NCBI GenBank assembly: GCA_903895695.1
Contig: CAITUY010000047.1
Location: 10,397 to 74,396, forward strand
Direction of reading: 5' to 3'
Length of the DNA: 64,000 nt
From: an uncultured bacterium
Lineage (GTDB): Bacteria; Verrucomicrobiota; Kiritimatiellia; CAIKKV01; CAITUY01
Positions within the stretch are counted from its first letter, which is position 1, and the number at the start of each line of letters is the position of its first letter. Position numbers and translations under genes: made by a program. Positions 1-64,000 of the stretch are shown here, one piece after another. Under the pieces are notes generated by a model. The model worked only from the letters and a program-made list of their open reading frames with translations, made no database searches and was not told where the DNA came from.

Positions 1-134
1 CCACCGGCCGCCTGATACAGACACACCGACAAGTCCCCGTTCCCGAGCGTCAGCCCATCGTCGGGAACCAGGATGGTCTCTTCCACATCTATTACATGTT
101 CGCACTGCATCGTCTCGATCCTTCCCATCGTATG

Positions 135-1409
135 CTATCCAGCTGCATCCGGCTTGTCCGATGCTGCTGCCCCGGGAGGATCGCCAAAGTCGGGCACCTC
201 CATCAACACGCCGCCCTTTAATGCCGACTCGTGAGCGATGAGGCCGGGAACGAGATACCGGGCCGCAGCCCAGACATGGTTCGGGGGTGTCCTGCCTGTC
301 ACACAAGCCGAGACAAAATCGTGCACCAGGAACTGGTGCGACCCGTTATGGCCATTCGGCAGTCCCCTGAACTCCCTTGGCAGAAGTTGGATCGGATGCA
401 CAGAGGAGACGCCGTGGTGGGTTCCGTCCGCCGACGTGATCTTCGACATGCCCGAGTCCTCGGCGACGGCAGGAATGTCCTTGCACCGGAGTTGTTCTGC
501 CAAGTCGAGACATGTCGCCCGATCCTTGGTCACCCACATCTGACCGTTAACCTGTTCCTCGTAACTGGCTTCAGTGCCGTAAAGCCTCATGCCGACGGTT
601 CCCGGGTGACCGACCCTGCGGAACTCGCTGATGCGCGCCATGCTGCCGTCCGACATGCGACACAGCATGGTCTCATTGCTGAAGGGGTTCTTCCACACGT
701 TGTCGGCCCGGGCGTAGAGATTATCCGGGTGGCGATCCACGAAACCCATACCGGACACATGGGTCGCGTGCGCGCCTGTGACCGACACAATCATGCTGGT
801 CGAATGGGTCGGGTAGAACAGCGGGGGCATGCCGTAGTACTTCTCCCAGTCCTTGCCGTGTCGCCACTTCAACACGTCATACATGCCGTGAACATAGTCG
901 TGATAGTATTCCCCTTCTGCGTAGACAACATGGCCAAAGTCGCCGCTCCGGAATCGTGTCCGGCAGTAGATGGCGCACGGGTAGTAGTAACTGGTCTCAC
1001 CAATCATGTAGATCCGGCCGGAGGCCTCCACTGCCTGCACCAACTGCCTGATCTCCTGGAGCGAAATCGCCGACGGGACCGCGGAATAGACGTGCTTGCC
1101 TGCCTTCAGTGCCTGTACGGCCTGGGGACCATGAAGATGGTGCTGCGTGATGATGGCGATCGCATCCACATCCATCGTGCAAAGGTCGTCCAGTGACGGA
1201 CATCGATCCGCGATGCCGAACTTCGCGCACTTGGCGGCCAGTTTGCCCGCATCCAGATCGCACAAGACGACGTTCTCCACGTCGGGATGGTGCTGGAACA
1301 GGGGAATGAAACAGTCCGCGAATGCTCCAACGCCGCAAATGCCTATCCTAATGCCCATGTGACGGTACCTCCTTATTGCCGAGCAACCTTGTTCCGTCAT
1401 CGACCGCAC
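135..1409 (-). CDS. Gfo/Idh/MocA-family NAD(P)-dependent oxidoreductase (real start probably Met18, ~1358)
   Basis: N-terminal Rossmann motif MGIRIGICGVGAFA and overall Gfo/Idh/MocA-like dehydrogenase architecture; the ORF as called overlaps the next gene by 13 nt. Confidence 0.6.
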   Translation of the reverse strand: MRSMTEQGCSAIRRYRHMGIRIGICGVGAFADCFIPLFQHHPDVENVVLCDLDAGKLAAKCAKFGIADRCPSLDDLCTMDVDAIAIITQHHLHGPQAVQALKAGKHVYSAVPSAISLQEIRQLVQAVEASGRIYMIGETSYYYPCAIYCRTRFRSGDFGHVVYAEGEYYHDYVHGMYDVLKWRHGKDWEKYYGMPPLFYPTHSTSMIVSVTGAHATHVSGMGFVDRHPDNLYARADNVWKNPFSNETMLCRMSDGSMARISEFRRVGHPGTVGMRLYGTEASYEEQVNGQMWVTKDRATCLDLAEQLRCKDIPAVAEDSGMSKITSADGTHHGVSSVHPIQLLPREFRGLPNGHNGSHQFLVHDFVSACVTGRTPPNHVWAAARYLVPGLIAHESALKGGVLMEVPDFGDPPGAAASDKPDAAG

Positions 1410-3511
1410 ACGCCATCCGCCACGGCGTGCGTGATTTCCAGTGGCGCCACGTTCCCGGTGCCCGCGCGCCGAAACGCCAGCAGTCCCCAGGCGCTGTGGG
1501 CGCCCCAGGCGAGCGGCGCGTCAAAGTCCTTATGGGAGAGGCAGAACGAATCCGTCGCGTCCGCCCACGCAATTTCCAACGCCACGGCCTCCTCGGGCTT
1601 CGCCGCCGCACCATTGAGTGTCACCGGCAGGCGTCGCACGCGCGGCAGCGCCCGGGTGTCCCCAGCCGCCCGCGGCGCCAGCACCCACGCCCAGCAGCCC
1701 GACTGCGCCTGCATGCCAAAGGCGAAACACGGGTACCGTTCGGCGTCGAGATGCTTCTCGCGGATATAGGCGTCCAAGCCGTCACTCCGGACCTGCGCCA
1801 ATTCGAGTGCGTCCTCCCCGGGCGGCACGATCGTCAGGCTGGGACCGCCCGGCTCACCCAGCACGACCGCCCGGCCCTCGATCCGGCCGGGAACGCACCC
1901 GTGGAAATACGCCTGGTACCGGTTCACGGCGGAAGACTCGACACAGTCCAGGACGATCCAATAGGCCGGCTCCGCTTTGACGAAAAAAACCTTGCGGGCG
2001 TGCAGGATTTCATGGCGGCAAGGGCGGTAATACCCTTCGTGCACGCCGTGGAAGAAGTCGTGCGTCGGCTCGGTGATCCAGCGACGCACGCAGGGCATGG
2101 TCACCGCATCCCACCGCCACTCGCCGACGAGCGGCGTCTGCTCCATCCCCTCGATGGCCAGGCACGAGTGTGCCTCCGTCTTCTGGTCGTAGTCGCGGCC
2201 GGGCGAGATCCCATAGGGGGCGTCGCTCTTCTCGCCGATGAACCGGATGCCGTGGGCATGAACCTCAATCGAGAAGATGTTGTTGTGTCCGTGGCTTGTC
2301 ACCATCGGCCCGCGATCCGCCGCGGCGACAGCCAGGTGCAGGGCATCCGGAGTCAGACCGGTGCGCATCGCCGCATAGCCGGTGGGGCCCATGAGCACCG
2401 AGGTCGCGCGGGGATCCTTCGGCCGGATCGCCGCGTAGGCCCGGGCGCCCTCCAGGCCCACCTGCCAAAACGCCGACTGCGGGATGGAGTCCGGGCTTTC
2501 GCCGGCTGGTCCCGCCCGGCGGGCGCGCGCGTATTCGGCGTACCACTTGAACTCGCGGTCGCCCGTCATCGCTGCCGCCACGGCTGCCATCGCCGTCAGC
2601 TCACCCGGATTGGCGCCGTCGTGATCGTCGCCGAACTGCGGCATGCACCCGCTGGGAGTCATCAGATGCAGCAGGTACCGCGTCGCCCGCCACGCCCCCT
2701 CGGCCAGATCGGCGGAGACGGGGTAACCGTTGCGCCGCGCCACGAGCAATATTTCCCACAGGTTCATCATCGAACCGACCTGATACCCGGCGGACGTTTC
2801 GCGGGCGCCGCCGTCGGCCTTGTAATGCCCGCGGACATGCTCCTCGACCACGCTCCACGCCGATCGCAACAGGTAGTCCGACCGCTTGCATTCGGGGAAC
2901 ATAAGCCCCACCGCGGGCAGACCCCGGACCCCGTGCAGCCACCAGTTGTGACCTTCCGGGCCCAGCATCAGGGAACTCCAGCGCGACACGGACGAGTCCC
3001 AGGCGTCGTTGGCGATGGCGAATAGATGATCCAGGAACGCGATCCGGCCCTCGACCGTGAACCCGGGGCAATCCAACAGGAGGTGGTAAGCTTCCACTTC
3101 CAGGCCCGCCTGAATGCCGTTGAAGTAGTACCAGGAGAACATCTTTCCTGTCGGCACCGCCCGGTAGAAGCGCTCGAACGCCGCCCCGTAGGCCGGGTCA
3201 CCCGTCGCCCACCACGCCTCGCCCAGGAGCGCCACGTCAGGCAAACCCCGCGGGGCCTGGGCGTCCTCGATGGAGCGCGCCGCCACCCGATCCGCCGGAG
3301 CCCGGTCATAACGCCGCCAGGCTTCGTAGTGGCTCTGAAGATAGTCGAGCAATTCGGCTTTGCGGTCGACCTCCAGCCAGAACCGCGGCCGGGGCGGGGC
3401 AGCCAGGTACTTCACGAGCGCCTCAGCCGGGGCGGCCGATACCTTCACGGCCGCCAGGCGCGGATGATCCAAATTGATGTAATCCAGCAGGTGCGCGGCT
3501 TTGTCAGTCAT
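1397..3511 (-). CDS. heparinase II/III-like polysaccharide lyase family protein
   Basis: 704 aa; central alpha-toroid-like region, then the motif TSHGHNNIFSIEVH resembling the conserved H-x-H…FS(F/I) motif of heparinase II/III family lyases; paralogous to 58340..60661. Confidence 0.45.
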   Translation of the reverse strand: MTDKAAHLLDYINLDHPRLAAVKVSAAPAEALVKYLAAPPRPRFWLEVDRKAELLDYLQSHYEAWRRYDRAPADRVAARSIEDAQAPRGLPDVALLGEAWWATGDPAYGAAFERFYRAVPTGKMFSWYYFNGIQAGLEVEAYHLLLDCPGFTVEGRIAFLDHLFAIANDAWDSSVSRWSSLMLGPEGHNWWLHGVRGLPAVGLMFPECKRSDYLLRSAWSVVEEHVRGHYKADGGARETSAGYQVGSMMNLWEILLVARRNGYPVSADLAEGAWRATRYLLHLMTPSGCMPQFGDDHDGANPGELTAMAAVAAAMTGDREFKWYAEYARARRAGPAGESPDSIPQSAFWQVGLEGARAYAAIRPKDPRATSVLMGPTGYAAMRTGLTPDALHLAVAAADRGPMVTSHGHNNIFSIEVHAHGIRFIGEKSDAPYGISPGRDYDQKTEAHSCLAIEGMEQTPLVGEWRWDAVTMPCVRRWITEPTHDFFHGVHEGYYRPCRHEILHARKVFFVKAEPAYWIVLDCVESSAVNRYQAYFHGCVPGRIEGRAVVLGEPGGPSLTIVPPGEDALELAQVRSDGLDAYIREKHLDAERYPCFAFGMQAQSGCWAWVLAPRAAGDTRALPRVRRLPVTLNGAAAKPEEAVALEIAWADATDSFCLSHKDFDAPLAWGAHSAWGLLAFRRAGTGNVAPLEITHAVADGVCGR

Positions 3512-3520
3512 GGTTTCCCC

Positions 3521-6500
3521 CTACTTCACCGTCACGTAAACCGAACTGCCCGCCGGGACCTTGACTTTTTCTTTCACCGCTTTCCGGTCCTTGACGGCCT
3601 CGGCACTACGCACCGTGGCCGAAATGTCCCGGGCGGTCGGATTGTTAACCTCGATCACGGCGCAGTCCTTGGTCCACTCCGCCCCAAAGGCCAGGTTCAG
3701 GTTCGTGTCGCTCGCGGTCAGCAGGTTGCCGAAGTAGAAATCGGTGTCCTTGTCCACGCGCAGGAGCCCGAGGGCGACGCCGTCAAGGAAGCCGTACGGC
3801 TCGACGATGTTGGTCACGGAGGTCCACAGCCCCGCCACCCAGCGCGGATTGGCGCCGTGCAACTGCAGCGGGATGCCGGTTTCCTTGTCATAGCCGGGAT
3901 TGACGCCCTCCCAGCCGCGCGGCGCCCGGTCCGGGATCGCCGCCCCGGTGAGGTGCCCGGCCACGCCGCCCTTGTCGGCGTCGAAGTGAATTGTGGCCAC
4001 GATGCGGTTCACCTTGCCCTGGCGCATGTCGAGCGTGTAGGGCGTGAGCCCGTCGAGGCCCATGGACTTCAGGATGGCGGGCGCATTCGTCGCCTCGATC
4101 TTCGTGAAGACGCCGCGATAGACGGTCCCGGACTTGGCCAGGCCGTCGGCTGGCGGCGGGAACCCGATCGCGCCATCCGCGCCCACCCGTAGCGGGCTCA
4201 GGGCCACGATATCTCCGGCCCAACCGCCCTCCGGCAGATCCACGAACGTTTCGACCTTGCCCGCAACCTTCTGCCCCTTGGCGTCGGTGAAGCGGTAGTC
4301 CGCCTTCGCGGTCGTTCGCCCGATGATCGGCCACACGTTGCCCGACGACTTCAGGTCCATCTTCAGCCGAATGCTGCCCTCTTCGTCAACAAAGGCGGGC
4401 GGCGAAATCAACTGCCGGTAGCTCCGCGAACGATAGTGGATGTCGCGCATCCGGGCCCAGTACTCCGGAATAGGCATGTCGTTGAACACCGGGGCGTTAT
4501 CGGCCCGGAACTGGCGGCCGCCCTTGCCCCAGGTCTTCGTCTCGTAGACGTAGAGATCGCCGGCCGGCACGTAGGTCGAGCCCACGTCAAAGTCCAGGAT
4601 GCCGTACAGATACCCGGCATAAAACATCTGCGGCTTGTAGCAGATGGCCTGCGCCAGTTTGACACCGGGTACTTCAATCTGCACCTTCGAGGCTGGTGCT
4701 TTCCCGATGTAAGTCAGCCACGGCATGCGCATGCCGAAGAAGTTTTGGCGGTCCATGCAGCGGATAAAGTAGTACAGAGGCAGGGAGCGGATCGCCGACA
4801 GATACGCCCTGCCACCCTGCGCGTCGCGCAGCTCCACGACAAACCAGTGCTGCCGGCCCTGGTCGCCACTCCAGCGCACCTCGGCGTTCGTCGCCGCCGG
4901 CGTGAACCGGCGATACACGCCCTGCTGGTCGTTCACCAAGATCTCGGAGATCGGCCGCGGGCCGTGCGCCTTAAGCGTGACATTCCAACCCGGCGCCTGC
5001 CAGTTGTCCATTCGGCAGTCGTCGAAGAGCGGGCCGCTGCTGACGTAATACCGGGCGGGATTGCCGCCGAAATTGGGCTGCCCCAGCCGGTAGTAGAACG
5101 CTGCGTGTTCGGGCGTGTCGGAGTTGATGTAGTTCTGGAGGCCCGCCCCGGCCGCCGCCGCCAGTTGATCGGGCGACGAAACCTCGTGCACGGCCACGGG
5201 ATGCGGAATAGTCGCGTTGTAGACGAGCCACTGGTAAGCGAACAGCCCGTCGTCCACGGGCTTGTCCACCTCGTAGGTCTCCACGGCAACGCCCACCAGG
5301 TGGCTGTACAAGTCCGGCGGCAGCGCCCCCTGCGCCCCGCGCACCGTGGCCAATTGCTGCGGCCGCGCCGCGACCGGCAGGACATCGCCCATGCCCAGCA
5401 CCATGTGCCCTGTCCAGAACATCTTCTTGCGGTCGGGCGTCAGCAGGTGCGGGCGGACCCGTTGATAGACCCCTACCAGCAAGAACCGGTTCCCAAGGTC
5501 GGTGTCCATGTCGTAGCCGGGCACCAACGTCACCGCGCCGTCGCTGTACTTGCGGCAGTCTGCGACGTATTGCTCCCACTGGTCGTGCTTGAAGAACTCG
5601 AACGGTTCGGTGAAGCAGACCACGTCGTAGCCGGCCTTCTTCGCGGCTTTCGCCCAATCCTCCGGCGTGCCCTTGCCGTTGCTGGCCGCGCTGCGGGCGC
5701 CCACGAGGATCTTGATCGGGCGCACCGGGCCCGTCACCATCGGGTCCTTCTCATTCCAGACGTCCGACAGCATGGTCTCGTCCTTGCTGTGGTCCTCGGG
5801 CGGTAGCACCACGCCCTTGGCGCTGTCGAATCCACCCAGGCCCGCCTTGAGCGACGGCTCCGCGAGCCAGCGGTACGTGTTATCCAGCAGGACGTGCAGG
5901 TCGCTCTTTGTCTTGCCGTCGCCTTCGCTCATGGGGATCCCGTCCACCCGCGAGAAGGAACTCTCGGTCACGTCGCCCGATTTCGCGTAAGTGATCAGGA
6001 ACAGGTGCCACCCGGACAGGCCCGTCACCGCCACGCGCCCCTTGCCGAACTCGCGCACGCCGAACAGCCCCGGCTCATCCCAGCCCTCCAGGGCTGTCCA
6101 GTCGCCCTTGTCGTCGTAGATCGAACCGCGGCGCATCTCCGACCGGCTGCCCGGCATCGCCTTGACCGCCATCGTCCACGCGCTATCCTTCGCCTTGAGC
6201 GGAATTGTGGTGTAGTTGTCGTCCCAGCGCGTGCAGTAGGACGGATAGTAGATACGCTTGACGCCCTCCGTGACCGGATGGGCGGACACCGCCTCGGTCC
6301 ACGGGTAGTCCGCGCTGCAAAAGCCGCTGGCGGCGGCCTTGAACGCGCGCGCCGTGTCGCGAACGCAGGCGCACTCGGTCTCCAGGCCATAGGGGGCCAG
6401 CAGATCATTGAGCGAGTAGGTCGTGCGCATACCGACCTCCTCCAGGGCCGGGACAATGAACAGCCCCCCGCCCTCCCGCACCCACTGTTGGAGCAGCGTG

Positions 6501-6868
6501 AGATTCGTCCGCACGGTCAGCAGGTGGTACCCGCTGCGCCACCCCGTCATATCGATGTAACCCCCGCCCAGGTACGCGCTCGGGTTGAGGTAGACTGCGA
6601 CGTTGAACTGCTTGAGGAACTCCGGGGTCAGCGCCTGCCACTCGTGCGTGGTCGTCACCCGGTAGCCCCGGTCCTTGAGCATCTCCTGATATTTCGCGTC
6701 CAGCTTCGGCTGCTCCCCGAACGCCCATTCGGAATGACCCCGGATCAGCAGCAGGTCGATGGGTCCCCCGCCCTTGCCGCCCTTCGCGGGGTCCGGCAAC
6801 GCGCCCATGGCCACCCCGCATAACCCCAACAGGCCCATCAGGATCGCGATCCATTCACGTCGTCTCAC
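3521..6868 (-). CDS. large secreted protein, N-terminal ThuA/GATase1-like domain, putative glycan-active enzyme
   Basis: 1115 aa; signal peptide MRRREWIAILMGLLGLCGVAMG; N-terminal region (…AVYLNPSAYLGGGYIDMTG…GGGLFIVPALEEVG) resembles ThuA-like/class-I glutamine amidotransferase-like folds; rest uncharacterised. Confidence 0.35.
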   Translation of the reverse strand: MRRREWIAILMGLLGLCGVAMGALPDPAKGGKGGGPIDLLLIRGHSEWAFGEQPKLDAKYQEMLKDRGYRVTTTHEWQALTPEFLKQFNVAVYLNPSAYLGGGYIDMTGWRSGYHLLTVRTNLTLLQQWVREGGGLFIVPALEEVGMRTTYSLNDLLAPYGLETECACVRDTARAFKAAASGFCSADYPWTEAVSAHPVTEGVKRIYYPSYCTRWDDNYTTIPLKAKDSAWTMAVKAMPGSRSEMRRGSIYDDKGDWTALEGWDEPGLFGVREFGKGRVAVTGLSGWHLFLITYAKSGDVTESSFSRVDGIPMSEGDGKTKSDLHVLLDNTYRWLAEPSLKAGLGGFDSAKGVVLPPEDHSKDETMLSDVWNEKDPMVTGPVRPIKILVGARSAASNGKGTPEDWAKAAKKAGYDVVCFTEPFEFFKHDQWEQYVADCRKYSDGAVTLVPGYDMDTDLGNRFLLVGVYQRVRPHLLTPDRKKMFWTGHMVLGMGDVLPVAARPQQLATVRGAQGALPPDLYSHLVGVAVETYEVDKPVDDGLFAYQWLVYNATIPHPVAVHEVSSPDQLAAAAGAGLQNYINSDTPEHAAFYYRLGQPNFGGNPARYYVSSGPLFDDCRMDNWQAPGWNVTLKAHGPRPISEILVNDQQGVYRRFTPAATNAEVRWSGDQGRQHWFVVELRDAQGGRAYLSAIRSLPLYYFIRCMDRQNFFGMRMPWLTYIGKAPASKVQIEVPGVKLAQAICYKPQMFYAGYLYGILDFDVGSTYVPAGDLYVYETKTWGKGGRQFRADNAPVFNDMPIPEYWARMRDIHYRSRSYRQLISPPAFVDEEGSIRLKMDLKSSGNVWPIIGRTTAKADYRFTDAKGQKVAGKVETFVDLPEGGWAGDIVALSPLRVGADGAIGFPPPADGLAKSGTVYRGVFTKIEATNAPAILKSMGLDGLTPYTLDMRQGKVNRIVATIHFDADKGGVAGHLTGAAIPDRAPRGWEGVNPGYDKETGIPLQLHGANPRWVAGLWTSVTNIVEPYGFLDGVALGLLRVDKDTDFYFGNLLTASDTNLNLAFGAEWTKDCAVIEVNNPTARDISATVRSAEAVKDRKAVKEKVKVPAGSSVYVTVK

Positions 6869-6900
6869 AGGAATCTCCTTCCGTAACTAGACTTCTCTTT

Positions 6901-9051
6901 CTATTCCTGCCATCGATACACGTGCCAGGCTTGGGCGCTGAGGCCCCGCTTGCCGGGAACGCTTACGTTTCGTTCGCCCGCGAGGGTCTCGACCTGAGTG
7001 TTACCCGGCACCGGGCAGAGCAGATCCTTGAACGCGAACAGGACGCGTTGCCGCCCGTTTTGCCAGAGCACGCCCTGCCGCTCGGGCAGGAGGCGGCGCT
7101 TGACCAGGTCCGACTCCACGGCCAGGTACGTGTCGAGATAGGGCTTGTACCAGGGAACCACCGGCACGTCGGACATGGCCTGCACATAGCGGTCCATGGC
7201 CGGCACGCACCGGTTGGCGAGGCAACGGAAGAACCGACACCGGGCATCTTCCTCCGTGCGGTCGCGGTGGACCGAGGCGCGCGGCTGCTGGCCGACCAGC
7301 ATGTCCTCGTTCTCCTGGTACCAGTCCCAGCAGTTCTGGCCGGCGATGCCCTGCACGCCGCCCGTGGTCTTGGGGTCCGTATCCATGACGCTGCAGGCGG
7401 CCACGCCGAAGGGGCTCACGCCCTCGATGGCGATGTTCGGGATGCCGACCGACTGCAGGCCCGCGATCCACTCCCCGATTGCGAAGGCGTTGGGCTCCAT
7501 CTCGCGCGTGTAGTCGGTCGGCAGCAGGCCCAGGTTGCCGAGCGAATCGATCCACACATAGTCGAGCCCCCCCTCCTCCTTCCAGCGCCGGAGATCGTCG
7601 AGGATCCACTGCCGGACACCGGTGTTCATGTTCAGGCTGGCGAGCTCGAAGTTCGGGTAGCCGCCGGCATAGGTCAACGTGTTGAACCCGTGCACCGCCC
7701 AGTCGGGATGCTCCTGCAGGATCGGGGCATGGTAGGCTAGGTGCGGCGCAAGCCAGATCCCCGCCTCCATGCCCAGGGCATGCGCCTTGTCGTAAAAGTA
7801 CTTCCACGCCTGCATGCCGCCCCAGAACGCGGCGGGCTGGAAGCGGTGCGTGCAGCAGCAGGACCCGACATTGAGGTCGCCGTGAATCCCGTGGTGCAGC
7901 TTGCATTCCAGGCCGCGCTGGGACGGGTCGCTCTCGCTGACCGGCTCGGGGATGACGCGCTTCACGCCCTGCGCCGCCAGGCGCGGCAGATAGTCGTCGG
8001 CCATGGCGATCAACCACTCCTGCGCCGGCACCCAGCGCTGGCCCACCTGCATCAGGTAGCGGCCGTCCTTCTCCAGGCGCTGCCCGTAGTTCAGGGTGCG
8101 TTCGGGCAGCGGACGCGAGCGCCGGATCCCGAAGTGGGCACGGGCCAGGTCCGTGCAGTGCTCGAAGGCATCGTTCCAGCGGTTGCGCTGCTCGTGCTCC
8201 GGCAGGCCGGACCTTGCGGCGGGGGCGAAAAGAATCGCCTTGCGCGGGATCGCCGCGCGGTTCGCGGCACGGAAATGCGAGGCGTCGACGAAAAAGAAGA
8301 CGTCCTCGCCGGGGTTCTTCTGGACGAAGCTGCGCACATCGGCTTTCTCCGGCCAGTAGCCGAGCAAGGTGCCGGCGCTGGAAGCGAGGAAATCGAAGCA
8401 CTGGTGCAGCCCCCAGCGCGGCGTCCACTGGAACGACATCCCCTGGGGCTTGCCGAAGTCCCGCAGCGCCTTCAGGCAGGCGCTGGTGAAGTGCGTGTCC
8501 TTGTCGGCGGTGTAAACCGCGGGCGTAACCTGGCCCTGCGACAGGATCGTGTTGCCCGCGGCGCTCCCGCCGATCTCCCACGTGCCCACGGCCACAATCC
8601 GGAAGATCGTCTGCGTCGCGGACTCGAACTCCCAGGCGTAGGAGAAGCCCTGGTAGGCCAAGCCTTCCAACGTCAGGGACTCGGGGCGCAGAATCCAGGT
8701 AAGGCGATCCTCGACCGGAACGTCCGAAGCCGAGACGCGGAACTGGTGGTCGTTGTACTCGTCGCCATAGGCCTCCTCGTGACGCGGGACGCCGCAGGCC
8801 GTGGTGTCCACGGCCACGCCGCCATCTTCCAGCGTCCGGACTTCACCCAGGCGGAAGCGGACGTACTCGAGGCCGCGGATCGACTGGAGCCAGGGGTAAA
8901 GCGGGACATCGCCGTTGCGCAGGACGGTCTTCCCGGCTTTTACCGTCCCGAGGCCGAGGACGTCACCGGCCTTGTTAAGTTTGAGCTCGATGCTGACACG
9001 GTTATCGAATTGGACGACCAGGCTATTCTTGCGTTTCTTCCAGATGGTCAT
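6901..9051 (-). CDS. hypothetical protein, possible glycoside-hydrolase-like TIM-barrel protein
   Basis: 716-aa uninterrupted ORF in the same strand and operon context as the glycan genes; no motif confidently recognised. Confidence 0.35.
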   Translation of the reverse strand: MTIWKKRKNSLVVQFDNRVSIELKLNKAGDVLGLGTVKAGKTVLRNGDVPLYPWLQSIRGLEYVRFRLGEVRTLEDGGVAVDTTACGVPRHEEAYGDEYNDHQFRVSASDVPVEDRLTWILRPESLTLEGLAYQGFSYAWEFESATQTIFRIVAVGTWEIGGSAAGNTILSQGQVTPAVYTADKDTHFTSACLKALRDFGKPQGMSFQWTPRWGLHQCFDFLASSAGTLLGYWPEKADVRSFVQKNPGEDVFFFVDASHFRAANRAAIPRKAILFAPAARSGLPEHEQRNRWNDAFEHCTDLARAHFGIRRSRPLPERTLNYGQRLEKDGRYLMQVGQRWVPAQEWLIAMADDYLPRLAAQGVKRVIPEPVSESDPSQRGLECKLHHGIHGDLNVGSCCCTHRFQPAAFWGGMQAWKYFYDKAHALGMEAGIWLAPHLAYHAPILQEHPDWAVHGFNTLTYAGGYPNFELASLNMNTGVRQWILDDLRRWKEEGGLDYVWIDSLGNLGLLPTDYTREMEPNAFAIGEWIAGLQSVGIPNIAIEGVSPFGVAACSVMDTDPKTTGGVQGIAGQNCWDWYQENEDMLVGQQPRASVHRDRTEEDARCRFFRCLANRCVPAMDRYVQAMSDVPVVPWYKPYLDTYLAVESDLVKRRLLPERQGVLWQNGRQRVLFAFKDLLCPVPGNTQVETLAGERNVSVPGKRGLSAQAWHVYRWQE

Positions 9052-9266
9052 ATCAATAGTCTTCCTTTTTGCCGCTCTTCGTTACCACCACAGTCCCGGG
9101 CGGATGGAAACATCAGCCCCACATTACGCCGAAGTTGGCCCACCTTCTCTTCCACCGTCATCTTCGCCAGTAACTTCGTGATCTCCATTGTGCCGTATTC
9201 CTTGCTCCGATGCCAACTTCAGCCCGGACGCCAAGGGTGACTTCAGGCTCCGCCACCGTGCGCAAG

Positions 9267-10085
9267 TCACACCTTCGCGGTCAGCATGTCGGCCGGCCGG
9301 TTCGTACAGAGTTTGTCCAGCCCCATGGCACGCCACCGTCCCAGCGTGGCCGGGTCGTCCACTGTCCAGGCATTCACGCGAATGCCCCTTTCGTGAGCCT
9401 CAGTCAGCAGTCGCTCATCCACGGTGACGTGATCGGCATGAATCCACGGCAGGCGATGCTGCCGGGCGTGCGCCAGGATCTCGGGGCCGCTGCCAATCAG
9501 GGCCAGGGTGATCTCCGGGGCAATGGCGCGCACTTGCCGCAGCGCAGGCAAGTCAAAGGAGGACACGACATAGTGGCGTTCCTTTCCGAACCGGCGCAGC
9601 AATTCGACGACGGCGCGCGGCACATCGGCGCCCGCGGGCGACGCCATGATCTCCACGTTCAGCCCGGTACGGGTCGGCGCGACCAGCTCCATAACCTCCC
9701 GCAACTGGGGGATGCGTTCGCCGGAGAAGGTAGGCGCGAACCAGTATCCCGCATCAAGGCGGCCCAGTTCGTCGGCCCTCAAGTCGCACACGGCACCGGA
9801 TCCATTGGTCGTGCGGTCAACGGTATCGTCGTGCAGAACCATGAGCGTGCCATCCTTGGCGGGATGGACGTCGAGTTCGATCCACAGCACACCCAGCTCC
9901 AGAGCGCGCCGGAATGCCGCCAGTGTGTTCTCAGGCGCATTGGCACTGTCGCCACGGTGCGCCTCAATAACGGGCGGCGTATCGGCCACCGCCTCGCGTG
10001 CTTTCCGTGTCATCGCGACCTGCTCCCTCATGCGCTTCGTTTGACTGCCGTCACGCGCACCGGCCCCATGAGTCCTTGATCCCAA
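9267..10085 (-). CDS. glycerophosphodiester phosphodiesterase (GDPD family); true start probably internal (~10013-10034)
   Basis: Motifs VIEAHRGDSANAPENTLAAF, ELDVHPAKDG and VLHDDTVDRTTNG are classic GDPD catalytic signatures; the called N-terminus overlaps the upstream gene. Confidence 0.8.
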   Translation of the reverse strand: MGSRTHGAGARDGSQTKRMREQVAMTRKAREAVADTPPVIEAHRGDSANAPENTLAAFRRALELGVLWIELDVHPAKDGTLMVLHDDTVDRTTNGSGAVCDLRADELGRLDAGYWFAPTFSGERIPQLREVMELVAPTRTGLNVEIMASPAGADVPRAVVELLRRFGKERHYVVSSFDLPALRQVRAIAPEITLALIGSGPEILAHARQHRLPWIHADHVTVDERLLTEAHERGIRVNAWTVDDPATLGRWRAMGLDKLCTNRPADMLTAKV

Positions 10086-13000
10086 AGGCGGTACTCGTCA
10101 GTCCAGCCCGCCGAGTGCGGGTTGAACGACGACTCGTCGGCACCCCGGCCCTCGACGTGCGCCGAACCCAGCGTGTTGCGGCGACCGCCCATGAGTTCCA
10201 CGACGACAAGCCCATTCGCCGCCTCCAGCTCTTCCCGCGGCACGAACGCCGCATAGGGCGGCCACGGCAACGGCCGGCGCACGTCCGCCACCTCGATGGC
10301 GGCGGCCATTGCGCGCAGGTCCGTCAGTTCGATCCAGACTCCCGCGGCTCCGGCCGGTGCCTCGACGCGCACTTCGTAACGCACGGCGCCGCCATAGAAG
10401 TCGAGTTTCTGGCCCACCCACGACCCCAGGGCCAGCTCGCAAGGCGCCTCGACCAGCGTGACATTATCCCATGTCCTCCGTTGCGCCGGGTTGAGCCAGG
10501 CAACGCCGAACTCGCCCACCAGGTAGGCCGCCTCGATGTCGCGGTCGGCCCGGAAGTCATCCTCCAAGTCGATCCGGTTCGTGCCCTCGCGCAGCAAGGC
10601 GGCAATCTCGCAGGTCTGGAAATCCTCATCGACCCACCAGCCGTCCGCCCGCCACGGCAGGCTCGTCCCGTTCACGCAAAGCGATGCCCCGAGCCCCGCG
10701 CCTTCCAGCGCCAGCCGGCACTTCGAGGGACGACCGGTGACATGGAACGACCAGGAGAGGCCGAAACGACCGAGGTTCGGCAGTGGCTGCGGTTGCCGCC
10801 CGTAGAGCGCCCACGGCTGCACGCCTTCAATGCGCCGGGGCGTGAGTCCAAACGCCGCCCGGATGGCATCGTCAGCGGCGAACACGGGCGTCACCTCGCC
10901 GTACGGTTTGTCGTTCACGCGGAACCGGCAGAAGTCCAGGGGCAGCGAATTGGGCTCGGTCCGTCCGATTGGGAACGGCCCGTTATAGTCGCGCACTTCC
11001 AGAGTCGTCTCCGCAGCTTTCTCCACCGTTCCTGCCGGCACTGGCAGCCCCAGCGCGACCAGGGCGGAACCTGTCGCGGGCAGTTGAAGCTGGAACGTGA
11101 CGAAGCCGCCGACCGCCTTCGACTCCAGCCGGCGCCTTTCCCCCGAGAGCGCGTCCCAAGCGACAACGGGCGCAGCGCCCCTTACCCGCACTTCCACCGT
11201 GTGCGACGCTTTCCGGTCGTGCGATTGCACGAAGAGGATCTGGCCGCCATCCACGTCGCGGAGCATGCTCCAGCACGGGGCGACTTCACAGCCATTCTCG
11301 GCAATCGAAAGGCGTCGCAGTGCCGTCGCCTCAAGGGCCTCGACCACAGCCTCCGGATTCGGGCAGCGCGACCGCGCCTTGCCCGCCAATGCGCCGGCCC
11401 GCGAATCCGGGACGCCGTCCACATGATCCGGCGACCGTCCCATGAAAAGCAGGATGCCGCCGGAGTCGGCGAAGCTCTCCAGCAACCGCACGGTGCTCGC
11501 CCGCAGCGTCGTGCAAGGCGGCGCCACGACCACCCGGTAGTTCATCCGCCCGACGGTAAACGTGCCGGCGTCGGCCCGGCCGTGCTGCGCGAGCAGTTCC
11601 TCGTCACCGAAATCCCAGTCCCAATGCGCCCCGCACAGCGCCATCCCCAGGTTGTGCAGCGCGTATTGATCCGTCTCGACCACGTCTTCGCACCACCCGT
11701 CCCGCGGGACGGCAAAACCCCACGCCGTTTCGATCGGATGAATCACCAGCACGTCGCGGATCGGGCGGCCCTGGGACAGCCAGGACTGCAGGCGCGCAAA
11801 ATAGCCGGCGACAACGTCGTGGTCGCACCACCAGGAATTGACCGGTCCATGGCTGGGCAGCCAATCACGCTTGCCGGCGCCAGCCAGGGTGTAATGCACG
11901 AGATGCAGGCAGCGGAAATTGACGCCGCAGACGACATGCCAGTCGCCCACGTACTTATGCCCCTCCAGAGTAAAATTCCACCCGGTCGCGGCATAGAGCT
12001 CCGACAGGCAGCGCTCCTTGCCAAGCTGGTCCGCGACCGAGGTGCACTGCTTGGTCATCACCAGCTTCTCCGACCCGGCTTCGCCCAGGATATCGATGCC
12101 CGGCCACTGCATGAGTGCGTAGTGGGGCATGGCCGCCCCGATGTTCGCGATCTGGCGGCTCAGGGTTTCCTCTTCCAGGAGATGGCCCGTCAACGCCACG
12201 CCATGGCGCTCGCACCACGCCGCCACGCGGCCGGTGAAGTTGATGACAAAGAGCTCGGTCAGGGTCCGGCGGAAATCATGCCGCACGCGCGAGAAACGGC
12301 CGCCGGAAAGCTCATGAAACAGTTCGGGCAGATGCGCCGTGAGCGCGTAGCCGCGGCGCCGGAGGAACTCCGCCTCCAGGACCGCGGACCAATGCACCTT
12401 GTTGCGGCCCCCGCAGGTGCCGTAATGGGTTTCGTCCATGAAGAAGGCTGGGATGAGACTGCCGAAGTCGTCGCCGAAGCGTTGGGCATAGGCCTCGTGG
12501 GTAATGGCCAGAAACGCGTCGACGGCCGCGGGGTTCAGCGTGTCGAGATAGGCGCCGCCATTGTACCAGGCGCTCGGCTCTTCCAGTCGCACGCGGTAGA
12601 TTTCGAGTTGGCCCTCCGCGCCGGCGGCCGCCGAGGCGGGATGGTACGCGCCCAGGCGCCCCTCGGCGTCCAGGACGACGCGGAAAGCCCATTGCTCCGG
12701 TGCCGTGGAAGGCATGACGCCAGGACTCGAGCGTTCGAGGAATCGCGAGCCGAACTCCGGGTGGGCGACGGTGACCATCCCGGCGGCGGTGCCCGACGGC
12801 CAGCGATCCTCGTCGTAAATGTAGACCTTGACTCCGGCGGCGCGCGCTTCGTCCAGGCAAACGCGAATCGCCTCCCACCAGGGCTCCGCCAAGTAAGGCT
12901 GGCGCAGCCCATAGCGGCTGTGCGGAAAGACGCCCCCCATTCCGCCGTGGACCATCTCCCGTAGTTGGCGGCGCAGCCGCGCTTCGTCAAGTCGTCCGTT

Positions 13001-13138
13001 CCAGGACCAGAACGGAACATCCCGCCACTCGGCCGGCGGCTGGCGCCACACGGCTTCATTCAACTTGTCTGACATACTCATCTCAATCCACTCTCTCCGC
13101 AGTCGCGCGATAATGCCGACGGCTCCTTGGCCACTCAA
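10028..13138 (-). CDS. large glycoside hydrolase, GH106-like (alpha-L-rhamnosidase-type) candidate
   Basis: 1036 aa; N-terminal block PFWSWNGRLDEARLRRQLREMVHGGMGGVF…RYGL resembles the conserved N-terminal signature I associate with GH106-type enzymes; family call tentative. Confidence 0.4.
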   Translation of the reverse strand: MSGQGAVGIIARLRREWIEMSMSDKLNEAVWRQPPAEWRDVPFWSWNGRLDEARLRRQLREMVHGGMGGVFPHSRYGLRQPYLAEPWWEAIRVCLDEARAAGVKVYIYDEDRWPSGTAAGMVTVAHPEFGSRFLERSSPGVMPSTAPEQWAFRVVLDAEGRLGAYHPASAAAGAEGQLEIYRVRLEEPSAWYNGGAYLDTLNPAAVDAFLAITHEAYAQRFGDDFGSLIPAFFMDETHYGTCGGRNKVHWSAVLEAEFLRRRGYALTAHLPELFHELSGGRFSRVRHDFRRTLTELFVINFTGRVAAWCERHGVALTGHLLEEETLSRQIANIGAAMPHYALMQWPGIDILGEAGSEKLVMTKQCTSVADQLGKERCLSELYAATGWNFTLEGHKYVGDWHVVCGVNFRCLHLVHYTLAGAGKRDWLPSHGPVNSWWCDHDVVAGYFARLQSWLSQGRPIRDVLVIHPIETAWGFAVPRDGWCEDVVETDQYALHNLGMALCGAHWDWDFGDEELLAQHGRADAGTFTVGRMNYRVVVAPPCTTLRASTVRLLESFADSGGILLFMGRSPDHVDGVPDSRAGALAGKARSRCPNPEAVVEALEATALRRLSIAENGCEVAPCWSMLRDVDGGQILFVQSHDRKASHTVEVRVRGAAPVVAWDALSGERRRLESKAVGGFVTFQLQLPATGSALVALGLPVPAGTVEKAAETTLEVRDYNGPFPIGRTEPNSLPLDFCRFRVNDKPYGEVTPVFAADDAIRAAFGLTPRRIEGVQPWALYGRQPQPLPNLGRFGLSWSFHVTGRPSKCRLALEGAGLGASLCVNGTSLPWRADGWWVDEDFQTCEIAALLREGTNRIDLEDDFRADRDIEAAYLVGEFGVAWLNPAQRRTWDNVTLVEAPCELALGSWVGQKLDFYGGAVRYEVRVEAPAGAAGVWIELTDLRAMAAAIEVADVRRPLPWPPYAAFVPREELEAANGLVVVELMGGRRNTLGSAHVEGRGADESSFNPHSAGWTDEYRLWDQGLMGPVRVTAVKRSA

Positions 13139-13173
13139 CTCTATTCAGGGCACCGTCATCATCCCCTTGCCGC

Positions 13174-14301
13174 TCAGCGGATACTCTCCTCCCGGTAACG
13201 GAGGGCCTGGCAGGAGACTTCGCCCCAGTTGCCCCAGTCCCCGCTGGTTTCCGAGCCGCTCGCATAATAAAGCACGGTCACGATCGTCTTGTCGGCGAGT
13301 TGCACGGTCGAAGGATAGCCGAGGTCGCCGTTGCGGACCCCATCGCCGGCCAGCAAGACCTCGCGGTCCGTGTCCCACGACAGGCCGCCGTCGGAACTGA
13401 AGAGCACCCCGCAACCCAGGGGCCGGATGCGGCGGCCGAACGTCAACTGTACCGCGCCGCTCGCGAGCACGGTCAGGTCAGCCGGGTGCTCGCCGTCGCG
13501 GGTCACCTGAACCGGCTGGCTCCAGGTGCGCCCGACGTCGTCGCTGAACAGGGTGGCCACGTGGCCGGACTCGGACCGCGCGGCGGCCAGCAGGCGGCCG
13601 CCAGCCAGAAATACGTATGAGGTCTCATTGTGGCCGGTCGCCACCAGCGACTCGTCGGCCCACGTCTTGCCGCCGTCCCTGCTGCGCACCAGGATGCTGA
13701 TGTCTCTGACGCCCTTGCGCTTCCGGCGCGGCGTGCCATATACGGGCATGAGCAAGGTCCCATCCGGCGCCGCGATGATACGGCCATAGGGCGATGGAAG
13801 CTTGAGCAGCTCCGATATGTAGGGCCATTCCTTGCTCCAGGTGCGGCCGTTATCGGCGCTGCGGCGCACGAACATCGTCGGAATCGCGCCCTTGGCTTCG
13901 AGGTTCTTCCACTCCGGACCGTTGGGCCCGTCCACGTAGCAGTCCAGGCAGGCCTTCCAGTAGGCGGCGATCAAGGCACCCTTGGCGTTTACGCCGAACG
14001 CGGGGTTGCGGCAATCGGCCCAGCGCGGCGCAATTTCAACCGGGTCGGTCCAGCCTTTGCCGCCATCGGCCGAGGTGGCGACGGCCAGCGTCGCGCTGGC
14101 CGAAACATGCGTGCCGCCGGTGCGGTAGATCACGGCCAGCGCCCGCTTGCCGGTTTGCACCAGCACCGGAAAATAGCCTTGCGTCGAGCAGACCAGATAT
14201 CGTTCCAGCCGCCCGCGTTTGCCCACAAAACAATCCGACTCCGCCCGAAGGAACCTGCTTGTGCTCATATCTGTCTCCTCCTCCTCACTTGGTGAATGCA
14301 C
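13174..14301 (-). CDS. BNR/Asp-box repeat exo-alpha-sialidase (GH33-like)
   Basis: Five Asp-box repeats (SADGGKGW, SADNGRTW, SRDGGKTW, SDDVGRTW, SSDGGLSW) typical of sialidase beta-propellers. Confidence 0.7.
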   Translation of the reverse strand: MHSPSEEEETDMSTSRFLRAESDCFVGKRGRLERYLVCSTQGYFPVLVQTGKRALAVIYRTGGTHVSASATLAVATSADGGKGWTDPVEIAPRWADCRNPAFGVNAKGALIAAYWKACLDCYVDGPNGPEWKNLEAKGAIPTMFVRRSADNGRTWSKEWPYISELLKLPSPYGRIIAAPDGTLLMPVYGTPRRKRKGVRDISILVRSRDGGKTWADESLVATGHNETSYVFLAGGRLLAAARSESGHVATLFSDDVGRTWSQPVQVTRDGEHPADLTVLASGAVQLTFGRRIRPLGCGVLFSSDGGLSWDTDREVLLAGDGVRNGDLGYPSTVQLADKTIVTVLYYASGSETSGDWGNWGEVSCQALRYREESIR

Positions 14302-14304
14302 GGG

Positions 14305-17300
14305 TTATGACTCACTGTCCGGTGAAGTTGCATAGCCTGTCCGGAAGCCTGCCTGCCTCTTCCCGGAGCGGCGCGGCTTCCCGCGCCGGTCTGCCCTGAG
14401 TGCCATCGAAGGGCCGGAGCCGGAAGCGGCTCCGCTCCCTGTGGCAGGAGGGTCTTCGGACGGCCTCTTATCTGTGGGACTCTTCGCGCCTAGCCCTCGC
14501 ATTTCAGCGAAGCCCGCCAGCAAGGGCTGCGAGCCCTTCGCGATCTCCTTGAGCTGGGTTGCGATCCTTTCGGCCGGAATGGATCCAAGCAAATTCATGG
14601 CCCTCACGGCCTCGGTGCGGTAGTGGGTGCTGCCCAGACCCTGCGCCATCAAGGCGGGATGGGACTGGCACATTTCCGCCGCCCGGCCGGCCGTGAGGTT
14701 TCCCATCTGGCCGAAGAAAGCCTGGAGTGAACTCATCTCGTCCAGGGTCCCCTGCGACGCAGGGCGATCCTTGCTCGATTTGGTCTTTACGGTCCAATCG
14801 CAGAACCGCTGGTACTGCTCGATCATGCACCACTCCTTGGCAAACTGGGCCGCGTAGTGTTCCGGCTCGAACCGTGACATGTACGCAAGCCAGCCCACCC
14901 GCGCCAGCACCGCTTCGGAGCCGAGGCACGGCAAAGCGGGTGCCGCCGGCGAAAACCCTTTGCCGTCCGTGTACTCCGCGGCCACGCGCTGTTCCTCGGC
15001 ATTCCAGTCGGCAATGCGCTTGCGGCCCGACTCGACGAGGTCAACTTTTCCATACAGGGCAATTGCCAGCGCCAGGGTCCGATTGCGCAGGAACGGCTGG
15101 GTTTCAAATCCCGTCGGCGCGGCCTGCAGGACGGCCGGGAAACCGGAATCACCAGCCAGGGCCATGAGCTGGAACCCGCACCCGCGCACGTGGGCCTCGG
15201 GGCTTGCCAGGCATTGCCGGGCCACTTCCTTCAGGTTGGCGGGCGGATGCTGCTGGAGAAACCGCACGATCTCGAACCTCACGTCGTCGGGCAGGCTCCT
15301 CTGCTCGGCGAGCTGCTGGGCCACCAGGGGGATCGACGCGGCGTCCTCCGCCGCCATCAGCCGGCGCAGAACGGCAATGCGTTTCTTCAGGGCTTCCGGG
15401 TTCGCCTTCTCCGCCTTGCCGGCGGCCGGCGCGAGATCGCCCGGCCCATCGGTCGCATCCAGGGACAGCCCCTTGTTCCCGCCGCCGATGTCCAAGGCGT
15501 TTTCGATGGACTGGGCTTCCAGGTCGTGGCGCAGGCGCGCCAGTTCCTGCTGATCGATTTCCGGGGCTTTCGGCGGCTGCACCTGGCCGGCCTCGGGAGC
15601 CAGCCACCGCAACAGCGCCTCGGCCACCCCGGGCCATTCCTGCCAGTCGAAGAAGACGGTCGCGCCGGCGACGGATGTCCCCTTGTGCATCACGGGCAGG
15701 CACGCCACGCGGCCCTTGCCCACCTGCCAGCCCACCAGCACGGGCCGGTTGCCGGACTTGAGGAACACCTTCACGCCCTTGTCGGGACGCACGGCAACCT
15801 CGTTCCAGCACCAGAAGGCCGGACGCGCGGCGAAGTCGGGCTTTACCCCCAACTCCGGCAGGTCCGGCCCGGGCTCGATGAAGAGCGGGTCGCGCGCATA
15901 GCGGTTGTCGAAGTTGCCCTGCTTCGGCGGCGTGATGCTGAGCACCGGCAGGAGCTCCTGCTCCAGCACCGTGTCGCGGTAGAGACCCTTGCCGAACGAA
16001 TACTCGCCTCCAGTGAAAAGTGCCGCCCCGCCGGCCTTGATGTAATCTGCCAGCGCCGCGCTCTGCTCCTCGCCGATGACGGTGTACGGGATGTCCGCAT
16101 AGACAAATAGATCCTTGCCCGGCATAGCCGCTGCGCCCGGATGATTGGAGAGCCTGTACGACATCCGGTTGCCGCTGAGGGTGGCCTCCTGCACGTTCAC
16201 TTTGTCCAACCGCGCAAAGGCGCGGTACAGCCCGAGGTTATAGTCAATCATGCCGCGGGCGTAGAAGATGTCGGTCACGCCGTTGCGAATCGGAGTCAGG
16301 TCACCGAAGGCCGGCGGAGCTTTCCGGACGGGCACGGCCGACTCCGCGCGGCTGGCCAGGACCGCGGTGTTCCGCTCGTCCCAACCCATCGCGGCATACG
16401 CCGCGGGCTCCTCCCACCACTTCCCGCCCTCATCGGGGTAGCGGGCCTCCCACTCCTTGCAGACGTCCTCGACGGGCCGGCTGATATCCAGCCGCTCGAC
16501 GGCCTTGCGCTCCGCCTTGAGATCCTTGTGCGGCGCGCCCACCGTCTTCGGGGGCCCCCACTTCGCGGCCAGGGCGTAGGCCCCGGCGTCCGGTGCCACG
16601 GCCATCTGTGCCACCAGCACCCGCCACAGCCGTACGGGCGGCAGGGAGATCCGGTTGCCCTTGCACACGAGGGGCTCGACTGCCAACGTGAAAGGATCAA
16701 TGAGGTGCGCGGACTTCAACGTGTGGGTCGGCGGCAGGGCCAGATCGATATCCAGCGGGTCGGTCCCTGGATTCAGCACCCGTTTGGAGTAGTCTGCGTC
16801 CTTGGAGTCCGCGAACGTCTTTATCGCCAGGAATTTCGTGTCCGGCGGCAGATTGAGCAGGTTGACCACCAGTTCGCCCTGGCCATCCTTTGCCGCGGTC
16901 TCGAAGACATAGGGCATCCAGCATAGGTTGGTGGCGCCGACGGGCTTGATGAGCTCTTCCGGCTTCTCCAGCCGCCGCATGGTTTCGTCGAACGTGTATT
17001 GCGAGAAGCGGGTGGCATAGCGGTTGACGACGGGATCGCTGGTGTAGCAGGGATGCCCCCCTCCGGCCATGACCAAGATATACTGGACCAGCAGGTCGCG
17101 GGGCGAAAGCTTTTCCATGAGCGAGCCGACCCAGTAACCGCCGCGTTCGCGCGTGAAATCGCCCTGGGTTTGCACGATACGGGTGAAGTCCCGGTAGGAC
17201 GTCCCGAATAGCCCGCGCATGTCCTCGTTCATGAGCAACCCACCCCCGCGGCACAGTTCGTCCAACTCGTAATTCTCGCTGGCCCAGTCGTAGGATTGCC

Positions 17301-18993
17301 CGGCGCCCAGGTAGTTGTAGCCGTGCCGGATGGCCGGGAGTTTCGCGTTCACGATGTCCTTGAAGTAACGCACCAGCATCGCCGCCTTGCGCTGGGCTTC
17401 GTAGTCGTAGTCCCACTCGCTGAACCTGGGATGACCATCCCAGCGCAGGGCGTCCCACCCGAACATCGCGATGGAGCGGCACATTTCCTCGGCCGCGAAC
17501 CGCACGTTGTACGGGGAAAGGTCGGGCCCGGTTCGCGGTATGCCATAGTCCTCGCCCACGAAGGCCCACGCGTTATCGCCCTGCGCGACCCGCGGCACCT
17601 TCCATCCCACCAGTTCCCCGTACTGCAACTCGTCGAGCCATGCGACCTGCGTGGAGGCCCAATGCCCCACGGGATAACGGTAGGCGCCCTTGTTGTGGAA
17701 AGGCGCGTCGTAGACGTATTTCCAGCCCAGCGGACCATAGAGGCAGAACTTGGCGTAGGTTATGCACTTGATCCCCGACTGGTGGCTGAGCCGGATGTAC
17801 TCCTGCAAACCCGGTTTGCCCAGGTGGTAGCCGGTCTGCCCCGCGAACCAGGCGTCTTGCGCCGGGCTCATGGCCACCATGTCCTCGGGCGCCCAAAAGA
17901 ACATCTCGCGGCAGTTGTAGTAGTCGCGCTTGAGCTCCGCGACGGTGCTGCTCATCGCTTCGGGCGCGCGAAAGGACAGGCCATTGAAAGGGTGGCCGTA
18001 GTAGATGCACACCCGGAAGAAATCGTCCTCGATATTGAAGTACTCGGACTTTTCGTGGCGGTCGCGGCCATCCGCGGAAACGAACTGTGCCACCAACGCG
18101 TGCCCCAGCCGGCGCTCCGGCAAAGTCACTTCGAAGTCCTGCGTCCGGCTCACGCCCGCGAACTTGACCGGGATCTCCTTGACCAGATCGCGGCTGTCAA
18201 CCCCGTGCTCCAGGAAGAGGCATAGTTTGCCCGATACCTCGGGGCCGAATCCCGAGAGTCGCGCCTGCCCTTTCAGGGTCTCACCCGGCGCGTAGAGCAC
18301 CTTGTCCACATCAAGGCCGCTGACGGTGGCCGAGCCGGAGATCCGCGCCACTTCCACCTTTTCGACGGTGTGGTAGAAGCAGGTCTTCGGATCCAATTCC
18401 ACGACGAGGTTCGCCATGAGCTTGTCGCTCGCCTTGTTGTCCCCCAGCAGGTCCGCGGAATCGATTTGCCCGATGTCGGGCTTCCCCTTTTTGCTGATGG
18501 CCGCGTTCTCGAAGGCATCCTGGGCCACGTAGGAGACAAACGTGACGGAGAAGGGGCCTTCGCGATGCAGCAGGAAGTCGAGGGTCTTGGTCTCGGGCTG
18601 ATGCACCCGGGTAAACTCGGTCCCCTTCCAGTCCGTCGTCGTCTCGCTATCCCCCGCGCGCACCGTCACCCGCAGCCCCCCCTGGCACGCGAGGCTGTCC
18701 CAGGTGTGGCCAGCCCGGACCGTGAACCTCAATCGGTAGAGGCCGGGGGCATACGCCGCGCCGCTCTTCACCGTCACCGCCCGACGGCTGGCCGCAGGAT
18801 AACCCACGGCGCACGTCCAGTCGCCCTCAAGCCCCTTGATCGTCAGGCTTCCCCCGGTCCAGCCCGCCTTCGGCAGCGCCTGGAAGTCGTCAGCCGGCGC
18901 CACGGCCGCCAGCGACAGGAGCAACGCTGCTGCCGCGAGGAGCGAGCACGCCGGACGGCGTGCGATGGATTCTTTTGTATCGTTCATACTCAT
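14305..18993 (-). CDS. very large secreted multidomain protein (glycan-related; GATase1/ThuA-like segment and C-terminal HEAT-like repeats)
   Basis: 1562 aa; signal peptide; internal segment AALFTGGEYSFGKG resembles a ThuA-like fold; C-terminal helical repeats (…EIVRFLQQHPPANLKEVARQCLASPEAHVRGCGFQLMALAGD…). Confidence 0.4.
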   Translation of the reverse strand: MSMNDTKESIARRPACSLLAAAALLLSLAAVAPADDFQALPKAGWTGGSLTIKGLEGDWTCAVGYPAASRRAVTVKSGAAYAPGLYRLRFTVRAGHTWDSLACQGGLRVTVRAGDSETTTDWKGTEFTRVHQPETKTLDFLLHREGPFSVTFVSYVAQDAFENAAISKKGKPDIGQIDSADLLGDNKASDKLMANLVVELDPKTCFYHTVEKVEVARISGSATVSGLDVDKVLYAPGETLKGQARLSGFGPEVSGKLCLFLEHGVDSRDLVKEIPVKFAGVSRTQDFEVTLPERRLGHALVAQFVSADGRDRHEKSEYFNIEDDFFRVCIYYGHPFNGLSFRAPEAMSSTVAELKRDYYNCREMFFWAPEDMVAMSPAQDAWFAGQTGYHLGKPGLQEYIRLSHQSGIKCITYAKFCLYGPLGWKYVYDAPFHNKGAYRYPVGHWASTQVAWLDELQYGELVGWKVPRVAQGDNAWAFVGEDYGIPRTGPDLSPYNVRFAAEEMCRSIAMFGWDALRWDGHPRFSEWDYDYEAQRKAAMLVRYFKDIVNAKLPAIRHGYNYLGAGQSYDWASENYELDELCRGGGLLMNEDMRGLFGTSYRDFTRIVQTQGDFTRERGGYWVGSLMEKLSPRDLLVQYILVMAGGGHPCYTSDPVVNRYATRFSQYTFDETMRRLEKPEELIKPVGATNLCWMPYVFETAAKDGQGELVVNLLNLPPDTKFLAIKTFADSKDADYSKRVLNPGTDPLDIDLALPPTHTLKSAHLIDPFTLAVEPLVCKGNRISLPPVRLWRVLVAQMAVAPDAGAYALAAKWGPPKTVGAPHKDLKAERKAVERLDISRPVEDVCKEWEARYPDEGGKWWEEPAAYAAMGWDERNTAVLASRAESAVPVRKAPPAFGDLTPIRNGVTDIFYARGMIDYNLGLYRAFARLDKVNVQEATLSGNRMSYRLSNHPGAAAMPGKDLFVYADIPYTVIGEEQSAALADYIKAGGAALFTGGEYSFGKGLYRDTVLEQELLPVLSITPPKQGNFDNRYARDPLFIEPGPDLPELGVKPDFAARPAFWCWNEVAVRPDKGVKVFLKSGNRPVLVGWQVGKGRVACLPVMHKGTSVAGATVFFDWQEWPGVAEALLRWLAPEAGQVQPPKAPEIDQQELARLRHDLEAQSIENALDIGGGNKGLSLDATDGPGDLAPAAGKAEKANPEALKKRIAVLRRLMAAEDAASIPLVAQQLAEQRSLPDDVRFEIVRFLQQHPPANLKEVARQCLASPEAHVRGCGFQLMALAGDSGFPAVLQAAPTGFETQPFLRNRTLALAIALYGKVDLVESGRKRIADWNAEEQRVAAEYTDGKGFSPAAPALPCLGSEAVLARVGWLAYMSRFEPEHYAAQFAKEWCMIEQYQRFCDWTVKTKSSKDRPASQGTLDEMSSLQAFFGQMGNLTAGRAAEMCQSHPALMAQGLGSTHYRTEAVRAMNLLGSIPAERIATQLKEIAKGSQPLLAGFAEMRGLGAKSPTDKRPSEDPPATGSGAASGSGPSMALRADRRGKPRRSGKRQAGFRTGYATSPDSES

Positions 18994-19374
18994 GGATCTT
19001 CCACGTCCACAACATAGACCGCACAGTTACCCGTGGGACCGGTTTCGCGATCGCTGGTAAAGAGGACCTTGCGGCCGTCGGGCGAAAACGCCGGGTGCGG
19101 ATGGGCGTCCTGGGTGTGTTTCCCGCGCTCGACATAGCTCGATCCGTGCAGACAGAGCTTCCATTGTTCGCCCGTTTCCAGGTTCACCCGCCAAATGAAA
19201 CTCTCGCCGGGAGAGACCCCCTTCTGGTCCGCCGCCAGCCAGAGGCTGTCGGGTGTCCGCCGTGAAGCATCGGTTGTAGAAGTAGGGATGATGGCAATGT
19301 TCCGCCAGGCCCGACAAGCGCACGATCGTGCGGCCGGTACAAGGATCGATGGCATAGTCGAGGTCGGCTTTCAT
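18990..19374 (-). pseudogene. remnant of oligogalacturonide lyase (PL22-like), frameshifted and internally deleted
   Basis: Frame 1 gives DPCTGRTIVRLSGLAEHCHHPYFYNRCFTAD (Ogl-like N-terminus). After a frameshift near ~19235, frame 2 continues …GESFIWRVNLETGEQWKL…HPHPAFSPDGRKVLFTSDRETG…VYVVDV (Ogl-like C-terminus). Total ~125 aa versus ~390 aa expected. Confidence 0.5.
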
Positions 19375-19395
19375 GGCTAAAGGCCAATTCCCGCC

Positions 19396-20481
19396 TTATC
19401 GCTTCCGCGTCGTCGCCCCCTCAATGAACGCGGGCACCAACTCAACGGGCTTGCCGTGCAGACCGCCCAGCCGGTCCAGCACGCACTGCGCCAGGGCTTC
19501 ACCATGGGCGATAGGGTCCATCTCGACGCGGGTCAGCGGTTTGGAGAAGACCGGTCCGAGTCCCTTGTTAGCCCACGAAATAACCTGCACGTCTTCCGGA
19601 ATGCGAAGGCCGCGGGAGGCCATCGCGAGCAACGCTCCGCGGGCTGCAAAATCGTCGCCGAACCAGATCAGGTCGGGCAGCGTCGGCCCCGTCGCCAGCC
19701 AGCGCTCCACGGCCTCCAGAGCGCCGCGCTCCACCCGCTCCGGCGAGCCGTATCCGGGCAAGTCATTGAACAGAAGGTCATCGACAATCAGGCCGGCATT
19801 CCTCAGCGTGGGGCCGACGTCAAACGACGGCTTCGGATCCGTCACCTGGAGAACGCGGCGCACGCCGCACGCGAGACAATGATCGCGCAAGGCCAGCAGC
19901 ACAGCATCCCGACGCACCGCGACCGACTGCACGGCGTGCCGGGAACACCGGCTCTCGATCTGATTGAATTCGATAAAGGCGACCTCCCGCTCGGCCAGGA
20001 TGGGCTCCAGCAGAGACGGGTTGCCGTCGATCACGGCCAGCGAGACGGCATGCGTCAGCGCGGCGCGCGCTTTGGCCAGGGCCATGGTAGGTTCGACGCC
20101 GAGTTCCACGGTACTGACCAGGACGTTCGCGGCATGGAGCCGGTCAACCAGCGCGGCGCTCAACATGCTCTGGTAGTACATGCGCGCGCCGGCGATGCTC
20201 ATGTATAGCACATGCCCACGCCACGTCTTCAACTTGGTACTGCACACGGTGATGCCGGTGCGGGGACGGGGATTCAAAAGCCCCTCGCGGGTCAGGCGCT
20301 GGACCGCGTGGCGGGTCACGATTTCACTCACCTTGAGGGCCACCGCCATCTCCTCCAAATTCGGAAGCTTGGCGCCAACCTTGTATTGTCCCGTGATCAC
20401 GGCACGGCGCAATCCGTCCGTTACCTGGTCCGTCAGACTGGTTCGGCTTTGTTTCGACACTTCGAATGGCATGCTGTGCAT
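19396..20481 (-). CDS. AraR-like transcriptional regulator (GntR-type wHTH N-terminus + LacI/periplasmic-binding-protein-type sugar-binding C-terminus)
   Basis: N-terminal HTH TDGLRRAVITGQYKVGAKLPNLEEMAVALKVSEIVTRHAVQRLTREGLL, then a LacI-type ligand-binding fold. The six-frame ORF (to 20577) extends in-frame into a copy of the RHS leader repeat; the real start is probably Met33/Met36. Confidence 0.6.
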   Translation of the reverse strand: MHSMPFEVSKQSRTSLTDQVTDGLRRAVITGQYKVGAKLPNLEEMAVALKVSEIVTRHAVQRLTREGLLNPRPRTGITVCSTKLKTWRGHVLYMSIAGARMYYQSMLSAALVDRLHAANVLVSTVELGVEPTMALAKARAALTHAVSLAVIDGNPSLLEPILAEREVAFIEFNQIESRCSRHAVQSVAVRRDAVLLALRDHCLACGVRRVLQVTDPKPSFDVGPTLRNAGLIVDDLLFNDLPGYGSPERVERGALEAVERWLATGPTLPDLIWFGDDFAARGALLAMASRGLRIPEDVQVISWANKGLGPVFSKPLTRVEMDPIAHGEALAQCVLDRLGGLHGKPVELVPAFIEGATTRKR

Positions 20482-20580
20482 AGATCTAATTCCAGATTCG
20501 CACCCGTTGAAACGGGGGTATGCGGTTTTCGATCTACGCAAGGCCGTGCGGCCGAGCGGTGTGAGGTGGTAGGCCATGGT
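20479..20580 (-). repeat. truncated copy of the RHS-core 3' leader repeat (MAYHLTPLGRTALRRSKTAYPRFNGCESG…) with no attached CT domain
   Basis: ~90% nucleotide identity to the first ~90 nt of the ten cassette ORFs, including the conserved ctgaccATG start context; it diverges after the GCESG codons into the regulator gene. Confidence 0.7.
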
Positions 20581-20592
20581 TACTGCGTCAGG

Positions 20593-21072
20593 TCATTTGG
20601 CAATTGTCGAGACGCGAGGTTGAGTGTCGTAGCGGTGGCCAACCACGATCACAACATCGTCTGGCGTGCCACCCCGTCCGTCCCCTCCAACTGACATCAG
20701 CACAACTTCGCCGTTTCGTCTCACGCAGACAATGGGTCTATTCCAACCATCCACGAACCTATCGGTGTCGACCGTAACTGTCTTTAGAAGCACTGCTACC
20801 TCCTGAGTCCCCGTGACAACCGAGTGGAGCACATTCGTATGCGTTCCAAAAATATAGTCGAGATATTCCAGGTTGCGGACAGTCCGATAGTCCGCACCCT
20901 CAAGTCGCCCACCGACGAGTCGTGTGTACCGAATCGCGCACCACAGAACGACCGTTACCACCACGACCGCGACACTAATCGCTTTACCGAATGTCGCATT
21001 CCGTCCCTGTAGTATCGTCATTGCAGAGTCCACTGAAGCACGCTTCTCACGGGCCGCATCCATCTGACACAC
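20593..21072 (-). CDS. putative immunity protein (membrane-anchored) for cassette 21155..21913
   Basis: Small ORF immediately downstream of a toxin cassette on the same strand; one TM helix (ISVAVVVVTVVLWCAI); no homology recognised. Confidence 0.4.
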   Translation of the reverse strand: MCQMDAAREKRASVDSAMTILQGRNATFGKAISVAVVVVTVVLWCAIRYTRLVGGRLEGADYRTVRNLEYLDYIFGTHTNVLHSVVTGTQEVAVLLKTVTVDTDRFVDGWNRPIVCVRRNGEVVLMSVGGDGRGGTPDDVVIVVGHRYDTQPRVSTIAK

Positions 21073-21154
21073 TCACGGGCACCCCTGCTCGCGCCGATGT
21101 GACCGGCCCGACCACCCTGCATGTCAAGCCTCTGCGGCAACCTTCATACCGCGA

Positions 21155-21913
21155 CTAGAACGTCTTGTCACCGTTCGTGACTGGCCACCACGATTTCGTA
21201 AACGTCCGTGCCCCTCGATTGTCACGGTATTGGGTGACTTCGACTCCCCATTTCACCATCTTTATGACCGCCCCGCTTTCAGTACCCTTCGTACAAATAA
21301 CCTGGGTAAACATGTCAGACTTAAAATGAACGACCGGTGGATCGCGCAGTCGCACTATAACGTCCGGCCTCGGGAAATACTCATACAGGCCAGGCATATC
21401 GAGCATCATGTGATAGAATCGTTGGGGCTTGTCACTGTCGTCGTAGTAAGTGCCGCCGTGGAGGTGGTCTTTGTAGTATTCGCCCGGCGTCGGTGCTCGG
21501 CCATCGTCCCAAAACTGATAGTCGCGGGCATCCTGTTTGAAGTCGGGAAACTCACAGACGCAATCACATTTCTCATGATCTAGTTGGGCGCTGATCACGA
21601 CAACCACGATGCCCTTATAGGCGGCTGACCTTTCCAAGCCGTCTATTATCCGAATTGTAAACTTGGAGGCATTCACGCACTGTCTCAACTTGTCACTCCA
21701 ACACCCCAGCATGTCCACGCCGTTTTCACAGTCATTTTCCGCAAACTGATAACAGTTTCTGCCCCCTGCTTCCCCAATCGGATCGCGACTCACCCAGCGT
21801 CCTAGTCCTGGCGAGAAGAAACGGAAACCAGATTCGCACCCGCTGAGACGGGGGTATGCGGTTTTTGGGGTACGCAAGGTCGTGCGGCCGAGGGGTGTGA
21901 GGTGGTAGGACAT
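21155..21913 (-). CDS. orphan RHS C-terminal toxin cassette (RHS core tail + variable CT domain)
   Basis: N-terminus MSYHLTPLGRTTLRTPKTAYPRLSGCESGFRFFSPGLGRWVSRDPIGEAGGRNCYQF…DMLGCW matches the last YD repeat and DPxGL tail of RHS cores; unique 190-aa CT. Confidence 0.65.
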   Translation of the reverse strand: MSYHLTPLGRTTLRTPKTAYPRLSGCESGFRFFSPGLGRWVSRDPIGEAGGRNCYQFAENDCENGVDMLGCWSDKLRQCVNASKFTIRIIDGLERSAAYKGIVVVVISAQLDHEKCDCVCEFPDFKQDARDYQFWDDGRAPTPGEYYKDHLHGGTYYDDSDKPQRFYHMMLDMPGLYEYFPRPDVIVRLRDPPVVHFKSDMFTQVICTKGTESGAVIKMVKWGVEVTQYRDNRGARTFTKSWWPVTNGDKTF

Positions 21914-22108
21914 GGTCGACTATTCTCGTGACGGCAACTGATGGGATCGGGCTGTCCCTGCGACGCTTCGTTCAATCCCTATTCTCTATTCTTGGGCCTT
22001 CCAACCCCCGTACCCCTATCTTCTGTCTTCTCGGGCTGACACTGGCGCCCCATTATTCCACTTTGTCACCCTTGTCAGCACCCGACCCCACTCGCGGGCT
22101 ACACAGTT

Positions 22109-22444
22109 TCACACGAAGACCAACTGAAACAGAAGGAATGCAAGAAGAAGCACCGCAGGGCACAACGGGGATGCCTGCTCGCGGCGATACAGGGACATCA
22201 ACCACGCGAAACTTCCTGCAATGATCGAAACTATGGCGACAACATGGGCAGACGCTCCTGAGTGTATCTCCTTCTCAATGGTCAAGTGCAATTGATTTCG
22301 CTCCACAGAGGCGAGCGTAACGGATCTTGCGGCAAGCAAGGCACCGGCAGAGTCGTGACGTTTGCCTTCAATATCCACGATTATCGCGATCAGCAACAGA
22401 CTACAGGCCACCATGAACAACGGCTTCACGGGTGGGCACCTCAT
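22109..22444 (-). CDS. putative immunity protein (polytopic small membrane protein) for cassette 22441..23139
   Basis: ATGA start/stop overlap with the upstream toxin; 3 predicted TM segments. Confidence 0.45.
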   Translation of the reverse strand: MRCPPVKPLFMVACSLLLIAIIVDIEGKRHDSAGALLAARSVTLASVERNQLHLTIEKEIHSGASAHVVAIVSIIAGSFAWLMSLYRREQASPLCPAVLLLAFLLFQLVFV

Positions 22445-23139
22445 TGGCCAATAAGGGCGTCACCACATGCCTCCTGCGCAGAGACAGCACAGGCTTCACG
22501 TCCCACCCCAATAGGACAGTAATGGTGTGCGATCTCGTGGATCAGCAGAGATGCTAGTCCACTGCTCCCCAATTCCTTGCACTGACTTGCACATACGCCT
22601 ATGCCAAACCCAGGCAGCGTCCAAGTTGGGAAACCCAAAATACACGGAATCATCCAGTCTCCGTGGCACGTGATCGTATATCCCGGTATCCAATCGGTAG
22701 ATCCCCCTCCGCCTCCCGAGAAATCGTGACCGTGATCCTCAAACCATTTCCTGCATTTCCCCTTTGGTATGGCAGCATCGACGATTTCCGCCGCCTGCCT
22801 CACTTCCGGACAGCACTTACAGCCGCCAAATTCATGCAGACCTTCTGGGTCTGTCAGTACAGTCGGTTGATTATGCACGAAGAGATACCGCGGCTCCTGC
22901 GACTGATGCTTGATCCGTTCTCGATCCTCTCGCCGGATTCCCCTGCTTCGCGTTTGCAGAAGTGCCTCATCCCCAATTGGGTCGCTGCTCATCCACCGCC
23001 CCATTCCTGGCGAGAAGAAACGGAAACCAGATTCGCACCCGCTGAGTCGGGGGTAAGCGGTTTTCGGGCTACGTTCGTACGCGTACTCCGGCGAGGTACG
23101 CAAGACCGTGCGTCCGAGGGGTGACAGGTGGTAGGGCAT
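22441..23139 (-). CDS. orphan RHS C-terminal toxin cassette with HExxH (zinc metallopeptidase-like) CT domain
   Basis: Leader MPYHLSPLGRTVLR…(8-aa insertion SPEYAYER)…GCESGFRFFSPGMGRWMSSDPIGD…DPEGL; the CT contains LIHEIAHHYCP (HExxH). Confidence 0.6.
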   Translation of the reverse strand: MPYHLSPLGRTVLRTSPEYAYERSPKTAYPRLSGCESGFRFFSPGMGRWMSSDPIGDEALLQTRSRGIRREDRERIKHQSQEPRYLFVHNQPTVLTDPEGLHEFGGCKCCPEVRQAAEIVDAAIPKGKCRKWFEDHGHDFSGGGGGSTDWIPGYTITCHGDWMIPCILGFPTWTLPGFGIGVCASQCKELGSSGLASLLIHEIAHHYCPIGVGREACAVSAQEACGDALIGQ

Positions 23140-23240
23140 GGTCAGTGCGTCAGTTCATTTGCCGATTATCAAGATGCTGGGTGGTCGGCCCAGGTTCAAT
23201 TCGGGAAGCCCGTCCGGTCATAAATGGTCGGCAACAGTTT

Positions 23241-24062
23241 CTACTCGCCCGCCCCTTTGATCGGGGACTGCTGGCCCGCCTCCCAATCGCCTCCTATCTC
23301 TGGAGGCACTTCAAATGACTCTACCGTTTCATTTGTCGTACCAAGTAGACTGCGAAAACGGTCACGCAACGCGTTCATTCCACCTGTTGTTTGATTGAGG
23401 TGCTCAAGAACCAAAGGCCAACTTACTTTTTCCTCATCCGACTTCGTCCAGTTCGTCACGCCAAGATCGAACACCGAATTCACCGGGTCATACGGTTCGG
23501 TATAGGCACAGAACCAATTTGTCACTGATGTTTGCCGCAAGAACAAGAGATACACCTCCCCCGAAACCTTCAAATGAAGCGAACTTGGAGGGTTGGCAAT
23601 GAGGGCCCTCCGAATCTCATTAGTAACTCCGCGCCTCAGATAGAACATATTTATCGCCTCGCCATCGCGGGCGTTCTTGAGACCTTCGATCACGTCAATC
23701 CTGGCCCTACACACTTCAAACGGGTATCCACGTAGCGTTGGATATGTCAGGAATATGCACCCCCCCGTCGCGCCAAGCCGCGCAACCCTCCCCACGACAA
23801 CTTTGTCTGCCCTCCGCACAAGTGTCTCCGCACTCTCGCGTTGCTCACCCCTCGCAAGTGCATACGAGCCACCCACGCCGTAGCAGACTACCCCAATCAC
23901 GAATGATGCCACCATGTGTCTTAGGCTTGCCATTTCGTCTATCATCGTCCTTGTCACTCTGGCCACATAGACCTGCCGCATGCAGGAAGTCTGTTCGATG
24001 CTAATGATCAGTAAATGCTTCTTGTCACTTGAGTTGGGGAGTTGCCACTGCAGCAGTTCCAT
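23241..24062 (-). CDS. putative immunity protein for cassette 24008..24742 (start likely internal, ~23981 or 23945)
   Basis: Directly downstream of the toxin cassette; hydrophobic segment MVASFVIGVVCYGVGG; the called N-terminus overlaps the toxin's 3' end. Confidence 0.4.
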   Translation of the reverse strand: MELLQWQLPNSSDKKHLLIISIEQTSCMRQVYVARVTRTMIDEMASLRHMVASFVIGVVCYGVGGSYALARGEQRESAETLVRRADKVVVGRVARLGATGGCIFLTYPTLRGYPFEVCRARIDVIEGLKNARDGEAINMFYLRRGVTNEIRRALIANPPSSLHLKVSGEVYLLFLRQTSVTNWFCAYTEPYDPVNSVFDLGVTNWTKSDEEKVSWPLVLEHLNQTTGGMNALRDRFRSLLGTTNETVESFEVPPEIGGDWEAGQQSPIKGAGE

Positions 24063-24742
24063 CTCGCCATCAGTGAGCGGTGGATGACATCACCAGAGGG
24101 AGGCGGCAATATTGGATCTTCATTTACTACCCCAGTGTCTCCACCTGAAGGCGAACGTGGATCGTGTGGCCAGTTTGATGTATCAAGCCTATCGTAGTAG
24201 GCGACAGTACCCGTATAGAGCACGTATCCTTTGGAGCATGGCAACCCTCCCGGATCGCTAAAGGCCCATGTATCACGGGGAGGGTCGTCCATGCTCGCAT
24301 CGACGATAGACCACGCCTCCCAATAGTGTTGGTCGGGATCATTGATGGGGTGACCTTGGCAGTCGGTAATTGAAGACGTCATGGTCATCTCTTGAACGAC
24401 GGAACCCCATAGAGGCGAAGGACCTCGCACTTTCCACAACACTGACCACGAAAAGTGGCCACAGTCATCCGGAATGAACACGAGGTCATCCACCGAAAAG
24501 GACAACGAAGTCCCCCCGAGAATAGTCTGCTTACCCGTTCTATCGCACTTTTGCACACTATTGTTCTCGCAGATTGAGAACAGGTTGAGTCCACCTCTTT
24601 CCCCAATCGGATCTCGCGACGCCCACCGCCCGATCCCCGGCGAGAAGAAACGGAAACCAGATTCGCACCCGGTGAGACGGGGGTATGCGGTTTTCGATCT
24701 ACGCAAGGCCGTGCGTCCGAGGGGTGTCAGGGAGTAGGTCAT
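24008..24742 (-). CDS. orphan RHS C-terminal toxin cassette
   Basis: Leader MTYSLTPLGRTALRRSKTAYPRLTGCESGFRFFSPGIGRWASRDPIGERGGLNLFSI…; unique CT. Confidence 0.65.
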   Translation of the reverse strand: MTYSLTPLGRTALRRSKTAYPRLTGCESGFRFFSPGIGRWASRDPIGERGGLNLFSICENNSVQKCDRTGKQTILGGTSLSFSVDDLVFIPDDCGHFSWSVLWKVRGPSPLWGSVVQEMTMTSSITDCQGHPINDPDQHYWEAWSIVDASMDDPPRDTWAFSDPGGLPCSKGYVLYTGTVAYYDRLDTSNWPHDPRSPSGGDTGVVNEDPILPPPSGDVIHRSLMARWNCCSGNSPTQVTRSIY

Positions 24743-24757
24743 GGTCAGCGCGTCAGT

Positions 24758-25207
24758 TCATTCGTCAATTGTGGAAACATGCCCCTGTGGCTTCCGATCT
24801 CTCAGGTTGACGCTCATCAGATAATCCGTAATTGCGGGATTATCGCCACTCCGGGAGAACTCTTGGACTCGATCCCAATACCTCGATCCTTCTACTATCG
24901 CAAGAAGCGAACTAGCACGTTTCGACTTAGCTTCAATGAGTATCTGATAGACAGGGACAAGCAACAATGTTGCCGTCTCACGTTCACGTCGGTCTTTAGA
25001 ACGCAGTTTCGTCGTCAAATACCGAATTCCAGAATCGTTCACAAATGGGAGCACAAGTCTCGCGACTTCTGCCGCGTCAATCTCACCAGGAGACTTCCTC
25101 AAGGACCAGTAGTCATTCGCTTCTGACATGGCCTTGTCGTATCGGTGGGCCACACACCCTGTCATCACAATCCACAGAGGCAAGAGCAAGAACAGCGTCA
25201 TCTTCTT
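24758..25207 (-). CDS. putative immunity lipoprotein for cassette 25227..25889 (the six-frame ORF extends artefactually to 25546)
   Basis: Probable start MKKMTLFLLLPLWIVMTGC (lipobox LxxC) ~20 nt downstream of the toxin stop. Confidence 0.45.
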   Translation of the reverse strand, partial: KKMTLFLLLPLWIVMTGCVAHRYDKAMSEANDYWSLRKSPGEIDAAEVARLVLPFVNDSGIRYLTTKLRSKDRRERETATLLLVPVYQILIEAKSKRASSLLAIVEGSRYWDRVQEFSRSGDNPAITDYLMSVNLRDRKPQGHVSTIDE

Positions 25208-25226
25208 CATGGGGATTGGGTTCCTA

Positions 25227-25889
25227 CTAATTTGAATTAGTATCGTCCCAATCAGTTCCCAAGTCCTCGAACGGCGTACAGGTTTCGCCTTGGGGGCAAC
25301 ACTGGCTAGACTCACCCGTGGACTCAAAATGGTAGTACTGTTTGCCCCCTGGCCCTTTACCCAGGGAGACCTTAGTTTTGCGGTAGTGCCTCCAGAAGAA
25401 CCAATAACGGAAACTAATCCACATTTCTTTCGCAGGAGACATGCAGATGCATTGGTCCCAACCATACGGAATGCCAGGCCCGCCCGGCGAGATCTCCCCT
25501 CTGAATGATCTTGTCTTGCACTGGCCATCGCCCCCGCAAGTCGCACCCTCGCTTAAGCAGTACCGCTGAAGAGGAGCATTGTTACATGCACAACCGTTAT
25601 CCTGCATCACGAGGCCAAGCAGATCCCAACGAGATTCTCCATTGTTACTGAGAAAATCATAATCATTCGCCCCTCTGGAAACGGTCATGGCGTCAACCCG
25701 TTTGCGGACGCTCTGAGCCACAAATGCAAATTTGAAGAAAGTGTGCTCCCACATCGGATCCCGGCTGCACCAGCGACCCACGCCCGGCGAGAAGAAACGG
25801 AAACCAGATTCGCACCCGTTGAAACGGGGGTATGCGGTTTTCGCGGTACGCAAGGCCGTGCGTCCGAAGGGTGTGAGGGAGTAGCTCAT
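25227..25889 (-). CDS. orphan RHS C-terminal toxin cassette (Cys-rich CT)
   Basis: Leader MSYSLTPFGRTALRTAKTAYPRFNGCESGFRFFSPGVGRWCSRDPMWE…; CT rich in Cys/Gly (…GCACNN…CGGDGQCKT…QCICMSP…CCPQGETC). Confidence 0.6.
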   Translation of the reverse strand: MSYSLTPFGRTALRTAKTAYPRFNGCESGFRFFSPGVGRWCSRDPMWEHTFFKFAFVAQSVRKRVDAMTVSRGANDYDFLSNNGESRWDLLGLVMQDNGCACNNAPLQRYCLSEGATCGGDGQCKTRSFRGEISPGGPGIPYGWDQCICMSPAKEMWISFRYWFFWRHYRKTKVSLGKGPGGKQYYHFESTGESSQCCPQGETCTPFEDLGTDWDDTNSN

Positions 25890-25899
25890 GGTCAGCGCC

Positions 25900-26574
25900 C
25901 TACCAACTTCTCAACCACAGGTTCGATAGGAAATAGTCAGAGACGATCCCGCGTTGCGTGTAGTACACAGCCAAATACCAACCCTCCAATGCAGACGCCC
26001 CTCCCTCCGGATGACGGTTCTGAACGACATCCGCGAAACTCACGCATGCTTTGCCGATCCCCTTTTCCAGGCCATAGTCATCGGCATCAGGACCGAAGAT
26101 CGTCTTGATAGTCGACATACGCGTTCCAACACGCAGCGACTTACTGTCTAGTAGCGAAACACAGAATGCCAGCTTGTCGTGGCGGTTGCTGCATCCCAGG
26201 TACTGCACCTTCAGTATCTCCGCGCTGGTGTCGGCCTTCGTGAGGTGACCGTATACCTCGCCTAAGACGGGCGCCTTACTTACCGCCCTGACGGCATGTA
26301 TGCCTTCCGGACTTTGAACCGTGTCTTGACCCGCTGCATGGCGGGTGAGTGCCGCGCAACCAAAGCCAATCATAATCATGGCCGCAACTCCGCATGCGTC
26401 CAGCGCACACCGAAGTATCGTTGAGGCCAAGTGACCGTCACTATCTCGGTCAGTTGTCATCAGGCGTAGGTATCTGGTGTTTGGGCGTTTGAATGCAGGT
26501 GGCTCCGTATATGGTGGCAGGAAAGCCGGGGGGCTTCGGCATCTTTCTGCATATGGTGAACCATTGCTCTTCAC
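25900..26574 (-). CDS. putative immunity protein for cassette 26450..27235 (start likely internal, ~26460)
   Basis: Downstream partner ORF; signal/TM-like stretch ILRCALDACGVAAMIMIGFGCAAL. Confidence 0.4.
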   Translation of the reverse strand: MKSNGSPYAERCRSPPAFLPPYTEPPAFKRPNTRYLRLMTTDRDSDGHLASTILRCALDACGVAAMIMIGFGCAALTRHAAGQDTVQSPEGIHAVRAVSKAPVLGEVYGHLTKADTSAEILKVQYLGCSNRHDKLAFCVSLLDSKSLRVGTRMSTIKTIFGPDADDYGLEKGIGKACVSFADVVQNRHPEGGASALEGWYLAVYYTQRGIVSDYFLSNLWLRSW

Positions 26575-27235
26575 CAGGTCTGGCCATTTGGTCGGCGTAT
26601 ATGTAATAGCCCTTCTGGATCAGGACGTAGTTCCAGTATGAGTCATTATCGGTTCTTGCACTCGTGATCGCGTGACAACTCACGCCACCATCTGGAAGCT
26701 TCTTCGGTTCCCCATCCTTCCATTTCCCCTGTTTGGCCCACGTCAGGCAGCATGGTTTCGCCACGAGTTTTTTGCATTTCGCGCAGTCTTTTCGCGCATC
26801 GTCCTCGGTAAGCCAACACTTCGTGTCAGGCCAGTTTTCCGGCCAGAACTTGCCATCCCCAGCAATGCAGGTAACCCCAACGCAACCACGATCAAGTTGC
26901 CGCTTTACGTACGCATCCACGCTGACACCGTGGTCTTTTAACCAGTCCTCAAACTGGTCTCGGTCCATGTTGATACACTGATCCACAGGCGGTTCACTCT
27001 GTTGCTCACTGGGTTCTGAGGCCAGCCCGAGACGATCACGATAGCCCAGAGGTTGGTTGCTGAGGCATATGTATCGATTCATGCCATGTCTGGCACTAAT
27101 CGGATCCCTCGACGCCCACCTTCCCATCCCTGGCGAGAAGAAACGGAAACCAGATTCGCACCCGGTGAGACGGGGGTATGCGGTTTTCGATCTACGTAAG
27201 GCCGTGCGTCCGAGAGGTGTGATGGAGTAGGCCAT
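26450..27235 (-). CDS. orphan RHS C-terminal toxin cassette (Lys/Cys-rich CT)
   Basis: Leader MAYSITPLGRTALRRSKTAYPRLTGCESGFRFFSPGMGRWASRDPISARHGMNRYICL…DRLGL. Confidence 0.65.
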   Translation of the reverse strand: MAYSITPLGRTALRRSKTAYPRLTGCESGFRFFSPGMGRWASRDPISARHGMNRYICLSNQPLGYRDRLGLASEPSEQQSEPPVDQCINMDRDQFEDWLKDHGVSVDAYVKRQLDRGCVGVTCIAGDGKFWPENWPDTKCWLTEDDARKDCAKCKKLVAKPCCLTWAKQGKWKDGEPKKLPDGGVSCHAITSARTDNDSYWNYVLIQKGYYIYADQMARPGEEQWFTICRKMPKPPGFPATIYGATCIQTPKHQIPTPDDN

Positions 27236-27296
27236 GGTCAGCGGGTTAGAGCGTTTGCGTCTTGCGAGAATTGGTGCAGTTGCCTGTTGGCTTTAT

Positions 27297-27743
27297 TCAA
27301 TGTTCGACTTCCGCATCACCAAGGCCGGCTCCCGGCCGCTTGGCAGCGACACCAAACAAGCGAAGCAGGCCAATAATCTTGCTGTCGCGGACTACCTCAT
27401 CATCGGCTTCGCCCATAGATAGAACGACTCCACTCAAACTGCTCAGGGCCAAGGCCCAGAAGTCCCTGCCGCGGAGCCCATGAAGCACTTTGTCCTCAAC
27501 AGGAATCGACGCTTTCCCATGCTGAATGTCATCTGCCAGGTACCTGACGAGCGTCTCAGTTGCAGCACCTTTCGTGACCCCTTGCCGAAGCTGGACTGTC
27601 ACATAAAACGCATGGTGCATCACAACGCACCTCTCCCCTGAAAACAAGTCGTGCGGAGCCTGAGGCCTGGCGCTGTAACACCCTCCAAGCAGCAGAGCGA
27701 AGAGCAAAGGCGTGCCTTGCCGCAACAACCTTTGTTGATTCAT
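27297..27743 (-). CDS. putative immunity lipoprotein for cassette 27740..28492
   Basis: ATGA overlap with the toxin stop; lipoprotein signal LLFALLLGGC. Confidence 0.5.
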   Translation of the reverse strand: MNQQRLLRQGTPLLFALLLGGCYSARPQAPHDLFSGERCVVMHHAFYVTVQLRQGVTKGAATETLVRYLADDIQHGKASIPVEDKVLHGLRGRDFWALALSSLSGVVLSMGEADDEVVRDSKIIGLLRLFGVAAKRPGAGLGDAEVEH

Positions 27744-28492
27744 AGCTCATCGACCCCCAGTTGCACGCTGAACCATCCGCGGGGGGTGCCCTTCCACCGC
27801 ATGTATCCTTTCTTCGGTATGCTACTGGCATTCCACGTCGCAGTACCGGCAAAGCCCCACCATGTCTGTACTGATGGTGCCTCTTCGACATAGTCATGCG
27901 CCTGAAACCAATACGTTTGCGGACTAACGGGACGCGTTCGACTCACATCGGCGTTGTGCGGATCATCAGTAAGCCACCATCCTCCGTAGAATCCTGGATT
28001 GGGCTTAGCCGAACCGTAGTCATCAGGCAGGACTATATCGTCATTAGGAGGCGAGTCAGAATCGTCGCGCAACTCTGCGCCTTGGTGCAGATGACAGCCG
28101 CTGACATCGCCCCCTGCGCTATGGGTCACAACCGCCTTGACGCCGACACCGAAATCCCAAAGATACCCTGGCCTATTCGGATCTGTCGGTTGATATTTCA
28201 ACTCTCTCGTTGCGCTTGTCCAAGAGAGGTCGATTCGACAGTTGCCGGGGTCTATCGCACAGATGCAACACGCCTTCCTCAGGCCCAGATAATCTAGCGC
28301 AGTGTCCGGGCAGTTCCTAATGAAGCAAAGCAAGTTGCCTCCGCCTTTCTCGCCGATCGGATCGCGGCTCATCCAGCGTCCGATCCCCGGCGAGAAGAAA
28401 CGGAAACCAGATTCGCACCCGTTGAAACGGGGGTATGCGGTTTTCGATCTACGCAAGGCCGTGCGGCCGAGGGGTGTGAGGGAGTAGGCCAT
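27740..28492 (-). CDS. orphan RHS C-terminal toxin cassette
   Basis: Leader MAYSLTPLGRTALRRSKTAYPRFNGCESGFRFFSPGIGRWMSRDPIGEKGGGNLLCF…DYLGL. Confidence 0.65.
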   Translation of the reverse strand: MAYSLTPLGRTALRRSKTAYPRFNGCESGFRFFSPGIGRWMSRDPIGEKGGGNLLCFIRNCPDTALDYLGLRKACCICAIDPGNCRIDLSWTSATRELKYQPTDPNRPGYLWDFGVGVKAVVTHSAGGDVSGCHLHQGAELRDDSDSPPNDDIVLPDDYGSAKPNPGFYGGWWLTDDPHNADVSRTRPVSPQTYWFQAHDYVEEAPSVQTWWGFAGTATWNASSIPKKGYMRWKGTPRGWFSVQLGVDEL

Positions 28493-28556
28493 GGTCAGCT
28501 ATTCTCGTGGAGGAAACCAATACGATCAGGATGTCCTGCGACGCTGCGCTGAATCC

Positions 28557-29060
28557 TCATTCTGTATTCTTGGGTCTGCCCCGTGACTGCGCTTCTTCTG
28601 AAGCCGCAGCACCAAACCCATTGCCCTCAAGTCCAGGCGCTGACGATGTCACCACAGTGACGATATCGTCTTCCGTTCCGAAAACACGGTCGGGACCCGC
28701 CGATGACACCGTGCAGACATTCTGACGGACTTGGCACCTGAAGGGAGACCCCCACGGATCGGGTAATATGGCTTCCTCACGGGGCATCAGATCGGAGAGG
28801 GACTCGGGCCACTGCCCATGTCGAGCATGGTAGTCCGCCGCCACGTCGCCCAGCCGTTTCACGTAGCGCAGCACGCCTTCTGCTGCCTCTCTATTCCGTT
28901 GCGCCCTGACTGCTCTCACTGCATCGGCACTCCACAACCCAACGAGCCCAATGACCAGACACGCAACTCCGATCAGAAGCACGACTCGGTGTCTATTGAG
29001 CCATAAATGGATGGTTCCGCCCGCAGGGTCTGCGCACGTTTTACTGTCGGCCATAGGCAT
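28557..29060 (-). CDS. putative immunity protein with GspG/type-II-pseudopilin-like fold (degenerate, no GFTLIE motif); six-frame ORF extends to 29198
   Basis: TM helix VVLLIGVACLVIGLVGLW, then …AEGVLRYVKRLGDVAADYHARHGQWPESLSDLMP…LPDPWGSPFRC…SSAGPDRVFGTEDDIV, which parallels the GspG signature (…Y.LDNG.YP…GL.AL…DPWGNPY…S.G.DG..GG.G.DADI). Confidence 0.4.
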   Translation of the reverse strand: MPMADSKTCADPAGGTIHLWLNRHRVVLLIGVACLVIGLVGLWSADAVRAVRAQRNREAAEGVLRYVKRLGDVAADYHARHGQWPESLSDLMPREEAILPDPWGSPFRCQVRQNVCTVSSAGPDRVFGTEDDIVTVVTSSAPGLEGNGFGAAASEEAQSRGRPKNTE

Positions 29061-29814
29061 CGTGTAGCATCCATTCGTCTTCCAGCTCCCCGAACACCGA
29101 GAAACTCGGGTCCTGAAACAAGTTTCTCTTCCATGCATAGAAGTTGAGCCACCGTACCCAGATCCACTTGTTTGCCGGGTTGCCATCAGGCAAAACATTG
29201 AACGTGTAATACTTCGCCATCTTGACCGTCATCTTGCACGACCCCTCACACTCACATCGACCCTGTGAGTCAGCACACCCGCATCGCCATTTACAGTCGG
29301 CGAACAGTGACACCTGCCAGTTCCCCGCGTACGCAAGGCCAAACAACGATACGGCTGCCGGCATTACATCATCGAACACCTCTGCCGAATGCGGTGGTGC
29401 GGGCAATCGGATATTCTCGATTGCGGCGCCCATGCATCGAAACCGTGTTCCCAAAGCCTTTTCTACCGTCAATCGCCAATCCTTCATGTGCCACGACGTC
29501 TTAAGGCGAGAAAGCACGTCGTCTGAAAGTCTCCCGCCTTCTGGGGCGAACGAGAAGTAGTTGATGAACATCTGCCAAGGACCATCGAATGTCCACTCGA
29601 CCAACCCTGCGGGGTCGGCCCTATCCGGCGAGTCATTGGCACAGAAAACATATGCGTCGAGTCCGCCCATCTCCTCAAGCGGATCGCGGCTGATCCAGCG
29701 TCCGAGTCCCGGCGAGAAGAAACGGAAACCAGATTCGCACCCGGCGAGACGGGGGTATGCGGTTTTCGATCTATGCAAGGCCGTGCGGCCGAGGGGTGTC
29801 AGGTGGTAGGGCAT
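29041..29814 (-). CDS. orphan RHS C-terminal toxin cassette (six-frame ORF begins at 29925; conserved start at 29814)
   Basis: Conserved leader begins at the internal Met: MPYHLTPLGRTALHRSKTAYPRLAGCESGFRFFSPGLGRWISRDPLEEMGGLDAYVF…DPAGL; Cys-rich CT (CKWRCGCADSQGRCECEGSCK). Confidence 0.6.
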   Translation of the reverse strand: MPYHLTPLGRTALHRSKTAYPRLAGCESGFRFFSPGLGRWISRDPLEEMGGLDAYVFCANDSPDRADPAGLVEWTFDGPWQMFINYFSFAPEGGRLSDDVLSRLKTSWHMKDWRLTVEKALGTRFRCMGAAIENIRLPAPPHSAEVFDDVMPAAVSLFGLAYAGNWQVSLFADCKWRCGCADSQGRCECEGSCKMTVKMAKYYTFNVLPDGNPANKWIWVRWLNFYAWKRNLFQDPSFSVFGELEDEWMLHDAYGRQ

Positions 29815-30137
29815 GGTGAGGGTCCAGGTTCGTACGGCCAGCGCACGGTTCCCGATCCATATGGTGAGGTTATTACAGCCCCTCGACGGAGGAACACCGT
29901 CGTCTTCCATGCAACGCTGTCCCACTCTGTTGCAGGATGATGGGCACTCAGACTCATGATCCCATTCACATTTTCACCGATAGTCACGCTACCATCGGGA
30001 TCGCCCTCCAACTCGGCCGCATTCGTACCAGGAAACGTTATGCTCTGAACCACTCCATACAGGCGACCCTCTGACATGACGCGGTCACCGACGCAGACAA
30101 CCTCTCCCGTATGATACCGGAAGCAATCGCGCTTCAC
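29799..30137 (-). CDS. putative immunity protein (small beta-rich) for cassette 30134..30847
   Basis: ATGA overlap with the toxin stop; homologous in outline to 30909..31151. Confidence 0.45.
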   Translation of the reverse strand: MKRDCFRYHTGEVVCVGDRVMSEGRLYGVVQSITFPGTNAAELEGDPDGSVTIGENVNGIMSLSAHHPATEWDSVAWKTTVFLRRGAVITSPYGSGTVRWPYEPGPSPCPTT

Positions 30138-30847
30138 GGTGCGACACCTCCGCCAAGGATTGGTTCAACCCAAGGCCCTTCTCCCGGCCACGGCGTATCT
30201 CCACACGTCACATCCAACGCCAATGACTGTCGCTTGCAGGCACATGGTTCTGTCGGGTGCGTCACAGGGAGTTGCACAACATAGGCGTGGTGCGTGTGCG
30301 TGCCCGGACACCCGTGCCCAGCGACAAAACATGTCCTGTTCATTGTGTATCCCGCGAGCGGGATACATGGCAGACAAAACGGCAGATGCGGGACGGTCTT
30401 TGTCTGAGTTACCGTTTGCGGCACGGAGTTCACACCTGTATTCATGCATTGACAGTCCCGTTCCCGGTAAACATCGTATGTCTCGGTATAGGTTCCCGTC
30501 CGCGTGTACACCAAGTATGTCACGCCGCCGGCAATGAGCGTGCCAGCAGCCACCCATGGACCCCATTCCGGCAATGTGACGCCTGCAAGAATCTCAGCAC
30601 AGATCTCCCCTATAGTTGGTATTGCGATTCCCGCCTGGCCCAAGGGATCAAGGAGGAATATGGGGGTGTTCTGAACGAACGCGTACCGGTTGACTCCGCC
30701 ACTCTCCGCAACCGGATCGCGCGACGCCCACCTTCCTAGCCCTGGCGAGAAGAAACGGAAACCAGATTCGCACCCGTTGAAACGGGGGTATGCAGTTTTC
30801 GATCTACGCAAGGCCGTGCGGCCGAGAGGTGTGAGGTGGTAGGCCAT
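30134..30847 (-). CDS. orphan RHS C-terminal toxin cassette (CT with hydrophobic segment; paralogous to 31175..31822)
   Basis: Leader MAYHLTPLGRTALRRSKTAYPRFNGCESGFRFFSPGLGRWASRDPVAESGGVNRYAF…DPLGQ; CT shares CLPCIP…H.H…C.CK…GP…GGG(V/I)AP* with the next cassette. Confidence 0.6.
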   Translation of the reverse strand: MAYHLTPLGRTALRRSKTAYPRFNGCESGFRFFSPGLGRWASRDPVAESGGVNRYAFVQNTPIFLLDPLGQAGIAIPTIGEICAEILAGVTLPEWGPWVAAGTLIAGGVTYLVYTRTGTYTETYDVYRERDCQCMNTGVNSVPQTVTQTKTVPHLPFCLPCIPLAGYTMNRTCFVAGHGCPGTHTHHAYVVQLPVTHPTEPCACKRQSLALDVTCGDTPWPGEGPWVEPILGGGVAP

Positions 30848-30908
30848 GGGTAGCTGCAGGCACCGCGCCCTGCCTGATCGTTCATTGCTGCTTCGCGTGA
30901 TTCATCAC

Positions 30909-31151
30909 TTAGGATTTCGGCCGCTTTGTTAGGCTATGATGGTGCCCAAATGGGTGTAGAACCAAAATGCCGTCCTCATACATGACCAGAAGACCTCCCG
31001 TGTCTTCACAGTCAAATGAGGCCGCCGATTGGGTGCCAGGCATGCATACCGCCTCAACTCGTCCCGGTCTCCCGTCAATCATCACAAGATCTCCGTTCCT
31101 CACAGATTCTTGCGAATCGCCGTATTTCGAACTGAGAGTGTCATCAGGCAT
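30909..31151 (-). CDS. putative immunity protein for cassette 31175..31822 (six-frame ORF extends to 31403 over the toxin 3' end)
   Basis: Likely start MPDDTLSSKYG…; …RNGDLVMIDGRPGRVEAVC… resembles …GEVVCVGDRVMSEGRLYGVV… in 29799..30137. Confidence 0.35.
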   Translation of the reverse strand: MPDDTLSSKYGDSQESVRNGDLVMIDGRPGRVEAVCMPGTQSAASFDCEDTGGLLVMYEDGILVLHPFGHHHSLTKRPKS

Positions 31152-31174
31152 TTCCGTTGCGTTGCTGAATGTTA

Positions 31175-31822
31175 CTAAGGCGCAATGCCTCCGCCCTGAG
31201 CAGGGCCGGCTTCCGGTGCCAAAACCCCAGGCAATGGGTCGGGCAGTACCTCTTTCCAGAAACACTTGCACCCTCCGACTGCCGGACTCTGCAACATCAC
31301 TAGCATGTGGGAATGCGGCGTGGGAATTCCGTTGTGGGCTGGCGAGGGCGGCAAGTCCACGCGATACGCAATGGACCCAACGACTGGTAGGCACGGCAGA
31401 CACCCTTGAGTTCTTCGTTTACAGCGGTCACATCTCTTCATTGCCTCCGCAATACCATCCGCTACGGCGTCCGCGAAACTTGCTGCGGCCGCTGCAATAT
31501 CGTGGAGTGTTTGTTGTCCTGCAGGCGATTGCGCCCAGGCTTCGGCGGTCACACACACCGCAATGGTCCCGATTACCAAGAGTACGACTGCGTCATCCGC
31601 TATTACAATTCGTCCATCCTTGTCGTTCTTATCCGTGGGGTTGTTCGACACGAAGCCATAGAGATTCCGCCCCCCGAGTTCTCCCATAGGATCGCGTGAA
31701 ATCCACCTCCCTGTTCCTGGCGAGAGGAAACGGAAACCAGATTCGCACCCGCTGAGTCGGGGGTATGCGGTTTTCCATCTACGCAAGTCCGTGCGTCCGA
31801 GGGGTGTCAGGTGGTAGGACAT
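31175..31822 (-). CDS. orphan RHS C-terminal toxin cassette (paralogous CT to 30134..30847)
   Basis: Leader MSYHLTPLGRTDLRRWKTAYPRLSGCESGFRFLSPGTGRWISRDPMGELGGRNLYGFVSNNPTDKNDKDG. Confidence 0.6.
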   Translation of the reverse strand: MSYHLTPLGRTDLRRWKTAYPRLSGCESGFRFLSPGTGRWISRDPMGELGGRNLYGFVSNNPTDKNDKDGRIVIADDAVVLLVIGTIAVCVTAEAWAQSPAGQQTLHDIAAAAASFADAVADGIAEAMKRCDRCKRRTQGCLPCLPVVGSIAYRVDLPPSPAHNGIPTPHSHMLVMLQSPAVGGCKCFWKEVLPDPLPGVLAPEAGPAQGGGIAP

Positions 31823-32220
31823 GGTTAGAGGGTAAGATCGTCCAGCGATATCAGTCTTGTTTCAGCGACGTTCTGCGATGCCATTTCGTCCAGCAACTAC
31901 CATCCCGGCCTCGCCCCCGACTGCGGTTCACGCTCCCGCCCCGTAGATTATGCGGCCGGTCGGGGCGCTCACTTCCGCCCCAGCCGCCGACAACTCCACC
32001 AGCCCCAACCACCGTTGAAATGTTCATCCGAACAGGTCCGTCGCGCCGACGCCACAACGATCAGTTCTGTTTAGGGTACGGGAGCGCGGCGGCGGAAAAG
32101 CGGCTGTTTTGTAGTAACCCATGGGACGAAGTCCTTATGGGTGGGATTCTAGGAAAGAGGGGGCACGGAAGAAAGGCAAATCAGGCAAAAAAGTGGGCAA
32201 AAAACGGGGAGGCGGAAACC

Positions 32221-32436
32221 TCAACCCGGCGTCGGAGTTTGGCCCTTGGCCCGGTCGAATATCTCGTCCACCGTCTGCCCGTCGTAGAGGCGCCGGGAGA
32301 CATCCACGTAGTCGGTCGGTTCGCGGTGGATCAGGGTGAGAAACCGAAACGCACCTGTTGCACCCAAGGCCTTGTTGAGGACCTCAATGCCGCTCAGGCG
32401 CAGTTCGTTATCGGTCATGACTTGGCTTGTGCTCAT
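32221..32436 (-). CDS. small protein downstream of the PIN gene, possible antitoxin/partner
   Basis: 71 aa, 5 nt after the PIN-domain ORF on the same strand; no family recognised. Confidence 0.3.
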   Translation of the reverse strand: MSTSQVMTDNELRLSGIEVLNKALGATGAFRFLTLIHREPTDYVDVSRRLYDGQTVDEIFDRAKGQTPTPG

Positions 32437-32440
32437 ATCC

Positions 32441-32938
32441 TCACCATCTCTTCTGCACGTAGTCTACAGGATTAATGACCAGAAGCGCAACCGGCAAACG
32501 GCCAGCCTTGGACACGATCTCGTCATCACAGGTCACAAACCACGCTGCTTTCGCGTGTTCGGCAGCAGCAACGTGCAAGGCATCCTTGGCCGACAGCCCC
32601 GCCACGGCCTGAATCCGAGCCGCGGATATGCGAATGGGTTCTTCTGGGCCTATTCGGACGCGGCAGATTGCGGCAAGGCGGACGACTTCCTGTGCACGGT
32701 CAACGAAAGGACACACCCGGTTCTCGTCCTCGTGCATAAACGACCACGCCAATTCCACCTCACCGTTCTCGGCATCCTCGAAGATCTTCTCGCAGGCTTC
32801 CGCCTCCAAACGGATACGATGCTGCCGGGAGTCGTCAAACCCCCGCTGGAAGCAGTTGTAGTCGAGATAGATGAGTTCCGCCATGTCGAGTACCCCGTGC
32901 CGAACGTGGTTACGATAGTATGGACTCTTCCTGGTCAC
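32441..32938 (-). CDS. PIN-domain protein (VapC-like ribonuclease candidate); likely start MAELIYLDYN (~32881)
   Basis: N-terminal MAELIYLDYNCF… and acidic residues spaced as in PIN/VapC folds. Confidence 0.45.
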   Translation of the reverse strand: MTRKSPYYRNHVRHGVLDMAELIYLDYNCFQRGFDDSRQHRIRLEAEACEKIFEDAENGEVELAWSFMHEDENRVCPFVDRAQEVVRLAAICRVRIGPEEPIRISAARIQAVAGLSAKDALHVAAAEHAKAAWFVTCDDEIVSKAGRLPVALLVINPVDYVQKRW

Positions 32939-33896
32939 AAGCCTCTTTCTCCCTTGGATGGCACTTGCGGTGGGTCTCTTTGAGGTCGGTGATGGTGAGC
33001 TTGGCGTAGTGCTTGAGCGTCTCCAGCGACTCGTGGCCGAGCAGTTCCTTCACGTGGTACATGCCGGCCCCGGCCCGCAACAGCTCGGTCGTGCAACTGC
33101 GGCGGAAAGTGTGGGGCGTGACGTTGACGTCGATGCGGGCCTGTTCGGTCAGCCGGTGCACAAGTTTGAGGAAGACGCCGTACTTGACCCGCTCGCCCGC
33201 CGCGGTGACGAAGAGGGCCTGCTCGTCGCCCGTCGGGAATGCTGGCCTGACTCCTTTGACGTACCCTTCGAGGTAGTGCATGGCCGTGCGGCCGATCGGC
33301 ACCATGCGTTCCTTCTGGCCCTTGCCTTTGACGCGGGCCAGCCCGTGGGCGTAGTCGACGTCGCCCAGGTCCAGCCCCAGCAGTTCCGAGACCCGCGCCC
33401 CGCTCGAATAGACCAGTTCCAGCATGGCCCGGTTGCGGTAGCCCTCCGCCCCGTTGGTCGGCACCACGTCCAGCAGCCGCCGCACTTGCTCGTGGGTCAG
33501 CACGCTGCCCGGCAGGGTCTTGGGCTCCTTCACGTACTCGATGCCGTCGGACAACCGCGACTGGATATGGCCCTGCACGGCCAGGTACTTGAGGAACGAG
33601 CGCAGTTCCTGGACTTGCTTGTTGATGGTGCGGGGGTTGAGCGGCCGCCCCTTGCGGGTCCGCCGCCGGGACAAATGTCCCTGCCAGCGCTGGAGGTGGC
33701 TGGCCCGCAACAGGTCGGGCGAGTACACGCCCACCGTCACCCCGAGCCACTGCGCCCAGTTCCGCAGGTCGTTGTTGGCCTGCTTGCGCGTCCAGGCGCT
33801 GAAGTTGAGCGCGCCCAGGTGCCGCACGTATTCGTCCAGTAGTTCGAGGAAAGTCGTCATAGTCGCATCCTCACGATCCCGGTTTGCTCCGGGCAT
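32910..33896 (-). CDS. tyrosine site-specific recombinase (XerC/D-phage integrase family)
   Basis: C-terminal catalytic signature …VTPHTFRRSCTTELLRAGAGMYHVKELLGHESLETLKHYAKL (R…HxxR…Y); N-terminal SAM-like core-binding domain. Confidence 0.8.
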   Translation of the reverse strand: MPGANRDREDATMTTFLELLDEYVRHLGALNFSAWTRKQANNDLRNWAQWLGVTVGVYSPDLLRASHLQRWQGHLSRRRTRKGRPLNPRTINKQVQELRSFLKYLAVQGHIQSRLSDGIEYVKEPKTLPGSVLTHEQVRRLLDVVPTNGAEGYRNRAMLELVYSSGARVSELLGLDLGDVDYAHGLARVKGKGQKERMVPIGRTAMHYLEGYVKGVRPAFPTGDEQALFVTAAGERVKYGVFLKLVHRLTEQARIDVNVTPHTFRRSCTTELLRAGAGMYHVKELLGHESLETLKHYAKLTITDLKETHRKCHPREKEACDQEESILS

Positions 33897-34827
33897 GAAC
33901 CGCCTGCAATTCCGTGATCGTCAGGCGCAGGTACTGGGACAGGTGACTGAACGAGGCATGGCCGAGGAGCATCTGCAGGTCCACCGGGTGGGCGCCGCGG
34001 CGCAACATGTGCGTGGCGCAGGCCCGCCGCAAGCTGTGCGGCGTGATGCGCGTCTGCACGCCCGAGTCGCGTCCATGCCTCACGATGCCGAGCCGGATGG
34101 CCACATATCCGAGCGGCTTTCCATACTGCGTCACCCAGAGCTCAGGCGGCCTGCCGCCCGCGGCCGTCCTCTTCCCGACCTCGGCCTCGTACCGCCGCAG
34201 CCACTCCACCGCCTGGGCGCCCAGCGGCAGGACCCGCTCCCGCTCGCCCTTGCCCATCACGCGCACGGTCCCGTTCACCATGTCCACGTCCCGGACCATA
34301 AGCCGGGACAGTTCCTCGACGCGCATGCCCGTGCCGTAGGCCGTCTCCAGGATGGTCCGATCGCGCAGTCCCGTGTAGGTCGTGGTGTCCGGCGTCGCCA
34401 GCAGGCTCGTCATCTCCTCCTCGGTAGGCACCGGCATGATGGGCGACTGAATCTTGCGGATCACGATGCCCTCCGCCGGGTTGCAGAACACTTCCTGCGT
34501 CTGCTCCAGCCAGCGGAAGAACTGCTTGATGGCACGGATGAAAACCTCCACCGAGGCGGGCTTCCACTGCCGGTCCACCATGCCGGCGCGGTATTCCTCG
34601 ATGTCCGAGCGCGTCACGTCCATGGCCCGCACGATGCCCTTACCATCCAGGAACGCGCAGAACCGTTCCAGCGCCTGCGTATAGATCTCGACGGTCCGCC
34701 GGCTGTACCGCCGTGAGGCCACGCGCTCGGCGTAACGCCTGACGAGTACGGCTACACGACTACTGCTACGACTATGTGTTGCATCCATATGCGCTCCCCG
34801 CACCACTTTCGACCAGGTTATTGCCAT
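33871..34827 (-). CDS. tyrosine site-specific recombinase (second, overlapping the first)
   Basis: …ITPHSLRRACATHMLRRGAHPVDLQMLLGHASFSHLSQYLRLT; overlaps the downstream recombinase by ~25 nt, consistent with translational coupling. Confidence 0.8.
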   Translation of the reverse strand: MAITWSKVVRGAHMDATHSRSSSRVAVLVRRYAERVASRRYSRRTVEIYTQALERFCAFLDGKGIVRAMDVTRSDIEEYRAGMVDRQWKPASVEVFIRAIKQFFRWLEQTQEVFCNPAEGIVIRKIQSPIMPVPTEEEMTSLLATPDTTTYTGLRDRTILETAYGTGMRVEELSRLMVRDVDMVNGTVRVMGKGERERVLPLGAQAVEWLRRYEAEVGKRTAAGGRPPELWVTQYGKPLGYVAIRLGIVRHGRDSGVQTRITPHSLRRACATHMLRRGAHPVDLQMLLGHASFSHLSQYLRLTITELQAVHARSKPGS

Positions 34828-37147
34828 CCGCCTGCATTTGAGGCACTTGGACCGATTCCACGGGGTGGCCAGGTGCTGACCACCCTGTGACCACCCCCGC
34901 CGCTGCCATCGAGGTGGCCTGTCCGTCGTACGCCAGGCGGTAACGGTAGGTGAGCCCGACGCGCCCGGCCACGGTCAGGACGAACTCCATCTCGACCAAC
35001 TGCTTGAGGTAACGGCGCACGCGGAGATGGGCCCAGCCGGTGAACTCGCGGATCTCCCGGCGGGAGAACACCACGTCGCCGGGCACTTCCACGCCATCGC
35101 GCCCCTCCCGCCGCTGTTGCTCGATCCTGCCGGCCACCATGCGTTCGATGTGCATCAGCAGGTCCAGGCTCACCCGGTTGAGGTCGTCCAGGCTCTTGCC
35201 CAGGATCTCCCGCGCCAGCCCGTCGGCAACGGCCAGGTCCGCCGCTTCCACCTCGATGTAGTCCCGGCCCTCGTCCTGCCGGACCTGCTTCGACATCTGC
35301 CGCAGGAACGCCACGGCCCGGATCAGGTTCAGGTACTTAGGCTGGTCGCGCCGGCTCTGCAGTCGGTCGTCGCCGTAGCAGAGCTGTTCGGCGAACGGGT
35401 TGACCACCTTGACGGGTTTCAACAGCCGCTGGAAGTTGCGGTGTAACCGCAGCGTCGCCTCACGCCCCCCGCGCTCCTTCTCGCCATCGAGGGTTTGGCG
35501 CCTGCGTTGGCAGGCGAGGATCGCCCGGGTCTGCTCCCGGCTCTCGTCCACACTCGTTACGAAGAACCGACTGCGGGTCTCGGGGTCGGTCTCGGGATCG
35601 GTCGTTGTGATGAAGACCGCGGTCGGGCCTTCCACGCGGTTCACCGCGGTCGTGAGCTTGCCGGTGGCGAAGTCCTTGACGGTCACCTCGATCACCAGTT
35701 CCCCGGCCGAGATCAAGTTGCGGATCGCGTACGTGGCGTCCTCCGCCCCCGCCCCTTCCTCCAAGGCGAGGATCTTGTGCTTGAGGCTCTGCCGGGCCTT
35801 GTAGAAGAGCGCCTTACCGGACAGGCTCGTCAGCTTGACCGAGTCCTCCGGCGGACAGAACGCGAGCGTCGCGTCCTGCAGCGCCGACTTGCCGGCGCCC
35901 GAACTGCTTAGGATCAGCACGGACAGCGGATGGTCGGTCTTCCGGCTGACGGCGGCCAGGTAGCAGAGCAACTTGTTGACCTCCTCGCCCACGAGCCCGC
36001 ACGCGGCGTAGTCGGCGACGATACGTTCGATCAGGTCCGGGCTGCGCCCGAAGGCTTCCGCCTCCCGGCGCTCCTCCTCCGGGATGTCGACCGTCTCACC
36101 CGCGTCCGCGGCCGACGCAGACGGCACGTGGGTTTCGCAACAGCGGATCAGCCGCACCAGGTCCGCCTCGATAGCCTCGGTGGTCTCCTCGAAAAACCGG
36201 CACAGATCCTGGGCCAGCGTTTTGCGGGCCTTGGCCGAGTAGAAGTCGAGCGTGTCCACGTGCAGTCGGCCGGCGTGCTCTGTCCTGAGCGTCGCTCGCA
36301 GCCGCCTTGGTCCCTTGTCGATCCCGCGCAACTCATAGCGGCGGCGGTCGAGCCGCACGCGGAACCCGTCGGGTATGGGCTCAGTCGCCGAGTCCGGCCC
36401 GGCTGACGGCTGCCCGGTGTCGAATTCGGCCAGGGCCGCATCCACGAGCGCGGTGACGCGCGGGAGTCCGTCGCGCAGGAGGACGGCATTGAGCGGCTCG
36501 GCAAGCGGACAGGCCCGGATGGCGACCGGCAATCCCGAGAAGGTTTCCCGCAGTGAGTCGGCATTGACGGCCAGGCACGCGAGTCGCTGTACGCCGCTCG
36601 CGCGGATCGCCTGGCGGTCGCGCGCGGTGAGACGGCCCTCCGGCACGGCGACGGCGTTGGGATACCCCGCCTTCTGGAGCGTGAGAGCGTCGAGGATGTC
36701 CAGCGTCGCGAGCACCTCCCCATGGGTGCGGAACACGGGTGCGTTCCAGAGCCCCGTGGCGACGCCCGGCAGGTGGACCGCCTTCCCGGTCGCCATGCAA
36801 AGGCCCGCAAGCCCGATCGCCAAGCCCTCGACATCCGCCAGCGGGAAGACGACGCAGTCGCGGAACCGCTCCTTGCCGGACTCATCGAGGATGTTCATCG
36901 ACCTGAGTACGTCGCGGATGCCGCCCTGGCGTGGCAGCGTCCCGACAAGTTTCCCCGTGGCGCAGCCGATCCGGAACTGACCGGCCAGGTCGGAATCGTT
37001 CAGGCCATGGCGGGCAAGAAAGCCCGGCCCTTCCGGCTCCTTGGTCAGCGTCTCGTGGTAGAACCCCGCGACCTTCTCCCACAGGGCCGCCTGCTCACAA
37101 AGCGGACCTCCCTCCGGCCTTCGTGGCATGTCCGTCCTCCCGTTCAT
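34772..37147 (-). CDS. large P-loop NTPase, putative TOPRIM primase/replication-type protein of the integrative element (six-frame ORF extends to 37273)
   Basis: Walker A LSSSGAGKSALQDATL; N-terminal region with a possible TOPRIM-like E…DxD arrangement (ADVEG…DILDALTL); operonic with a Zn-ribbon protein and two tyrosine recombinases. Confidence 0.4.
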   Translation of the reverse strand: MNGRTDMPRRPEGGPLCEQAALWEKVAGFYHETLTKEPEGPGFLARHGLNDSDLAGQFRIGCATGKLVGTLPRQGGIRDVLRSMNILDESGKERFRDCVVFPLADVEGLAIGLAGLCMATGKAVHLPGVATGLWNAPVFRTHGEVLATLDILDALTLQKAGYPNAVAVPEGRLTARDRQAIRASGVQRLACLAVNADSLRETFSGLPVAIRACPLAEPLNAVLLRDGLPRVTALVDAALAEFDTGQPSAGPDSATEPIPDGFRVRLDRRRYELRGIDKGPRRLRATLRTEHAGRLHVDTLDFYSAKARKTLAQDLCRFFEETTEAIEADLVRLIRCCETHVPSASAADAGETVDIPEEERREAEAFGRSPDLIERIVADYAACGLVGEEVNKLLCYLAAVSRKTDHPLSVLILSSSGAGKSALQDATLAFCPPEDSVKLTSLSGKALFYKARQSLKHKILALEEGAGAEDATYAIRNLISAGELVIEVTVKDFATGKLTTAVNRVEGPTAVFITTTDPETDPETRSRFFVTSVDESREQTRAILACQRRRQTLDGEKERGGREATLRLHRNFQRLLKPVKVVNPFAEQLCYGDDRLQSRRDQPKYLNLIRAVAFLRQMSKQVRQDEGRDYIEVEAADLAVADGLAREILGKSLDDLNRVSLDLLMHIERMVAGRIEQQRREGRDGVEVPGDVVFSRREIREFTGWAHLRVRRYLKQLVEMEFVLTVAGRVGLTYRYRLAYDGQATSMAAAGVVTGWSAPGHPVESVQVPQMQADGNNLVESGAGSAYGCNT

Positions 37148-37157
37148 GTCGCCAACC

Positions 37158-37574
37158 CTAGGCGCGAATTTCCCAACGGGCCACGAAGTTTTGTAACGTA
37201 AGACCCACATCGCGCCAGACCCCACGCCAGTCGCGGATTCCCGCGATAACGACGTGTCGTAACGCAAAACCATCCAAGTCTCGGAACCTCACACCGACCG
37301 TGTTTTGACCGGCGCGATGAATTGGAAGCAGAATGTCCACCGTGAACGCCTTCCGCCTGTCCTGCCGCCAGTAGAACGGATGAAGCCGCCGCCAGGCCTG
37401 GCTGCGGTCGATGTCCTTCTTGAAGTGGTCGGGGTTCTTCCGCCGCCATTGCCGGCAGTTCTCCCGGTTACGCGCCCGCTGGCACACCCGACGCGGGCAG
37501 TACCGCTGGTGCCAGGCGTTGTGGGGTTCAGGCTGGAACAACTTCCGGCAATGCGGGCAGCGCAGCGGTTTCAT
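37158..37574 (-). CDS. small Zn-ribbon (CxxC…CxxxxC) DNA-binding-like protein
   Basis: MKPLRCPHCRKLF…YCPRRVC; basic; first gene of the element operon. Confidence 0.4.
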   Translation of the reverse strand: MKPLRCPHCRKLFQPEPHNAWHQRYCPRRVCQRARNRENCRQWRRKNPDHFKKDIDRSQAWRRLHPFYWRQDRRKAFTVDILLPIHRAGQNTVGVRFRDLDGFALRHVVIAGIRDWRGVWRDVGLTLQNFVARWEIRA

Positions 37575-37966
37575 GAGTCGACCTCCTTTGGCCCCGCGTC
37601 AGACGGAGCGGGGGAATCGCCATACCTTAGGGGGAAGTCAATACGACAGGAGCCGCTGCCGACGCGAGAGCGGCAATGGCGGGATTCGTCCGGACGAGAG
37701 GTAGGCAACGCCTATTCCGTCAGCCAGGCCACCAACCGAGCCGTAGACCCGGATGAGCCCTATGACCGCACCGGTAAATCGGGGGAGGAACAAAAGAAGG
37801 ATCATCCGTCCGACGCCGGCGTAGTCATCGAACTGTTACGACGAAGCCGACAAGAAACATCGCACGACGGAACCGGGGATTCCTACGACCGTAGCGCTGG
37901 AATCAAGGTCGTTTCCAGCAGGTTTAATTCGGAAACCGCGTGCGACGGCAATTCGGTCGACAGTAG

Positions 37967-38467
37967 TTAACGTCGCAGGCGATCTGCAAGGCGCGTTCTG
38001 ATGCTCTGCCATGTCTGCCGGTCCACGTTTCGCCTTGAGCCGGTTTCATCAATGGCGGTTAGTTCCGGGTGCCACACCGGACACATGATCCGAACGCCTT
38101 CGGGTGTGTTTGTGAAGTATAGATATGTGATTCTTAGTGAAGTGGCCCCATTGCTTGGTCCCACCCACGGAGCCTCGATCTTCTCGAATTGCGGACTGTT
38201 CGCTAGGGCACAGGAGAAAATCCACGTTCGATTCGTTGCAAGCGGGAGAAGGTCGGAAAGACTGGCGGGGCGGACGCCGTGCGCTTCTTCATACTGTCGG
38301 CAGAGTTCCCCTAAAGCCAGGGTATTCGCTGCGCAAAGTTGGTAGAGCGCGCCATGGGTGCTCCTCTCTCGCCGAATATACAGGCACTGCCCTATGGCGA
38401 ACCAGCACAGGACAGCAAACACAAAGACGGACAAGAGCGACTTGATGACGGACGATGGAGAAGGCAT
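37967..38467 (-). CDS. putative immunity protein, pseudopilin(GspG)-like, for cassette 38470..39270
   Basis: Starts 3 nt after the toxin stop; N-terminal TM LLSVFVFAVLCWFAIG; shares …Y..HG..P.SLSDL(L/M)P with 28557..29060. Confidence 0.4.
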   Translation of the reverse strand: MPSPSSVIKSLLSVFVFAVLCWFAIGQCLYIRRERSTHGALYQLCAANTLALGELCRQYEEAHGVRPASLSDLLPLATNRTWIFSCALANSPQFEKIEAPWVGPSNGATSLRITYLYFTNTPEGVRIMCPVWHPELTAIDETGSRRNVDRQTWQSIRTRLADRLRR

Positions 38468-38469
38468 CG

Positions 38470-39270
38470 CTATTGCCTCCTTCTGTCACGCCCTCCCCCA
38501 CCCGGCCAAGTCGGTCCCAAGCCGGAATTGCAGTATTTCTGGTCGCACGGCTTGCAGTCTGCATAGCGATCATCGGCCGGGACACTCCCGGAGCTGGGAA
38601 ATCCGTTGAACCCGGCCTTGGCAAAATCTATGGAATTAGCCACTTCCGGCCAGTCCGATGGCTGAAACGACTTCCAGGCGACGATAGCTGCCTCCATCTG
38701 CACTGTCGAGGCGTCGCACAACTTCGCCATCCATCCGAATAGAGCGTAGTTGACTGACCACTTCCAGTAGCAACTACCATTCACGGTCACGGACTCGGAG
38801 CACTTGCGGCCGAAGGGACACTGCGAAACGCCATCGGCACCTCGGATACGAGGATCGGCCCAGACCAGACTGGCCAGATCCCACCCACCGAATGCAAAGT
38901 CCGGGGACTGTGTCCAGTCCTTAAAGAACGGATCACAATTCGAAGCAGCACGTTTCGGGTCTGTCTGCTTCAGATCGTTGAAACGCTGTTCAACCTGCGT
39001 CTTCGATGCCTTCAATCCATCCGTAACGTCTGGCCCGCATTTCCAGCACGACTTGTTGAACCACCAATCCCACATGGTGGATAAACCGAAAGGGTCGTAC
39101 TTAGACAAAGGTTCGTTAAGCGCGAACCCGTATAGGTTGTAGTCGCGGTTAATCGTACGCCTGCGGTTATGCGCTCTGAATCCAAGTTCGCGGATGGGAT
39201 CACGACTCATCCATCTCCCGGTCCCTGGAGAGAAGAAAATGAGTCTATAATACGGAATATACGTTACCAT
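38470..39270 (-). CDS. orphan RHS C-terminal toxin cassette with degenerate/replaced 5' leader (Cys/Trp-rich CT)
   Basis: MVTYIPYYRLIFFSPGTGRWMSRDPIRELGFRAHNRRRTINRDYNLYGFALNEPLSKYDPFGLS… keeps the GRW.SRDP…NLYGF…DPxGL tail, but the first ~25 codons are replaced by an AT-rich sequence. Confidence 0.5.
   Translation of the reverse strand: MVTYIPYYRLIFFSPGTGRWMSRDPIRELGFRAHNRRRTINRDYNLYGFALNEPLSKYDPFGLSTMWDWWFNKSCWKCGPDVTDGLKASKTQVEQRFNDLKQTDPKRAASNCDPFFKDWTQSPDFAFGGWDLASLVWADPRIRGADGVSQCPFGRKCSESVTVNGSCYWKWSVNYALFGWMAKLCDASTVQMEAAIVAWKSFQPSDWPEVANSIDFAKAGFNGFPSSGSVPADDRYADCKPCDQKYCNSGLGPTWPGGGGRDRRRQ
39228..39270 (-). promoter_or_regulatory. AT-rich segment with sigma70-like -35/-10 (TTGAAT-N16-TATTAT on the minus strand) at the head of the array
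   Basis: Minus-strand sequence TTGAATGGTAACGTATATTCCGTATTATAGACTC is ~30% GC in a ~65% GC background. Speculative; promoter consensus in this lineage is unknown. Confidence 0.2.
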
Positions 39271-39344
39271 TCAAGAAGAATGTGTCGTCCAGGAATGGCG
39301 CGTCCCCCTATCGCGATCCGTCTGGCAGGTGGTGCCACCGGCGA

Positions 39345-40880
39345 TCATCCGGCCGCGGGATGGACGACGAGTTCCGCCCAAGTCACCGTCACCGCCGATT
39401 TCGCCTGGATTTCGACCACGTTGTAGCCGTCGCGCAAGGCCGCTACCGGCACGCGATAGCGCCCGGCCGGCTCCTCGGGACAGGGCTTGGCCAGGTTGAC
39501 GGGCTCAGCCGCCCCGCACGGTTCGCCGTTGACGCGCACGGTCGCCGCATCACCGACGCCGCCGGCCGGGCCGAACGCCAACACGACCCAGGCCTCGCCC
39601 GCTGATGGACGCGGTCCGATCGGCAGCCTGAAGGCGTGCCACCCGCCGGCCCCGACCGGTGTCGGCAGCGTCGCCGCCGGCGGCTCGCCCACGGCCCAGG
39701 TGTCGGCAAAGGTCAACACGTGCCGCCGCGGCTGCGTCGCCATCGCCGCCGGGTCACCAATCTCGCGCAAGAGCCGCGGGTACTCGTCGCCCTGGTCAAG
39801 GGTGGTCTCGGAATCCATGTAGTTGAAGAGGTAGATCCGATCCGCGCCGCGCTGCAAAAGCGAAAGCGCCGCGCCGCGCACCGTCTCCAGCGAATTGGTC
39901 TGGAACCGATTCGACTCCGGGTAAGGCCGCAGCAGGACCTCCAGGCCGGCGCAAAGCTCCACCTTCGTGCCGGAAAGCAGTGCGCGCCACAACTCCATGG
40001 GCATATCCGGCTCGGCGGTCGCCCAGAATGGGGTCACGACCAACCAGTCGATCAGCCCCTGCCGCGCCCAGGTCACGGCGTCCATGCCAAGCCCGAGGGC
40101 CGTCTGCGGACGCGACGGCACCCGCGCGCCCAGTCGGATCTTGTGGCCGCGCCGCTCTTCGCAGTTGTCGAGAAGCCGGCGGACCCGCCCGGTGAACTCG
40201 GTCAACAGCCCGGCCCCTTCCGCCTCATGGCCAGGGCGGAAGTGAAAGCCGAACCGCATCCAGTCCAGTTCGAGGCCGTCGAAATCGTAGCGCTCCGCCA
40301 GTTCCTCGACTAACCGGAAATGGTACTCGCGAACCTCCGCGTGCCCGTAGTCGAAGGCGCGGTCGGGCCAACCCCTGAAGCGGTACGACACGCAGCGGTA
40401 CTCGGGGTGTTCGCGCCAAAATTCGCTGTGAATGTAGCAGCGCTCGTCGTCCACGTTGTGGATGTCGTTCATACGCATGGAAAGCCAGGGCGCAATGCCG
40501 TGCTTCCGGGCGCGGGCGATCCAGCGGGCATAGACGTCGATCCCGGCCTGGTCGAGCGCCCAGGCCGTATGAATCCACTTACGCGCCTGGATCCGGCCTT
40601 CCGGCGTCAGGCTGGCCAGCAGCGGCTGGTCGTCCGGCGCGTGCGGGTCGTAGCCGCGCCAGATCGGGTCCCACACGCGGCTGGCGTAGCTGGTGCGCAT
40701 GCTGTTCGGGGAGAACAGCAGGTGCGACACCTGCGTACCGGCATATTGATCCACCAGCGCGTCGACGGTTTCCGCGGTCGACGGCTTGCCGGCGCGGCTG
40801 AAGAAAAAATGGGAGTTGTCTTCGTTAAGGGCAATGCCGCTCATGGCTTTCCTTTCAGGCGTACAGCCACCCGACGTCAA
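39345..40880 (-). CDS. glycoside-hydrolase-like TIM-barrel protein (GHL10/GH-like family candidate)
   Basis: 511 aa; alpha/beta-barrel-like periodicity; C-terminal beta-sandwich; start probably MSGIALNE… (~40844). Confidence 0.35.
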   Translation of the reverse strand: MTSGGCTPERKAMSGIALNEDNSHFFFSRAGKPSTAETVDALVDQYAGTQVSHLLFSPNSMRTSYASRVWDPIWRGYDPHAPDDQPLLASLTPEGRIQARKWIHTAWALDQAGIDVYARWIARARKHGIAPWLSMRMNDIHNVDDERCYIHSEFWREHPEYRCVSYRFRGWPDRAFDYGHAEVREYHFRLVEELAERYDFDGLELDWMRFGFHFRPGHEAEGAGLLTEFTGRVRRLLDNCEERRGHKIRLGARVPSRPQTALGLGMDAVTWARQGLIDWLVVTPFWATAEPDMPMELWRALLSGTKVELCAGLEVLLRPYPESNRFQTNSLETVRGAALSLLQRGADRIYLFNYMDSETTLDQGDEYPRLLREIGDPAAMATQPRRHVLTFADTWAVGEPPAATLPTPVGAGGWHAFRLPIGPRPSAGEAWVVLAFGPAGGVGDAATVRVNGEPCGAAEPVNLAKPCPEEPAGRYRVPVAALRDGYNVVEIQAKSAVTVTWAELVVHPAAG

Positions 40881-41931
40881 ACACGGCGCCGCAGAGATGG
40901 TTATCGCGGTGGGTCATGTACCAGGCGTCACTGTACGGCGTCTCGGTGTAACTCACGATCACGCGACCCTGCCGGGTGCAGAAGGCCACGGGGTTGTAGT
41001 AGCCGAGGCGCGGATTGTCGGCCAGTTTCCGCACGTGGGTCCAGGTCACGCCCTCGTCACGGGAGAGAGCGACGGTGAGGGGCGAGCGCTTGCCATAGTG
41101 GCTGGCAAACTCCGGGTCGTATTCGGCGTTGCACCAGACGATCATCAGGTCGCCCGTCGAAAGCCGGATGAGTTCGGGGCAGGTTTCCGGCGACCGCAGG
41201 CCCGTCGTCTGCGCCTTACTCCAGGTTTCGCCGCCGTCGGCGGAGTGCGACTGGAACACAGCGCCCAGTTGCGTGCGCATGACCATGAGCAGGCGGCCAT
41301 CGCGGAGTTCCTCGATATGCGCTTCCATGGCCCCGCGCAAAGGCAGGTCGACCCAGTTCCGGCTCGGCCGCCAAGTGCGGCCGTCGTCGTCGCTGAGCAG
41401 CGCGCCAAGAACCTCGTGATCCGTTGGCGACCAGGTCGCCCCGGTCTGGCGCCCGGCGGGGAGGACAATCCGTCCGCGCCGCAGTTGCTTGAGGACGCCG
41501 CTGGCGCATCCGATGGGCTGCCGCTCGGAGATGGCCGCCGGTTCCCCGAACGTCGCGCCCTCGTCGCTGGAGCGGCACGCGTACAGACTCATCACCGGCG
41601 CCTTGCCAGCCGCCAAGACGTTATAGCGCATGAACACGTACAGGATCTCGCCGCTGGCCAGGCGCAGAAGGTTGGAGTTGTAGACGTTGACGTCGCCGGG
41701 GTTATTGGTGACGCGGATCCGCTTGTCTCCCCAGGTCAGCCCGCCATCGCGCGAGACGACAGTGACCAACTGGTTAATCCCGTCGTCTCCGCCGCCCACC
41801 GCACTCGGCAGGTACTCCTGGTATCCCAGCAAAATCGACCCGTTCTTGAGTTCGACCATCCCGGCCTCGGAATTGCGCGGGTTGTCTTTGCCCGCCCGGG
41901 CGATGATGATATCGGTCTTATCCAATGGCAT
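40855..41931 (-). CDS. BNR/Asp-box repeat exo-alpha-sialidase-like protein
   Basis: Asp-boxes SRDGGLTW, SSDEGATF, SDDDGRTW, SADGGETW, SRDEGVTW. Confidence 0.7.
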   Translation of the reverse strand: MPLDKTDIIIARAGKDNPRNSEAGMVELKNGSILLGYQEYLPSAVGGGDDGINQLVTVVSRDGGLTWGDKRIRVTNNPGDVNVYNSNLLRLASGEILYVFMRYNVLAAGKAPVMSLYACRSSDEGATFGEPAAISERQPIGCASGVLKQLRRGRIVLPAGRQTGATWSPTDHEVLGALLSDDDGRTWRPSRNWVDLPLRGAMEAHIEELRDGRLLMVMRTQLGAVFQSHSADGGETWSKAQTTGLRSPETCPELIRLSTGDLMIVWCNAEYDPEFASHYGKRSPLTVALSRDEGVTWTHVRKLADNPRLGYYNPVAFCTRQGRVIVSYTETPYSDAWYMTHRDNHLCGAVFDVGWLYA

Positions 41932-41966
41932 AACTGAGTCCCCCTGCTGTGGTTACGTCAAGGTCC

Positions 41967-42749
41967 CTACTTCTCCGCCACGATCGTGGCACGGCCGTAG
42001 CCTGAGCTGTTGGTGCCGGCACTGTTCGTGGAATAGAGTCGAACAACCTGCGGCGTTGTGTTGGGCCGGACCAAGGTGGTCACCGCCACATCCAGCAGCA
42101 ACGCGGCAGCGTCCGGCTGCCACCCAAAGAAGTCGAGAGGCACCGTGGCACTCAGAATATATCCGCCGTCCTCGTAGGCTACCACCCAGGCTACGGGCGG
42201 CGGATCCGGAAGCTCCTTGCCGTTCGCAAAACCCTTGGCCGTCCCTTTCTGGACATTACTCTCGATCTGAAATATCACCTGCCGAATAGCGTGGCCGTCC
42301 TCCGATGCACCGGATATTTCCACCACGCCGCCCCAATTCAGGGTCGTGAGTTTGGCACGCAAATCCCGCACGAAGATGCGCGCGGCCAGGTTTGTCCCGG
42401 CAACGGCAAAGGCGGCCGTCCCGTACGTGCGCCCGGCCGAGTCAATAGCCACGGGGGTGGCGGCATCCAGCAGGACTTCGACGCGCTCGGCACGACCTCG
42501 CGGGATCTGCAGCGCGGGCCGCGCCTGTTCCGCCGGGACCGCCTGGCTTGGCGCCACGGCGCCCCACAGGCAGACGGCCAACAGCCAGGGAAGGCCGGCA
42601 CCGCAACGAACCCGCCGTACGACCTCACGCCGCAACTTGCCACTCAAATTGCAGTTCACTCCCCTCTGCCCTGATCGTTGGATCATGTCCCCTTTCTCAG
42701 GCATCAACCAAGGCCGCCACGCCGTCTTCGGCGGCAACGACCCGGGCAT
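41967..42749 (-). CDS. secreted hypothetical protein
   Basis: Signal-like GAGLPWLLAVCLWGAVAPSQA; no recognised family. Confidence 0.3.
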   Translation of the reverse strand: MPGSLPPKTAWRPWLMPEKGDMIQRSGQRGVNCNLSGKLRREVVRRVRCGAGLPWLLAVCLWGAVAPSQAVPAEQARPALQIPRGRAERVEVLLDAATPVAIDSAGRTYGTAAFAVAGTNLAARIFVRDLRAKLTTLNWGGVVEISGASEDGHAIRQVIFQIESNVQKGTAKGFANGKELPDPPPVAWVVAYEDGGYILSATVPLDFFGWQPDAAALLLDVAVTTLVRPNTTPQVVRLYSTNSAGTNSSGYGRATIVAEK

Positions 42750-45534
42750 ACACGCCCCAGGCCAGACCGTGTTGCGATACTAAGCCGAAAAGAATCTCAT
42801 TCAGGCCCCGGCGCCAACGTACCGCGGCGCCGTACTGTCCTTCGACGGCGGGATTGGTGGCCTTGGGCCGGCAGTCCACGGCTTGACCGTTAACCCAGAC
42901 GCGAACCGGGCCATCGGCCCCGTAGACGAGGCTGCCGGCGCCACCCGATTCCAAGTGGCAGGTGGTGCGGATGTAGAGCAGACCGTGCCGGCCGGCATGG
43001 AATTTCTGCACGTTGCAAAAGGCCGACTCCGGCACCACGGTGGTGACGGGCGCGAAGGCCAGGGAGGCCCGGGGCGGCGGCGCCTTGGCCACATCGGCCG
43101 GCGCCCGCTGAAGCGCGCTGCATTCAAACTCGCGCAGCAAGCGGGTCCCGAAGCTGCGCACCGCGGGGCGCAGCACGGCGGGCGCCACGGTCAGTCGCAA
43201 CGCGGTCGGAGCCAGGCCCGGCGCCTCCGCCGTCAGATTGAGGTCTCCCGCCGAGGACCCGGCCTGGACGATGACCTGGCACCAGCCGTTGAACGCGCGG
43301 CGTTGCCGGGCTCGGTCGGGCTCATGGCTGGACGGATCGCCGTTGCCGACCCCGAGGATTTTTCCGGCGCCAGCCACCGCGAAGCGGATTGGATTATCCG
43401 CCACCGGAACCACCCGGCCGCGGGCGTCGACCACGGCCACGTTGACCGCGACCGTGTCTTCCCCATCCGCGCGCAGGCTCCTCTGGTCGGCGATCAACTT
43501 CAACCCGGCGGGCGCGCCGGTGGTCGCCACGCGCCGCACGGCAACGACTTTGCCGGCTTTCCAGCCGCGCGCCTCCAGCGTGCCGGGCTTGTAGCGGACC
43601 TGCCATTCGAGGTGACGGGCGGTCTTGACTTTCTTCCGGCCCAGGCTGCGACCACTAAGGAAGAGTTCGACGGCATCGCAGTTGGAGTGGACGCGAACCG
43701 GCACAGGCTTGCCTTCCCGCCCCGGCCAGTTCCAGTGGGGGAACACATGCAGCACGGTACGGTTGCTCCACCACGCCTGGTAGTAATAGTAATCGTCCTT
43801 CGGGAACCCGCACGTGTCCATGATGCCGAAGTGCGAATTGATGCACGGCCAGCCGTAAGGCGTCGGCTCCCCGCGGTAGTCGAATCCTGTCCACACAAAC
43901 GTGCCAGCCAGCCACGGGCGCTCCAGGCAGAACCGCCAGTTGTATTCGGCGGTCTTGCCCCAGCCGGCCGCCTCGTCGCCGTAGGTCGAAACGTAACCCT
44001 TGACCGGGTCCGTGGCGTAGATGCCGCGCGTGGCGACCGCGCTGCACGATTCGGTATGGACGATCGGCTTGTCCGGAAAACGCCGGTGAAAAGCGTCAAC
44101 CACCTCGTAACTATAGTTGCAGCCCTGCACGTCCAACGCCGCGGACATCTCCCGGCCCCAGGTCGAGATCCCGTCGTTCATGGCCATGGTGACCAGCCGC
44201 GTCGGGTCCAGCCGCCGGACCACGCGTTTCATGGTTTGCGCCATTCGCCCACCTTCTTCCGTTCCCTGCAGTGGCTCCTCGTTGGCCAGGCTCCAGAGAA
44301 TGACCGACGGATGATTGCGGTCGCGCCGGACCAGGCTCTCGAGTTGGGCGAGAACCTCGGGCGAACTGCCGAGAAGGCGGTTCTCGTCGATGACCAGCAT
44401 GCCGAGCCGGTCACAGACGTCCAGCAGTTCCGGTGTTGGGGGATTGTGACTGCACCGGTACGCGTTACAGCCCATCTCCTTGAGGAGCCGGATCCGGTAT
44501 TCCTGCAGGGCATCGGGCAGGGCGGCGCCGACCCCGGCATGATCCTGGTGACAGCAGACACCCTGAAGCGGGACCCGCTCGCCGTTGAGCAGGAACCCCC
44601 GGTCCGGATCGAAGACAGCGGTCCGGACGCCGAAGCGCGTTCGTGTCTCGTCGATCAGGCTGTGCCCATCTTCCAGCGTGGCCACCGCGGTATAGAGATG
44701 CGGAGTCGTCAAGGACCAGAGCCGGGGCTGGCGCAGCTCGACGGCCTGTGTCACCGTGCCTTCTTCGCCTGGCGCCAGGGCCAGTTTCACCGTGGCCGTG
44801 CCCGCGGGCCGGCCCGCCTGATCGAGCAGGACGATCGTAAGGCGCGGGTTGGCGGCTTCGTCGCTGTCGTTCCGCACCGTCGCCTGCACGGTGACCGCAG
44901 CGCTCGCGCCACCGTCGGCCACCGCAGCGGTCACGAAGACCCCGTCCGGCGCCACGTGTACCGGCGCATGCTTGACGAGCCAGGCATGGCGGTAGATGCC
45001 GCCCCCCTCGTAAAACCAGCCCTCGTACTCCGTGGCGTCGGCCCGCACGACGAGGGCGTTGTCCCGGCCGAAGCGGGTAATGTCGGTGACGTCGAAACGG
45101 AACCCGGTGTAGCCGCTCAGGTGCCGACCCAGGAAGTGCCCGTTGTACCACACGCTGCTGTTGCGCGACACGCCGTCGAATTCGACGGAAAGACGCCGGC
45201 CCCGGTCGCTCTCCGGGACGATGAACCGCTTGCGATACCAGCCGACCGCGGCCGGCAAGGAACCATGCATGGTGTAAAGGCTCTGCCCGGGTGCCAGGCC
45301 GGCAATGCCCTGAACTTCGCCCGTCGATTCCAAAACGCGGCTGAACTGGCCTTCGACGATGAAGTCGTGAGGCAGGTCGACGCGGCGCCAGGCCGAGTCG
45401 TCCAGCGCAGGATCGGCCGCCCCGGTGTTGAAGTTGCCGGCCTTGGCCCAGCCGCCGTGCCCTTTGGGAAAGGGAATATCGCCGCGGTGAAAACGCCATC
45501 CCGGATCCAACAATAGCCGTTCGCGTCCGTTCAT
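42697..45534 (-). CDS. glycoside hydrolase family 2 (beta-galactosidase/beta-glucuronidase-type)
   Basis: 945 aa; sugar-binding N-domain; catalytic-region motifs NAYRCSHNPPTPELLDVCDRLGMLVIDE and WSLANE typical of GH2. Confidence 0.7.
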   Translation of the reverse strand: MNGRERLLLDPGWRFHRGDIPFPKGHGGWAKAGNFNTGAADPALDDSAWRRVDLPHDFIVEGQFSRVLESTGEVQGIAGLAPGQSLYTMHGSLPAAVGWYRKRFIVPESDRGRRLSVEFDGVSRNSSVWYNGHFLGRHLSGYTGFRFDVTDITRFGRDNALVVRADATEYEGWFYEGGGIYRHAWLVKHAPVHVAPDGVFVTAAVADGGASAAVTVQATVRNDSDEAANPRLTIVLLDQAGRPAGTATVKLALAPGEEGTVTQAVELRQPRLWSLTTPHLYTAVATLEDGHSLIDETRTRFGVRTAVFDPDRGFLLNGERVPLQGVCCHQDHAGVGAALPDALQEYRIRLLKEMGCNAYRCSHNPPTPELLDVCDRLGMLVIDENRLLGSSPEVLAQLESLVRRDRNHPSVILWSLANEEPLQGTEEGGRMAQTMKRVVRRLDPTRLVTMAMNDGISTWGREMSAALDVQGCNYSYEVVDAFHRRFPDKPIVHTESCSAVATRGIYATDPVKGYVSTYGDEAAGWGKTAEYNWRFCLERPWLAGTFVWTGFDYRGEPTPYGWPCINSHFGIMDTCGFPKDDYYYYQAWWSNRTVLHVFPHWNWPGREGKPVPVRVHSNCDAVELFLSGRSLGRKKVKTARHLEWQVRYKPGTLEARGWKAGKVVAVRRVATTGAPAGLKLIADQRSLRADGEDTVAVNVAVVDARGRVVPVADNPIRFAVAGAGKILGVGNGDPSSHEPDRARQRRAFNGWCQVIVQAGSSAGDLNLTAEAPGLAPTALRLTVAPAVLRPAVRSFGTRLLREFECSALQRAPADVAKAPPPRASLAFAPVTTVVPESAFCNVQKFHAGRHGLLYIRTTCHLESGGAGSLVYGADGPVRVWVNGQAVDCRPKATNPAVEGQYGAAVRWRRGLNEILFGLVSQHGLAWGVYARVVAAEDGVAALVDA

Positions 45535-45971
45535 AAATCGATCTCCTCAATGCGGGCAGCGAATCTACCACATTCGAAAGCGCCGCCGCGACGAAGTGTT
45601 TGGACAGGGGCAACGCCTCTGTGACGCTCTGGGCCCCTGTAGGGGCGTCGCTGCGAGACCCGCGGGCGTCGGCCAGCGACGCCCCTACGCCTGCGCCCAC
45701 CCTAAGCATCACCGAGGCATTGCATGACGGGATCTACTGCAAGATGAACGCGGTCCCGTAGGTACCTTGGACCGAGACTTTCGTTGCTGCGAGTGTCTCG
45801 TCGAAGAACTTTCTCTTTTGGTTCGCGCTTGCCCAGCCACGTAGCACGGGCATCTTGCCCGTAGCCTTTCCTGTCGCTCGCCCATGCGCTTGGCTACGGG
45901 CTGGAAGCCCATGCCACGAAGGCCATGAGCCAACAACGAACCAAGAGCTCCAAACCCCGCCGCCCATCACC

Positions 45972-48900
45972 TCACTGAACGGTAAATATCACGCCCCGGT
46001 CGATGGGCAACTGTCCGTAGTAGACGGTCCCGAGGGTCGCGACCGGGATGTAACCGCCGACTGCGGTCCCCGGGTTGACCGCGACGTTGTTCGTGAAGGG
46101 CCAGTCCAGGAACTGTGACCACACCGCAATCCGGCCGCCTCCGCCGCCGCCACTTTCCGATCCGCCGTTCCCGCCGTTGGCCTGCATCCAACCGGTTGCC
46201 GTCCCGTTGAACCGTTTGCAGCGGACATAGATGCCACCACCGGAACCAGCGGCTTCATAGCCCGACGGCGCGCCCCCGTTGGCCGAAAGCGTGCCGTTGA
46301 GTAGTGCGCGGTTCGACACATCGATCCAGATCAGGCCGCCCCCACAGCCTCTGGTAGTTGAAGTGGCCCGGTAATCACCGCCGCCGCTGCCGGGCAGCAC
46401 CGGATTCGTCGCCGACCCGTAGGTCGTGCCCGGGTAACTGCCCGTGTGGTTCCCCTGCTGGCCGCCGCCGCCGTAGCCGCCGCCGCCGCCCGAGTTGGCG
46501 CCGCGATACCCAAAGCCGGGTCCGTAACCATTTTGGTGGACACTGTCGCCGTTGGCAAACCCCGCCGCATCGGCGTTGACCTGCCCGCCCTGGTCGATCC
46601 GCAGGTTGGTGCAGCGGAACTTCATCGAACCGCCGTTCGTCCCGTGCGAATAGGCGTAGATCGTGCAGTTCGTGGGCACCGCCAGGTCCCCGCCCCCCAA
46701 GTCCAGCAGGCCCCCGTAAGGGATGCCCGTCGCCCCGTTGGTCATGCCGGCATACACGGTGAACTTGCTGCCGTTCGTCAGCGCCAGTTTGCCGCCGATA
46801 GTCAGCGACAGCGGATTCGTCAAGGCATACTGGAAGGTCAGGGACCCGTTATTCAGCGTCACGTCCCCGCCCACGCTCAACGACTCCGTCGAGTTGGTGT
46901 TACGGTACAAGTTTGCGTAGCCGCCGTTCCAGGCCGAGAGGCTTCCGCAAGACAGGTTACCGCCGATCGTGAGCGTCAGGCCGGCGGCGCCGCCCGGGGT
47001 GGTGCCGCACACCTGCACCGCGTTCGTCACGGTTAGCCGGAAACCCGGTTCGTCGAAATACACGGCACAGTTGCTCACGGTCAGCGAGGCCGGCGCCCAG
47101 TTAGTGATCCCGTAAATCCGATAGGCATTGGAGAAGACGCTGCCAATCGTGTTCGGCAGCAACTGCGTATCGGGCAGGTAGATCGTGCCGGGCTGGGAAG
47201 CCCCGCCCCACGTGTTGCTGCGGGAGGTCGCCGAGAACGACACAGCCGAAGCCGGGCTCTCCCCCGGTTGCGCCCCGGTGTTGTAATAGACCGCGATCCG
47301 GCCCCCGCCGCCGCTGCCTCCATAGCTTATGCCACTGCCGCCGTCGGCCAGGATCTGGCCGTTGCCCGCGAGCGTGTTGCAGGTCACGTACACGCTGCCA
47401 CCCGCGCCACCGCCGGTTCGATCGCCGGAGACACCCGCCACACCGTTGGCCCGAATCACGCCGTTCACCAGTACGCGGCCCGTGGCCGCCACCCGGATGG
47501 CGCCGCCGCCGTTGCCCCCGCCCAACGAGCCGCCACCCGCTCCGCCGCTGCCCGCCGCGATCGGCGCATACGCCGAGTCATAAGCGCTCCCGACGATAGT
47601 GCCCGAGTCAAGACTCTTCGAGCCGATGCCGCCATGGCCCCCGCCGACGCCTTCGTTGGCGCCGCCGCCATAATACGGTCCACCCCCCGGCCCCTGGCCG
47701 CTCAGCGTCGCTCCGCCGGCCACATACCCCTTCCCGTTCGCATCCAGCGAACCGCCCGCATTCACCGTCAGGGTCGCGCAGGCGATGTTCACCCGGTTCG
47801 AAACGCCGGGCGCCGCGATCGTGTCGATTGCCGCGTGCGTGATCACCCCATTGGACAGCACCAGGACGTCCGTCGCGCTGAGTTGCGTCAGCCAGTTTGT
47901 GAACAGCAGCGTCGCGCCATTGCTCACGGTCACCGACTGCACGGCGGCCGGATCCGTCAGGATGCAAGTGCCCGACCCGATGATGCAGCTATCGTTCGGC
48001 CCCGGCACCCCCGACGGCGACCAGTTCGACGCGGTCAACCACGGGTTCACGCCGGTCCACGTGCGCGTCTTGGGCGAGGTGTCCGCAAAATTGGCCACGA
48101 TCGTGCGCGCCGAATCCATCGTCACGGTCAGCGGATTCACGAACGACTGCCCCGAGGGCACGCCGGCTCCCGACCACATCGAGAAGGCGTAGGGGGCGGC
48201 GGAGGTGGCCGTGATCGTTACCTGCACGACGTTGGTGTACCAGCCGCTCATGTCCTGCGCCAGGCCGCCGTTGGCGGCCGCGGAACACGTCAGGTACCAC
48301 TGGTTGGTCCAGTTCCACACGAGTGTGACGTTCGTATTCACCGTGAACACCGCCTGCGTGGTGCCGTCGCCGCCCAGCACGACGCCCGCGTCGTTCGTGA
48401 GCGTCCACCCGTAGCAGATGTAGCGCGTCGTTGCCGTCTGTTCGGTCGTGAGCGGGATCGAGTTCGTGACCACCGTGCCCGGACCCATGGGGGTGCTGCC
48501 GTAGTCGTACGGAGTGGAGACGTCGTGGCGAGTCGGATTGCCCCGCACGCGCAGCAGCAGAGAGAGGCTCGGATCGCTCACCGAGTAGAAGGTCCCGGTC
48601 CAGCCGTTGTAGGTCGCGCCGCCGCCCTGGCCGATGCCGCCGTTCATCGAAATGGTGCCGCCGAACAGGTTGGTCACCCAGTTGACCAGCGCGATGCGGC
48701 CGCCGCCGCCACCGCCGCTCTCGCTACCCCCATTACCCCCGTTCACCCGGATGACCCCGGTGGTGGTACTGCCCAGCATGCGGCACCGGATGTAGATGCC
48801 GCCGCCCGAACCCGCCCCTTGGTAGCCGTTGGGCGAGGTGCCATTCGCGCTTATGGTTCCGTGGCACAGCACCTGATTCGTGACTTCGAGCCAGATCAGC

Positions 48901-51900
48901 CCGCCGCCGTTGCCATCGTTGTTCGGCAAGGTCGCCCGGTAGTCGCCGCCGCCGCTGCCGGGCTGAAGGGGCAACGTGGCCGAGCCGTAGTTGGTGCCGG
49001 GATAACTGTCGGTATGGTTGCCCCTGCCACCCACGCCACCGTAGCCGGCGCCGCCGCCGGAATTGGCGCCCTTCAGTCCGTAGCCGGGGCCATAGCCCGA
49101 GGTATGCGTGGACGTGCCGCTACGGAAGCCCTTGCTGTCGGCGTTGATCTGCCCGCCCAGGGCCACGGTAACATTGCTCGCCGTGATCCACACCGAACCG
49201 CCGTTCGTGGACTGCGAATACGGGTACAGGTACGAGTTGGAAGCGATGGCGATAGTGCCTGCCACGTTCAAGGCACAACCGTACGCCGTCGTGCCATTCG
49301 TGGGCAGCGCGTAAAGCGAAAGCGCTCCGCCATTCGTCAAAACCAGATTCCCGCCCACAGTCACGGCGCTGGCGGCATTGAGCGTCAGGGCGCCGCTAGC
49401 CGTGCACACCAGGTCGTTGGTGACGTTGAGCGTGAAGCCCGCTGGCGCCGTGAACCGGACGGGTCCGTTGTTGACCGTCAGACTGCCGGGTGACCAGGAC
49501 GTGAAGCCCGGGATCACGATTTCGCCGGAGTGCGGCAGCACCGTGCCGAGAATACAGGGATCCGTGAAGGAGATCGTGCCCAACTGTCCGGCCAGATACC
49601 AGCCGACGGTGCTGCCGCCACCCACTGCGGAGGACGCGAAGGCCGGCTTGGGCGACAACAAGCCCTGGGCCGCCGCATTGAAGTCCACGGCAATGCGCCC
49701 GCCGCCGCCGGCACCGGAGCCATTGGAACTCCCGACACCGCCGATGGCCTGCACCGTTCCGCTGCCCTGGATGGCCTGGCACCGGATGTAGATGCCGCCG
49801 CCCGAGCCGCCGCCACATTGATCCCCAGCACCGCCTCCGTTGGCGCGGATGGTGCCGTTGACGGTTACGATGCCCGCCGCCTCAATCCAGATCGCCCCGC
49901 CGCCCGTCCCGCCCGTGCCGCTGCCGCCGCCGCCGCTGCTGCCGGGTTGCGAGGGGAGCGTCACCGAACCGTAAGTCGGCCCAGCGGCGACGGTCGAAGG
50001 ACCGGCCCCGCCAACGCCACCGTACGAAGCGCCCCCGCATTGGGTGCCGGAGTAACCAAGACCGCCACCGGACCCATAGCCGTTGCCGTTCCTCCGACCG
50101 ATGAAACCCGACAGGTTTCCGTCGATGAACCCGCCGGCATCGATGGTCAGGTTCGTGCAGACCACATAGATCCGATTGGTGTCCGAAGGCAGCCCGTTGG
50201 TGCCGCACAACACCGTCTTCAAATACCCGGCGTTGCGAATGAAAAGATTGGAGGCCTGCAGCGCGGTGCTCCAATTGGTGAACGTCACTGTCGCGTTGCT
50301 GATCGTTAGCGACCCCACCGTAACGCTGTTGGTCAGTTGGACCAGGGCCGTGTTGGTGATGATGACGTTGTTAGTGGGGCCGGGCAGCACGCCCCCGCTC
50401 CAGTTGTTGGGATCGAACCAGTTGGTCTTGTCGCCGGCCCCGTTCCAGGTCACACCGAAAGTGGCGAAACTCGTAAACGGCGCCAGGTAGTCGCCATAGT
50501 CATTCGTGGCATAGCAGGCGTAGTAGTAGGTCGTGTCCGGGATCAACCCGGTGAGATTGGTCGAGAATGGCCCCATCGTCCGCACGCCGAGATCGTTCGT
50601 ATTCGCCGGACTCGCCGGGTTCGGCCCCCACAGGATGTAAACGTGCCCGGTAAGGCCGGCGGTCAGGTTGCCGTTCAGGATGGCGGTTGTGAACCCGACG
50701 GCGGAGGCGCCGCCCGCGTTGTTCACTATCGGCGGACCGGCGGTCTGGAACGACGGCGAACCACCGCTGCTGCCCCACACTGCGCCGCTCGCGTTATTGG
50801 CCATGAAGTTAAAATAGTAGAGTGTGCCCGTCGTGAGCGAGCTGGCCGTGTTGGTGAACGTCTGGCCGGTAATCGCTGGCCCCAGGTTCGCGTTGGTCCC
50901 ATTCGCGAGCCAGGCCGCCGCGTTGGTCCCGCCATCGTTGGTGGCCCAGTAGATCGACACGGTCGTCGGGGCCGATCCCGTGGAAAGAAGCGTGCCGACC
51001 AAGTCCGCCGAGGTCGTCTGCAGGTTCTGGGCCGCGCCGTTGGCGATCGTCGGCAAGTTGGCGTCGAACGCGTACCGCACGATCACAATACCGGAGCCGC
51101 CGTCGCCGCCGGCTTTGTCCGCGCCACCGGCATAGCCGCCGCCGCCCCCGCCACCCCCGGTATTGCTCGCGCCCGCCGCCCCCGTGTAGTTGCTTCCGTT
51201 CCCGCCGCCGCCCAGTCCGCCAGCACCACCGCTGAAGATAGTGCGCATCCCGCCGCCCCCGCCGCCGGCATAGACGGTTGCCACCCCTGAGATGGAATTG
51301 GTGATTCCATCGCCTCCCTTTCCGCCCACGGAAGAAACTCCCGCGGCACCCGCCAGACGGGCCCCGCCACCCCCGCCGCCGGCATTACTGCCGTCCCCAA
51401 CCCCGCCGTCATTGCCTTGACCGGCTGTGTACCCGGCGCGTAGGCCTCCGCCTGCTCCATTTCCACCGGCTGAGCCGCCCGTTCCGGAGGCATTCATGTT
51501 GTACCCGCCGCCAGCGCCGCCGCCGATAGCGGTCAGTGCGCCAAACACGGAATCGGTGCCCTTGGCTCCCGGGGGATACGAACCCGCTCCATCCCATCCG
51601 CCCCTACCCCCGCCGCCCACGATCACGGTATAACTACCGGCGGTCACACCGAACCCATTAGTGTAGAGATACCCGCCGCCGCCGCCGCCCCCCCCAATGG
51701 TTTCGCCGCCGCCGCCGCCACCCCCGACCGCCAGCACCTCGACATTGCCCCCAGCGAGCACTGTAAAGCTCGTGGTTCCCACCGTCATGAAGATGTGGGC
51801 GAAATACCCGGTGCCGCCGGCGAAGTAATTCGTCATTATCCCGCCGGATGCCGCCACCCCGTGCGCCTGCGGCGCCGCCAGCACGAATGCCAACACCATC

Positions 51901-51929
51901 CCAACAGCCGCCAGTCTCATCCTCTTCAT
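45972..51929 (-). CDS. giant (1985 aa) glycine-rich secreted repeat protein, probably parallel beta-helix/adhesin-like
   Basis: Signal peptide MKRMRLAAVGMVLAFVLAAPQAHG; four internal ~140-aa modules (…GYGPG(Y/F)G…GGG(L/A)IW(L/I)(E/D)V…NGTISANG…GSGGGIY(I/V)RC…NGGNGGSESGGGGGGRIA(V/L)…); poly-Gly tracts. Confidence 0.6.
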   Translation of the reverse strand: MKRMRLAAVGMVLAFVLAAPQAHGVAASGGIMTNYFAGGTGYFAHIFMTVGTTSFTVLAGGNVEVLAVGGGGGGGETIGGGGGGGGYLYTNGFGVTAGSYTVIVGGGGRGGWDGAGSYPPGAKGTDSVFGALTAIGGGAGGGYNMNASGTGGSAGGNGAGGGLRAGYTAGQGNDGGVGDGSNAGGGGGGARLAGAAGVSSVGGKGGDGITNSISGVATVYAGGGGGGMRTIFSGGAGGLGGGGNGSNYTGAAGASNTGGGGGGGGYAGGADKAGGDGGSGIVIVRYAFDANLPTIANGAAQNLQTTSADLVGTLLSTGSAPTTVSIYWATNDGGTNAAAWLANGTNANLGPAITGQTFTNTASSLTTGTLYYFNFMANNASGAVWGSSGGSPSFQTAGPPIVNNAGGASAVGFTTAILNGNLTAGLTGHVYILWGPNPASPANTNDLGVRTMGPFSTNLTGLIPDTTYYYACYATNDYGDYLAPFTSFATFGVTWNGAGDKTNWFDPNNWSGGVLPGPTNNVIITNTALVQLTNSVTVGSLTISNATVTFTNWSTALQASNLFIRNAGYLKTVLCGTNGLPSDTNRIYVVCTNLTIDAGGFIDGNLSGFIGRRNGNGYGSGGGLGYSGTQCGGASYGGVGGAGPSTVAAGPTYGSVTLPSQPGSSGGGGSGTGGTGGGAIWIEAAGIVTVNGTIRANGGGAGDQCGGGSGGGIYIRCQAIQGSGTVQAIGGVGSSNGSGAGGGGRIAVDFNAAAQGLLSPKPAFASSAVGGGSTVGWYLAGQLGTISFTDPCILGTVLPHSGEIVIPGFTSWSPGSLTVNNGPVRFTAPAGFTLNVTNDLVCTASGALTLNAASAVTVGGNLVLTNGGALSLYALPTNGTTAYGCALNVAGTIAIASNSYLYPYSQSTNGGSVWITASNVTVALGGQINADSKGFRSGTSTHTSGYGPGYGLKGANSGGGAGYGGVGGRGNHTDSYPGTNYGSATLPLQPGSGGGDYRATLPNNDGNGGGLIWLEVTNQVLCHGTISANGTSPNGYQGAGSGGGIYIRCRMLGSTTTGVIRVNGGNGGSESGGGGGGRIALVNWVTNLFGGTISMNGGIGQGGGATYNGWTGTFYSVSDPSLSLLLRVRGNPTRHDVSTPYDYGSTPMGPGTVVTNSIPLTTEQTATTRYICYGWTLTNDAGVVLGGDGTTQAVFTVNTNVTLVWNWTNQWYLTCSAAANGGLAQDMSGWYTNVVQVTITATSAAPYAFSMWSGAGVPSGQSFVNPLTVTMDSARTIVANFADTSPKTRTWTGVNPWLTASNWSPSGVPGPNDSCIIGSGTCILTDPAAVQSVTVSNGATLLFTNWLTQLSATDVLVLSNGVITHAAIDTIAAPGVSNRVNIACATLTVNAGGSLDANGKGYVAGGATLSGQGPGGGPYYGGGANEGVGGGHGGIGSKSLDSGTIVGSAYDSAYAPIAAGSGGAGGGSLGGGNGGGAIRVAATGRVLVNGVIRANGVAGVSGDRTGGGAGGSVYVTCNTLAGNGQILADGGSGISYGGSGGGGRIAVYYNTGAQPGESPASAVSFSATSRSNTWGGASQPGTIYLPDTQLLPNTIGSVFSNAYRIYGITNWAPASLTVSNCAVYFDEPGFRLTVTNAVQVCGTTPGGAAGLTLTIGGNLSCGSLSAWNGGYANLYRNTNSTESLSVGGDVTLNNGSLTFQYALTNPLSLTIGGKLALTNGSKFTVYAGMTNGATGIPYGGLLDLGGGDLAVPTNCTIYAYSHGTNGGSMKFRCTNLRIDQGGQVNADAAGFANGDSVHQNGYGPGFGYRGANSGGGGGYGGGGQQGNHTGSYPGTTYGSATNPVLPGSGGGDYRATSTTRGCGGGLIWIDVSNRALLNGTLSANGGAPSGYEAAGSGGGIYVRCKRFNGTATGWMQANGGNGGSESGGGGGGRIAVWSQFLDWPFTNNVAVNPGTAVGGYIPVATLGTVYYGQLPIDRGVIFTVQ

Positions 51930-52192
51930 CGACGCGCCTCCCCGTTACGGTTCCGAGTTGCTTGCCTGGATCTCTGCTTCCGCGGTTACGTCTCCCCCTC
52001 AACGGCGGCTGCCCGAGCACGGGTAACCCCGCCTCGCAACCTAGCCGATGGACCCGACTCTACAAAGAACAAACTGAGTATACGGGATATACAGAGCCTA
52101 TGCAAAATATATCTAATCGCAAAGAATAGCAGATGGGCCGAGCCAGACTTTCCGCAGCCACAAAATCAGCGTCTGTGATTTCTTCAACGGTA

Positions 52193-54097
52193 TTACTTGG
52201 TCGACACCTGGGCAAAGAACCCGTTGCGGGAGAACGCGAATTGCGGCGAGTAGAGCCACAGGTACTCGGGCCGTTGTTCGCGGCAAGGCGCCGCATTGAC
52301 GGCCGCGTCCACCAGAAACGACTTGGCGTCCCCGGCAACCCCGAAATACGACAGGGGCAGCGCGGCCTCGAACGTGTAGGCGCCCTCGCTGACCGTCGCC
52401 ACGCGCCATGCGCCCGGAACGGTCCCTGGCCTGGGGCTCCCCATTTCGTAGCCGGTGGCCTTCGCTGCCCGTCCCGGCCCCTGCAGTTCGAACACGACTT
52501 GGCGGACACGGTTGGAGTCACCCGGGCAAAGATAGATGTCGAGCGAGGCCCCGGCCCAGTTCGTCTGCGCCGCGCCGATGCGATAATCGAGCACCCGCAT
52601 GCGCATCAGCACCGACTCGCCGGCAACGGCCAGGGCGACTTTGGCATACTCGCGTCCCCCGCGCTGGAATGTCCGCTCCACCGCCTTGTCGAGCTGCGGG
52701 CGCGCGGCGTCTAGATCGGCCACGGCCGCGCCGCGCGGGAGCATCAGGTCCGCGTGAAACGGCTTGGGCTCCTCGGTGTTTACCGGCCAGTCATCCGTGC
52801 GGAATGCATACGCCGGGAGCCCGGCGCCGTTCACGAGGTTGACGCCCGCCAGTTTATCCCAGGCGAACCGCACCGCAACCGGCTCCGGCACCTCAGCGGA
52901 CGACACCACCACACTCGCACCTTCGATCTTCGCCGTCGCGGGATGAAACACGCGGTCGCTCCCGGCCACCGTGAACCACGTCAGCGCCCCATCGTCCGAG
53001 CAGCGCAACCCCTCGGCATGGTCGAAAGCCAGGCGGATAACGCCCTTCTCGATCTTGGCGGTACGAAAGACCGGCCCGGAATATTCCTCCTTGGTCTGCC
53101 GGTACGTGAGCGCCAGGGCGATGCGCGCCAGCCGGCGACCCACCGTGTGCTTGTCCGGCGGATGGAGGTTCACACCGAGATCGGCGGAGGGCGACATGTA
53201 GGTATTCGGGATGTCCAAGGCGGCCAACTGGGCCTGCCAGAGCACCGGCAATTCGTTCGGCTTGAAATCGTAAGCCGGCGCGATCTGGACGTAGTAAACG
53301 GGAAACTCGCCGATGCCCCACTCCCCGCGCAGTCTCGTCACCAGCGTGCGCATGTCGTTGCTGTACGAAAGCCGCGGATCCGCCTCGCCCTGGTACCAAA
53401 TCATACCCCGCATTCCGTAAGGGATGAGCGGCTTCACGCAGCCCTCGTACAGTTTGCCGTCCGGCGGCGTCCACGGGACGATGGCCGAACCGCCCAGCGC
53501 CGCACTGATCATGCCGACCGGAACCTTGAGCGTCGTCTGGATTTCGCGGCCATAAAAATAGGCCACCGCGGAAAACGACGGCACCACGTCGGGCGAACAC
53601 GGCTTCCAGGCGTTGACGGCCGGCGATTTGGCCTCTTCTCCGACCGGCACCTGGAACAGGCGCAGATTCGGCCAGTTCGCGGCGGCAATCTCGGCGTCGG
53701 CGTCCAGCACCGGCCCGCGCCGGTTGCTCTTCATGGCCATGGCCATGTTCGACTGGCCGGAGGCCAGCCAGACTTCGCCCACCAGCACGTCGGAGCAAGT
53801 CACAGTACTGGCGCCGGCGACAACCCTGTCGCGGGGCGAGGCGTCGGCTTTCATCGGCTTCAAGTCGACGCGCCAGGTCCCGTTGCTCGCGGCCACGGCG
53901 CTCTGCGACTGGCCACCAAAAGTGACGGTGATCTTCTCTCCCGGCGCGGCCTTGCCCCACACCGGCACGGGCTGCCCCTGCTGAAGCACCATGTGGTCGC
54001 CGAACGGCGCCGCCAGTTTCACCTCAGCGTGCACGGAAACCACCATGCCGACGGCGATTAGACACACACCCAGACGCAGTCTGTACTGATTCTTCAT
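52193..54097 (-). CDS. sialate O-acetylesterase (SASA/DUF303 family, SGNH-like)
   Basis: Signal peptide; conserved GQSNMAM active-site block and overall SASA architecture. Confidence 0.75.
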   Translation of the reverse strand: MKNQYRLRLGVCLIAVGMVVSVHAEVKLAAPFGDHMVLQQGQPVPVWGKAAPGEKITVTFGGQSQSAVAASNGTWRVDLKPMKADASPRDRVVAGASTVTCSDVLVGEVWLASGQSNMAMAMKSNRRGPVLDADAEIAAANWPNLRLFQVPVGEEAKSPAVNAWKPCSPDVVPSFSAVAYFYGREIQTTLKVPVGMISAALGGSAIVPWTPPDGKLYEGCVKPLIPYGMRGMIWYQGEADPRLSYSNDMRTLVTRLRGEWGIGEFPVYYVQIAPAYDFKPNELPVLWQAQLAALDIPNTYMSPSADLGVNLHPPDKHTVGRRLARIALALTYRQTKEEYSGPVFRTAKIEKGVIRLAFDHAEGLRCSDDGALTWFTVAGSDRVFHPATAKIEGASVVVSSAEVPEPVAVRFAWDKLAGVNLVNGAGLPAYAFRTDDWPVNTEEPKPFHADLMLPRGAAVADLDAARPQLDKAVERTFQRGGREYAKVALAVAGESVLMRMRVLDYRIGAAQTNWAGASLDIYLCPGDSNRVRQVVFELQGPGRAAKATGYEMGSPRPGTVPGAWRVATVSEGAYTFEAALPLSYFGVAGDAKSFLVDAAVNAAPCREQRPEYLWLYSPQFAFSRNGFFAQVSTK

Positions 54098-54122
54098 GGA
54101 TCCTCGCGTTGTTGGTCATTCT

Positions 54123-56582
54123 CTAGTCCTGCTTCAAAGACACCGATTCATAGGGCTGCGCGGCCCGATCCAGCACGAGGCGCTGGCCCGCGACCGTCGG
54201 CAGGGCCAGGACCGCCGCGTCGGACGCGAGCAAGACCGCGCCCGTCGCCAGGTCCCGAAGCCGGGCGGTTTCGCCGGGCCACGGGTTGGCCACCTGCAGC
54301 GGGTTCCCGGCCAGGCTCTGGACCAGCCCGTAGTCGACCGCTTCCCCGCGCTTCTCGGCCGACACCAGGAACGCGCCCGGCGTCCGCAGGTTATGGAAGG
54401 CCGCCGGGATGGTCTTCGGGAAACACGGGAACAGCCGCACGACGCCGCCCACGCCCAGGACCAGCATGTCGCTGAGCACGCTGCACATGCCCGGTCCGTG
54501 GTCGGCCTGCAGGTAGAAACTGTTCCAGTTGTGGGTCAGCCCGTTGGTGCGGTCGCCGGGCTTCCACCGGGCGGCCGCGGCGGCCGCCTCCGCCCGGCCC
54601 AGCCGGATGATCTCCCGGATGCCCTGGCCGCCGCACCAGGCCCCGCCGGTGGCGCTCTTCGCCGTAAGCGGATCCTCCAGCGTGGCGAGCGCGCGGGCCC
54701 GCCACGCGGCGTCGCCGTGCCAGAGGCTCACCAGCTCCCCAGGGAAGACGGGCGGCAAGGAGAACTGGTGCGAACCAAACTCGCGCACGTCCCGGCCCTC
54801 GAACCCGATCCAAAGCCGTTTCTCGGCATCGGTCGGGAAATCCGGCAGTTGCGCGAGCACCTTCTGCCAGCGGGCCTGGTCTTCGCGGTCCGTGCCGAGG
54901 ACCTCGGCCGCCGCCAGCGCGCAGCCGAAGGCGACGCGGACCATGGTCAATTCATACAGGCTGTTCCGTCCCCAGCCGGCAAACCCGGGCAGGAGCGCCT
55001 CGAAATGCACGGACGGTTCCAGCACATAGCGGTTGGCTTTTGCGTCCCACGTCAGGTAGTCCTCGTAAAACAACGCCACGTCCTTCAGCAGCGGGTAGGC
55101 TTGGTCGCGCAGGTAGGCCCGGTCGCCCGTGTAGTCATAGACCTGCCACAGGAGCTGGGCCAGCCAGCCGGAGCCGCCGACCGACACGCCGAGCAGCGCG
55201 TAGGCGCCGTTCGTCAATTCGACGCCGTCGATGCCGCCCGCGTGCGGGAAACGGAGGCCGCGCATCCGGAAGTACTCGTGCGTGTCCTTCCGGGACTGGG
55301 GGGCGATGTCATGCAGCAGGCGGACGTACGGTTCCAGGTAGTCGACCCGGTTGGCCGCATACAGACCCCAGTAGACGGCCTGAATGTTGACGTTGCTGTG
55401 GTAATCGCCGAACCAGGCCGGGACACTCTCCTTGATCCACACACCCTGCAGGCCGGGCGACTGGCAGCCGGGCTCGAGGGTGGACCCGCACAGGTAAAGC
55501 GACGTGTACCACCACTTTTCCAGTGCCGCGTCGTCCAAGCAGACGTAGGCGCGCTTCCAGTACTGCGCCCACCAGGCGCGGTGTTCCTGCGCGATGACCT
55601 CAAACCCGGCTGACCGGGCCCGGAGCAGTCGGGCGCGGGCCTCGGCCAGGGGATCGGCCGCGTCGCGCGAAGTCACCACCGTGAGATGCACCTCGACCGC
55701 CGTCACGTCGCCTGCCTGAAGGGCGCCGGCCAGCCGGCCGCCGACGGGACACGCACCGAGCGGCACGTTGGCCGCGAGGGCCACGACGACCGTATCACCC
55801 GTGGTGAACGTCTGTTGCACCCAGGCCATGCCGTCGCCGGTCCCCGCGACGGGGGCGGCATGCGGCGCGTGCGGTTCGCGCGACAACTCCCACGCGACCG
55901 GGCCCAGCGTGCCATAGCTCAGCGCGACGCGCAGGGACATCGTCCGGTAGGCGCGGGAGACGAGCACGCTTCCGTCAAAGTTGCTGTGCGGCTTTCCGTA
56001 CAGGACCGCCGCGCCGGTCAGGTGCGCGATACCCTCCCAGAGCGACACGCGCAAGGCCGGCGCGAGGGTGCCGACCGCGTCAGCCAGGTGCAGGCGGAAC
56101 ATGCCCGCCGTGGTGGCATGCTGGGCTTCGAAGCCCGCCGGGGCCTGGCTCATCTTCTTGAACGCGTCCTTGTCCTGCTCCAGGTAGGTCTTCCGGAACT
56201 CGTCGAACGTGCCGGCCGGGAACCCGCTGCGGCCGGAGCCCGAGCGGTCCCACAGGTCAGTCTTGCCCAGCGCGAACGACAGGTTGTCGGGGTGCCCGTA
56301 GACGAGGGCCCCGAAATCGCCGTTGCCCAGCGGCGCGCCTTCCTTCCAGGAGGAGGGCGGCCCCGACGGTTCGCCCCACACCATGTCGTGGCCGGCCAGG
56401 CGTTTCGAAAGATCAGCCTGGAAGCGCAGGGCCTCTTCCGGCAGGGAAGCCGGCTCGCAGCGCAGATGCAACGCGCGGGACGCAGACGGAATAGGCTCGG
56501 GAGTCGTGTTCATGGATGAATCCTCATTCTCACCGCGCCTTGAAACCATTCGGGAACACCTGGCAGCCTTCCTGCCCGGCAA
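54123..56582 (-). CDS. GH95-like glycoside hydrolase (alpha-L-fucosidase-type) candidate; start likely MNTTPEP (~56513)
   Basis: N-terminal signature …WKEGAPLGNGDFGALVYGHPDNLSFALGKTDLW resembles the GH95 N-domain (W.EALPLGNGRLGAMVFG…L.LNE.TLW); (alpha/alpha)6 barrel-length C-terminal region. Confidence 0.5.
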   Translation of the reverse strand: MPGRKAARCSRMVSRRGENEDSSMNTTPEPIPSASRALHLRCEPASLPEEALRFQADLSKRLAGHDMVWGEPSGPPSSWKEGAPLGNGDFGALVYGHPDNLSFALGKTDLWDRSGSGRSGFPAGTFDEFRKTYLEQDKDAFKKMSQAPAGFEAQHATTAGMFRLHLADAVGTLAPALRVSLWEGIAHLTGAAVLYGKPHSNFDGSVLVSRAYRTMSLRVALSYGTLGPVAWELSREPHAPHAAPVAGTGDGMAWVQQTFTTGDTVVVALAANVPLGACPVGGRLAGALQAGDVTAVEVHLTVVTSRDAADPLAEARARLLRARSAGFEVIAQEHRAWWAQYWKRAYVCLDDAALEKWWYTSLYLCGSTLEPGCQSPGLQGVWIKESVPAWFGDYHSNVNIQAVYWGLYAANRVDYLEPYVRLLHDIAPQSRKDTHEYFRMRGLRFPHAGGIDGVELTNGAYALLGVSVGGSGWLAQLLWQVYDYTGDRAYLRDQAYPLLKDVALFYEDYLTWDAKANRYVLEPSVHFEALLPGFAGWGRNSLYELTMVRVAFGCALAAAEVLGTDREDQARWQKVLAQLPDFPTDAEKRLWIGFEGRDVREFGSHQFSLPPVFPGELVSLWHGDAAWRARALATLEDPLTAKSATGGAWCGGQGIREIIRLGRAEAAAAAARWKPGDRTNGLTHNWNSFYLQADHGPGMCSVLSDMLVLGVGGVVRLFPCFPKTIPAAFHNLRTPGAFLVSAEKRGEAVDYGLVQSLAGNPLQVANPWPGETARLRDLATGAVLLASDAAVLALPTVAGQRLVLDRAAQPYESVSLKQD

Positions 56583-58359
56583 TGCTCTTGTTCCATTCGG
56601 CCGGATCGAATGGGCCGGGTATTGCAGGCGCGAAGTCGATTTCCCCGATGCGGAAGGGTTGGCAGATGGGCAGCGAGCCCTTCACCGTCCAGCGCAGCGT
56701 GAGCGTATCTACATCGAAGTTCGCGTTGACCTCCGCCTGTACCGAGTGCGCATCCAGGCCGAAGTATTCGCGCCAGCCGGCGAAGTGCTGGAAATTCCCC
56801 GGCAGGGGATAACCGATGTAGAAGGAACAGTCGTCGTGACGCTTATCGAACAGGTTCCCGTCGCTCCGGTTTTCCTCGCGCCGGCCCAGATGCACCCGGT
56901 GGCCGCAGCAGGAGGTCACGTTGTTGAGCGCCACATTGGCCCGGCATAGGCCGGTCCGCCCGCGATGCCGGCGGTCGTGCTGGCTCAGCCCAAAGAGGAT
57001 GCAATCGCCCTCAATCCGGCCGAAGACGTTGTGCACGGCCAGCAGCTTCTCGTTGCAGTCGGCGTAGACGGCCGAGCCGCAGCCGCCCAACTCCTTCGGC
57101 TGGCCCTCCGCGATGCGGAGATCCCAGAACAGGTTGTTGTCCACGAGATTCGCGTCATAGTTCATCTCCGAGTAGAGGCCGCCCCCGCTGTAGATCTCGG
57201 CAAAGACGTTGTTCGTGATGCGGCAGTTGAACGCATCGCAGTCGAGCCACATCCCCCCGATGTGGAGCCGACGGAACACATTGCGCCGAAACAGGGTGTT
57301 GCGGGGTCCGTGGAGCTTGATCCCGCCGCCCTCGGCGTTGGCCGCCAGGTCCAGGTGACCGATGTCTTCAAAGATGTTGTCCTCGATGAGCGTGTCCCAG
57401 ACACCGCCCGCCCCTGCCAGGCCGCACAGGCCGCAGGTCCGGACGGTATTGCGCCGCACGATGTGGCTGCCCACCACCGCGGGAACCGTGCCGGTCCAAT
57501 GCTGGCACCCGATGTCCATGCCCAACGCATTCGACCATTCGACCGTATTGTCCTCGATGATCCAGTGGTGGCCGCGGTTGGTGCTCAGCGCCCCGCGCTG
57601 GGGAACGGGCAGCGCGGTGGCCGCATGGCGGAGGATCAGCCCGCTGACACGGATATACCCGAGGTTTCGCTCGCGCGGAGCGAAAACCTGTTCGCGGGCG
57701 CTGATCTCGAGGGTGACCCCCTCGGGCGGGCGGGCGCCGGGCAGGCGGAAGTGAATCCGCAGCCCGGGCTCCTCGACCCAGAACACGCCGTCTTTCGCCG
57801 CCAGCTCGCCCGGATAGAAGACTTGTTTCAGCCGAACGCCGTCCAGAAATACCATGGCCCGGCGCAGCATGACCCGGCGCATCCAGTCCGGATCGGTGAG
57901 CCGGCCGTAGTAGGTGATGTAGTCGTAGATGTTGCGGACCTGGAATGGGTTGAAGCCGCCCAAGAGGTGCTCCGGCAAATCCGCCATCCAGGCCGGCCCC
58001 GTGCCGCTCCAGCCCTCACTGGGCCTCGCCGCCGGCGTCCAGAATTCGCCGCCGGTAACCACGACGCGCTCGCCGGGCGCGGCCTCGTAGGCGATCATCC
58101 GGTCCGGCGCCGTCCCGCCCCGGGCGGGCGCCACGCACTCATGATAGGTCCCGGCATGAATGACCGCCTTCTCGCCCGGCAGCAGGAGTGCGGCCGCCCG
58201 GCCGAGGGTCGCCAGCGGCCGGTCCGCCGTCCCGGGGTTCTCGTCCGAGGCGCTCGGGTGGTCTTTGGCCACGTGATAGACCCTCGAATAGGTCGTCTGG
58301 TCGTCCCACCGTTTGAGCCGGGAACCGTCCGGCAGGAGATCATCGGGTATGCGTTGCAT
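56530..58359 (-). CDS. right-handed parallel beta-helix repeat protein (pectate-lyase-fold; polysaccharide lyase/hydrolase candidate)
   Basis: Repeated PbH1-like motifs (…NNVFAEIYSGGGLY…NLVDNNLFWDL…NTVRTCG…IEDNIFEDIGH…). Confidence 0.5.
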   Translation of the reverse strand: MQRIPDDLLPDGSRLKRWDDQTTYSRVYHVAKDHPSASDENPGTADRPLATLGRAAALLLPGEKAVIHAGTYHECVAPARGGTAPDRMIAYEAAPGERVVVTGGEFWTPAARPSEGWSGTGPAWMADLPEHLLGGFNPFQVRNIYDYITYYGRLTDPDWMRRVMLRRAMVFLDGVRLKQVFYPGELAAKDGVFWVEEPGLRIHFRLPGARPPEGVTLEISAREQVFAPRERNLGYIRVSGLILRHAATALPVPQRGALSTNRGHHWIIEDNTVEWSNALGMDIGCQHWTGTVPAVVGSHIVRRNTVRTCGLCGLAGAGGVWDTLIEDNIFEDIGHLDLAANAEGGGIKLHGPRNTLFRRNVFRRLHIGGMWLDCDAFNCRITNNVFAEIYSGGGLYSEMNYDANLVDNNLFWDLRIAEGQPKELGGCGSAVYADCNEKLLAVHNVFGRIEGDCILFGLSQHDRRHRGRTGLCRANVALNNVTSCCGHRVHLGRREENRSDGNLFDKRHDDCSFYIGYPLPGNFQHFAGWREYFGLDAHSVQAEVNANFDVDTLTLRWTVKGSLPICQPFRIGEIDFAPAIPGPFDPAEWNKSIAGQEGCQVFPNGFKAR

Positions 58360-60661
58360 GTCGCTGTTCCTTCTTGCTGTCCGTTGCTTCCAGATGCACC
58401 TGCACGGTCAACGTGCCGGCCATGCCTGGGTGCCGGAACGCGACACGGCGCTGGATACCTTCCAGCAGGGGCAGTTCCTCGACCCGCCAGGCGCACCCCG
58501 CCGGCGCATCGACCACGGCGCGCCCGCGTTGCCCGGTAATGACGGCACGCGCGCCGTCCACCGTCACCGGCAGCCGTGTTTGCCAGTAGAATTCAACGCC
58601 CTCGCCCGACACAAGCTCGTAGTCGTCGGTTATGGCCAGCCGGTCGGGGCTGGGCGAATCCCACGCGCGGCGCCAGTGGCGGTAGTACCGCCCCCACCCC
58701 GGCGTGGCGTCGAGTTGGGCGTGAAAGGCGGTGGCATCGCCCCGGCCCTGCGGCTTCACGTCGGGCGGGAGCGGACATTGCGGGGCGGGCCGTTCGGCGG
58801 TGCCGTACGGCACGAGCATGTTGTGCCGCTCGCAGTTCTGGAGAAGGCCGGCCAGAGGGTGGCTGTAGTCGCACGTGCCCGGGTCCAGCGCGAACGTGTC
58901 GCCCGCGAACTCGAGCACGAAGCTGCCCTTGTCCTCGTGCGTATGCCCGGCCCCAGCCCTGTTGCCCTGGATGAAAAGCTTGACGCAGTGCGCGCCCAGC
59001 CGACGCTGGGAGGCCAGCGGCCCCATGTCGGGCAGGACGACGAGCGGTTGCGCTTGGTGCGCGCCGCCCGGCAGTCGCTCCGTCAGGTCCCAGGCGATGG
59101 CGGCGTCAACCAGGGCGGGAACCGTGTCTTTGCCGGGCGCCAGGCTGGCCGGCCAGCCGCCGTTCCGGGCCATGGCCTTCTTCAGCATCGGCGCCCAGGC
59201 GCTTTCCGGCAGCAGGCCCGCCATGATGGCCTGCGAGATGATGCCGTGCTGCGGGACGGCGTCGCAAATGGGCACCAGGTCACTCCCGTCGTCGGTGCTG
59301 ACCAGGGCCTCGGCGAAGGCGCCGCAGCGCTGCATGGCCGGGGGGATCAGGCCGGCCATGGGTTGGCCAAGCGCCCGGCTGTAATGGTAAACGCCCAGCC
59401 CGGCGTAGCGGCCGACGCAGCCGAAATAGGTGGGCCCTTCGACGTAACCGCCGTCGGGCAGAATCGTGGCCTCGAGGCTCTCGCATAATTCGCCATAGGC
59501 GATGTCGAGATAGGGCCGCACGCGGGGCCAGTGGCGGTTCAGGACGCCAAGGGCCAGCATGCGGCCCGGGCTGAACCAGGCCAGCTGGTTGCAGTGGAAG
59601 ATATAATCGTATTTCCACGTATTGAACTGAATCGATCCGATGGCCTCCTCGGCCAGGCGACGCAGGAGAAAGTCTCGCCCCACGTCGGTGAAATATTCGC
59701 CGGCCAGGTCGAGGATGCCGGCCACCTCATAGGCGCACAGGCTCTGCACAAAGCAGCGGTGATCGAACGTGCCGCCGGGGAATGCGCAGATGAAGCCGTC
59801 GTCCCACTTGCCGCACAGGCCGATGCTCAGGGCAAAGCGGGCCGCCAGGCGCAGCAGGCTGGCATCCTGAAGCAAGTGCCCGGCAATGGCCGCGTTCAGG
59901 CCGTGATTGAGGATGAACCGGCCATGGTCGCGTTCACGGTTATAGCGGCTGTCCCACCAAAAGTTGACGAATCCATGAATCAACCCCTCCGGAGTTGTGG
60001 CCCGCGCGGCCTCGGCGGCCACCGCAAACGGCGAAGGCGTCCCGGCCGCCACCAGCGCCTCGTGTCGCGTGCGCAACGCCGCCAGTTCTTCGGTGTTCAA
60101 CACCAGCCCGTAGCTGGGTTTGAACTGCGGCGCGTAGCCGTCGGGCTTGAGGTGCTTTTCCCAGCGCGCGTCCCAGGTTGTCTGCGGCTTGAGCTTGTGC
60201 GCCAGCCGGCCGCTGTGCTGCAGTCCGAGCCAGTTGAACCAGCCCTGCGCCACGCCCTCGGCGCCGGCCTCGATCTCGATCGTCACGGACTCGAGGCGCG
60301 TTGCGCCCTCGAGATCCAACGCCAGTTCCTTCTTCTTGAGACCGGCGGGCGGCGCGTCGAGACGGCGCGAACCGCGGTCGGTCTCCGCCATGAGCCGTAC
60401 CACCGCCTTTTCCGGCGCCATGACCGAGAGCACCAAGCGGTCGTAGCCGCCGCAATCGATGCCGCAGGCGCGGCGCATGCGCAACGCCGGGCCCGCCGCC
60501 GGGCGGCGCGCCCACTCGAACTCGGCCCAGCACCAGTTCTGCCGGATCGTCAACCCATGGGCCGGGCCCGGCTCGACGGTCCATTGGCTCAACTCGCTCT
60601 GGGCGGGATCCCAGAGCGGATCGAGTATCGCTTCAGCTTCATTGATCGGCGTCAGACGCAT
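58340..60661 (-). CDS. heparinase II/III-like polysaccharide lyase family protein
   Basis: C-terminal motif GAGHTHEDKGSFVLEFAG matches the conserved H-x-H-x-D-x-GSF block of the heparinase II/III family. Confidence 0.6.
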   Translation of the reverse strand: MRLTPINEAEAILDPLWDPAQSELSQWTVEPGPAHGLTIRQNWCWAEFEWARRPAAGPALRMRRACGIDCGGYDRLVLSVMAPEKAVVRLMAETDRGSRRLDAPPAGLKKKELALDLEGATRLESVTIEIEAGAEGVAQGWFNWLGLQHSGRLAHKLKPQTTWDARWEKHLKPDGYAPQFKPSYGLVLNTEELAALRTRHEALVAAGTPSPFAVAAEAARATTPEGLIHGFVNFWWDSRYNRERDHGRFILNHGLNAAIAGHLLQDASLLRLAARFALSIGLCGKWDDGFICAFPGGTFDHRCFVQSLCAYEVAGILDLAGEYFTDVGRDFLLRRLAEEAIGSIQFNTWKYDYIFHCNQLAWFSPGRMLALGVLNRHWPRVRPYLDIAYGELCESLEATILPDGGYVEGPTYFGCVGRYAGLGVYHYSRALGQPMAGLIPPAMQRCGAFAEALVSTDDGSDLVPICDAVPQHGIISQAIMAGLLPESAWAPMLKKAMARNGGWPASLAPGKDTVPALVDAAIAWDLTERLPGGAHQAQPLVVLPDMGPLASQRRLGAHCVKLFIQGNRAGAGHTHEDKGSFVLEFAGDTFALDPGTCDYSHPLAGLLQNCERHNMLVPYGTAERPAPQCPLPPDVKPQGRGDATAFHAQLDATPGWGRYYRHWRRAWDSPSPDRLAITDDYELVSGEGVEFYWQTRLPVTVDGARAVITGQRGRAVVDAPAGCAWRVEELPLLEGIQRRVAFRHPGMAGTLTVQVHLEATDSKKEQRHATHTR

Positions 60662-60677
60662 ATGGAGTTCCCTTGCT

Positions 60678-63600
60678 CTAGTTCAGTCTTACAGTTGTGG
60701 TGCCTGCGGGGATCGTCAGTACTTTCTGTTTCTTGTCGTTGGTCTTTAACTCCACGCCCTTGGGCGCGCTCCAATTGCCTGGGGCGGCGATCGTTACTTC
60801 GACTCCCTTGTGGTCGGCAGGAAGGACCAGAGTGAGGGCGGCCGGCTCTGCCTTCAGGCAGGCAGCCGAGGCGCTCGCCAGAGTGTATTTCTGGTACGTC
60901 ACGCTGCCCCCGGCGGATAGCGTAAGCGCCACGCCGGTGGCGGGCCGGTCCTGCACGCTGGCCGCGGTGCCTTCAAACGCCGCCCTCTCGGCCTTAGCCG
61001 AGGCGGATTCGTGGCTCAGGAATACGTAATCCGTGCCAAATGAGCCGGCCACCTTGATGACCTTGCCGTCGCCGAGTCTGGCGAAAGTCGGGGCGGGCTC
61101 TTTTCGCTCATGCGGGAAGACAGCCACCAGATAGTGGCCGTCGCCGGGGAGTTGGAGATTGAGGAAGTCGCGGAAATCGGGGAGCTTCAGCCAGCCGACC
61201 TGCCCGCCGTAGCGAATCGTGTGGCGCGGCGTGTCCGTGGGGTTGGCTACGAAGAACTCCAGGTCAACGCCTGTGGTCCCGGCGGCGGTGAAGCGGTCGC
61301 CTTTGATCTCGCGCGCGTCGACGGGCTTATCGCCGGGCTTGTCGGCCAGGAACTTATCCATATCCGCTGCCTTGGAAGCCTCGCCCAGCTTCTCGGAGAC
61401 CGATCGGAACTGCCACTCCGTGGGCTGGCCGCCTTCAGTGGTATCCAGGAAGACCATGTAGCTGGCGCCGGTCGGGTTGGCGTCGCGGACGCACAAGGCC
61501 TGGCGTGTCCAGGCAAGCTGCGGCTCCGTTGCGGCCTTGACCTTGGGCCACGACGGCAGAGCATCCGGCAGCCAGTCCCGGTCATCGGGCTTGGTGATCG
61601 TGTAGGTTCCGCGGACGTAGTCGGCCGCCGGCAAGGCGGCGAAACCTTCTACCGCCGTCTTGGTGTAGTAGCCGAATGGCGTGGCGGCCTTGTCGCCGGC
61701 GGCATGATTCCGCGCGAGCATCACACCGTCCCGGGTCAGTTCGTGGGCAGAGGCGTAGCTGCCATCGAAGAAGAACGCTGCGGAGACCTTCCGTCCCTTC
61801 GCGTACCACGTGGCGAGACTGCCCACGTTCGGGGTCCAGACGTCAAGGTTGCGCATGGAATCGACGGCCGAGAGCAGCAGCACATAGTTCTCATTGGATG
61901 TGCCCAACCCGCTGCGGAACAGGGCGCAGAGGTTGGGGATAAGCTCCGAGCCCCAGTCGGGCTGCTCGGCCGGAAGCGTCGCGTCCATGTATTGAGCCTC
62001 GAACCCGCCCAAATAGCTTTCATCGTGTTGGGGCTTGCCGGCTTGGAGCCACGCCCACTGCATGACCTTGGAGTAGTCCGGGTAGGACTTGGCCGTTGCC
62101 TTGGCGGCAATTCCGTCGTGGCACCAGATCTCGGCATGGAATCCCCGGCCCACCGTCGGATAGCAGCGCACATTCCCCCGCTGCACATCAGGCGGGCCGT
62201 ACATCCGCGAAAAGTACAGCAGCACCCTGCGGAAGCGCTCGTCGCCGAAGAAGTCGTGGTAGCCCGCGTTGCGCGCGGCGACAGCGAATGCCGTCATCGG
62301 CGACATGCTGACCTGCCCGTAATGCATGCCCTCGCACATCCACTCGCCGGCCGGGCCCACCTCTTCCGCCAACCAGGTGTCCATCCATCCGACCGCTTGC
62401 GCGGCCCACGTCTTCGCCATCGGATGATCGGGAATGACACAGGCGATGATGCCCCTGGCCAGCGTGTAGGAGCAGCTCATGTTCGGATTGCCGCTGCAGT
62501 AGCCTCGCTCCTGGCTCCAGGTCCCCGGGTCGGCCATCACGTAGCCAAGATACGCCATCTGTGCGCGAAGCAGCGGCCGCTCCTGCTCGGAGACCGCTGC
62601 GCTGTCGATCAGGTTGTCATAGGAGCCCACAAGCGGGAAGCACCCCCTCATCACGTCGTAGTCTCCCAGCTTCGCCAGTTCGATGCGAAGGTTGGCGGCG
62701 CTGCCTGGCGTCAGTTTGGCGGTCGCCGACTGCGCTTCGTCGCGCGTCACGAACAGGCGGGGATTCCTTTCATTCGGACCCTGGGGCCATTCCAGGACGT
62801 AATCCTTAACGACGTTCAGTTGCTCGCCGATTTTTGGCTCGCCGGTCCAGACGCCCCATTTCCTGGCTCCTTGCGCCAGGGAAACTCTCAATCCAATGGT
62901 CTTGTCCTGCGCGCAGAGGATACCCAGGCCCTTCTTCTGCCAAGGCGTCCAAAGCTTTTCGATCATCCCCAGGTTCCAGGACTTGGAGCCCGAGTAGGTG
63001 TAGGGAACGGGGTCGACCCACGCCCCGGCATCGCGGGAGCGGACCACGATTTCCCCGCCGCCCGTGGCCGGGGCGATCGACACCGCCGAGGCGGACCAGG
63101 GGAAGATCTGGGTGATGTGCGTCCGGGGAGTGACCAGGAGGTTCGTTCCGGCCATGGATACGGCCAGCGCCATCGCGCGATCCTTCCTGGCCCACTGGCC
63201 GGGGCCTTTCGGCATGAGGATCTTATCCGCGCCAGGGGCCGCGCCCAACGTGAACTCCAGACCGGCGTCCAGGTTCTCGCGGTCGGTGTGCATGTCCCAA
63301 AGCGCACCGTTGTCGCCGGAGGTAACCTGCACAATGAAGCTCAGCTTGTTGCCGTCGGCGTAGACGTAGACCATCTCGGCGCGTGCAAAGACGGGACCGT
63401 TGGCCGTTATCTTCGATGAGTAGGATTTCACGGCCGCCTTGCCGTAAAGCCTACTGCCGCCCGCCCACGAGCCGTCCGGCATTCGCACGCCCGCCAGGGG
63501 ACCGGGCACGTCGGCCGCCGCGGCAGGCGCGTCGTAGACCTTCTCGCCCGCCAGGATGCGAACCCCACAGGCGGCGCTCTCCAGTTCCGCCGTCTTGTCG

Positions 63601-63977
63601 CCGGAGGCGACCTTGACGTCCGACGCGGGCGCAGCGCCCTCGCCTTTGTCAGAGAAGGTGACGGTGTACGTATTCCGGGTCAGAGGCTTTAGCTCGGCAA
63701 CCACGAACGAAAGCTTGGCGGCCTTGACGAACCGGCTGCCCGGCCAAAGCTCGACGTCGGAAAACTGGCAGGCCACCGGCCCGCCGGGACCGGTTATTCT
63801 GGCCGAATCCGCGTCGCACTGCCCCTTCCCGGCCTCGAAGGTGTACGTCACCAACTGGTTGGACCAACTCTGGCCGACATATTCGCGCAAAATGATAGTC
63901 TTCTCTCCAGCCACCGACATCTCCGACACCCAGCACATCGCGGCCGACGCCACTGCCATCACTGCCCATAGTTTCAT
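60678..63977 (-). CDS. large secreted hypothetical protein (glycan-locus member)
   Basis: 1099 aa; signal peptide MKLWAVMAVASAAMCWVSEMSVAG; no confident family. Confidence 0.4.
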   Translation of the reverse strand: MKLWAVMAVASAAMCWVSEMSVAGEKTIILREYVGQSWSNQLVTYTFEAGKGQCDADSARITGPGGPVACQFSDVELWPGSRFVKAAKLSFVVAELKPLTRNTYTVTFSDKGEGAAPASDVKVASGDKTAELESAACGVRILAGEKVYDAPAAAADVPGPLAGVRMPDGSWAGGSRLYGKAAVKSYSSKITANGPVFARAEMVYVYADGNKLSFIVQVTSGDNGALWDMHTDRENLDAGLEFTLGAAPGADKILMPKGPGQWARKDRAMALAVSMAGTNLLVTPRTHITQIFPWSASAVSIAPATGGGEIVVRSRDAGAWVDPVPYTYSGSKSWNLGMIEKLWTPWQKKGLGILCAQDKTIGLRVSLAQGARKWGVWTGEPKIGEQLNVVKDYVLEWPQGPNERNPRLFVTRDEAQSATAKLTPGSAANLRIELAKLGDYDVMRGCFPLVGSYDNLIDSAAVSEQERPLLRAQMAYLGYVMADPGTWSQERGYCSGNPNMSCSYTLARGIIACVIPDHPMAKTWAAQAVGWMDTWLAEEVGPAGEWMCEGMHYGQVSMSPMTAFAVAARNAGYHDFFGDERFRRVLLYFSRMYGPPDVQRGNVRCYPTVGRGFHAEIWCHDGIAAKATAKSYPDYSKVMQWAWLQAGKPQHDESYLGGFEAQYMDATLPAEQPDWGSELIPNLCALFRSGLGTSNENYVLLLSAVDSMRNLDVWTPNVGSLATWYAKGRKVSAAFFFDGSYASAHELTRDGVMLARNHAAGDKAATPFGYYTKTAVEGFAALPAADYVRGTYTITKPDDRDWLPDALPSWPKVKAATEPQLAWTRQALCVRDANPTGASYMVFLDTTEGGQPTEWQFRSVSEKLGEASKAADMDKFLADKPGDKPVDAREIKGDRFTAAGTTGVDLEFFVANPTDTPRHTIRYGGQVGWLKLPDFRDFLNLQLPGDGHYLVAVFPHERKEPAPTFARLGDGKVIKVAGSFGTDYVFLSHESASAKAERAAFEGTAASVQDRPATGVALTLSAGGSVTYQKYTLASASAACLKAEPAALTLVLPADHKGVEVTIAAPGNWSAPKGVELKTNDKKQKVLTIPAGTTTVRLN

Positions 63978-64000
63978 AGTCGTCTCCTCATGACCGGCGC

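Follow-up and report, generated by a model that had tools for sequence, protein, structure and literature searches.

The 64-kb window (the whole 64,000-nt stretch of DNA that was analysed) carries an island of ten RHS "plug-toxin-immunity" cassettes. No RHS shell gene is present within the window; the label "orphan" is therefore correct for these cassettes, and the toxins as they stand could not be encapsulated or delivered. We give an even chance to the reading that the cassettes are a reserve for an absent RHS shell, exchanged site-specifically by linked recombinases in an island that is now shell-less.

The island spans ~18.8 kb (about 20492-39270, minus strand) between the genes for a GHL10-like hydrolase and a GntR-type regulator, inside a glycan-degradation locus. 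The flanking families (BNR_2 sialidase, SASA esterase, GH2, GH95, GH106, and heparinase) mark a sialoglycan/mucin-type glycan locus and the relatives are PVC bacteria, as the preliminary description had proposed. The array is low in GC (53-58%, vs ~65% in the flanks), and a 5.7-kb recombinase/primase module (about 32200-37600, 62-71% GC) splits T10/I10 from the other nine cassettes. The 38-nt core of the block shared by the cassettes occurs in 10 minus-strand copies (20492-31774; 0 expected from 100 shuffles), and the same block copies are recovered by repeat finding and by alignment. Ten block-bearing ORFs had been claimed; the repeat family is real, but only nine ORFs (T9-T1, 215-261 aa, minus strand, with ATGs at 31822, 30847, 29814, 28492, 27235, 25889, 24742, 23139, and 21913) contain the whole block. 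The tenth copy is limited to the first 86 nt and is fused in frame to the GntR/Peripla_BP_3 regulator; the regulator ORF is 393 aa including this extension, its HTH starts at aa 49, and its alignment to the repeat diverges after GAATCTGG. T10 has the RHS part, lacks the first ~26 residues, and starts with MVTYIPYYRLIFFSPGTGRW. Each of the ten toxin ORFs is open and full length. Contrary to what had been suggested, ten cassettes in one array are not in themselves unusual: large Rhs orphan arrays are already known (e.g., Snodgrassella alvi wkB2 has 18 Rhs genes in 3 loci; PMC5727410).

Table 1. Features of the island and its right border, in the direction of transcription (window coordinates)
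Feature	Position	Strand	Basis
T10: RHS tail and unique C-terminal domain, leaderless	38470..39270	-	TIGR03696 aa 7-63
I10: putative immunity protein, N-terminal TM	37967..38467	-	ORF 2 nt past T10 stop
Small Cys-rich ORF (138 aa), first gene of recombinase module	37158..37574	-	ORF
Primase-like protein (833 aa)	34772..37273	-	weak DNAG_N match; weak PDB 5vaz DNA primase match
Tyrosine recombinase Int2	33871..34827	-	Phage_integrase 9e-35; SAM-like N-terminal domain
Tyrosine recombinase Int1, module gene closest to cassettes	32910..33896	-	Phage_integrase 2e-37
PIN-domain protein	32441-32938	-	PIN 1e-5
71-aa partner of PIN protein	32221-32436	-	ORF
Terminator-like hairpin after PIN module	32209-32222		terminator-like site
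Remnant leader, different subtype (MGYYKTAAFPPP...)	32024..32122	-	right end of recombinase module
Nine cassettes and terminal leader-only copy	20492..31822	-	leader codons 1-29, RHS tail 30-71, unique toxin domain, immunity ORF
T9	31175-31822	-	toxin ORF
I9	30909-31151	-	putative immunity ORF
T8	30134-30847	-	toxin ORF
I8	29799-30137	-	putative immunity ORF
T7	29041-29814	-	toxin ORF
I7	28557-29060	-	putative immunity ORF
T6	27740-28492	-	toxin ORF
I6	27297-27743	-	putative immunity ORF
T5	26450-27235	-	toxin ORF
I5	25900-26460	-	putative immunity ORF
T4	25227-25889	-	toxin ORF
I4	24758-25210	-	putative immunity ORF
T3	24008-24742	-	toxin ORF
I3	23241-23981	-	putative immunity ORF
T2	22441-23139	-	toxin ORF
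I2	22109-22444	-	putative immunity ORF
T1	21155-21913	-	toxin ORF
I1	20593-21072	-	putative immunity ORF
Leader-only terminal copy	20492-20577	-	first 86 nt of block
GntR-HTH and periplasmic-binding-domain regulator, right-border chromosomal gene	19396..20481	-	Pfam GntR aa 49-111, Peripla_BP_3

Residues 27-71 match TIGR03696 (Rhs_assc_core, 32-76/76) in all ten ORFs (E 2e-12 to 5e-5), as well as the last ~45 residues of solved RHS/TcC shells; aa 28-71 of T5, for example, align to the shell ends of YenC2 (647-691), RHS2 (646-689), and TccC3. No copy varies in either of the aspartates at catalytic positions (D44 and D67) or in the GRW.SRDP motif, and DPxGL is degenerate in several copies (DPLGQ, DKDGR, DRTGK, DMLGC) with an invariant Asp. 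By sequence comparison, this segment is demonstrably the plug and aspartyl-autoprotease tail that ends RHS/TcC shells. The earlier assignment of the shared block to the end of the RHS core stands for residues 27-71 and is not supported for residues 1-26, described as the "last YD repeat". These belong to a leader (the first ~29 codons, with the ATG) that fills the place of the shell in nine cassettes and has no significant likeness to RHS: the NCBIfam match and the profile-profile comparison both end at residue 27/28, and one gapped pairwise alignment alone extends through the first 26 residues. The putative C-terminal toxin domains are mutually unrelated, as described, and match no recognised family and no Pfam family.

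A small ORF lies downstream of the toxin in all ten cassettes; three pairs (T2/I2, T6/I6, and T8/I8) have the 4-nt overlap, and the others have gaps or overlaps of 2-90 nt. Reading of the sequences gives lipoboxes in I4 (MTGC) and I6 (LGGC), N-terminal TM segments in I1, I2, I3, I5, I7, and I10, and a pseudopilin-like motif common to I7 and I10; most of the putative immunity proteins have a predicted membrane or lipid anchor. I10 matches no Pfam family. Co-variation of the toxins and their putative immunity partners is supported by the sole paralogous pair available, in which the C-terminal domains of T8 and T9 are 32% identical and I8 and I9 are 34% identical.

The cassettes start precisely where the YD-repeat shell gives way to the plug-autoprotease segment (the G of GFRF...GRW.SRDP...D..G). 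Three full-length RHS proteins searched against the window with tblastn match tails only, all starting at the same residue, and the last 600 nt of the shell gene have no second copy in three related loci (L010, L012, and L013). Between L010 and L012, the RHS genes share 87% identity as far as the G codon of GFRF and are unrelated beyond it, and the leader-only copy ends at nt 86, the same codon. The match of the full-length RHS to the block profile starts at position 29 in every locus, and that of the downstream cassettes at position 1-17. On these alignments, the breakpoints coincide at one codon, the G of GFRF. The junction varies in the population: elsewhere, the 3' end of I5 and a T4-type leader are joined to a T6-like tail with a new C-terminal domain (L095), and another leader variant is found on T3-like and other C-terminal domains (P0002, P0009). 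T10 keeps ~6-8 shell-like residues (YIPYYR), and its tblastn match to the RHS of L010/L012/L013 begins 6 aa before the junction; it occupies the site of the full-length RHS 3' end in related loci, and the gene upstream of it is the GHL10-like hydrolase, not a shell. No recombinase core site (inverted arms and short spacer) was definable, other loci lack the hairpin of the window copies, and the nearest genome differs in synteny in an empty-site comparison.

The module consists of a small ORF, a primase-like protein, two tyrosine recombinases, and a PIN module. The PIN protein and its 71-aa partner are probably a toxin-antitoxin (TA) pair, and PemK, NYN, or ParE-like modules take their position in other loci. 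The small Cys-rich ORF region is conserved with L014 (78% DNA), similar CxxC ORFs lie upstream of the primase-like gene in L022 and L043, and homologues of the primase-like protein carry DNAG_N/MTBMA_p00010_2nd. Homologues of Int1 occur in Verrucomicrobiota, Lentisphaerota, Kiritimatiellia, Planctomycetota, and Desulfobacterota; a primase-like gene lies upstream in 26 of 36 genome loci, and an Int2-like gene lies directly upstream in 40 of 51. A recurrent order (full-length RHS and immunity, small ORF, primase-like gene, two tyrosine recombinases, TA module, leader cassettes) is found in at least four independent metagenome loci (L010/L011, L012, L013, and the contig of P0113) and in many PVC-superphylum genomes. 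In 12 of 27 genome loci (Int1 homologue of at least 44% identity, at least 1.5 kb of downstream sequence), a co-oriented RHS tail lies within 3.5 kb downstream of Int1, with ~0.26 expected from the density of opposite-strand matches (2 in 738 kb), and 38 of 40 RHS-tail matches share the orientation of Int1. Of the Int1 homologues, only around half have an RHS tail that can be detected downstream. In the window, L010, and L012, the module is immediately followed by a leader whose upstream sequence is conserved; the remnant leader of the window has ~70 nt of such sequence, and its context recurs in the other two, where it heads a complete cassette. Both tyrosine recombinases and the primase-like gene lie within the interval given in the preliminary description, which missed them and their conserved linkage to such arrays.

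On the preferred reading, the cassettes would serve as an exchangeable warhead reserve and a standing set of immunity genes. Exchange would occur at the shell/tail junction, site-specifically and catalysed by the linked tyrosine recombinases, with the leader as the cassette-side arm of the recombination site, by analogy with integron cassettes and Bacteroidales rAID-1 arrays; the conserved recombinase pair may perform this swapping. The island would have landed, or been left, without its shell, and T10 (tail, no leader) and the terminal copy (leader, no tail) would represent complementary half-junctions. The left border is, however, not a clean half-site, because T10 keeps its few shell-like residues, and deletion of a former shell gene explains T10 equally well.

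It is possible, though we doubt it, that the island is a classical orphan rhs-CT/rhsI array built by C-terminal displacement, with RecA shuffling or gene conversion via the leader and with the module as an unrelated integrative element, inserted or hitchhiking. The leader copies are homogenised over ~110 nt, which is long enough for RecA-mediated exchange among cassettes, and have fuzzy 5' limits, subsets sharing 30-100 nt more upstream. In L005, leader cassettes follow the main RHS with no module between; the module accompanies other cargo in L020, L022, and L030, and, because it is 100% identical beside Iso_dh/ClpS on the L006 metagenome contig, it may simply be a mobile element favouring these loci. 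Decayed integrase 3' remnants are common, as expected of a parasite, and integrases have previously been reported close to Rhs loci with their role unproven (PMC5727410). This account is opposed by the conserved right end of the module, which includes a leader, by the recurrence across phyla of RHS, module, and leader cassettes in one order and orientation, and by the coincident breakpoints. The cassettes and the shell gene also share no DNA upstream of the junction, which leaves homologous recombination no means of bringing a stored cassette into the expressed gene. The displaced rhs-CT/rhsI organisation first proposed is not fully supported here, because the classical displacement model requires DNA homology to the RHS core and the cassettes have none.

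It is improbable that the short ORFs are functional stand-alone proteins, with the Met-leader as an export or targeting signal, or intracellular TA-like addiction modules that stabilise the island. Among 1.84 billion representative proteins searched, the ~130 that match the block best (several leader subfamilies) are almost all 100-310 aa with the block at the very N-terminus, and none of them is a long protein with block positions 1-27; gene-caller predictions are, however, biased to ATG-starting ORFs. All nine ORFs are intact, a stop/start arrangement (TGACCATGG) joins many immunity genes to the next leader, and Rhs orphans of S. alvi are transcribed (PMC5727410); in Salmonella, Rhs toxins from orphan loci can reportedly be expressed and function as TA modules (PMC7043789). 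Leader DNA is nearly identical between the window copies, with a pS of 0.16 (codons 1-16), 0.09 (17-29), 0.00 (30-34), and 0.69 (35-58) and a leader pN/pS of 0.6-0.9. Synonymous divergence below that of neighbouring codons argues for conservation of DNA rather than selection on a peptide; judged from these ratios, the leader evolves as DNA, not as protein, and shows no protein-level constraint. It has no signal-peptide-like hydrophobic stretch, and the conserved autoprotease aspartates are sensible only in the context of a shell.

Very unlikely is an AID-like acquired immunity island in which only the immunity genes matter (as protection from neighbours' RHS toxins) and the toxin ORFs are remnants in decay: the lack of a shell gene in 64 kb, the degenerate DPxGL motifs, and the rAID-1-like layout of recombinase, repeats, and co-oriented low-GC array (10.1101/471110) would fit, but the open, full-length toxin ORFs and their invariant tail residues would not, and rAID-1 is described as arrays of immunity genes, not of toxin-immunity pairs.

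As a putative cassette reserve, the island can be compared with several known systems. In TcB/TcC and RHS cocoons (YenC2, TccC3, RhsA; PDB 4igl, 4o9x, 7q97), the shared tail is the final plug/aspartyl-autoprotease segment directly before the hypervariable toxin; here the cocoon is missing and only its last ~45 residues remain. The orphan rhs-CT/rhsI arrays of Enterobacteriaceae and Snodgrassella (PMC2935791, PMC3150448, PMC3967940, PMC5727410) likewise consist of RHS 3' ends that are truncated and co-oriented, every one carrying its own unique toxin domain and accompanied by a cognate immunity gene, and they lie downstream of a full-length rhs gene (as in the related loci of the island). They supply alternative toxins and immunity, as the island would. 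In contrast to those arrays, the swapped unit begins ~45 residues earlier, placing the plug/autoprotease tail inside the cassette; shell (core) DNA homology is replaced by a dedicated ~29-codon ATG leader at a fixed position; the expressed gene and the orphans have between them a conserved module of two tyrosine recombinases and a primase-like protein; and the full-length gene is missing from the window.

The island resembles rAID-1 in having short co-oriented genes arrayed behind a tyrosine recombinase at the 5' end, in the skewed GC of the array relative to recombinase and genome, in the conserved repeats between units, and in a presumed role in interbacterial toxin defence. It differs in that rAID-1 consists of orphan immunity genes whereas each unit here has an RHS tail and pairs a toxin with an immunity gene, the repeat forms the 5' end of an ORF instead of lying between genes, two recombinases and a primase-like gene are present, the hosts are PVC bacteria, and the Int1 profile finds Bacteroidales integrases of only ~27-32% identity. 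As in integrons, N cassettes lie within N+1 repeat copies, the repeat travels with the cassette, the recombinase is adjacent, and expression is expected of the first-position cassette only. Unlike integrons, the island has no identified IntI-type integrase and no conserved attC-like hairpin (stems are broken in other loci), its recombinases are co-oriented with the array, and insertion would yield a protein fusion rather than a promoter-proximal gene.

The region is a shell-less island of RHS plug-toxin-immunity cassettes, in which each repeat unit joins a DNA-type leader (the first ~29 codons of the shared block) to a protein-type tail (the RHS part, residues 27-71), and it is linked physically and evolutionarily to a module of two tyrosine recombinases and a primase-like protein. 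The shared block opens nine minus-strand ORFs of 215-261 aa (T9 to T1), whose downstream sequences are unrelated. A 38-nt core of the block has ten copies, with no further one in the 64 kb and none expected by chance. The ten-member array of the preliminary description is real in this sense, but the count is corrected to nine complete units, one leader-only copy, and one leader-less unit (T10). Nine cassettes are thus bounded by ten leader copies, the last of which continues in frame into the gene of a GntR-HTH/periplasmic-binding regulator; the fused ORF has 393 aa, with the HTH from residue 49. This terminal copy gives the GntR/Peripla_BP_3 regulator of the glycan locus its ATG and 32 in-frame codons. 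Because the island ends at most ~10-20 nt from the regulator's own start, the promoter region of the regulator must have been displaced.

Features of the cassette array and its surroundings in the window
Feature	Position	Strand	Remark
T9 ATG	31822	minus	
T8 ATG	30847	minus	
T7 ATG	29814	minus	
T6 ATG	28492	minus	
T5 ATG	27235	minus	
T4 ATG	25889	minus	
T3 ATG	24742	minus	
T2 ATG	23139	minus	ORF 22441-23139
T1 ATG	21913	minus	
T10	38470-39270	minus	without first ~26 residues; N-terminus MVTYIPYYRLIFFSPGTGRW
Tenth block copy	20492-20577	minus	leader only (first 86 nt)
Regulator-fused ORF	19396-20577	minus	
I8/T7 leader overlap	29799-29814		
I7	28557-29060	minus	
I10	37967-38467	minus	
Leader-end hairpin	24656-24673	minus	flagged terminator-like
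Leader-end hairpin	27149-27166	minus	flagged terminator-like
Leader-end hairpin	29728-29745	minus	flagged terminator-like
1985-aa protein	45972-51929	minus	

A small unique ORF lies 3' of every toxin-type ORF, as first described, and several of these putative immunity ORFs (I1-I10) carry lipoboxes or N-terminal TM segments; the 4-nt overlap is confined to three pairs, the others having gaps or overlaps of 2-90 nt. A Pfam search assigned none of these partners to a family. At or just after the end of many immunity ORFs stands TGACCATGG, whose TGA serves as stop and whose ATG opens the leader; I8 overlaps the T7 leader, and the motif is also noted for the related loci L005, L010, and L012. Through such a stop/start motif, translation would be coupled from unit to unit of the array. 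The GC content of the array is 53-58%, versus ~65% for the genome and 65-71% for the recombinase genes.

The tail is the part of the block with clear RHS ancestry. In ten of ten ORFs, residues 27-71 match the last 45 positions (32-76) of NCBIfam Rhs_assc_core TIGR03696 (E 2e-12 to 5e-5), and the T5 tail aligns with the very last residues of RHS/TcC cocoons of solved structure (YenC2 647-691, RHS2 646-689, TccC3, and an Rhs family protein). This end segment of TcC/RHS proteins is the cocoon plug together with the aspartyl autoprotease that frees the toxin. D44, D67, and GRW.S.DP are invariant across the array, and the G-L after the second Asp is variable. The initial identification as orphan RHS toxin/immunity cassettes was therefore right, the tail being an Rhs_assc_core match in ten ORFs and the window holding no shell (the YD-repeat cocoon of full-length RHS). 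That the block includes the last YD repeat, as also stated at first, is unproven, as the profile alignment stops at column 28: TIGR03696 covers none of leader residues 1-26, and profile-profile comparison of the block with the matching part of full-length RHS aligns columns 28-70 only, with no leader-core alignment. A single RHS protein gave one gapped pairwise alignment that spans the leader (YHLTPLGRT/YEFDPYGNV, RWKTAYP/RFSTKYT); it is suggestive only, and descent of the leader from a shortened last YD repeat is possible.

By rough Nei-Gojobori estimates, pooled over short regions from non-independent pairs, synonymous divergence (pS) among the window copies is 0.16 in codons 1-16, 0.09 in codons 17-29, 0.00 in codons 30-34, and 0.69 in codons 35-58, and the leader has a pN/pS of 0.6-0.9 within the window and 0.7-0.9 across loci. 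Judged from this substitution pattern, the leader is kept or homogenised as DNA, with no selection as a peptide, and codon 35 onward behaves as old, protein-constrained sequence. T2 has a 27-nt leader insertion (SPEYAYERS) and a longer tail, as does a cassette of the metagenome contig L002.

An origin of the leader from tRNA-like, Rfam, or other structured RNA is rejected, as neither a tRNA nor an Rfam family was found. Candidate stems of the window copies (CGCA..CCCG/CGGG..TGCG) are broken in the copies of L005, L010, and L012, and compensatory changes are absent there. In three leader copies, ACCGGGTGCGAATCTGGT forms a 7-pair hairpin ending exactly at the leader|tail junction, followed by TTCCGTTTCT; across the region, the number of terminator-like sites equals the chance expectation. 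Exact leader DNA occurs in three metagenome contigs only, with none in reference genomes or viral contigs.

Pfam searches of the ten toxin ORFs and of the window's ten largest ORFs gave no RHS_repeat or YD-shell match; those of the largest ORFs that do match Pfam encode glycan-degrading enzymes. Tblastn of three full-length RHS proteins from related loci against the window finds the ten tails only, with a constant start residue, and the gene upstream of T10 encodes a GHL10-like hydrolase, not a shell. The ORFs begin 26-29 residues before the tail, with no N-terminal secretion/trafficking domain and no Pfam domains there. Without a YD-repeat shell in the window, the toxins as they stand have no delivery scaffold. 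A 1985-aa protein encoded among the glycoside hydrolases has Gly_rich_2, G8, and InlB B-repeat-like domains, and is probably a large surface protein belonging to the glycan locus.

Apart from the tail, Pfam and NCBIfam contain no match for the unique toxin domains (CTs), and PDB has no sequence relatives of T2, T5, or T10 outside the tail. The T2 CT has a HEIAHH motif, suggestive of a zinc metallopeptidase. I7 and I10 have in common an N-terminal TM segment and an HG..P.SLSDL.P motif (I7 also has PDPWGSPF), which recalls type II secretion pseudopilin-like proteins, frequent in PVC bacteria. Between T8/I8 and T9/I9, toxin and putative immunity partner co-vary. Exact-sequence look-ups of T5/P0005 returned no record. 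HEAT-/ankyrin-repeat immunity-type ORFs follow cassettes in L010/L011 (L010 16542-19017), L012, and L002.

Between I10 and T9 lies the recombinase module, whose genes all share the array's orientation. It comprises a 138-aa Cys-rich ORF, the gene of an 833-aa primase-like protein, and two overlapping tyrosine recombinase genes (Int2, Int1), with a PIN-domain gene, its 71-aa partner, and a terminator-like hairpin at the array-proximal end. Module GC is at genome level or higher. About 100 nt past the hairpin stands a truncated leader of another subtype (MGYYKTAAF..., ATG 32122), and the ~70 nt upstream of it are conserved in two other loci, where they head a complete cassette. A search for att-type direct or inverted repeats flanking the module gave nothing convincing. 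A phage origin of the module is rejected, the primase-like protein having no relative in IMG/VR. A 4.4-kb stretch of the module (equivalent to window 32206-36638) recurs at 100% identity in L006 (1-6774), beside Iso_dh and ClpS, with a 5'-truncated primase-like gene (622 aa); L006 and L007 both stop at window position 32206, just past the terminator-like hairpin, and the L006 copy may represent a second copy in the genome, or else an assembly chimera or a break at a repeat.

The block also occurs outside the window. An exhaustive profile search of 1.84 billion representative proteins was required, a word-based search with the 71-aa block giving a single match, and it returned 142 matches at E<=1e-10. 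The best ~130 of these 142 are nearly all 100-310 aa long with the block N-terminal, and fall into several leader subfamilies (MGYHLT...TAYPRF, MSYFITDSE, MYLREKYRRPENAYPR, MVALAEPKTW, and MGYFLT...PKTHTP); long RHS proteins match at positions 28-71 only. Among contigs that encode such proteins or Int1 homologues, L010/L011, L012, L013, and the contig of P0113 have a common gene order, which runs from a full-length RHS gene (TEN_YD-shell) and its immunity gene through the module (small ORF, primase-like, Int, Int, and TA-like PemK, NYN, or PIN genes) to the leader cassettes. In L005, four leader cassettes come after an RHS 3' end, and an IS is present but no module. A full-length rhs gene upstream of cassettes is present in L005, L010, L012, L013, and the P0113 contig and absent in the window.

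Int1 homologues in one-genome-per-species references belong to Verrucomicrobiota, Victivallales/Lentisphaerae, Kiritimatiellia, Planctomycetota, and Desulfobacterota. A second recombinase lies directly upstream in 40 of 51 cases, and a primase-like gene upstream in 26 of 36. Where identity to Int1 is at least 44% and at least 1.5 kb of downstream sequence is available (27 loci), a co-oriented RHS tail lies within 3.5 kb in 12, compared to ~0.26 expected from the density of opposite-strand matches; this count is a lower bound, as the profile derives from one subfamily, and L043 has a missed tail remnant adjoining a SUKH-like ORF. Nearly all RHS tail matches (38/40) run in the same direction as the recombinase. 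There are exceptions to the association: L020, L022, and L030 have other cargo after the recombinases. Variants of the module include three consecutive tyrosine recombinase genes after the primase-like gene in L062 (8180-10933), where the window has a pair, and a PIN-type gene between two cassettes in L002 (882-1388, minus). In many PVC genomes in GTDB (L075, L077, L080-L091), an Int1-like gene is reduced to its last 60-90 codons. L077 and L080 have a leader-tail ORF that breaks off after RDPLGEE and is fused to the 3' third of the integrase gene, with a PIN gene behind it; in L088 and L091 the Int1 remnant precedes a ParE/RelE-type pair and a decayed leader-tail. In an empty-site comparison for the island, T10 comes after the identical GH gene in every case (L093), and in the nearest other genome (GCA_964506775.1, 82% GH) the synteny differs.

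Three independent observations place the breakpoint at one codon, the G of GFRF (leader-ORF nt 85-87). Up to this codon the L010 and L012 RHS genes have 87% identity; beyond it they are unrelated through tail, toxin, and immunity gene, until the recombinase module, where homology returns and extends to the Int1 stop. In every locus, the block profile matches the full-length gene from position 29 and the downstream cassettes from position 1-17. The terminal leader-only copy of the window stops at nt 86. Unusual variants just past the junction are common to the main gene and the first displaced cassette of the same locus (e.g., GHRSY(S/W)PELGRW in L013). Homology between main genes and cassettes starts only at the GFRF G, with ~15-20 nt common around the junction. 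L010, L012, and L013 contain no second copy of the last 600 nt of the shell gene; therefore, the homology used by the classical CT displacement model is absent. In the sister-strain contig L095, the I5 3' end and a T4-type leader are joined to a T6-like tail that carries a new toxin domain, and in the proteins P0002 and P0009 another leader variant precedes T3-like and other toxins. A leader thus moves together with the unit upstream of it, and its partner downstream differs within the population.

The conserved recombinase module and the precise, homology-free junction, both unseen in the preliminary description, are the point of interest and point to site-specific exchange. The linked recombinases may carry out this exchange at the shell|tail codon, with the leader|tail junction as the site and the tail-toxin-immunity-leader unit acting like an integron cassette. 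The cassettes may be exchangeable warheads together with a standing immunity repertoire. A broader proposal, advanced tentatively and with low confidence, is that RHS genes of PVC bacteria (and some Desulfobacterota) are served by a dedicated integron-like system, in which the recombinase pair and the primase-like protein would cut out such cassettes and place them exactly at the shell|plug codon. Insertion would produce an in-frame fusion that arms the capsule with a new toxin, and the displaced toxin would gain a leader: programmed site-specific warhead switching, as opposed to accidental homologous recombination. Site-specific exchange of integron-like cassettes accounts for N cassettes bounded by N+1 leaders, for the two ends, one with the leader-less T10 and the other with a tail-less leader, for the leader at the right end of the module, and for the absent core homology and single breakpoint. 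Against it stand the window-copy hairpin, which is not conserved elsewhere, the module-free arrays, and the modules with other cargos or contexts; no recombinase core site could be defined.

The left border is explained as well by simple deletion of a former shell gene, since T10 keeps a few shell-like residues. RecA-dependent exchange among leaders is certainly possible, and may be the cause of their homogenisation. The conserved ATG and the stop/start coupling suggest a stand-alone or addiction role for the short ORFs, with precedents in Snodgrassella (PMC5727410) and Salmonella (PMC7043789), but the near-neutral leader is evidence against a functional peptide at the N-terminus. The reading as a pure immunity island is disfavoured by the intact state of all toxin ORFs and their retention of the autoprotease residues.

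CT swapping in polymorphic toxins is mostly credited to homologous recombination via conserved core sequence, and to our knowledge the acquisition step of CT warheads has stayed vague ever since the CT displacement model. If the recombinases act at the GFRF junction, the system would be an in-frame, protein-fusing analogue of the integron and a counterpart, from a different phylum, to the Bacteroidales rAID arrays, whose mechanism likewise awaits testing. Toxin switching would then be open to direct tests with two recombinases and a ~100-nt site, and the system might serve as a tool for in-frame cassette exchange. More modestly, the source organism would hold a store of about ten putative immunity genes and undeliverable toxins in a mucin/sialoglycan-foraging locus, consistent with dense, competitive gut-type habitats.

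Orphan rhs-CT/rhsI arrays and CT displacement are well established (PMC2935791, PMC3150448, PMC3967940), and bee-gut bacteria have large arrays with nearby integrase genes of undemonstrated role (PMC5727410); the size of the array, initially considered unusual, is not remarkable by itself. The literature covered, which is incomplete and does not thereby prove novelty, describes neither the leader nor the fixed shell|plug junction, nor, in PVC bacteria, the RHS-module-cassette synteny. Like orphan rhs-CT/rhsI modules, the window units have a truncated rhs 3' end, a unique CT, and then a putative immunity gene; in contrast to them, they lack core sequence for homologous recombination and an upstream full-length rhs gene. 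They share with complete RHS toxins the plug and aspartyl autoprotease end (...GRF.S.DP...DPxGL) directly before the variable domain, yet have neither YD shell nor N-terminal secretion/trafficking domain. Bacteroidales rAID-1 systems combine a tyrosine recombinase with co-oriented low-GC arrays and repeated intergenic motifs; the arrays hold nothing but immunity genes, and how the systems work is likewise not known (10.1101/471110, PMC12247911). The window resembles them in its two or more co-oriented downstream genes, in a GC below that of the recombinase (the absolute 41% criterion of the rAID-1 paper being inapplicable to this genome), and in its ten repeat copies. However, every window unit has an intact toxin ORF, whereas a rAID-1 array holds orphan immunity genes, and the recombinases are probably unrelated. 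[quoted passage not shown] As in an integron, N cassettes are accompanied by N+1 sites and a terminal site precedes unrelated DNA, but the window copies have no attC-type conserved imperfect hairpin and match no Rfam family. The window system has features of classical orphans, rAID-1, and integrons, yet fails a defining feature of each.

Follow-up and report, generated by a model that had tools for sequence, protein, structure and literature searches.

The window, the whole 64,000-nucleotide stretch of DNA analysed here, carries what we read, with somewhat better than even confidence, as nine complete stand-alone 'mini-Rhs' toxin/immunity cassettes and a terminal leader stub, lying downstream of a conserved gene module (Table 1). 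On this reading the repeated leader that opens each cassette has three roles: it would delimit the frame, through upstream stops, often one per frame, beside an invariant ATG; it encodes a 28-residue N-terminal peptide confined to short proteins and joined to the end of the Rhs cocoon; and it serves as a recombination handle. As peptide and cleavage module would precede any downstream tip, the predicted product is 'peptide + cleavage module + toxin'.

Table 1. Features of the cassette array and its surroundings, by window position (nt)
Feature	Position	Strand	Leader	Toxin ORF	Putative immunity ORF	Remarks
GntR/Peripla_BP_3 regulator	19396..20481	-				Host gene at array end; homologues 362-372 aa
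Terminal leader stub	20491..20577	-	CDS nt 1-86/87, ending ...GCGAATCTGG			Leader HMM positions 7-99; leader-specific 5' module only; type A three-frame stop block upstream
Cassette 9	20578..21913	-	21809-21913	21155-21913, 252 aa	20593-21072	Immunity ORF ends at TGA 16 nt ahead of stub's ATG; type B element before leader
Cassette 8	21914..23139	-	23008-23139	22441-23139, 232 aa	22109-22444	27-nt in-frame insertion in leader; type A junction; HEIAHH motif in toxin
Cassette 7	23140..24742	-	24638-24742	24008-24742, 244 aa	23241-24062	Type A junction (three-frame stop block upstream of leader)
Cassette 6	24743..25889	-	25785-25889	25227-25889, 220 aa	within 24758-25546	Immunity ORF ends at in-frame TGA 16 nt ahead of next ATG
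Cassette 5	25890..27235	-	27131-27235	26450-27235, 261 aa	within 25900-26574	Toxin identical to database protein P0005; immunity ORF stops 11-13 nt ahead of next ATG
Cassette 4	27236..28492	-	28388-28492	27740-28492, 250 aa	27297-27743	~90-nt 'type B' element upstream of leader
Cassette 3	28493..29814	-	29710-29814	29041-29814, 257 aa from conserved ATG	within 28557-29198	Open toxin frame reaches upstream to GTG 29925
Cassette 2	29815..30847	-	30743-30847	30134-30847, 237 aa	29799-30137	Immunity ORF runs 16 nt into next leader
Cassette 1	30848..31822	-	31718-31822	31175-31822, 215 aa	within 30909-31403	TIGR03696 positions 32-75 matched
Block adjoining recombinase/primase module	32070..32182	-	Special first leader, ATG at 32122			Promoter-like TAGAAT, then the leader (MGYYKTAAF...), truncated to its first ~52 nt
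Accessory slot	32221..32938	-				PIN-domain ORF 32441-32938; 71-aa partner ORF 32221-32436
XerC/D-like tyrosine recombinase B	32910..33896	-				328 aa
XerC/D-like tyrosine recombinase A	33871..34827	-				318 aa
Primase-like (DnaG/toprim-related) P-loop protein	34772..37273	-				833 aa; homologues carry PF27228
Cys-rich (Zn-ribbon-like) ORF	37158..37574	-				138 aa; first gene of conserved module
Headless main-rhs-type tail + CT, with immunity partner	37967..39270	-		38470-39270, 266 aa, MVTYIPYYRLIFFSPGTGRW...	37967-38467	Leader HMM positions 102-160; tail diverged; unit is left edge of low-GC island

A repeated leader with a sharp 5' edge

The leader is a minus-strand repeat of ~105 nt, present between positions 20479 and 31825 in nine full copies and one stub that are spaced 975-1603 nt apart. 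Its 38-nt core pattern gave 10 matches in the window against 0 expected, bearing out an earlier note on this DNA in which the repeat was described; that note had counted 11 copies in the interval, whereas 10 were found, the eleventh being the truncated copy at 32122, outside it. The identity of ~90% given there agrees with the measured mean of 90.3% (range 85-95%). Outside the leader, identity among the copies was 31% over 60 nt upstream and 60.5% over 51 nt downstream, and homology among copies, and among strains, ended precisely at CC/ATG; the ATG itself is invariant in all copies. The proposed invariant context ctgaccATG(G/T/A)CC held only in part: CCATG is the sole invariant start context, ctgacc precedes the ATG in 5/10 copies (T[GA]Acc in 7/10), and codon 2 occurs in five variants (GCC, TCC, CCC, ACC or AGC). 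As had been claimed, the copies at 20577, 23139 and 24742 have upstream sequence in common, about 30 nt of it (caattgNcNaatgaNctgacgc; ~35 nt in the earlier note), and it includes an in-frame TGA six codons ahead of the ATG, with five codons lying between.

The encoded proteins

Each full leader copy begins an ORF of 215-261 aa, with a small putative immunity ORF behind it. The toxin ORFs start with a 28-aa N-terminal peptide (M-x-Y-[HS]-L-T ... K-T-A-Y-P-R-x-x-G-C-E-S-G), continue with ~42 residues from the very end of the Rhs/TcC cocoon, and finish in a toxin tip; the tips are mutually unrelated except for those of cassettes 1 and 2 (c31822/c30847). Residues 27-71 of 9/9 ORFs match TIGR03696 positions 32-76, and PDB TcC/Rhs chains (4igl YenC2, 4o9x TccC3, 7q97 RhsA, 8cp6 Tse5) align to leader positions 29-70 only. 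The cassette proteins resemble the end of these cocoons, with the final ~42 residues before cleavage and both of the autoprotease's catalytic Asp (R-D44-P, D67-x-x-G; D44, P45 and D67 are invariant among 35 family members), and differ from them in missing >600 residues of YD repeats. In a related locus from a 49.5% GC genome (L004), M-S-Y-F-I-T and RRSKTAY.R are retained despite synonymous changes, which argues for selection at the protein level. AlphaFold2 could not fold leader plus tail by themselves with confidence (pLDDT 54), so the cocoon-less protein may be non-functional on its own.

When a leader profile was searched against 1.84 billion representative proteins, 28 matched from leader position 1, with lengths of 94-296 aa, and 24 of these start exactly at the leader Met; such starts are gene-caller predictions, and callers choose the first ATG after a stop. 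The Met is nevertheless conserved across diverged short homologues. Proteins of more than 500 aa numbered 12 among the best 150 matches, each aligned from position 20 or later, as an ordinary Rhs tail would be, and this search showed no long Rhs protein with the N-terminal 26-28 residues. Because every match from position 1 is short (<=296 aa) and long Rhs proteins match the cocoon tail only, the reading frames appear to be stand-alone, as had been claimed; the common 5' edge at CC/ATG further supports this, and the leader ATG is their putative translation start.

Upstream stops and the start of translation

In-frame upstream stops, claimed for three copies, proved more general: in 9/10 copies the ATG has one 3-20 codons ahead of it and no alternative start in between, the exception being 29814. 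Four window copies have all three frames closed by stops <=30 nt before the ATG. Taking the window together with related loci, 20 leaders in all, three-frame closure was seen in six against a background of 0.6%, and TRA at -5..-3 in 14 against 2.5%; the stop block pattern, TGAnnTGAnnnnnTRAccATG, recurs in locus L016. No Shine-Dalgarno motif was found at any leader, though other genes here possess one (that before the Cys-rich ORF is strong). Three-frame stops crowding the 30 nt before the ATG, together with the missing motif, point to termination-reinitiation, and so lend weight to the reinitiation junction suggested in the earlier note. In several cassettes the preceding ORF stops 60-200 nt short of the ATG, and coupling therefore cannot be general. 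We consider that the cassettes would most likely be translated through termination-reinitiation, each start being coupled to the ORF before it in a co-oriented operon. A missing Shine-Dalgarno motif is equally expected of untranslated DNA.

Recombination within the leader

Codons 1-34 are conserved at the DNA level (90% identity), later codons at the protein level only. Columns of invariant amino acid in which more than one codon is used made up 6/21 in codons 1-34 versus 7/7 in codons 35-52 (Fisher p=0.0014); synonymous sites are frozen in the former and saturated in the latter. Within the 105 nt, 27/36 pairs of informative sites show all four gametes. L015 is a sister-strain contig; the metagenome series to which it belongs also contains a fragment 100% identical to the window's GntR gene. 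L015 differs from cassette 7 (c24742) by 10 mismatches over CDS nt 4-71 and by 0 over nt 72-511; it has a different 5' leader and is without homology to the window upstream of CCATG. Identity from nt 72 onward with differences before it indicates recent recombination inside the leader. A database protein, P0001, is chimeric, with a leader 5' part of the cassette 6 type (c25889) and the tail and CT of cassette 4 (c28492). Together, the frozen synonymous sites, the four gametes and the L015 breakpoint uphold the recombination junction and ongoing gene conversion that had been claimed: leader copies trade sequence among themselves and across strains, reassorting leaders and toxin tips, and this exchange maintains their ~90% identity. 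The fine mosaic favours ordinary homologous gene conversion over help from the Xer-like recombinases. Two leader parts, AAAACCGCATACCCCCG and CGGGTGCGAAKCTGG, keep their synonymous sites even across lineages in which the primase and recombinase genes share only ~75% DNA identity; within-genome gene conversion does not explain this.

The neighbouring module and the array end

The conserved module runs from a Zn-ribbon protein through a primase-like protein, two XerC/D-like recombinases and an accessory toxin-antitoxin-like pair to the promoter-like block, with the array downstream. Gene order, a ~115-nt block and the special first leader (MGYY[AKT]T) are shared by four lineages (the window, L006/L007, L013/L014 and L016/L017). 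The accessory slot is variable; the pair of PIN ORF and partner recurs in L016. Directly upstream of the module, L006 and L016, related metagenome contigs, have a full-length rhs gene; none lies within the window. At the other end of the array the terminal stub is joined in frame to the GntR regulator gene, whose native start is probably the Met at 20481 or 20472.

Alternative explanations

An integron-like site-specific system, in which the leader is an att-type site inside coding sequence and both Xer-like recombinases act on it, is possible, though we hold it to be the less probable account. Units of [tail-CT-immunity-leader 5' module] would be excised and inserted at the special first leader, with crossover near CDS nt 87 (GCGAATCTGG/TTTCCG). 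The two-recombinase/primase module and distinct first leader do head the array in four lineages, and polyimmunity loci adjoining XerC/D genes are already known (PMC3482391). The terminal stub corresponds exactly to the leader-specific module, ending at nt 86/87, where leader-type and main-rhs-type tails start being homologous; the L015 breakpoint falls between nt 71 and the tail, blocks around nt 87 are conserved at synonymous sites across lineages, and a dif-like 11-6-11 imperfect palindrome with a variable centre, GCATACCCCCG-NNTCNN-CGGGTGCGAAT, is present. A single fixed crossover, however, would not yield the fine mosaic of the leader; the window's first leader breaks off at about nt 52 rather than at 87, and the L013 array ends in a tail fragment rather than a leader stub. 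Neither recombinase reaches the cut-offs for XerC/XerD or integron integrases, and both point the same way as the array; attC-like R''/R' boxes are absent, L004 has leader-type cassettes although no recombinase lies within 10 kb of them, and the primase-like family, very widespread (>900 matches), may be a mobile element landing in such loci.

It is rather improbable that the cassettes are classical silent orphan modules, that is, displaced rhs 3' ends with a fortuitous ATG, expressed only once recombined onto a full-length rhs. Orphan rhs-CT/rhsI modules with core fragments, activatable by recombination, are well documented (PMC3150448, PMC3967940); such modules would also be consistent with the missing Shine-Dalgarno motif, with an autoprotease motif that ordinarily operates inside a cocoon, and with the predicted want of an autonomous fold. 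These modules would not account for N-terminal residues carried by no long Rhs among the 1.84 billion representatives, a Met conserved in short homologues, or the same CC/ATG edge in every copy and every strain, and three-frame stop enrichment is hard to explain in silent DNA; the window has no full-length rhs gene, and in L006 the homology between main-rhs tails and leaders is limited to ~64 nt at 80%, which homologous recombination would use poorly. It seems very improbable that the nucleotide conservation stems from RNA structure, in an mRNA leader or regulatory element, or from an antisense ORF or RNA over the toxin start. Non-preferred codons (GCA, GGG, TCT, CGT) do stay fixed from lineage to lineage, most copies are predicted to form a small hairpin, CGCA[TACC]CCCG-loop-CGGGTGCG, and the antisense frame is open across the leader; yet this frame has no conserved start, searches for Rfam families, tRNA and tmRNA and for promoter or terminator enrichment found none, and the 8 pairs proposed by RNAalifold show 0 compensatory changes, the observed changes breaking pairs.

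Comparison with known systems

With integrons the array shares a recombinase/promoter module placed at its end, a first site unlike the others, promoterless co-oriented cassettes each bounded by a repeated site, and a number of sites equal to cassettes plus one; it differs in having no IntI-type integrase, attC structure or R boxes, in recombinases co-oriented with the array, and in repeats that are ~90% identical and sit within the ORF, at its 5' end, with single-strand recombination finding no support.

Orphan rhs-CT/rhsI modules follow rhs genes (Poole et al. 2011, PMC3150448; Koskiniemi et al. 2014, PMC3967940). The cassettes resemble them as tandem co-oriented tip/immunity pairs with polymorphic tips and a retained piece of Rhs core, DPxGL-type junction included, that serves as recombination substrate. 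Unlike them, they all open at one common nucleotide, on a conserved ATG, carry an N-terminal peptide absent from full-length Rhs, keep only ~42 core residues, and, in the window, lack an adjacent rhs body, main-rhs tail homology being short and only ~80% (L006). In Salmonella, internally expressed Rhs-CT/immunity pairs act as type II TA-like modules (PMC7043789), a precedent for a core-tail+CT protein made without the Rhs shell, from conserved sequence just upstream of PxxxxDPxGL. There an internal promoter and a CTG/ATG lie in a continuous rhs frame; here the frame is delimited by stops and its putative start is a family-wide Met, and no promoter was detected for the cassettes.

Recombinase-associated polyimmunity or rAID loci (Zhang et al. 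2012, PMC3482391; definition of rAID in PMC12247911) similarly place an XerC/D-type tyrosine recombinase beside short co-oriented genes, with GC below that of the host and a conserved repeated motif between units. They hold orphan immunity genes and one recombinase, whereas the present locus has intact toxin and immunity pairs, two recombinases and a primase-like gene, its repeat lies inside the toxin coding sequence, and in related contigs an rhs gene precedes it. The rAID loci are defined in Bacteroidales; the lineage here is probably of the PVC superphylum, to judge from homologues of the flanking GntR gene, which bear the names Lentisphaerae or Kiritimatiellae.

Leader copies and the onset of conservation

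A pattern search with the 38-nt core of the leader, the ~105-nt repeat that opens each toxin ORF (AAAACCGCATACCCCCGNNTCNNCGGGTGCGAATCTGG, at most three mismatches), gave ten matches, all within 20492-31774, against none expected; repeat finding recovered an identical set of ten, with spacings of 975-1603 nt. The earlier note had counted 11 copies within 20479-31825, one more than either method returned there. A cassette, comprising a leader with its Rhs tail, toxin tip and putative immunity ORF, is named here by the window position of its ATG (for example c24742).

The multiple alignment which that note had called for was run; the ATG was kept in every copy, and conservation began abruptly at the junction between CC and ATG. 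Mean pairwise identity was 31% over the 60 nt upstream, 90.3% over nt -2 to 105, in agreement with the ~90% previously estimated, and 60.5% over nt 106-156. The sole invariant context was CCATG; the longer ctgaccATG, which had been described as invariant, lost this status, as only 5 of the 10 copies have "ctgacc" ahead of the ATG. Upstream identity common to the copies at 20577, 23139 and 24742 was recovered over about 30 nt and includes a TGA that is in frame with the ATG and lies six codons ahead of it.

The copy at 20577 is a stub which matches the leader only up to ...GCGAATCTGG (nt 86/87 from the leader ATG; leader HMM positions 7-99) and runs in frame, with no stop between, into a host GntR/Peripla_BP_3 regulator. 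Because homologues of this regulator are 362-372 aa long, its native start probably lies ~32-35 codons further in; the longest ORF of the gene carries 32 foreign N-terminal residues from the stub. The leader of c23139 has an in-frame insertion resembling the variant leader at ~590-620 of the metagenome contig L002 (…NTPEYGYER…), which suggests that a second leader subtype may be circulating. An element termed type B immediately precedes two of the window leaders, and likewise every complete leader (three in all) in contigs L001 (two copies) and L003. No inverted repeat flanking the leader or the type B element was consistent among copies.

Positions of the leaders and neighbouring features in the window
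Feature	Position	Strand	Remark
Leaders (ATG)	31822, 30847, 29814, 28492, 27235, 25889, 24742, 23139, 21913, 20577	minus	last is the stub
Insertion in leader c23139	23074-23100	minus	27 nt; …RTSPEYAYER…
Type B elements	~21924-22010, ~28503-28590	minus	~90 nt; ...CAGACCCAAGAATAGAGAATAGGGATTGAACG.AGCGTCGCAGGGACATCCTGATCG...
Stub and GntR/Peripla_BP_3 regulator	19396-20577	minus	
Mutually similar putative immunity ORFs	28557-29198, 37967-38467, 20593-21072	minus	E about 3e-4
Outward from array, 1st: ~115-nt block	32070-32182	minus	TAGAAT plus first 52 nt of variant leader (MGYYKTAAF..., ATG 32122)
Outward, 2nd: PIN ORF		minus	with 71-aa partner
Outward, 3rd: two XerC/D-like recombinases		minus	both under equivalog cut-offs
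Outward, 4th: primase-like protein		minus	833 aa
Outward, 5th-6th: Cys-rich ORF, then 166-aa ORF		minus	
Outward, last: headless main-rhs-type tail + tip	38470-39270	minus	starts at 39270
Diverged eleventh module	37967-39270	minus	MVTYIPYYRLIFFSPGTGRW...; the headless tail and tip (266 aa) + the 166-aa ORF
Module compared with L018	32221-37574	minus	
Gly-rich protein	45972-51929	minus	1985 aa

The leader ATG as a gene start

In nine of the ten copies an in-frame stop lies 3-20 codons upstream of the ATG with no alternative start between, the exception being 29814. A profile built from eight leaders was run against 1.84 billion representative proteins. Matches beginning at leader position 1 numbered 28, each in a protein of 94-296 aa, and 24 of these proteins start at exactly that methionine; the 12 proteins longer than 500 aa among the top 150, among them Rhs proteins with lengths of 1450 and 1853 aa, matched only from position 20-31 onward. 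A 35-member alignment, whose sequences are 43-71% identical to the first leader of the window, has an invariant M1; Y/F3 and T18 are kept in at least 90%, and the N-terminus evolves as the protein motif M-[GSA]-[YF]-[HYFS]-[LIA]-[TK]. The related locus L004, from a genome of 49.5% GC, retains M-S-Y-F-I-T and R-R-S-K-T-A-Y with synonymous changes. There is thus good evidence for the leader ATG as a genuine, selected gene start in this family, with the caveat that starts in the databases are predicted by gene callers. The modules had been proposed to be stand-alone reading frames, and both the upstream stops and the shared methionine of the homologues bear this out. With copy number and "invariant" context corrected, the original observation is real and its interpretation stands up well. 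Neither the leader DNA pattern nor the back-translated protein patterns found a relative in 185,579 species genomes, and exact-sequence look-up of the window proteins returned no record.

Junction statistics were compiled for 20 leaders from the window and related loci. T[GA]A occupied positions -5 to -3 in 14 leaders (background, 2.5%), a mean of 1.75 of the three frames was closed within 30 nt (controls, 0.72), and all three were closed in six leaders (background, 0.6%). A block of the form TGAnnTGAnnnnnTRAccATG recurs at 24742, 23139 and 20577 and in L016, a locus of another lineage. At 24742, 20577 and 25889 the stop block contains the end of the preceding ORF; at 29814 the upstream ORF overlaps the ATG. 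No Shine-Dalgarno motif precedes any leader, while such motifs are present at several other genes (the Zn-ribbon ORF, imm0 and the 945-aa glycosidase). Between 19.3 and 33 kb, promoter-like sites in a sigma-70 scan were fewer than in shuffled sequences, and a terminator scan gave background level only. The best reading of the junction is a frame-independent stop-restart signal, i.e. termination-reinitiation, by which toxin translation would be coupled to the preceding ORF; this would not apply where the upstream ORF ends 60-200 nt from the ATG.

Rhs tails, tips and following ORFs

Nine of the ten copies open ORFs of 215-261 aa. Positions 32-76 of TIGR03696 (RHS repeat-associated core domain) matched residues 27-71 in all nine (E 2e-12 to 5e-5); seven exceeded the cut-off of 32.5 bits, with c23139 (30.9) and c25889 (23.8) below it. 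Against TcC/Rhs chains in the PDB (YenC2, TccC3, RhsA, Tse5 and others) the leader profile matched only over positions 29-70, the last ~42 cocoon residues ahead of the self-cleavage site; D44 and D67 are invariant, and R-D44-P and D67-x-x-G70 are invariant or nearly so. The cassette products may cleave themselves. AlphaFold2 modelling of leader plus tail from the 35-sequence alignment gave no secondary structure, at a pLDDT of 54.

For the first 26-28 residues (MAYHLTPLGRTALRRSKTAYPRFNGCESG) no match was obtained from Pfam, NCBIfam or the PDB; on visual inspection they look like a degenerate last YD repeat with a "PFRFTG..D.ETG" motif after it. In leaders of the related loci L006 and L013 (e.g. 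L013 3067-3160) the motif (A/G)-C-E-(S/A)-G is duplicated internally, with TGCGAATCTGG occurring twice, a hint that the leader-specific part may have arisen when the "..ETG" region of the Rhs tail was duplicated. L-[STA]-G-C was rejected as a lipobox, since there is no hydrophobic h-region and the cysteine is not conserved in the family.

Beyond the cleavage motif the tips are mutually unrelated, with the exception of c31822 and c30847 (32% identity over 84 aa), and each is followed by a small co-oriented ORF. No tip or small ORF matched a Pfam family, so the names toxin and immunity rest on context, and both roles are putative. Three putative immunity ORFs are weakly similar to each other, and the one at 28557-29198 carries a pseudopilin-like C-terminal motif (...DPWGSPF...GPDRVFGTEDDI).

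Recombination within the leader

Leader conservation operates at the DNA level. More than one codon was used in just 6 of 21 invariant degenerate amino-acid columns within codons 1-34, the frozen codons including the non-preferred GCA, GGG, TCT and CGT, whereas all seven such columns within codons 35-52 used 2-5 codons (Fisher p=0.0014). Leader variation is blocky and mostly nonsynonymous (codons 2, 4, 12, 15-16 and 22-24), and its variants are reassorted among copies, with all four gametes in 27 of 36 informative site pairs. The clearest evidence of leader recombination comes from comparing c24742 with L015, a contig of the metagenome series BUCK21-1, in which a fragment 100% identical to the window GntR gene (L008) also occurs: the two have no mismatches over nt 72-511 of the coding sequence, 10 mismatches over nt 4-71, and no homology upstream of CCATG. 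The protein P0001 is a chimera of a c25889-type leader with the tail and tip of c28492. The codon contrast, the four-gamete pairs, the L015 breakpoint and the P0001 chimera together demonstrate ongoing exchange within the leader, as had been anticipated in the suggestion of gene conversion or a recombination junction.

The blocks AAAACCGCATACCCCCG and CGGGTGCGAAKCTGGYTTCCG are also kept at synonymous sites between lineages with only ~75% DNA identity in their primase and recombinase genes, which intragenomic conversion by itself does not account for. This cross-lineage conservation suggests either a shared horizontal cassette pool captured via this sequence or a site for a sequence-specific protein.

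A conserved recombinase/primase module at the array head

The array has a GC content of 0.53-0.58, against about 0.65 in its flanks. The ~115-nt block at its head (GATTT.CCTTCCTTC...TAGAATCC..CCCATAGGAC...ATGGGYTACTAC) is conserved in four lineages, the others being represented by L006 (8622-8733), L013 (~1648-1738) and L016 (~11960-12070), and in every case begins a special first leader, MGYY[AKT]T; the window copy of that leader is cut after about 52 nt. Module order is kept in three further lineages. [quoted passage not shown] L016 and L017 have the same order, and L013 and L014 share the part that begins with the end of recombinase B. At the left boundary of the module, the window and L006 have no homology upstream of the Zn-ribbon gene.

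Homologues of the primase-like protein numbered 988 at E<=1e-10 among 8,000 candidates scored, from several phyla; no relative was found in viral contigs. On a Janthinobacterium lividum plasmid (L018, NZ_CP139977.1) a primase-like/toprim homologue lies between Rhs and XerC genes, and small ORF pairs, including an Imm26 protein, follow XerC in an array without the leader repeat; this locus is a distant analogue of the window module. The 3' part of its toprim gene is repeated after the array (9002-9297 and 15890-16185, 87%).

The diverged eleventh module, outside 20479-31825, marks where the low-GC island ends on the left. It has a main-rhs-type tail (cf. L006 ETGLHYYGFRFFHPGIGRW) and has lost the rhs body; the gene immediately upstream is GHL10-like. 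"Complementary half sites" at the island ends (leader HMM positions 7-99 at 20577 and 102-160 at 39270) were considered as a signature of circular-element integration; this reading was downgraded because the main-rhs-type tail at 39270 is homologous to leaders only from that point anyway. GntR homologues, used as an empty-site test of island mobility, yielded a single near-identical contig, L008, which starts inside the gene; the next relatives (62% identity) are not syntenic.

Relation to known systems and competing readings

Orphan toxin cassettes are usually seen as silent spares, relevant only after recombination into a full-length rhs gene. The locus shares with Rhs orphan toxin/immunity modules a retained C-terminal Rhs core with a DPxGL-type cleavage motif; its variable tips and the small ORFs behind them may correspond to the toxin domain and cognate immunity gene of such modules. 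Their position downstream of full-length rhs is seen in L006 and L016 but not in the 64-kb window, which holds no full-length rhs gene, only the headless tail and tip. Descriptions of orphan modules as 5'-truncated fragments without their own translation start do not fit an invariant ATG behind upstream stops, and the classical reading of silent displaced fragments is disfavoured as improbable. An RNA element could also underlie leader conservation, but covariation lends it no support: one small 8-bp hairpin was predicted, single-sequence folds were inconsistent, and RNAalifold on 18 copies gave eight pairs with no compensatory change, so RNA or ssDNA structure was rejected as the main explanation. 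Rfam had no match in the whole window at gathering thresholds, and ARAGORN found no tRNA or tmRNA, which rules out the leader as a tRNA-derived att site.

An integron-like model (a "Rhs-tip integron"), with site-specific recombination at a site inside coding sequence, is possible, although we hold it to be doubtful. The special first leader at the array head, the stub ending exactly where leader-specific sequence ends (nt 86/87), and cross-lineage conservation around that point speak for it, and the stub end together with the L015 breakpoint after nt 71 speaks indirectly for cassette excision and integration; the fine mosaic inside the leader, the different cut in the window's first leader (nt ~52), the tail fragment at the end of the L013 array, and L004 leader cassettes without a recombinase within 10 kb speak against it. 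Also tentative is its further proposal that the same ~105-nt site gives a captured toxin its three-frame stop, start codon, N-terminal peptide and autoprotease module; if true, recombination site and translation-start module would be one element. An IntI-type integrase, as in integrons, is lacking: the integron integrase model TIGR02249 scored 83 and 82 bits against a cut-off of 265, and the best matches of the recombinases were XerC/XerD models, also below cut-off. Integron attC sites are poorly conserved in sequence and form imperfect palindromes containing R''/R' core boxes, whereas the repeats here are ~90% identical, their predicted structure amounts to the small 8-bp hairpin without covariation, and inspection of them revealed no RYYYAAC/GTTRRRY pair.

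XerC/D-type recombinases have long been suggested to build polymorphic-toxin and polyimmunity arrays. Since the leader, a demonstrable recombination hotspot, sits behind a conserved Xer-like/primase-like module that recurs downstream of rhs genes, the locus offers a concrete place to test this idea; the Xer-like recombinases may have a role. XerC/D genes adjoining polyimmunity loci were noted by Zhang et al. (2012) (PMC3482391), and the defining features of rAID in Bacteroidales are a tyrosine recombinase and an array with conserved intergenic motifs (PMC12247911). A tyrosine recombinase followed by short co-oriented low-GC genes with repeated conserved motifs is found here too; in rAID/polyimmunity loci, however, immunity genes are orphaned and toxins absent or fragmentary, while each unit here has an intact toxin ORF. 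In Salmonella, Rhs tail-and-tip proteins are independently expressed and act as TA-like modules (PMC7043789); the window sequence, with its ATG and closed frames but without promoter enrichment, would be compatible with such internal expression.

We regard the locus as a polymorphic-toxin orphan array, of a known kind in a new variant, its new features being stand-alone cassettes, the three-frame stop junction, the conserved module that joins two Xer-like genes to a primase-like gene, and a conserved start-codon/leader module without description in the libraries searched. Members of the cassette family, which occurs in several uncultured lineages of PVC type, have the build of autonomous genes: the start codon is conserved, the frame upstream is closed, and the Rhs self-cleavage module is fused to an N-terminal peptide of their own. 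A question that follows is whether "cocoon-less" Rhs tails are made and, if so, whether they serve as addiction modules, are loaded in trans or act otherwise. The sole very large ORF in the window encodes a highly repetitive, secreted-looking, Gly-rich protein, unrelated to Rhs, with autotransporter-type beta-strand-like repeats.

Follow-up and report, generated by a model that had tools for sequence, protein, structure and literature searches.

The region from 20.49 to 39.27 kb of the window, by which we mean the whole 64-kb stretch analysed here out of a 97,957-nt NCBI contig, carries ten toxin/antidote gene pairs of the type that usually trails a giant Rhs shell gene. Its GC content and the same-strand glycan-degradation cluster that it interrupts are best explained if it is a foreign, low-GC polymorphic-toxin island. 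We put at about 0.5 the probability that this island descends from a main rhs gene followed by orphan modules, that it is without its rhs shell today and that it persists as a set of immunity genes and a reservoir of cassettes. A main-plus-orphan locus with its shell lost, and not a shell-independent system, is the simplest reading. The features of the island and its 3' flank are as follows.

19396-20481, minus strand: regulator with a GntR-type HTH and a periplasmic-binding domain (Pfam GntR 1.8e-12, Peripla_BP_3 1.7e-14)
20492-20577, minus strand: m01, solo 5' leader, consensus nt 1-86, 97.7% identical
20593-21913, minus strand: m02, toxin 21155-21913, downstream ORF 20593-21072
22109-23139, minus strand: m03, toxin 22441-23139, membrane ORF 22109-22444 (ATGA overlap)
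23241-24742, minus strand: m04, toxin 24008-24742, downstream ORF with probable start 23981
24758-25889, minus strand: m05, toxin 25227-25889, lipoprotein-like ORF with probable start 25210
25900-27235, minus strand: m06, toxin 26450-27235, downstream ORF with probable start 26430 or 26379
27297-28492, minus strand: m07, toxin 27740-28492, lipoprotein-like ORF 27297-27743 (ATGA overlap)
28557-29814, minus strand: m08, toxin 29041-29814, downstream ORF with probable start 28982
29799-30847, minus strand: m09, toxin 30134-30847, downstream ORF 29799-30137 (GTGA overlap)
30909-31822, minus strand: m10, leader-tip-toxin 31175-31822, downstream ORF with probable start 31151
32221-32938, minus strand: accessory toxin-antitoxin pair of the element, PIN protein 32441-32938 (PIN 9.7e-6) and its 71-aa partner 32221-32436 (minus strand)
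32910-33896, minus strand: XerC-like tyrosine recombinase, 328 aa (Phage_integrase 1.7e-37)
33871-34827, minus strand: XerD-like tyrosine recombinase, 318 aa (Phage_integrase 8.7e-35)
34772-37273, minus strand: primase-like Rep, 833 aa, with a DnaG-like N-terminal region (weak DNAG_N/dnaG matches) and a P-loop motif
37158-37574, minus strand: Cys-rich Zn-ribbon-like protein, 138 aa, first backbone gene, with homologues at the same place in the related loci L007 and L014
37967-38467, minus strand: immunity candidate of m11 (by position only), 166 aa, with an N-terminal TM segment
38470-39270, minus strand: m11, leaderless, with ~8 main-type core codons, a tip with FFSPGTGRWMSRDP...YDPFGL and a unique C-terminal domain (TIGR03696 positions 32-76)

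Besides nine complete cassettes of an Rhs-tip toxin and a small ORF, the island has a solo leader (m01) and the leaderless module m11. A cassette is made up of an ATG-initiated leader of ~71 aa, a unique C-terminal domain of 150-200 aa and a small ORF downstream. In four cases the downstream ORF overlaps the toxin's stop codon or directly adjoins it, and the toxin ORFs are intact in all nine cassettes. No Pfam or PDB match covers any of the C-terminal domains or downstream ORFs, and we infer the toxin and immunity roles from gene position only. The m03 leader has a 9-codon insert and its toxin a HEIAHH motif seen by eye, while the quality of its structure model was too poor for use. A protein in the public collections (P0004) corresponds to m08 with an upstream start. 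The solo leader m01 breaks off past ...GCGAATCTGG and continues in frame into the regulator.

The array is confirmed by a repeat of ~105-200 nt, aligned in ten copies within 20492-31957, all on the minus strand (the consensus was used for blastn), and by matches to TIGR03696, the RHS repeat-associated core domain, in all ten modules tested. The initial annotation had bounded it by a glycoside-hydrolase-like gene on the 5' side (39345-40880, GHL10-like) and by a regulator on the 3' side (19396-20577). Both neighbours stand, and the regulator is host flank outside the island, but its ORF was artificially lengthened to 20577 by the solo leader (20492-20577); in the source annotation the gene begins at 20481. 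The array had also been taken for one unbroken run, whereas a 5.7-kb block (32221-37970), consisting of a 5-kb recombinase/primase element and the PIN toxin-antitoxin pair, splits m11 from m10 and the other leader-bearing cassettes; the XerC/D-like pair and the primase gene in it had been overlooked. GC content is lower in the cassette regions (0.53-0.59) than in the flanks (0.63-0.70) and the element (0.66-0.70). All other assemblies of the locus are 100% identical to the window, and therefore no empty site was found.

The proposed absence of a parental rhs gene and of delivery machinery was borne out. A loose YD motif, [YFW].[YFW]D..[GN], has no match in the six-frame translation of all 64 kb, and RHS_repeat, PAAR, VgrG, Hcp and T7SS families have no Pfam match among the ORFs scanned in the window (19 large flanking ORFs, 10 modules, the 10 small ORFs that follow them and the other small ORFs). 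The matches obtained are to glycoside hydrolases, BNR sialidase-like and heparinase-like proteins, esterases, the GntR/periplasmic-binding regulator, two tyrosine recombinases, a PIN protein and a primase-like protein. For 24.6 kb on the 5' side of the array and 19.4 kb on its 3' side, neither a parental rhs nor any recognisable delivery gene is present. The closest full-length Rhs relatives in the public collections, whose named sources are mostly of the PVC group (Verrucomicrobiota, Kiritimatiellia, Lentisphaeria/Victivallales, Phycisphaerae), carry only the Pfam domains RHS_repeat and TEN_YD-shell, and in 13 of their N-termini that were checked we found neither a PAAR motif nor, by eye, a signal peptide. 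Because these relatives have no PAAR, an export route without identified machinery is a fair statement.

Judged by its sequence, the leader is a compressed Rhs-associated core. The TIGR03696 matches (E-values 2e-12 to 5e-5, with seven of the ten modules above the 32.5-bit cut-off) are limited to profile positions ~32-76 of 76, that is module residues ~27-71, and in phmmer searches against the PDB the same residues fall on the last ~45 residues of TcC/Rhs shells. The leader includes what is left of the last YD repeat, the motif PRFxG-x-ESG and the tip RFFSPGxGRWxSRDP...DxxGL; both Asp motifs of this autoproteolytic tip are kept in most modules. Mean pairwise identity is 0.85 over nt 1-48, 0.95 over nt 49-105 and 0.63 over nt 106-150. 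Among codons 17-35, 16 are invariant at the amino-acid level and just four of these show synonymous variants, compared with six of the seven invariant codons among codons 36-50. This pattern indicates that the first 105 nt are homogenised at the DNA level. Mosaic proteins from other samples show that cassettes recombine in nature: P0001 joins an m05-type leader and an m07 tip to a different toxin, in P0002 the m04 toxin follows another variant of the leader, and P0003 combines the P0002 leader with another toxin.

Evidence for a lost shell comes from three related metagenomic loci (L007, L012 and L014), in which the element sits between the first toxin/immunity pair and the leader-bearing cassettes. 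Its backbone of Zn-ribbon, Rep and two integrase genes (about 37551-32950) shares 74.7-80% nucleotide identity with L007, L012/L013 and L014, and the homology stops at about 32944-32950, within the XerC-like gene; at the position of the PIN pair the relatives bear other cargo. Rep has 988 homologues, of which the closest (68-71% identity) are in these three loci, and its relatives bear PF27228 and Toprim/primase domains. The Zn-ribbon-like protein, which is 165 aa long in L007, has no match in Pfam or NCBIfam. In L007 the backbone is preceded by an Rhs protein (1078 aa as called, with YEYDAIG...YEYDPYG repeats and the tip GFRFFHPGIGRW) and a BamE-like ORF, and followed by two cassettes with M-G-Y leaders. 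An Rhs of at least 1073 aa with 12 YD motifs and a 181-aa ORF precede it in L012, where three cassettes follow; L014 has a 315-aa stub carrying two YD repeats in this place. A single ancestral insertion may underlie all four loci with the element, which are therefore not four independent observations.

In our window, m11 takes the place of the Rhs C-terminus of L007 and L012 and of the stub of L014. Its residues 3-8 (TYIPYY) align with TPICYY of the main-type protein P0096, the alignment reading TYIPYY-RLI-FFSPGTGRWMSRDP against TPICYY-GFR-FFSPGTGRWMSRDP, which indicates that m11 is main-type and not leader-type. An identical m11 occurs in several other samples. Its immunity candidate begins 3 nt past the m11 stop and has no match in the Pfam scan. 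The stub lies 75 nt past the glycoside-hydrolase gene, and the next 24.6 kb in the 5' direction are glycan-degradation genes. Most likely m11 is the remnant of the parental rhs, cut ~8 codons ahead of the tip. The implication of the initial annotation that a parental rhs was never present or not needed is not supported by these loci.

We suggest that the parental rhs was reduced to this stub by in-place deletion or by transplantation of the block without its rhs, two routes between which the data do not distinguish. The toxins could then not be enclosed by a shell from this locus, and would therefore probably not be deliverable as such. Selection might keep the immunity genes as protection against the Rhs toxins of relatives, and the conserved ATG would keep the downstream ORFs, which frequently overlap (ATGA/GTGA), translated. 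Gut bacteria are known to be protected by arrays of orphan immunity genes (10.1101/471110; PMC12247911), and rhs-CT orphans represent displaced fragments, which recombine with the main gene (PMC3967940). The island could also be a reservoir of intact toxin cassettes, which recombination via the homogenised 105-nt leader or the tip would reshuffle or re-attach to an intact rhs elsewhere. The main tip of L007 is ~80% identical to the orphan leaders over ~60 nt, with identical runs of at most 9 nt, and shows no likeness to them upstream of codon G29. Given this divergence, ordinary homologous recombination looks like an inefficient way of re-attaching cassettes.

Directly 5' of the co-directional array sits the recombinase pair, the array has a lower GC content than the recombinases, and a repeat separates its cassettes; these are hallmarks of rAID-1 (10.1101/471110). 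This raises the question whether the island is an integron- or rAID-like platform, in which the XerD/XerC-like pair moves toxin and immunity cassettes at a site at the leader/tip junction. New toxins would be grafted onto the Rhs tip and displaced toxins would gain an ATG leader, so that the array would reflect active acquisition and not a relic. We consider this possible but unlikely. The element holds the same internal place in L007, L012 and L014 despite their differing flanks, with its four backbone genes intact, and even in comparison with L007 the nucleotide sequence of the leader is conserved (only two synonymous differences, counted by eye, in the conserved codons of nt 49-100). Breakpoints are concentrated within leader nt 86-90: m01 stops after CTGG (nt 86), a solo leader of L014 (at 8762) stops at about nt 88, and in L004b an unrelated RYYSPQTGRW tip follows leader nt 90. 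However, a third solo leader (L014, at 2449) stops at about nt 57, and P0002 and P0003 have their junctions after RDPI, as homologous exchange anywhere in the conserved stretch predicts. Neither an inverted-repeat core site nor an attC-like hairpin could be defined; the single hairpin found shows no covariation, its values being reached by 55-345 of 500 shuffles, and the consensus fold has just -2.4 kcal/mol. The island does not lie between two halves of a single site, as m11 is a main-type stub and does not represent the 3' half of a leader. Further points against such a platform are that the Rep family is very widespread and that a 10-kb array at L009 has a DDE transposase and no recombinase in view. 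The recombinases score 198.5 bits (TIGR02225 XerD, cut-off 329.6) and 218.6 bits (TIGR02224 XerC, cut-off 335), and integron-integrase models reach 82-83 bits against a cut-off of 265.

The modules' own start codon, already pointed out in the initial annotation, is conserved far beyond this genome. An exhaustive profile search retrieved 863 clusters at E≤1e-3. Among the best 150 of these, 141 are no longer than 330 aa, 125 of 132 have the tip among their first 100 residues, and 72 representatives start with M-[GASPT]-[YF]; other subfamilies have conserved starts of their own (for example MYLREK... and MVALA...). The middle of the leader varies as a protein does, while the start and the KTAYPR..G.ESG.R motifs are retained. 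We note that nine intact toxin ORFs and an ATG conserved over many diverged clusters exceed what a passive relic needs, and also fit translated, functional small proteins.

One could accordingly regard the leader-tip-toxin proteins as stand-alone small effectors, with the N-terminal ~70 aa as a targeting or docking part and either an unidentified export route or loading in trans into an Rhs shell encoded elsewhere. The short family with its early tip, conserved starts and protein-like variation would suit this, as would the retained Asp motifs, and Tc toxins, whose cocoon is split between TcB and TcC, offer a precedent. Of the shell fold, however, the modules retain no more than the final ~45 residues, and we know of no means of encapsulation or export for a toxin without a shell. 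The leader sequence has neither a signal peptide nor a known secretion tag, and in every relative whose array can be followed to its 5' end, a YD-repeat gene or its stub is there. The start would be conserved equally well for keeping the overlapping immunity ORFs translated, and a short database protein is what a gene caller makes of any orphan with an in-frame ATG. Although orphan modules in Salmonella usually lack initiation signals (PMC3967940), we find this account improbable.

Very unlikely is a conventional arrangement seen too narrowly, with an intact parental rhs on the contig's other 34 kb or elsewhere that uses the cassettes by homologous recombination: full-length Rhs relatives are abundant in related metagenomes and PVC-group bacteria such as Akkermansia have 5-18 Rhs/WapA-type genes per genome (PMC8920140), but a conventional main gene lies directly 5' of the first CT, as in L007 and L012, where the window has only the stub, the leader pattern has no match in 185,579 representative genomes, and among the best 150 hits no long protein covers leader positions 1-24, the matches of P0034, P0062 and P0107, which are long, beginning at position 25 or later.

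The locus can be compared with several known systems. Like enterobacterial rhs genes with 3' orphan rhs-CT/rhsI modules (Salmonella Typhimurium STM0291/STM0292; PMC3967940), it has recombining, tandem co-directional cassettes of a core-end fragment, a variable toxin and a small gene, and its relatives have a full rhs directly 5'. It differs in having a stub alone in place of the main gene, in the conserved ATG and N-terminus of its orphans, in the XerC/D-like and primase element embedded in the array, and in the lack of PAAR in the Rhs proteins of its relatives. Salmonella main and orphan rhs share 522 bp at 95% identity (PMC3967940), whereas the 105-nt leader is not common to the main gene of the relatives. 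With the rAID-1 of Bacteroidales it shares an XerD-family recombinase 5' of a co-directional array of short genes, a GC content that differs between array and recombinase, a sequence repeated between genes, a gut-metagenome setting and the presumed benefit of immunity to Rhs-type toxins. Unlike rAID-1, it keeps intact toxin domains with an Rhs tip, its repeat is coding, it has two recombinases and a primase-like Rep instead of a single recombinase, and its genome is high-GC, with PVC-type named relatives of its Rhs and Rep proteins. Integrons (IntI, attI, attC) likewise combine a tyrosine recombinase with co-directional, promoter-poor cassettes and a repeated element between them, but the integrase models score far below cut-off, no attC-like folded site was found and each cassette here consists of two genes with its own ATG leader. 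The module tip aligns with the autoproteolytic C-terminal end of the TcB/TcC cocoon of Tc (ABC) toxins and of T6SS PAAR-Rhs effectors (PDB 4igl, 4o9x, 7q97), whose shell, N-terminal plug and PAAR or TcA partner are absent from the window. What is not conventional here is the conserved ATG leader, which heads a large family of short proteins, and the XerC/D-like pair directly 5' of the array.

The credible genes of the window all lie on the minus strand, and the array differs in GC (0.53-0.59 at 20-33 kb, 0.57 at 38-39 kb) from its flanks (0.63-0.70). Ten copies of a direct repeat of about 105-200 nt are found at 20492-31957, and in the minus-strand alignment a conserved ATG follows the repeat start by a few bases in 10/10 copies. 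Nine copies open cassettes (m02-m10) with ORFs of 215-261 aa, which have in common only their first ~70 residues (MxYHLTPLGRTALRRSKTAYPRxxGCESGFRFFSPGxGRWxSRDPIGE..N.Y.F..N.....D..GL). We call the shared ATG-started 5' part the leader, and the end of the Rhs-associated core the tip. A block with host-like GC (0.66-0.70), not mentioned in the initial annotation, separates these cassettes from an eleventh module. In the direction of transcription the features are:

38470-39270, minus strand: m11, the eleventh module, with a tip and no leader
37158-37574, minus strand: Cys-rich (Zn-ribbon) protein of 138 aa
34772-37273, minus strand: primase-like Rep of 833 aa
33871-34827, minus strand: XerD-like recombinase (198 bits against an equivalog cut-off of ~330)
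32910-33896, minus strand: XerC-like recombinase (219 bits against an equivalog cut-off of ~330)
32221-32938, minus strand: PIN protein and small partner
ATG at 21913, 23139, 24742, 25889, 27235, 28492, 29814, 30847 and 31822, minus strand: the nine leader cassettes m02-m10, from the repeat alignment
20492-20577, minus strand: m01, the tenth repeat copy, leader nt 1-86 only, running in frame into a GntR/periplasmic-binding regulator

The XerD/XerC-like pair (32910-34827) stands immediately upstream of cassettes m10-m02, which are co-directional and low in GC, and the start of the regulator in the source record is 20481. A small ORF is found 3' of every module; four of them overlap or abut the stop codon of the putative toxin, and several have lipoprotein or transmembrane N-termini. 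The ORFs 20593-21072 and 28557-28982 (minus strand) combine a transmembrane segment with a C-terminal DGWNRP.../DPWGSPF...GTEDD motif that looks pseudopilin GspG-like by eye; their best Pfam match, T2SSM, is not significant (E = 0.044). Two kinds of conserved block were seen upstream of start codons. A block of ~90 nt (type B) lies directly 5' of the ATGs 21913 and 28492 and recurs in two metagenome loci (L003 797-891; L004 579-660 and 1957-2045), and a different one of ~35 nt (type A, CAATTG..AATGAACTGACGC..TGACC-ATG) lies 5' of m01, m03, m04 and the leader at 2449 of the related locus L014. Both could be promoters or cassette 3' ends. A sigma-70 scan placed no promoter at either block, and the array contains 5 sigma-70-like promoters against 6.5 ± 2.1 in shuffled sequences, which is no excess.

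Judged by profile and sequence comparison, the modules of the array are Rhs modules. TIGR03696 (RHS repeat-associated core domain) matches 10/10 modules, 7 of them above the curated cut-off, with matches covering only profile positions ~32-76 of 76 and module residues ~27-71. In a phmmer search against the PDB, these module residues fall on the final ~45 residues of YenC2, TccC3, RHS2 and a T6SS Rhs protein. Pfam has no family for any variable C-terminal domain or downstream ORF, a PDB sequence search gave no meaningful match for the C-terminal domains tested, and a single-sequence AlphaFold model of m03 reached a pLDDT of 39, too low to be informative. Because family matches are lacking for both kinds of sequence, the labels toxin and immunity follow from architecture only and are to be read as putative. 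An insert of 25-60 aa lies between the RDP and DxxGL motifs in several of the tips, namely those of m03, m05, the L007 main gene, and the related proteins P0278 and P0003. The long Rhs fragments P0034 (residues ~440-520) and P0062 (~330-410) have two tandem tips each, RYYHPxLGRW..RDPL followed after ~20 aa by GYGYRFYSPGLGRW...GL.

The initial annotation had stated that the window has no parental rhs gene and no known delivery machinery, and we arrive at the same result: a loose YD motif occurs 0 times in the six frames of the 64 kb, and Pfam matched no shell or delivery family. Neither RHS_repeat and YD-shell nor PAAR, VgrG and Hcp were detected by Pfam in the large ORFs, modules and small ORFs of the window. 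This absence applies to the 64-kb window, which is part of a contig of 97,957 nt. Pfam families found there include GH2, GH95, GH106-like and GHL10-like glycoside hydrolases, BNR sialidase-like, heparinase-like, SASA esterase, GDPD and beta-helix proteins; the remaining matches are the regulator, the two tyrosine recombinases, the PIN protein and the primase-like protein. A glycan-degradation cluster on the same strand extends over 24.6 kb 5' and 19.4 kb 3' of the array. Adjoining the 3' end of the island, two overlapping frames at 18990-19374 (minus strand) match positions 16-59 and 319-383 of the Pectate_lyase22/oligogalacturonate lyase profile, and this looks like a gene of ~390 aa cut to ~120 codons by an internal deletion. 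The flanks also hold four huge minus-strand ORFs with no or marginal Pfam matches, at 45972-51929 (1985 aa; marginal Gly_rich_2, G8 and Flg_new_2), 14305-18993 (1562 aa), 60678-63977 (1099 aa; none) and 3521-6868 (1115 aa).

To find loci for comparison, we followed more distant leader proteins, and the closest Rep homologues (68-71% amino-acid identity), to their contigs. Three share the four-gene backbone of Zn-ribbon protein, Rep and two recombinases with the window, at 74.7-80% nucleotide identity:

L007: Rhs (1078 aa called, cut by the locus end; YD repeats; tip ...ETGLHYYGFRFFHPGIGRW), BamE-like ORF, Zn-ribbon protein, Rep, two integrases, 491-aa cargo, a MGYY... cassette and a MGYHL... 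cassette with an ankyrin ORF
L012 (L013 is the same sequence): Rhs of at least 1073 aa with 12 YD motifs, 181-aa ORF, IS, backbone, three cassettes
L014 (NCBI MAG GCA_964404035.1): 315-aa stub with two YD repeats, tip and toxin, then backbone, toxin-antitoxin genes, a solo leader and a full leader

In L007 and L012 the modules have a full-length YD-repeat rhs gene immediately upstream on the same strand. The window does not, and there m11 and its small ORF take the position of the L007 and L012 Rhs and of the L014 stub. The tip of m11 is of the main type: TYIPYY-RLI-FFSPGTGRWMSRDP aligns with TPICYY-GFR-FFSPGTGRWMSRDP of P0096, a database protein whose upstream sequence is core-like. Its position and this alignment indicate that m11 is most likely the remainder of the parental rhs gene, with the cut ~8 codons ahead of the tip and at a distance of 75 nt from the end of a glycoside-hydrolase gene. 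The junction between the two is identical base for base in several other samples. All other assemblies of the window locus are 100% identical to it, with no empty site among them, and the regulator was found only in its island-bearing form. The flanks of L012 (AAA_22, protein kinase) are unlike those of the window, and therefore the block sits in different genomic contexts. Another reading takes m01 (nt 1-86) and m11 (nt 93 onward) as two halves of one leader that flank the island, which would point to one site-specific integration event. The tip of m11, being main-type and reaching ~8 codons further 5', weakens this reading.

With a probability of about one half, we read the island as a main-plus-orphan Rhs locus that lost its shell. 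Observed in its favour are the anatomy of the array, the stub, the synteny with loci in which the Rhs is retained, the low GC and the recombination among cassettes. Toxins from the window locus could then not be encapsulated. The immunity set would be maintained, the conserved ATG ensuring translation of the downstream ORFs, which often overlap, and the island would also keep a reservoir of intact cassettes. Against this reading it must be said that its evidence comes from a 64-kb window of the genome, that all toxin ORFs are intact and that the start codon is conserved far beyond the needs of a relic. The four loci may stem from one ancestral insertion, and deletion in place and transplantation of the block fit alike.

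The leader appears to be a compressed copy of the whole Rhs-associated core when compared by eye with the main genes of L007, L012 and L014; for its N-terminal part we infer this, because the HMMER alignment begins only at residue ~27. The leader M-x-YHLTPLG resembles the last YD repeat, YEYDPYG, and KTAYPRFNG-CESGF resembles FRFSTKYLD-GETGL-HYYGF with two short deletions, after which the tip follows. Leader DNA is homogenised over its first 105 nt in the nine copies. Compared in pairs, these have a mean identity of 0.85 over nt 1-48, which rises to 0.95 over nt 49-105 and drops to 0.63 over nt 106-150, and synonymous variants at amino-acid-invariant codons are found in 4/16 cases in codons 17-35 against 6/7 in codons 36-50. 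The leader centre is almost unchanged even in L007. The main tip of that locus resembles its orphans only from codon G29, at ~80% over ~60 nt with identical runs of at most 9 nt, and therefore the leader is not a long homology arm common with the main gene. Three proteins from other samples (P0001, P0002, P0003) are mosaics combining window leaders, tips and toxins, and show that cassettes recombine with each other.

Solo 5' leaders without tip or toxin are found in the window (20492-20577) and twice in L014 (2449-2505 and 8762-8850). The first ends at nt 86, where it is fused in frame to the regulator, and those of L014 end at ~nt 57 and ~nt 88, the latter followed by an NTP_transf_2/HEPN pair. 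Several other ideas about the leader and the array region were discarded. ARAGORN found no tRNA or tmRNA gene in the window, and Rfam gave only two chance-level matches at 19-41 kb. A leader hairpin with a T-tract (ACCGGGT-GCGA-ATCTGGT; three copies in a terminator scan) has no covariation in 23 diverged copies and a consensus energy of -2.4 kcal/mol. The sequence GGTGCGAATCT resembles by eye the XerC arm of E. coli dif, but its would-be XerD arm does not match.

The backbone raises the question whether its recombinases move the cassettes. The element is intact and has the same internal position in 4/4 loci, the layout is like that of rAID-1 (XerD-family recombinase, co-directional short genes, skewed GC, repeated sequence), and three breakpoints fall at leader nt 86-90 (m01, L014 at 8762, L004b). 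We nevertheless consider such a platform rather unlikely. No core site is definable, the sole hairpin lacks covariation, one more solo leader ends at ~nt 57, mosaic junctions lie elsewhere and integron-integrase models score far under their cut-off. The Rep family is moreover widespread. It has 988 homologues (PF27228 with or without Toprim/primase domains), and among the matches listed (P0151-P0270) identity is ~47-71%, one 100%-identical fragment aside. Their sources are very diverse (Verrucomicrobiota, KSB3, Fermentibacteria), and many are on contigs of 4-8 kb. This suggests that Rep marks a widespread small mobile element, which is paired with XerC/D-like recombinases in the four loci compared. 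A limited literature search found no description of it.

The leader is rare. Neither as a DNA pattern nor as peptides is it present in 185,579 representative genomes (GTDB) or in viral contigs. JGI metagenomes contain three true leader loci (L003-L005), short contigs with the same kind of tandem cassettes; a fourth (L006) is a false positive, as its match falls in an antisense frame within a pheS-like gene. When the first 51 residues of the leader were used in an exhaustive profile search, 863 clusters matched at E≤1e-3. Among the best 150 of these, 141/150 are ≤330 aa, 72/150 start with M-[GASPT]-[YF], and the tip lies inside the first 100 residues in 125/132. From these lengths, tip positions and start motifs it follows that the start codon is conserved across a large family of short leader-tip-toxin proteins. 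Other subfamilies have conserved N-termini of their own, for example MYLREK... and MVALA.... Two of the profile matches, P0014 and P0070, are unrelated repeat proteins. It is conceivable, if again improbable in our estimate, that the XerC/D-like pair and Rep element act as a kind of Rhs toxin integron, recombining at the tip/leader junction and grafting toxin-immunity cassettes onto shells. Each displaced toxin would then be left behind with an ATG leader, and such grafting would have the leader-tip-toxin proteins, hundreds of clusters with named members mostly of the PVC group, as its footprint. These proteins might also serve as cargo that is loaded in trans into Rhs shells without PAAR.

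That the cassettes are stand-alone small effectors or trans-loaded cargo would agree with their conserved starts. We find this quite unlikely, as the leader proteins contain no signal and every array whose 5' end can be seen has a YD gene or stub there. The initial annotation had suggested that the modules might act on their own or depend on an unrecognised export route. The second part stands: for this lineage we see no known route, with PAAR in 0/120 of the closest L012-Rhs relatives and no PAAR motif in 13 Rhs N-termini from long contigs, which by eye also have no signal peptide. That cassettes act without a shell does not follow. In the 120 relatives RHS_repeat and TEN_YD-shell recur in precomputed Pfam annotation, and a few have an extra toxin-like domain. 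Those with a named source are mostly Verrucomicrobiota, Lacunisphaera, Kiritimatiellia, Lentisphaeria/Victivallales and Phycisphaerae, with some Desulfobacterota and Bacteroidales. In L015, a further Rhs locus on a 123-kb contig, there is no T6SS gene within 10 kb 5' of the Rhs; this region (1-9715) encodes two glycine-rich proteins of ~680 aa, beta-helical and with signal peptides by eye, and an ORF resembling a frameshifted N-terminal part of that Rhs. PVC-group bacteria such as Akkermansia are known for numerous Rhs/WapA-type genes whose function is undefined (PMC8920140). That a conventional main gene lies on the remaining contig or genome is very unlikely, since adjacency would not be the usual one and leader positions 1-24 are found in no long protein among the best 150 matches.

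What is understood of Rhs toxin diversification comes mainly from enterobacteria; there, a T6SS-delivered main gene exchanges sequence with silent orphans via a long homologous core. In the window the orphan Rhs modules start with an ATG leader and enclose a XerC/D-like and primase element, and of the parental gene most likely only a stub is left. The locus and its relatives come from uncultured gut bacteria, the closest named ones being of PVC type (Verrucomicrobiota, Kiritimatiellia, Lentisphaeria). They differ from enterobacteria in that each orphan is a complete small gene whose start is conserved and whose short leader is homogenised, that a XerC/D-like element stands at the main/orphan boundary, and that the shells have no PAAR. 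If the recombinases do move cassettes, this mobility would make the building of such arrays open to experimental test. Even if they do not, the window clearly exemplifies an Rhs island without its delivery gene that has kept ten intact putative toxin/immunity pairs, and it thereby has a bearing on the idea that arrays of this kind are maintained by immunity and not by attack.

As in known Rhs main and orphan loci, the modules of the window open with the conserved end of the rhs core. In those loci the main gene is directly 5', whereas the window keeps only the stub m11. Each toxin there has a cognate immunity gene; in the window a small ORF, putatively for immunity by its position, follows every module. 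Classical orphans usually lack initiation signals and have a long near-identical core, in contrast to the conserved ATG seen here. Main and orphan share 522 bp at 95% identity in Salmonella (PMC3967940), compared with ~80% over ~60 nt in L007. Unlike T6SS Rhs effectors, the window has no PAAR/VgrG-binding N-terminus and no vgrG, hcp or chaperone genes. It is also unlike integrons, with 82-83 bits for TIGR02249 against a cut-off of 265, and a leader hairpin without covariation and of weak consensus energy. The closest parallel in layout is rAID-1 of Bacteroidales, with a XerD-family recombinase, co-directional short genes, skewed GC and repeats (10.1101/471110; PMC12247911). The window has a XerC/XerD-like pair, array GC of 0.53-0.59 against 0.66-0.70 in the element, and a 10-copy repeat. 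rAID-1 is further defined by a recombinase >44% identical to BF9343_RS08045, a Bacteroidales host and orphan immunity genes without intact toxins, whereas the toxin ORFs of the window are intact and its source-named relatives are PVC-type. Strict membership in rAID-1 is unlikely because of these relatives. Should the recombinases move the cassettes, the array would represent a second, independent recombinase-associated platform for interbacterial toxins and immunity besides rAID-1 of the Bacteroidales.
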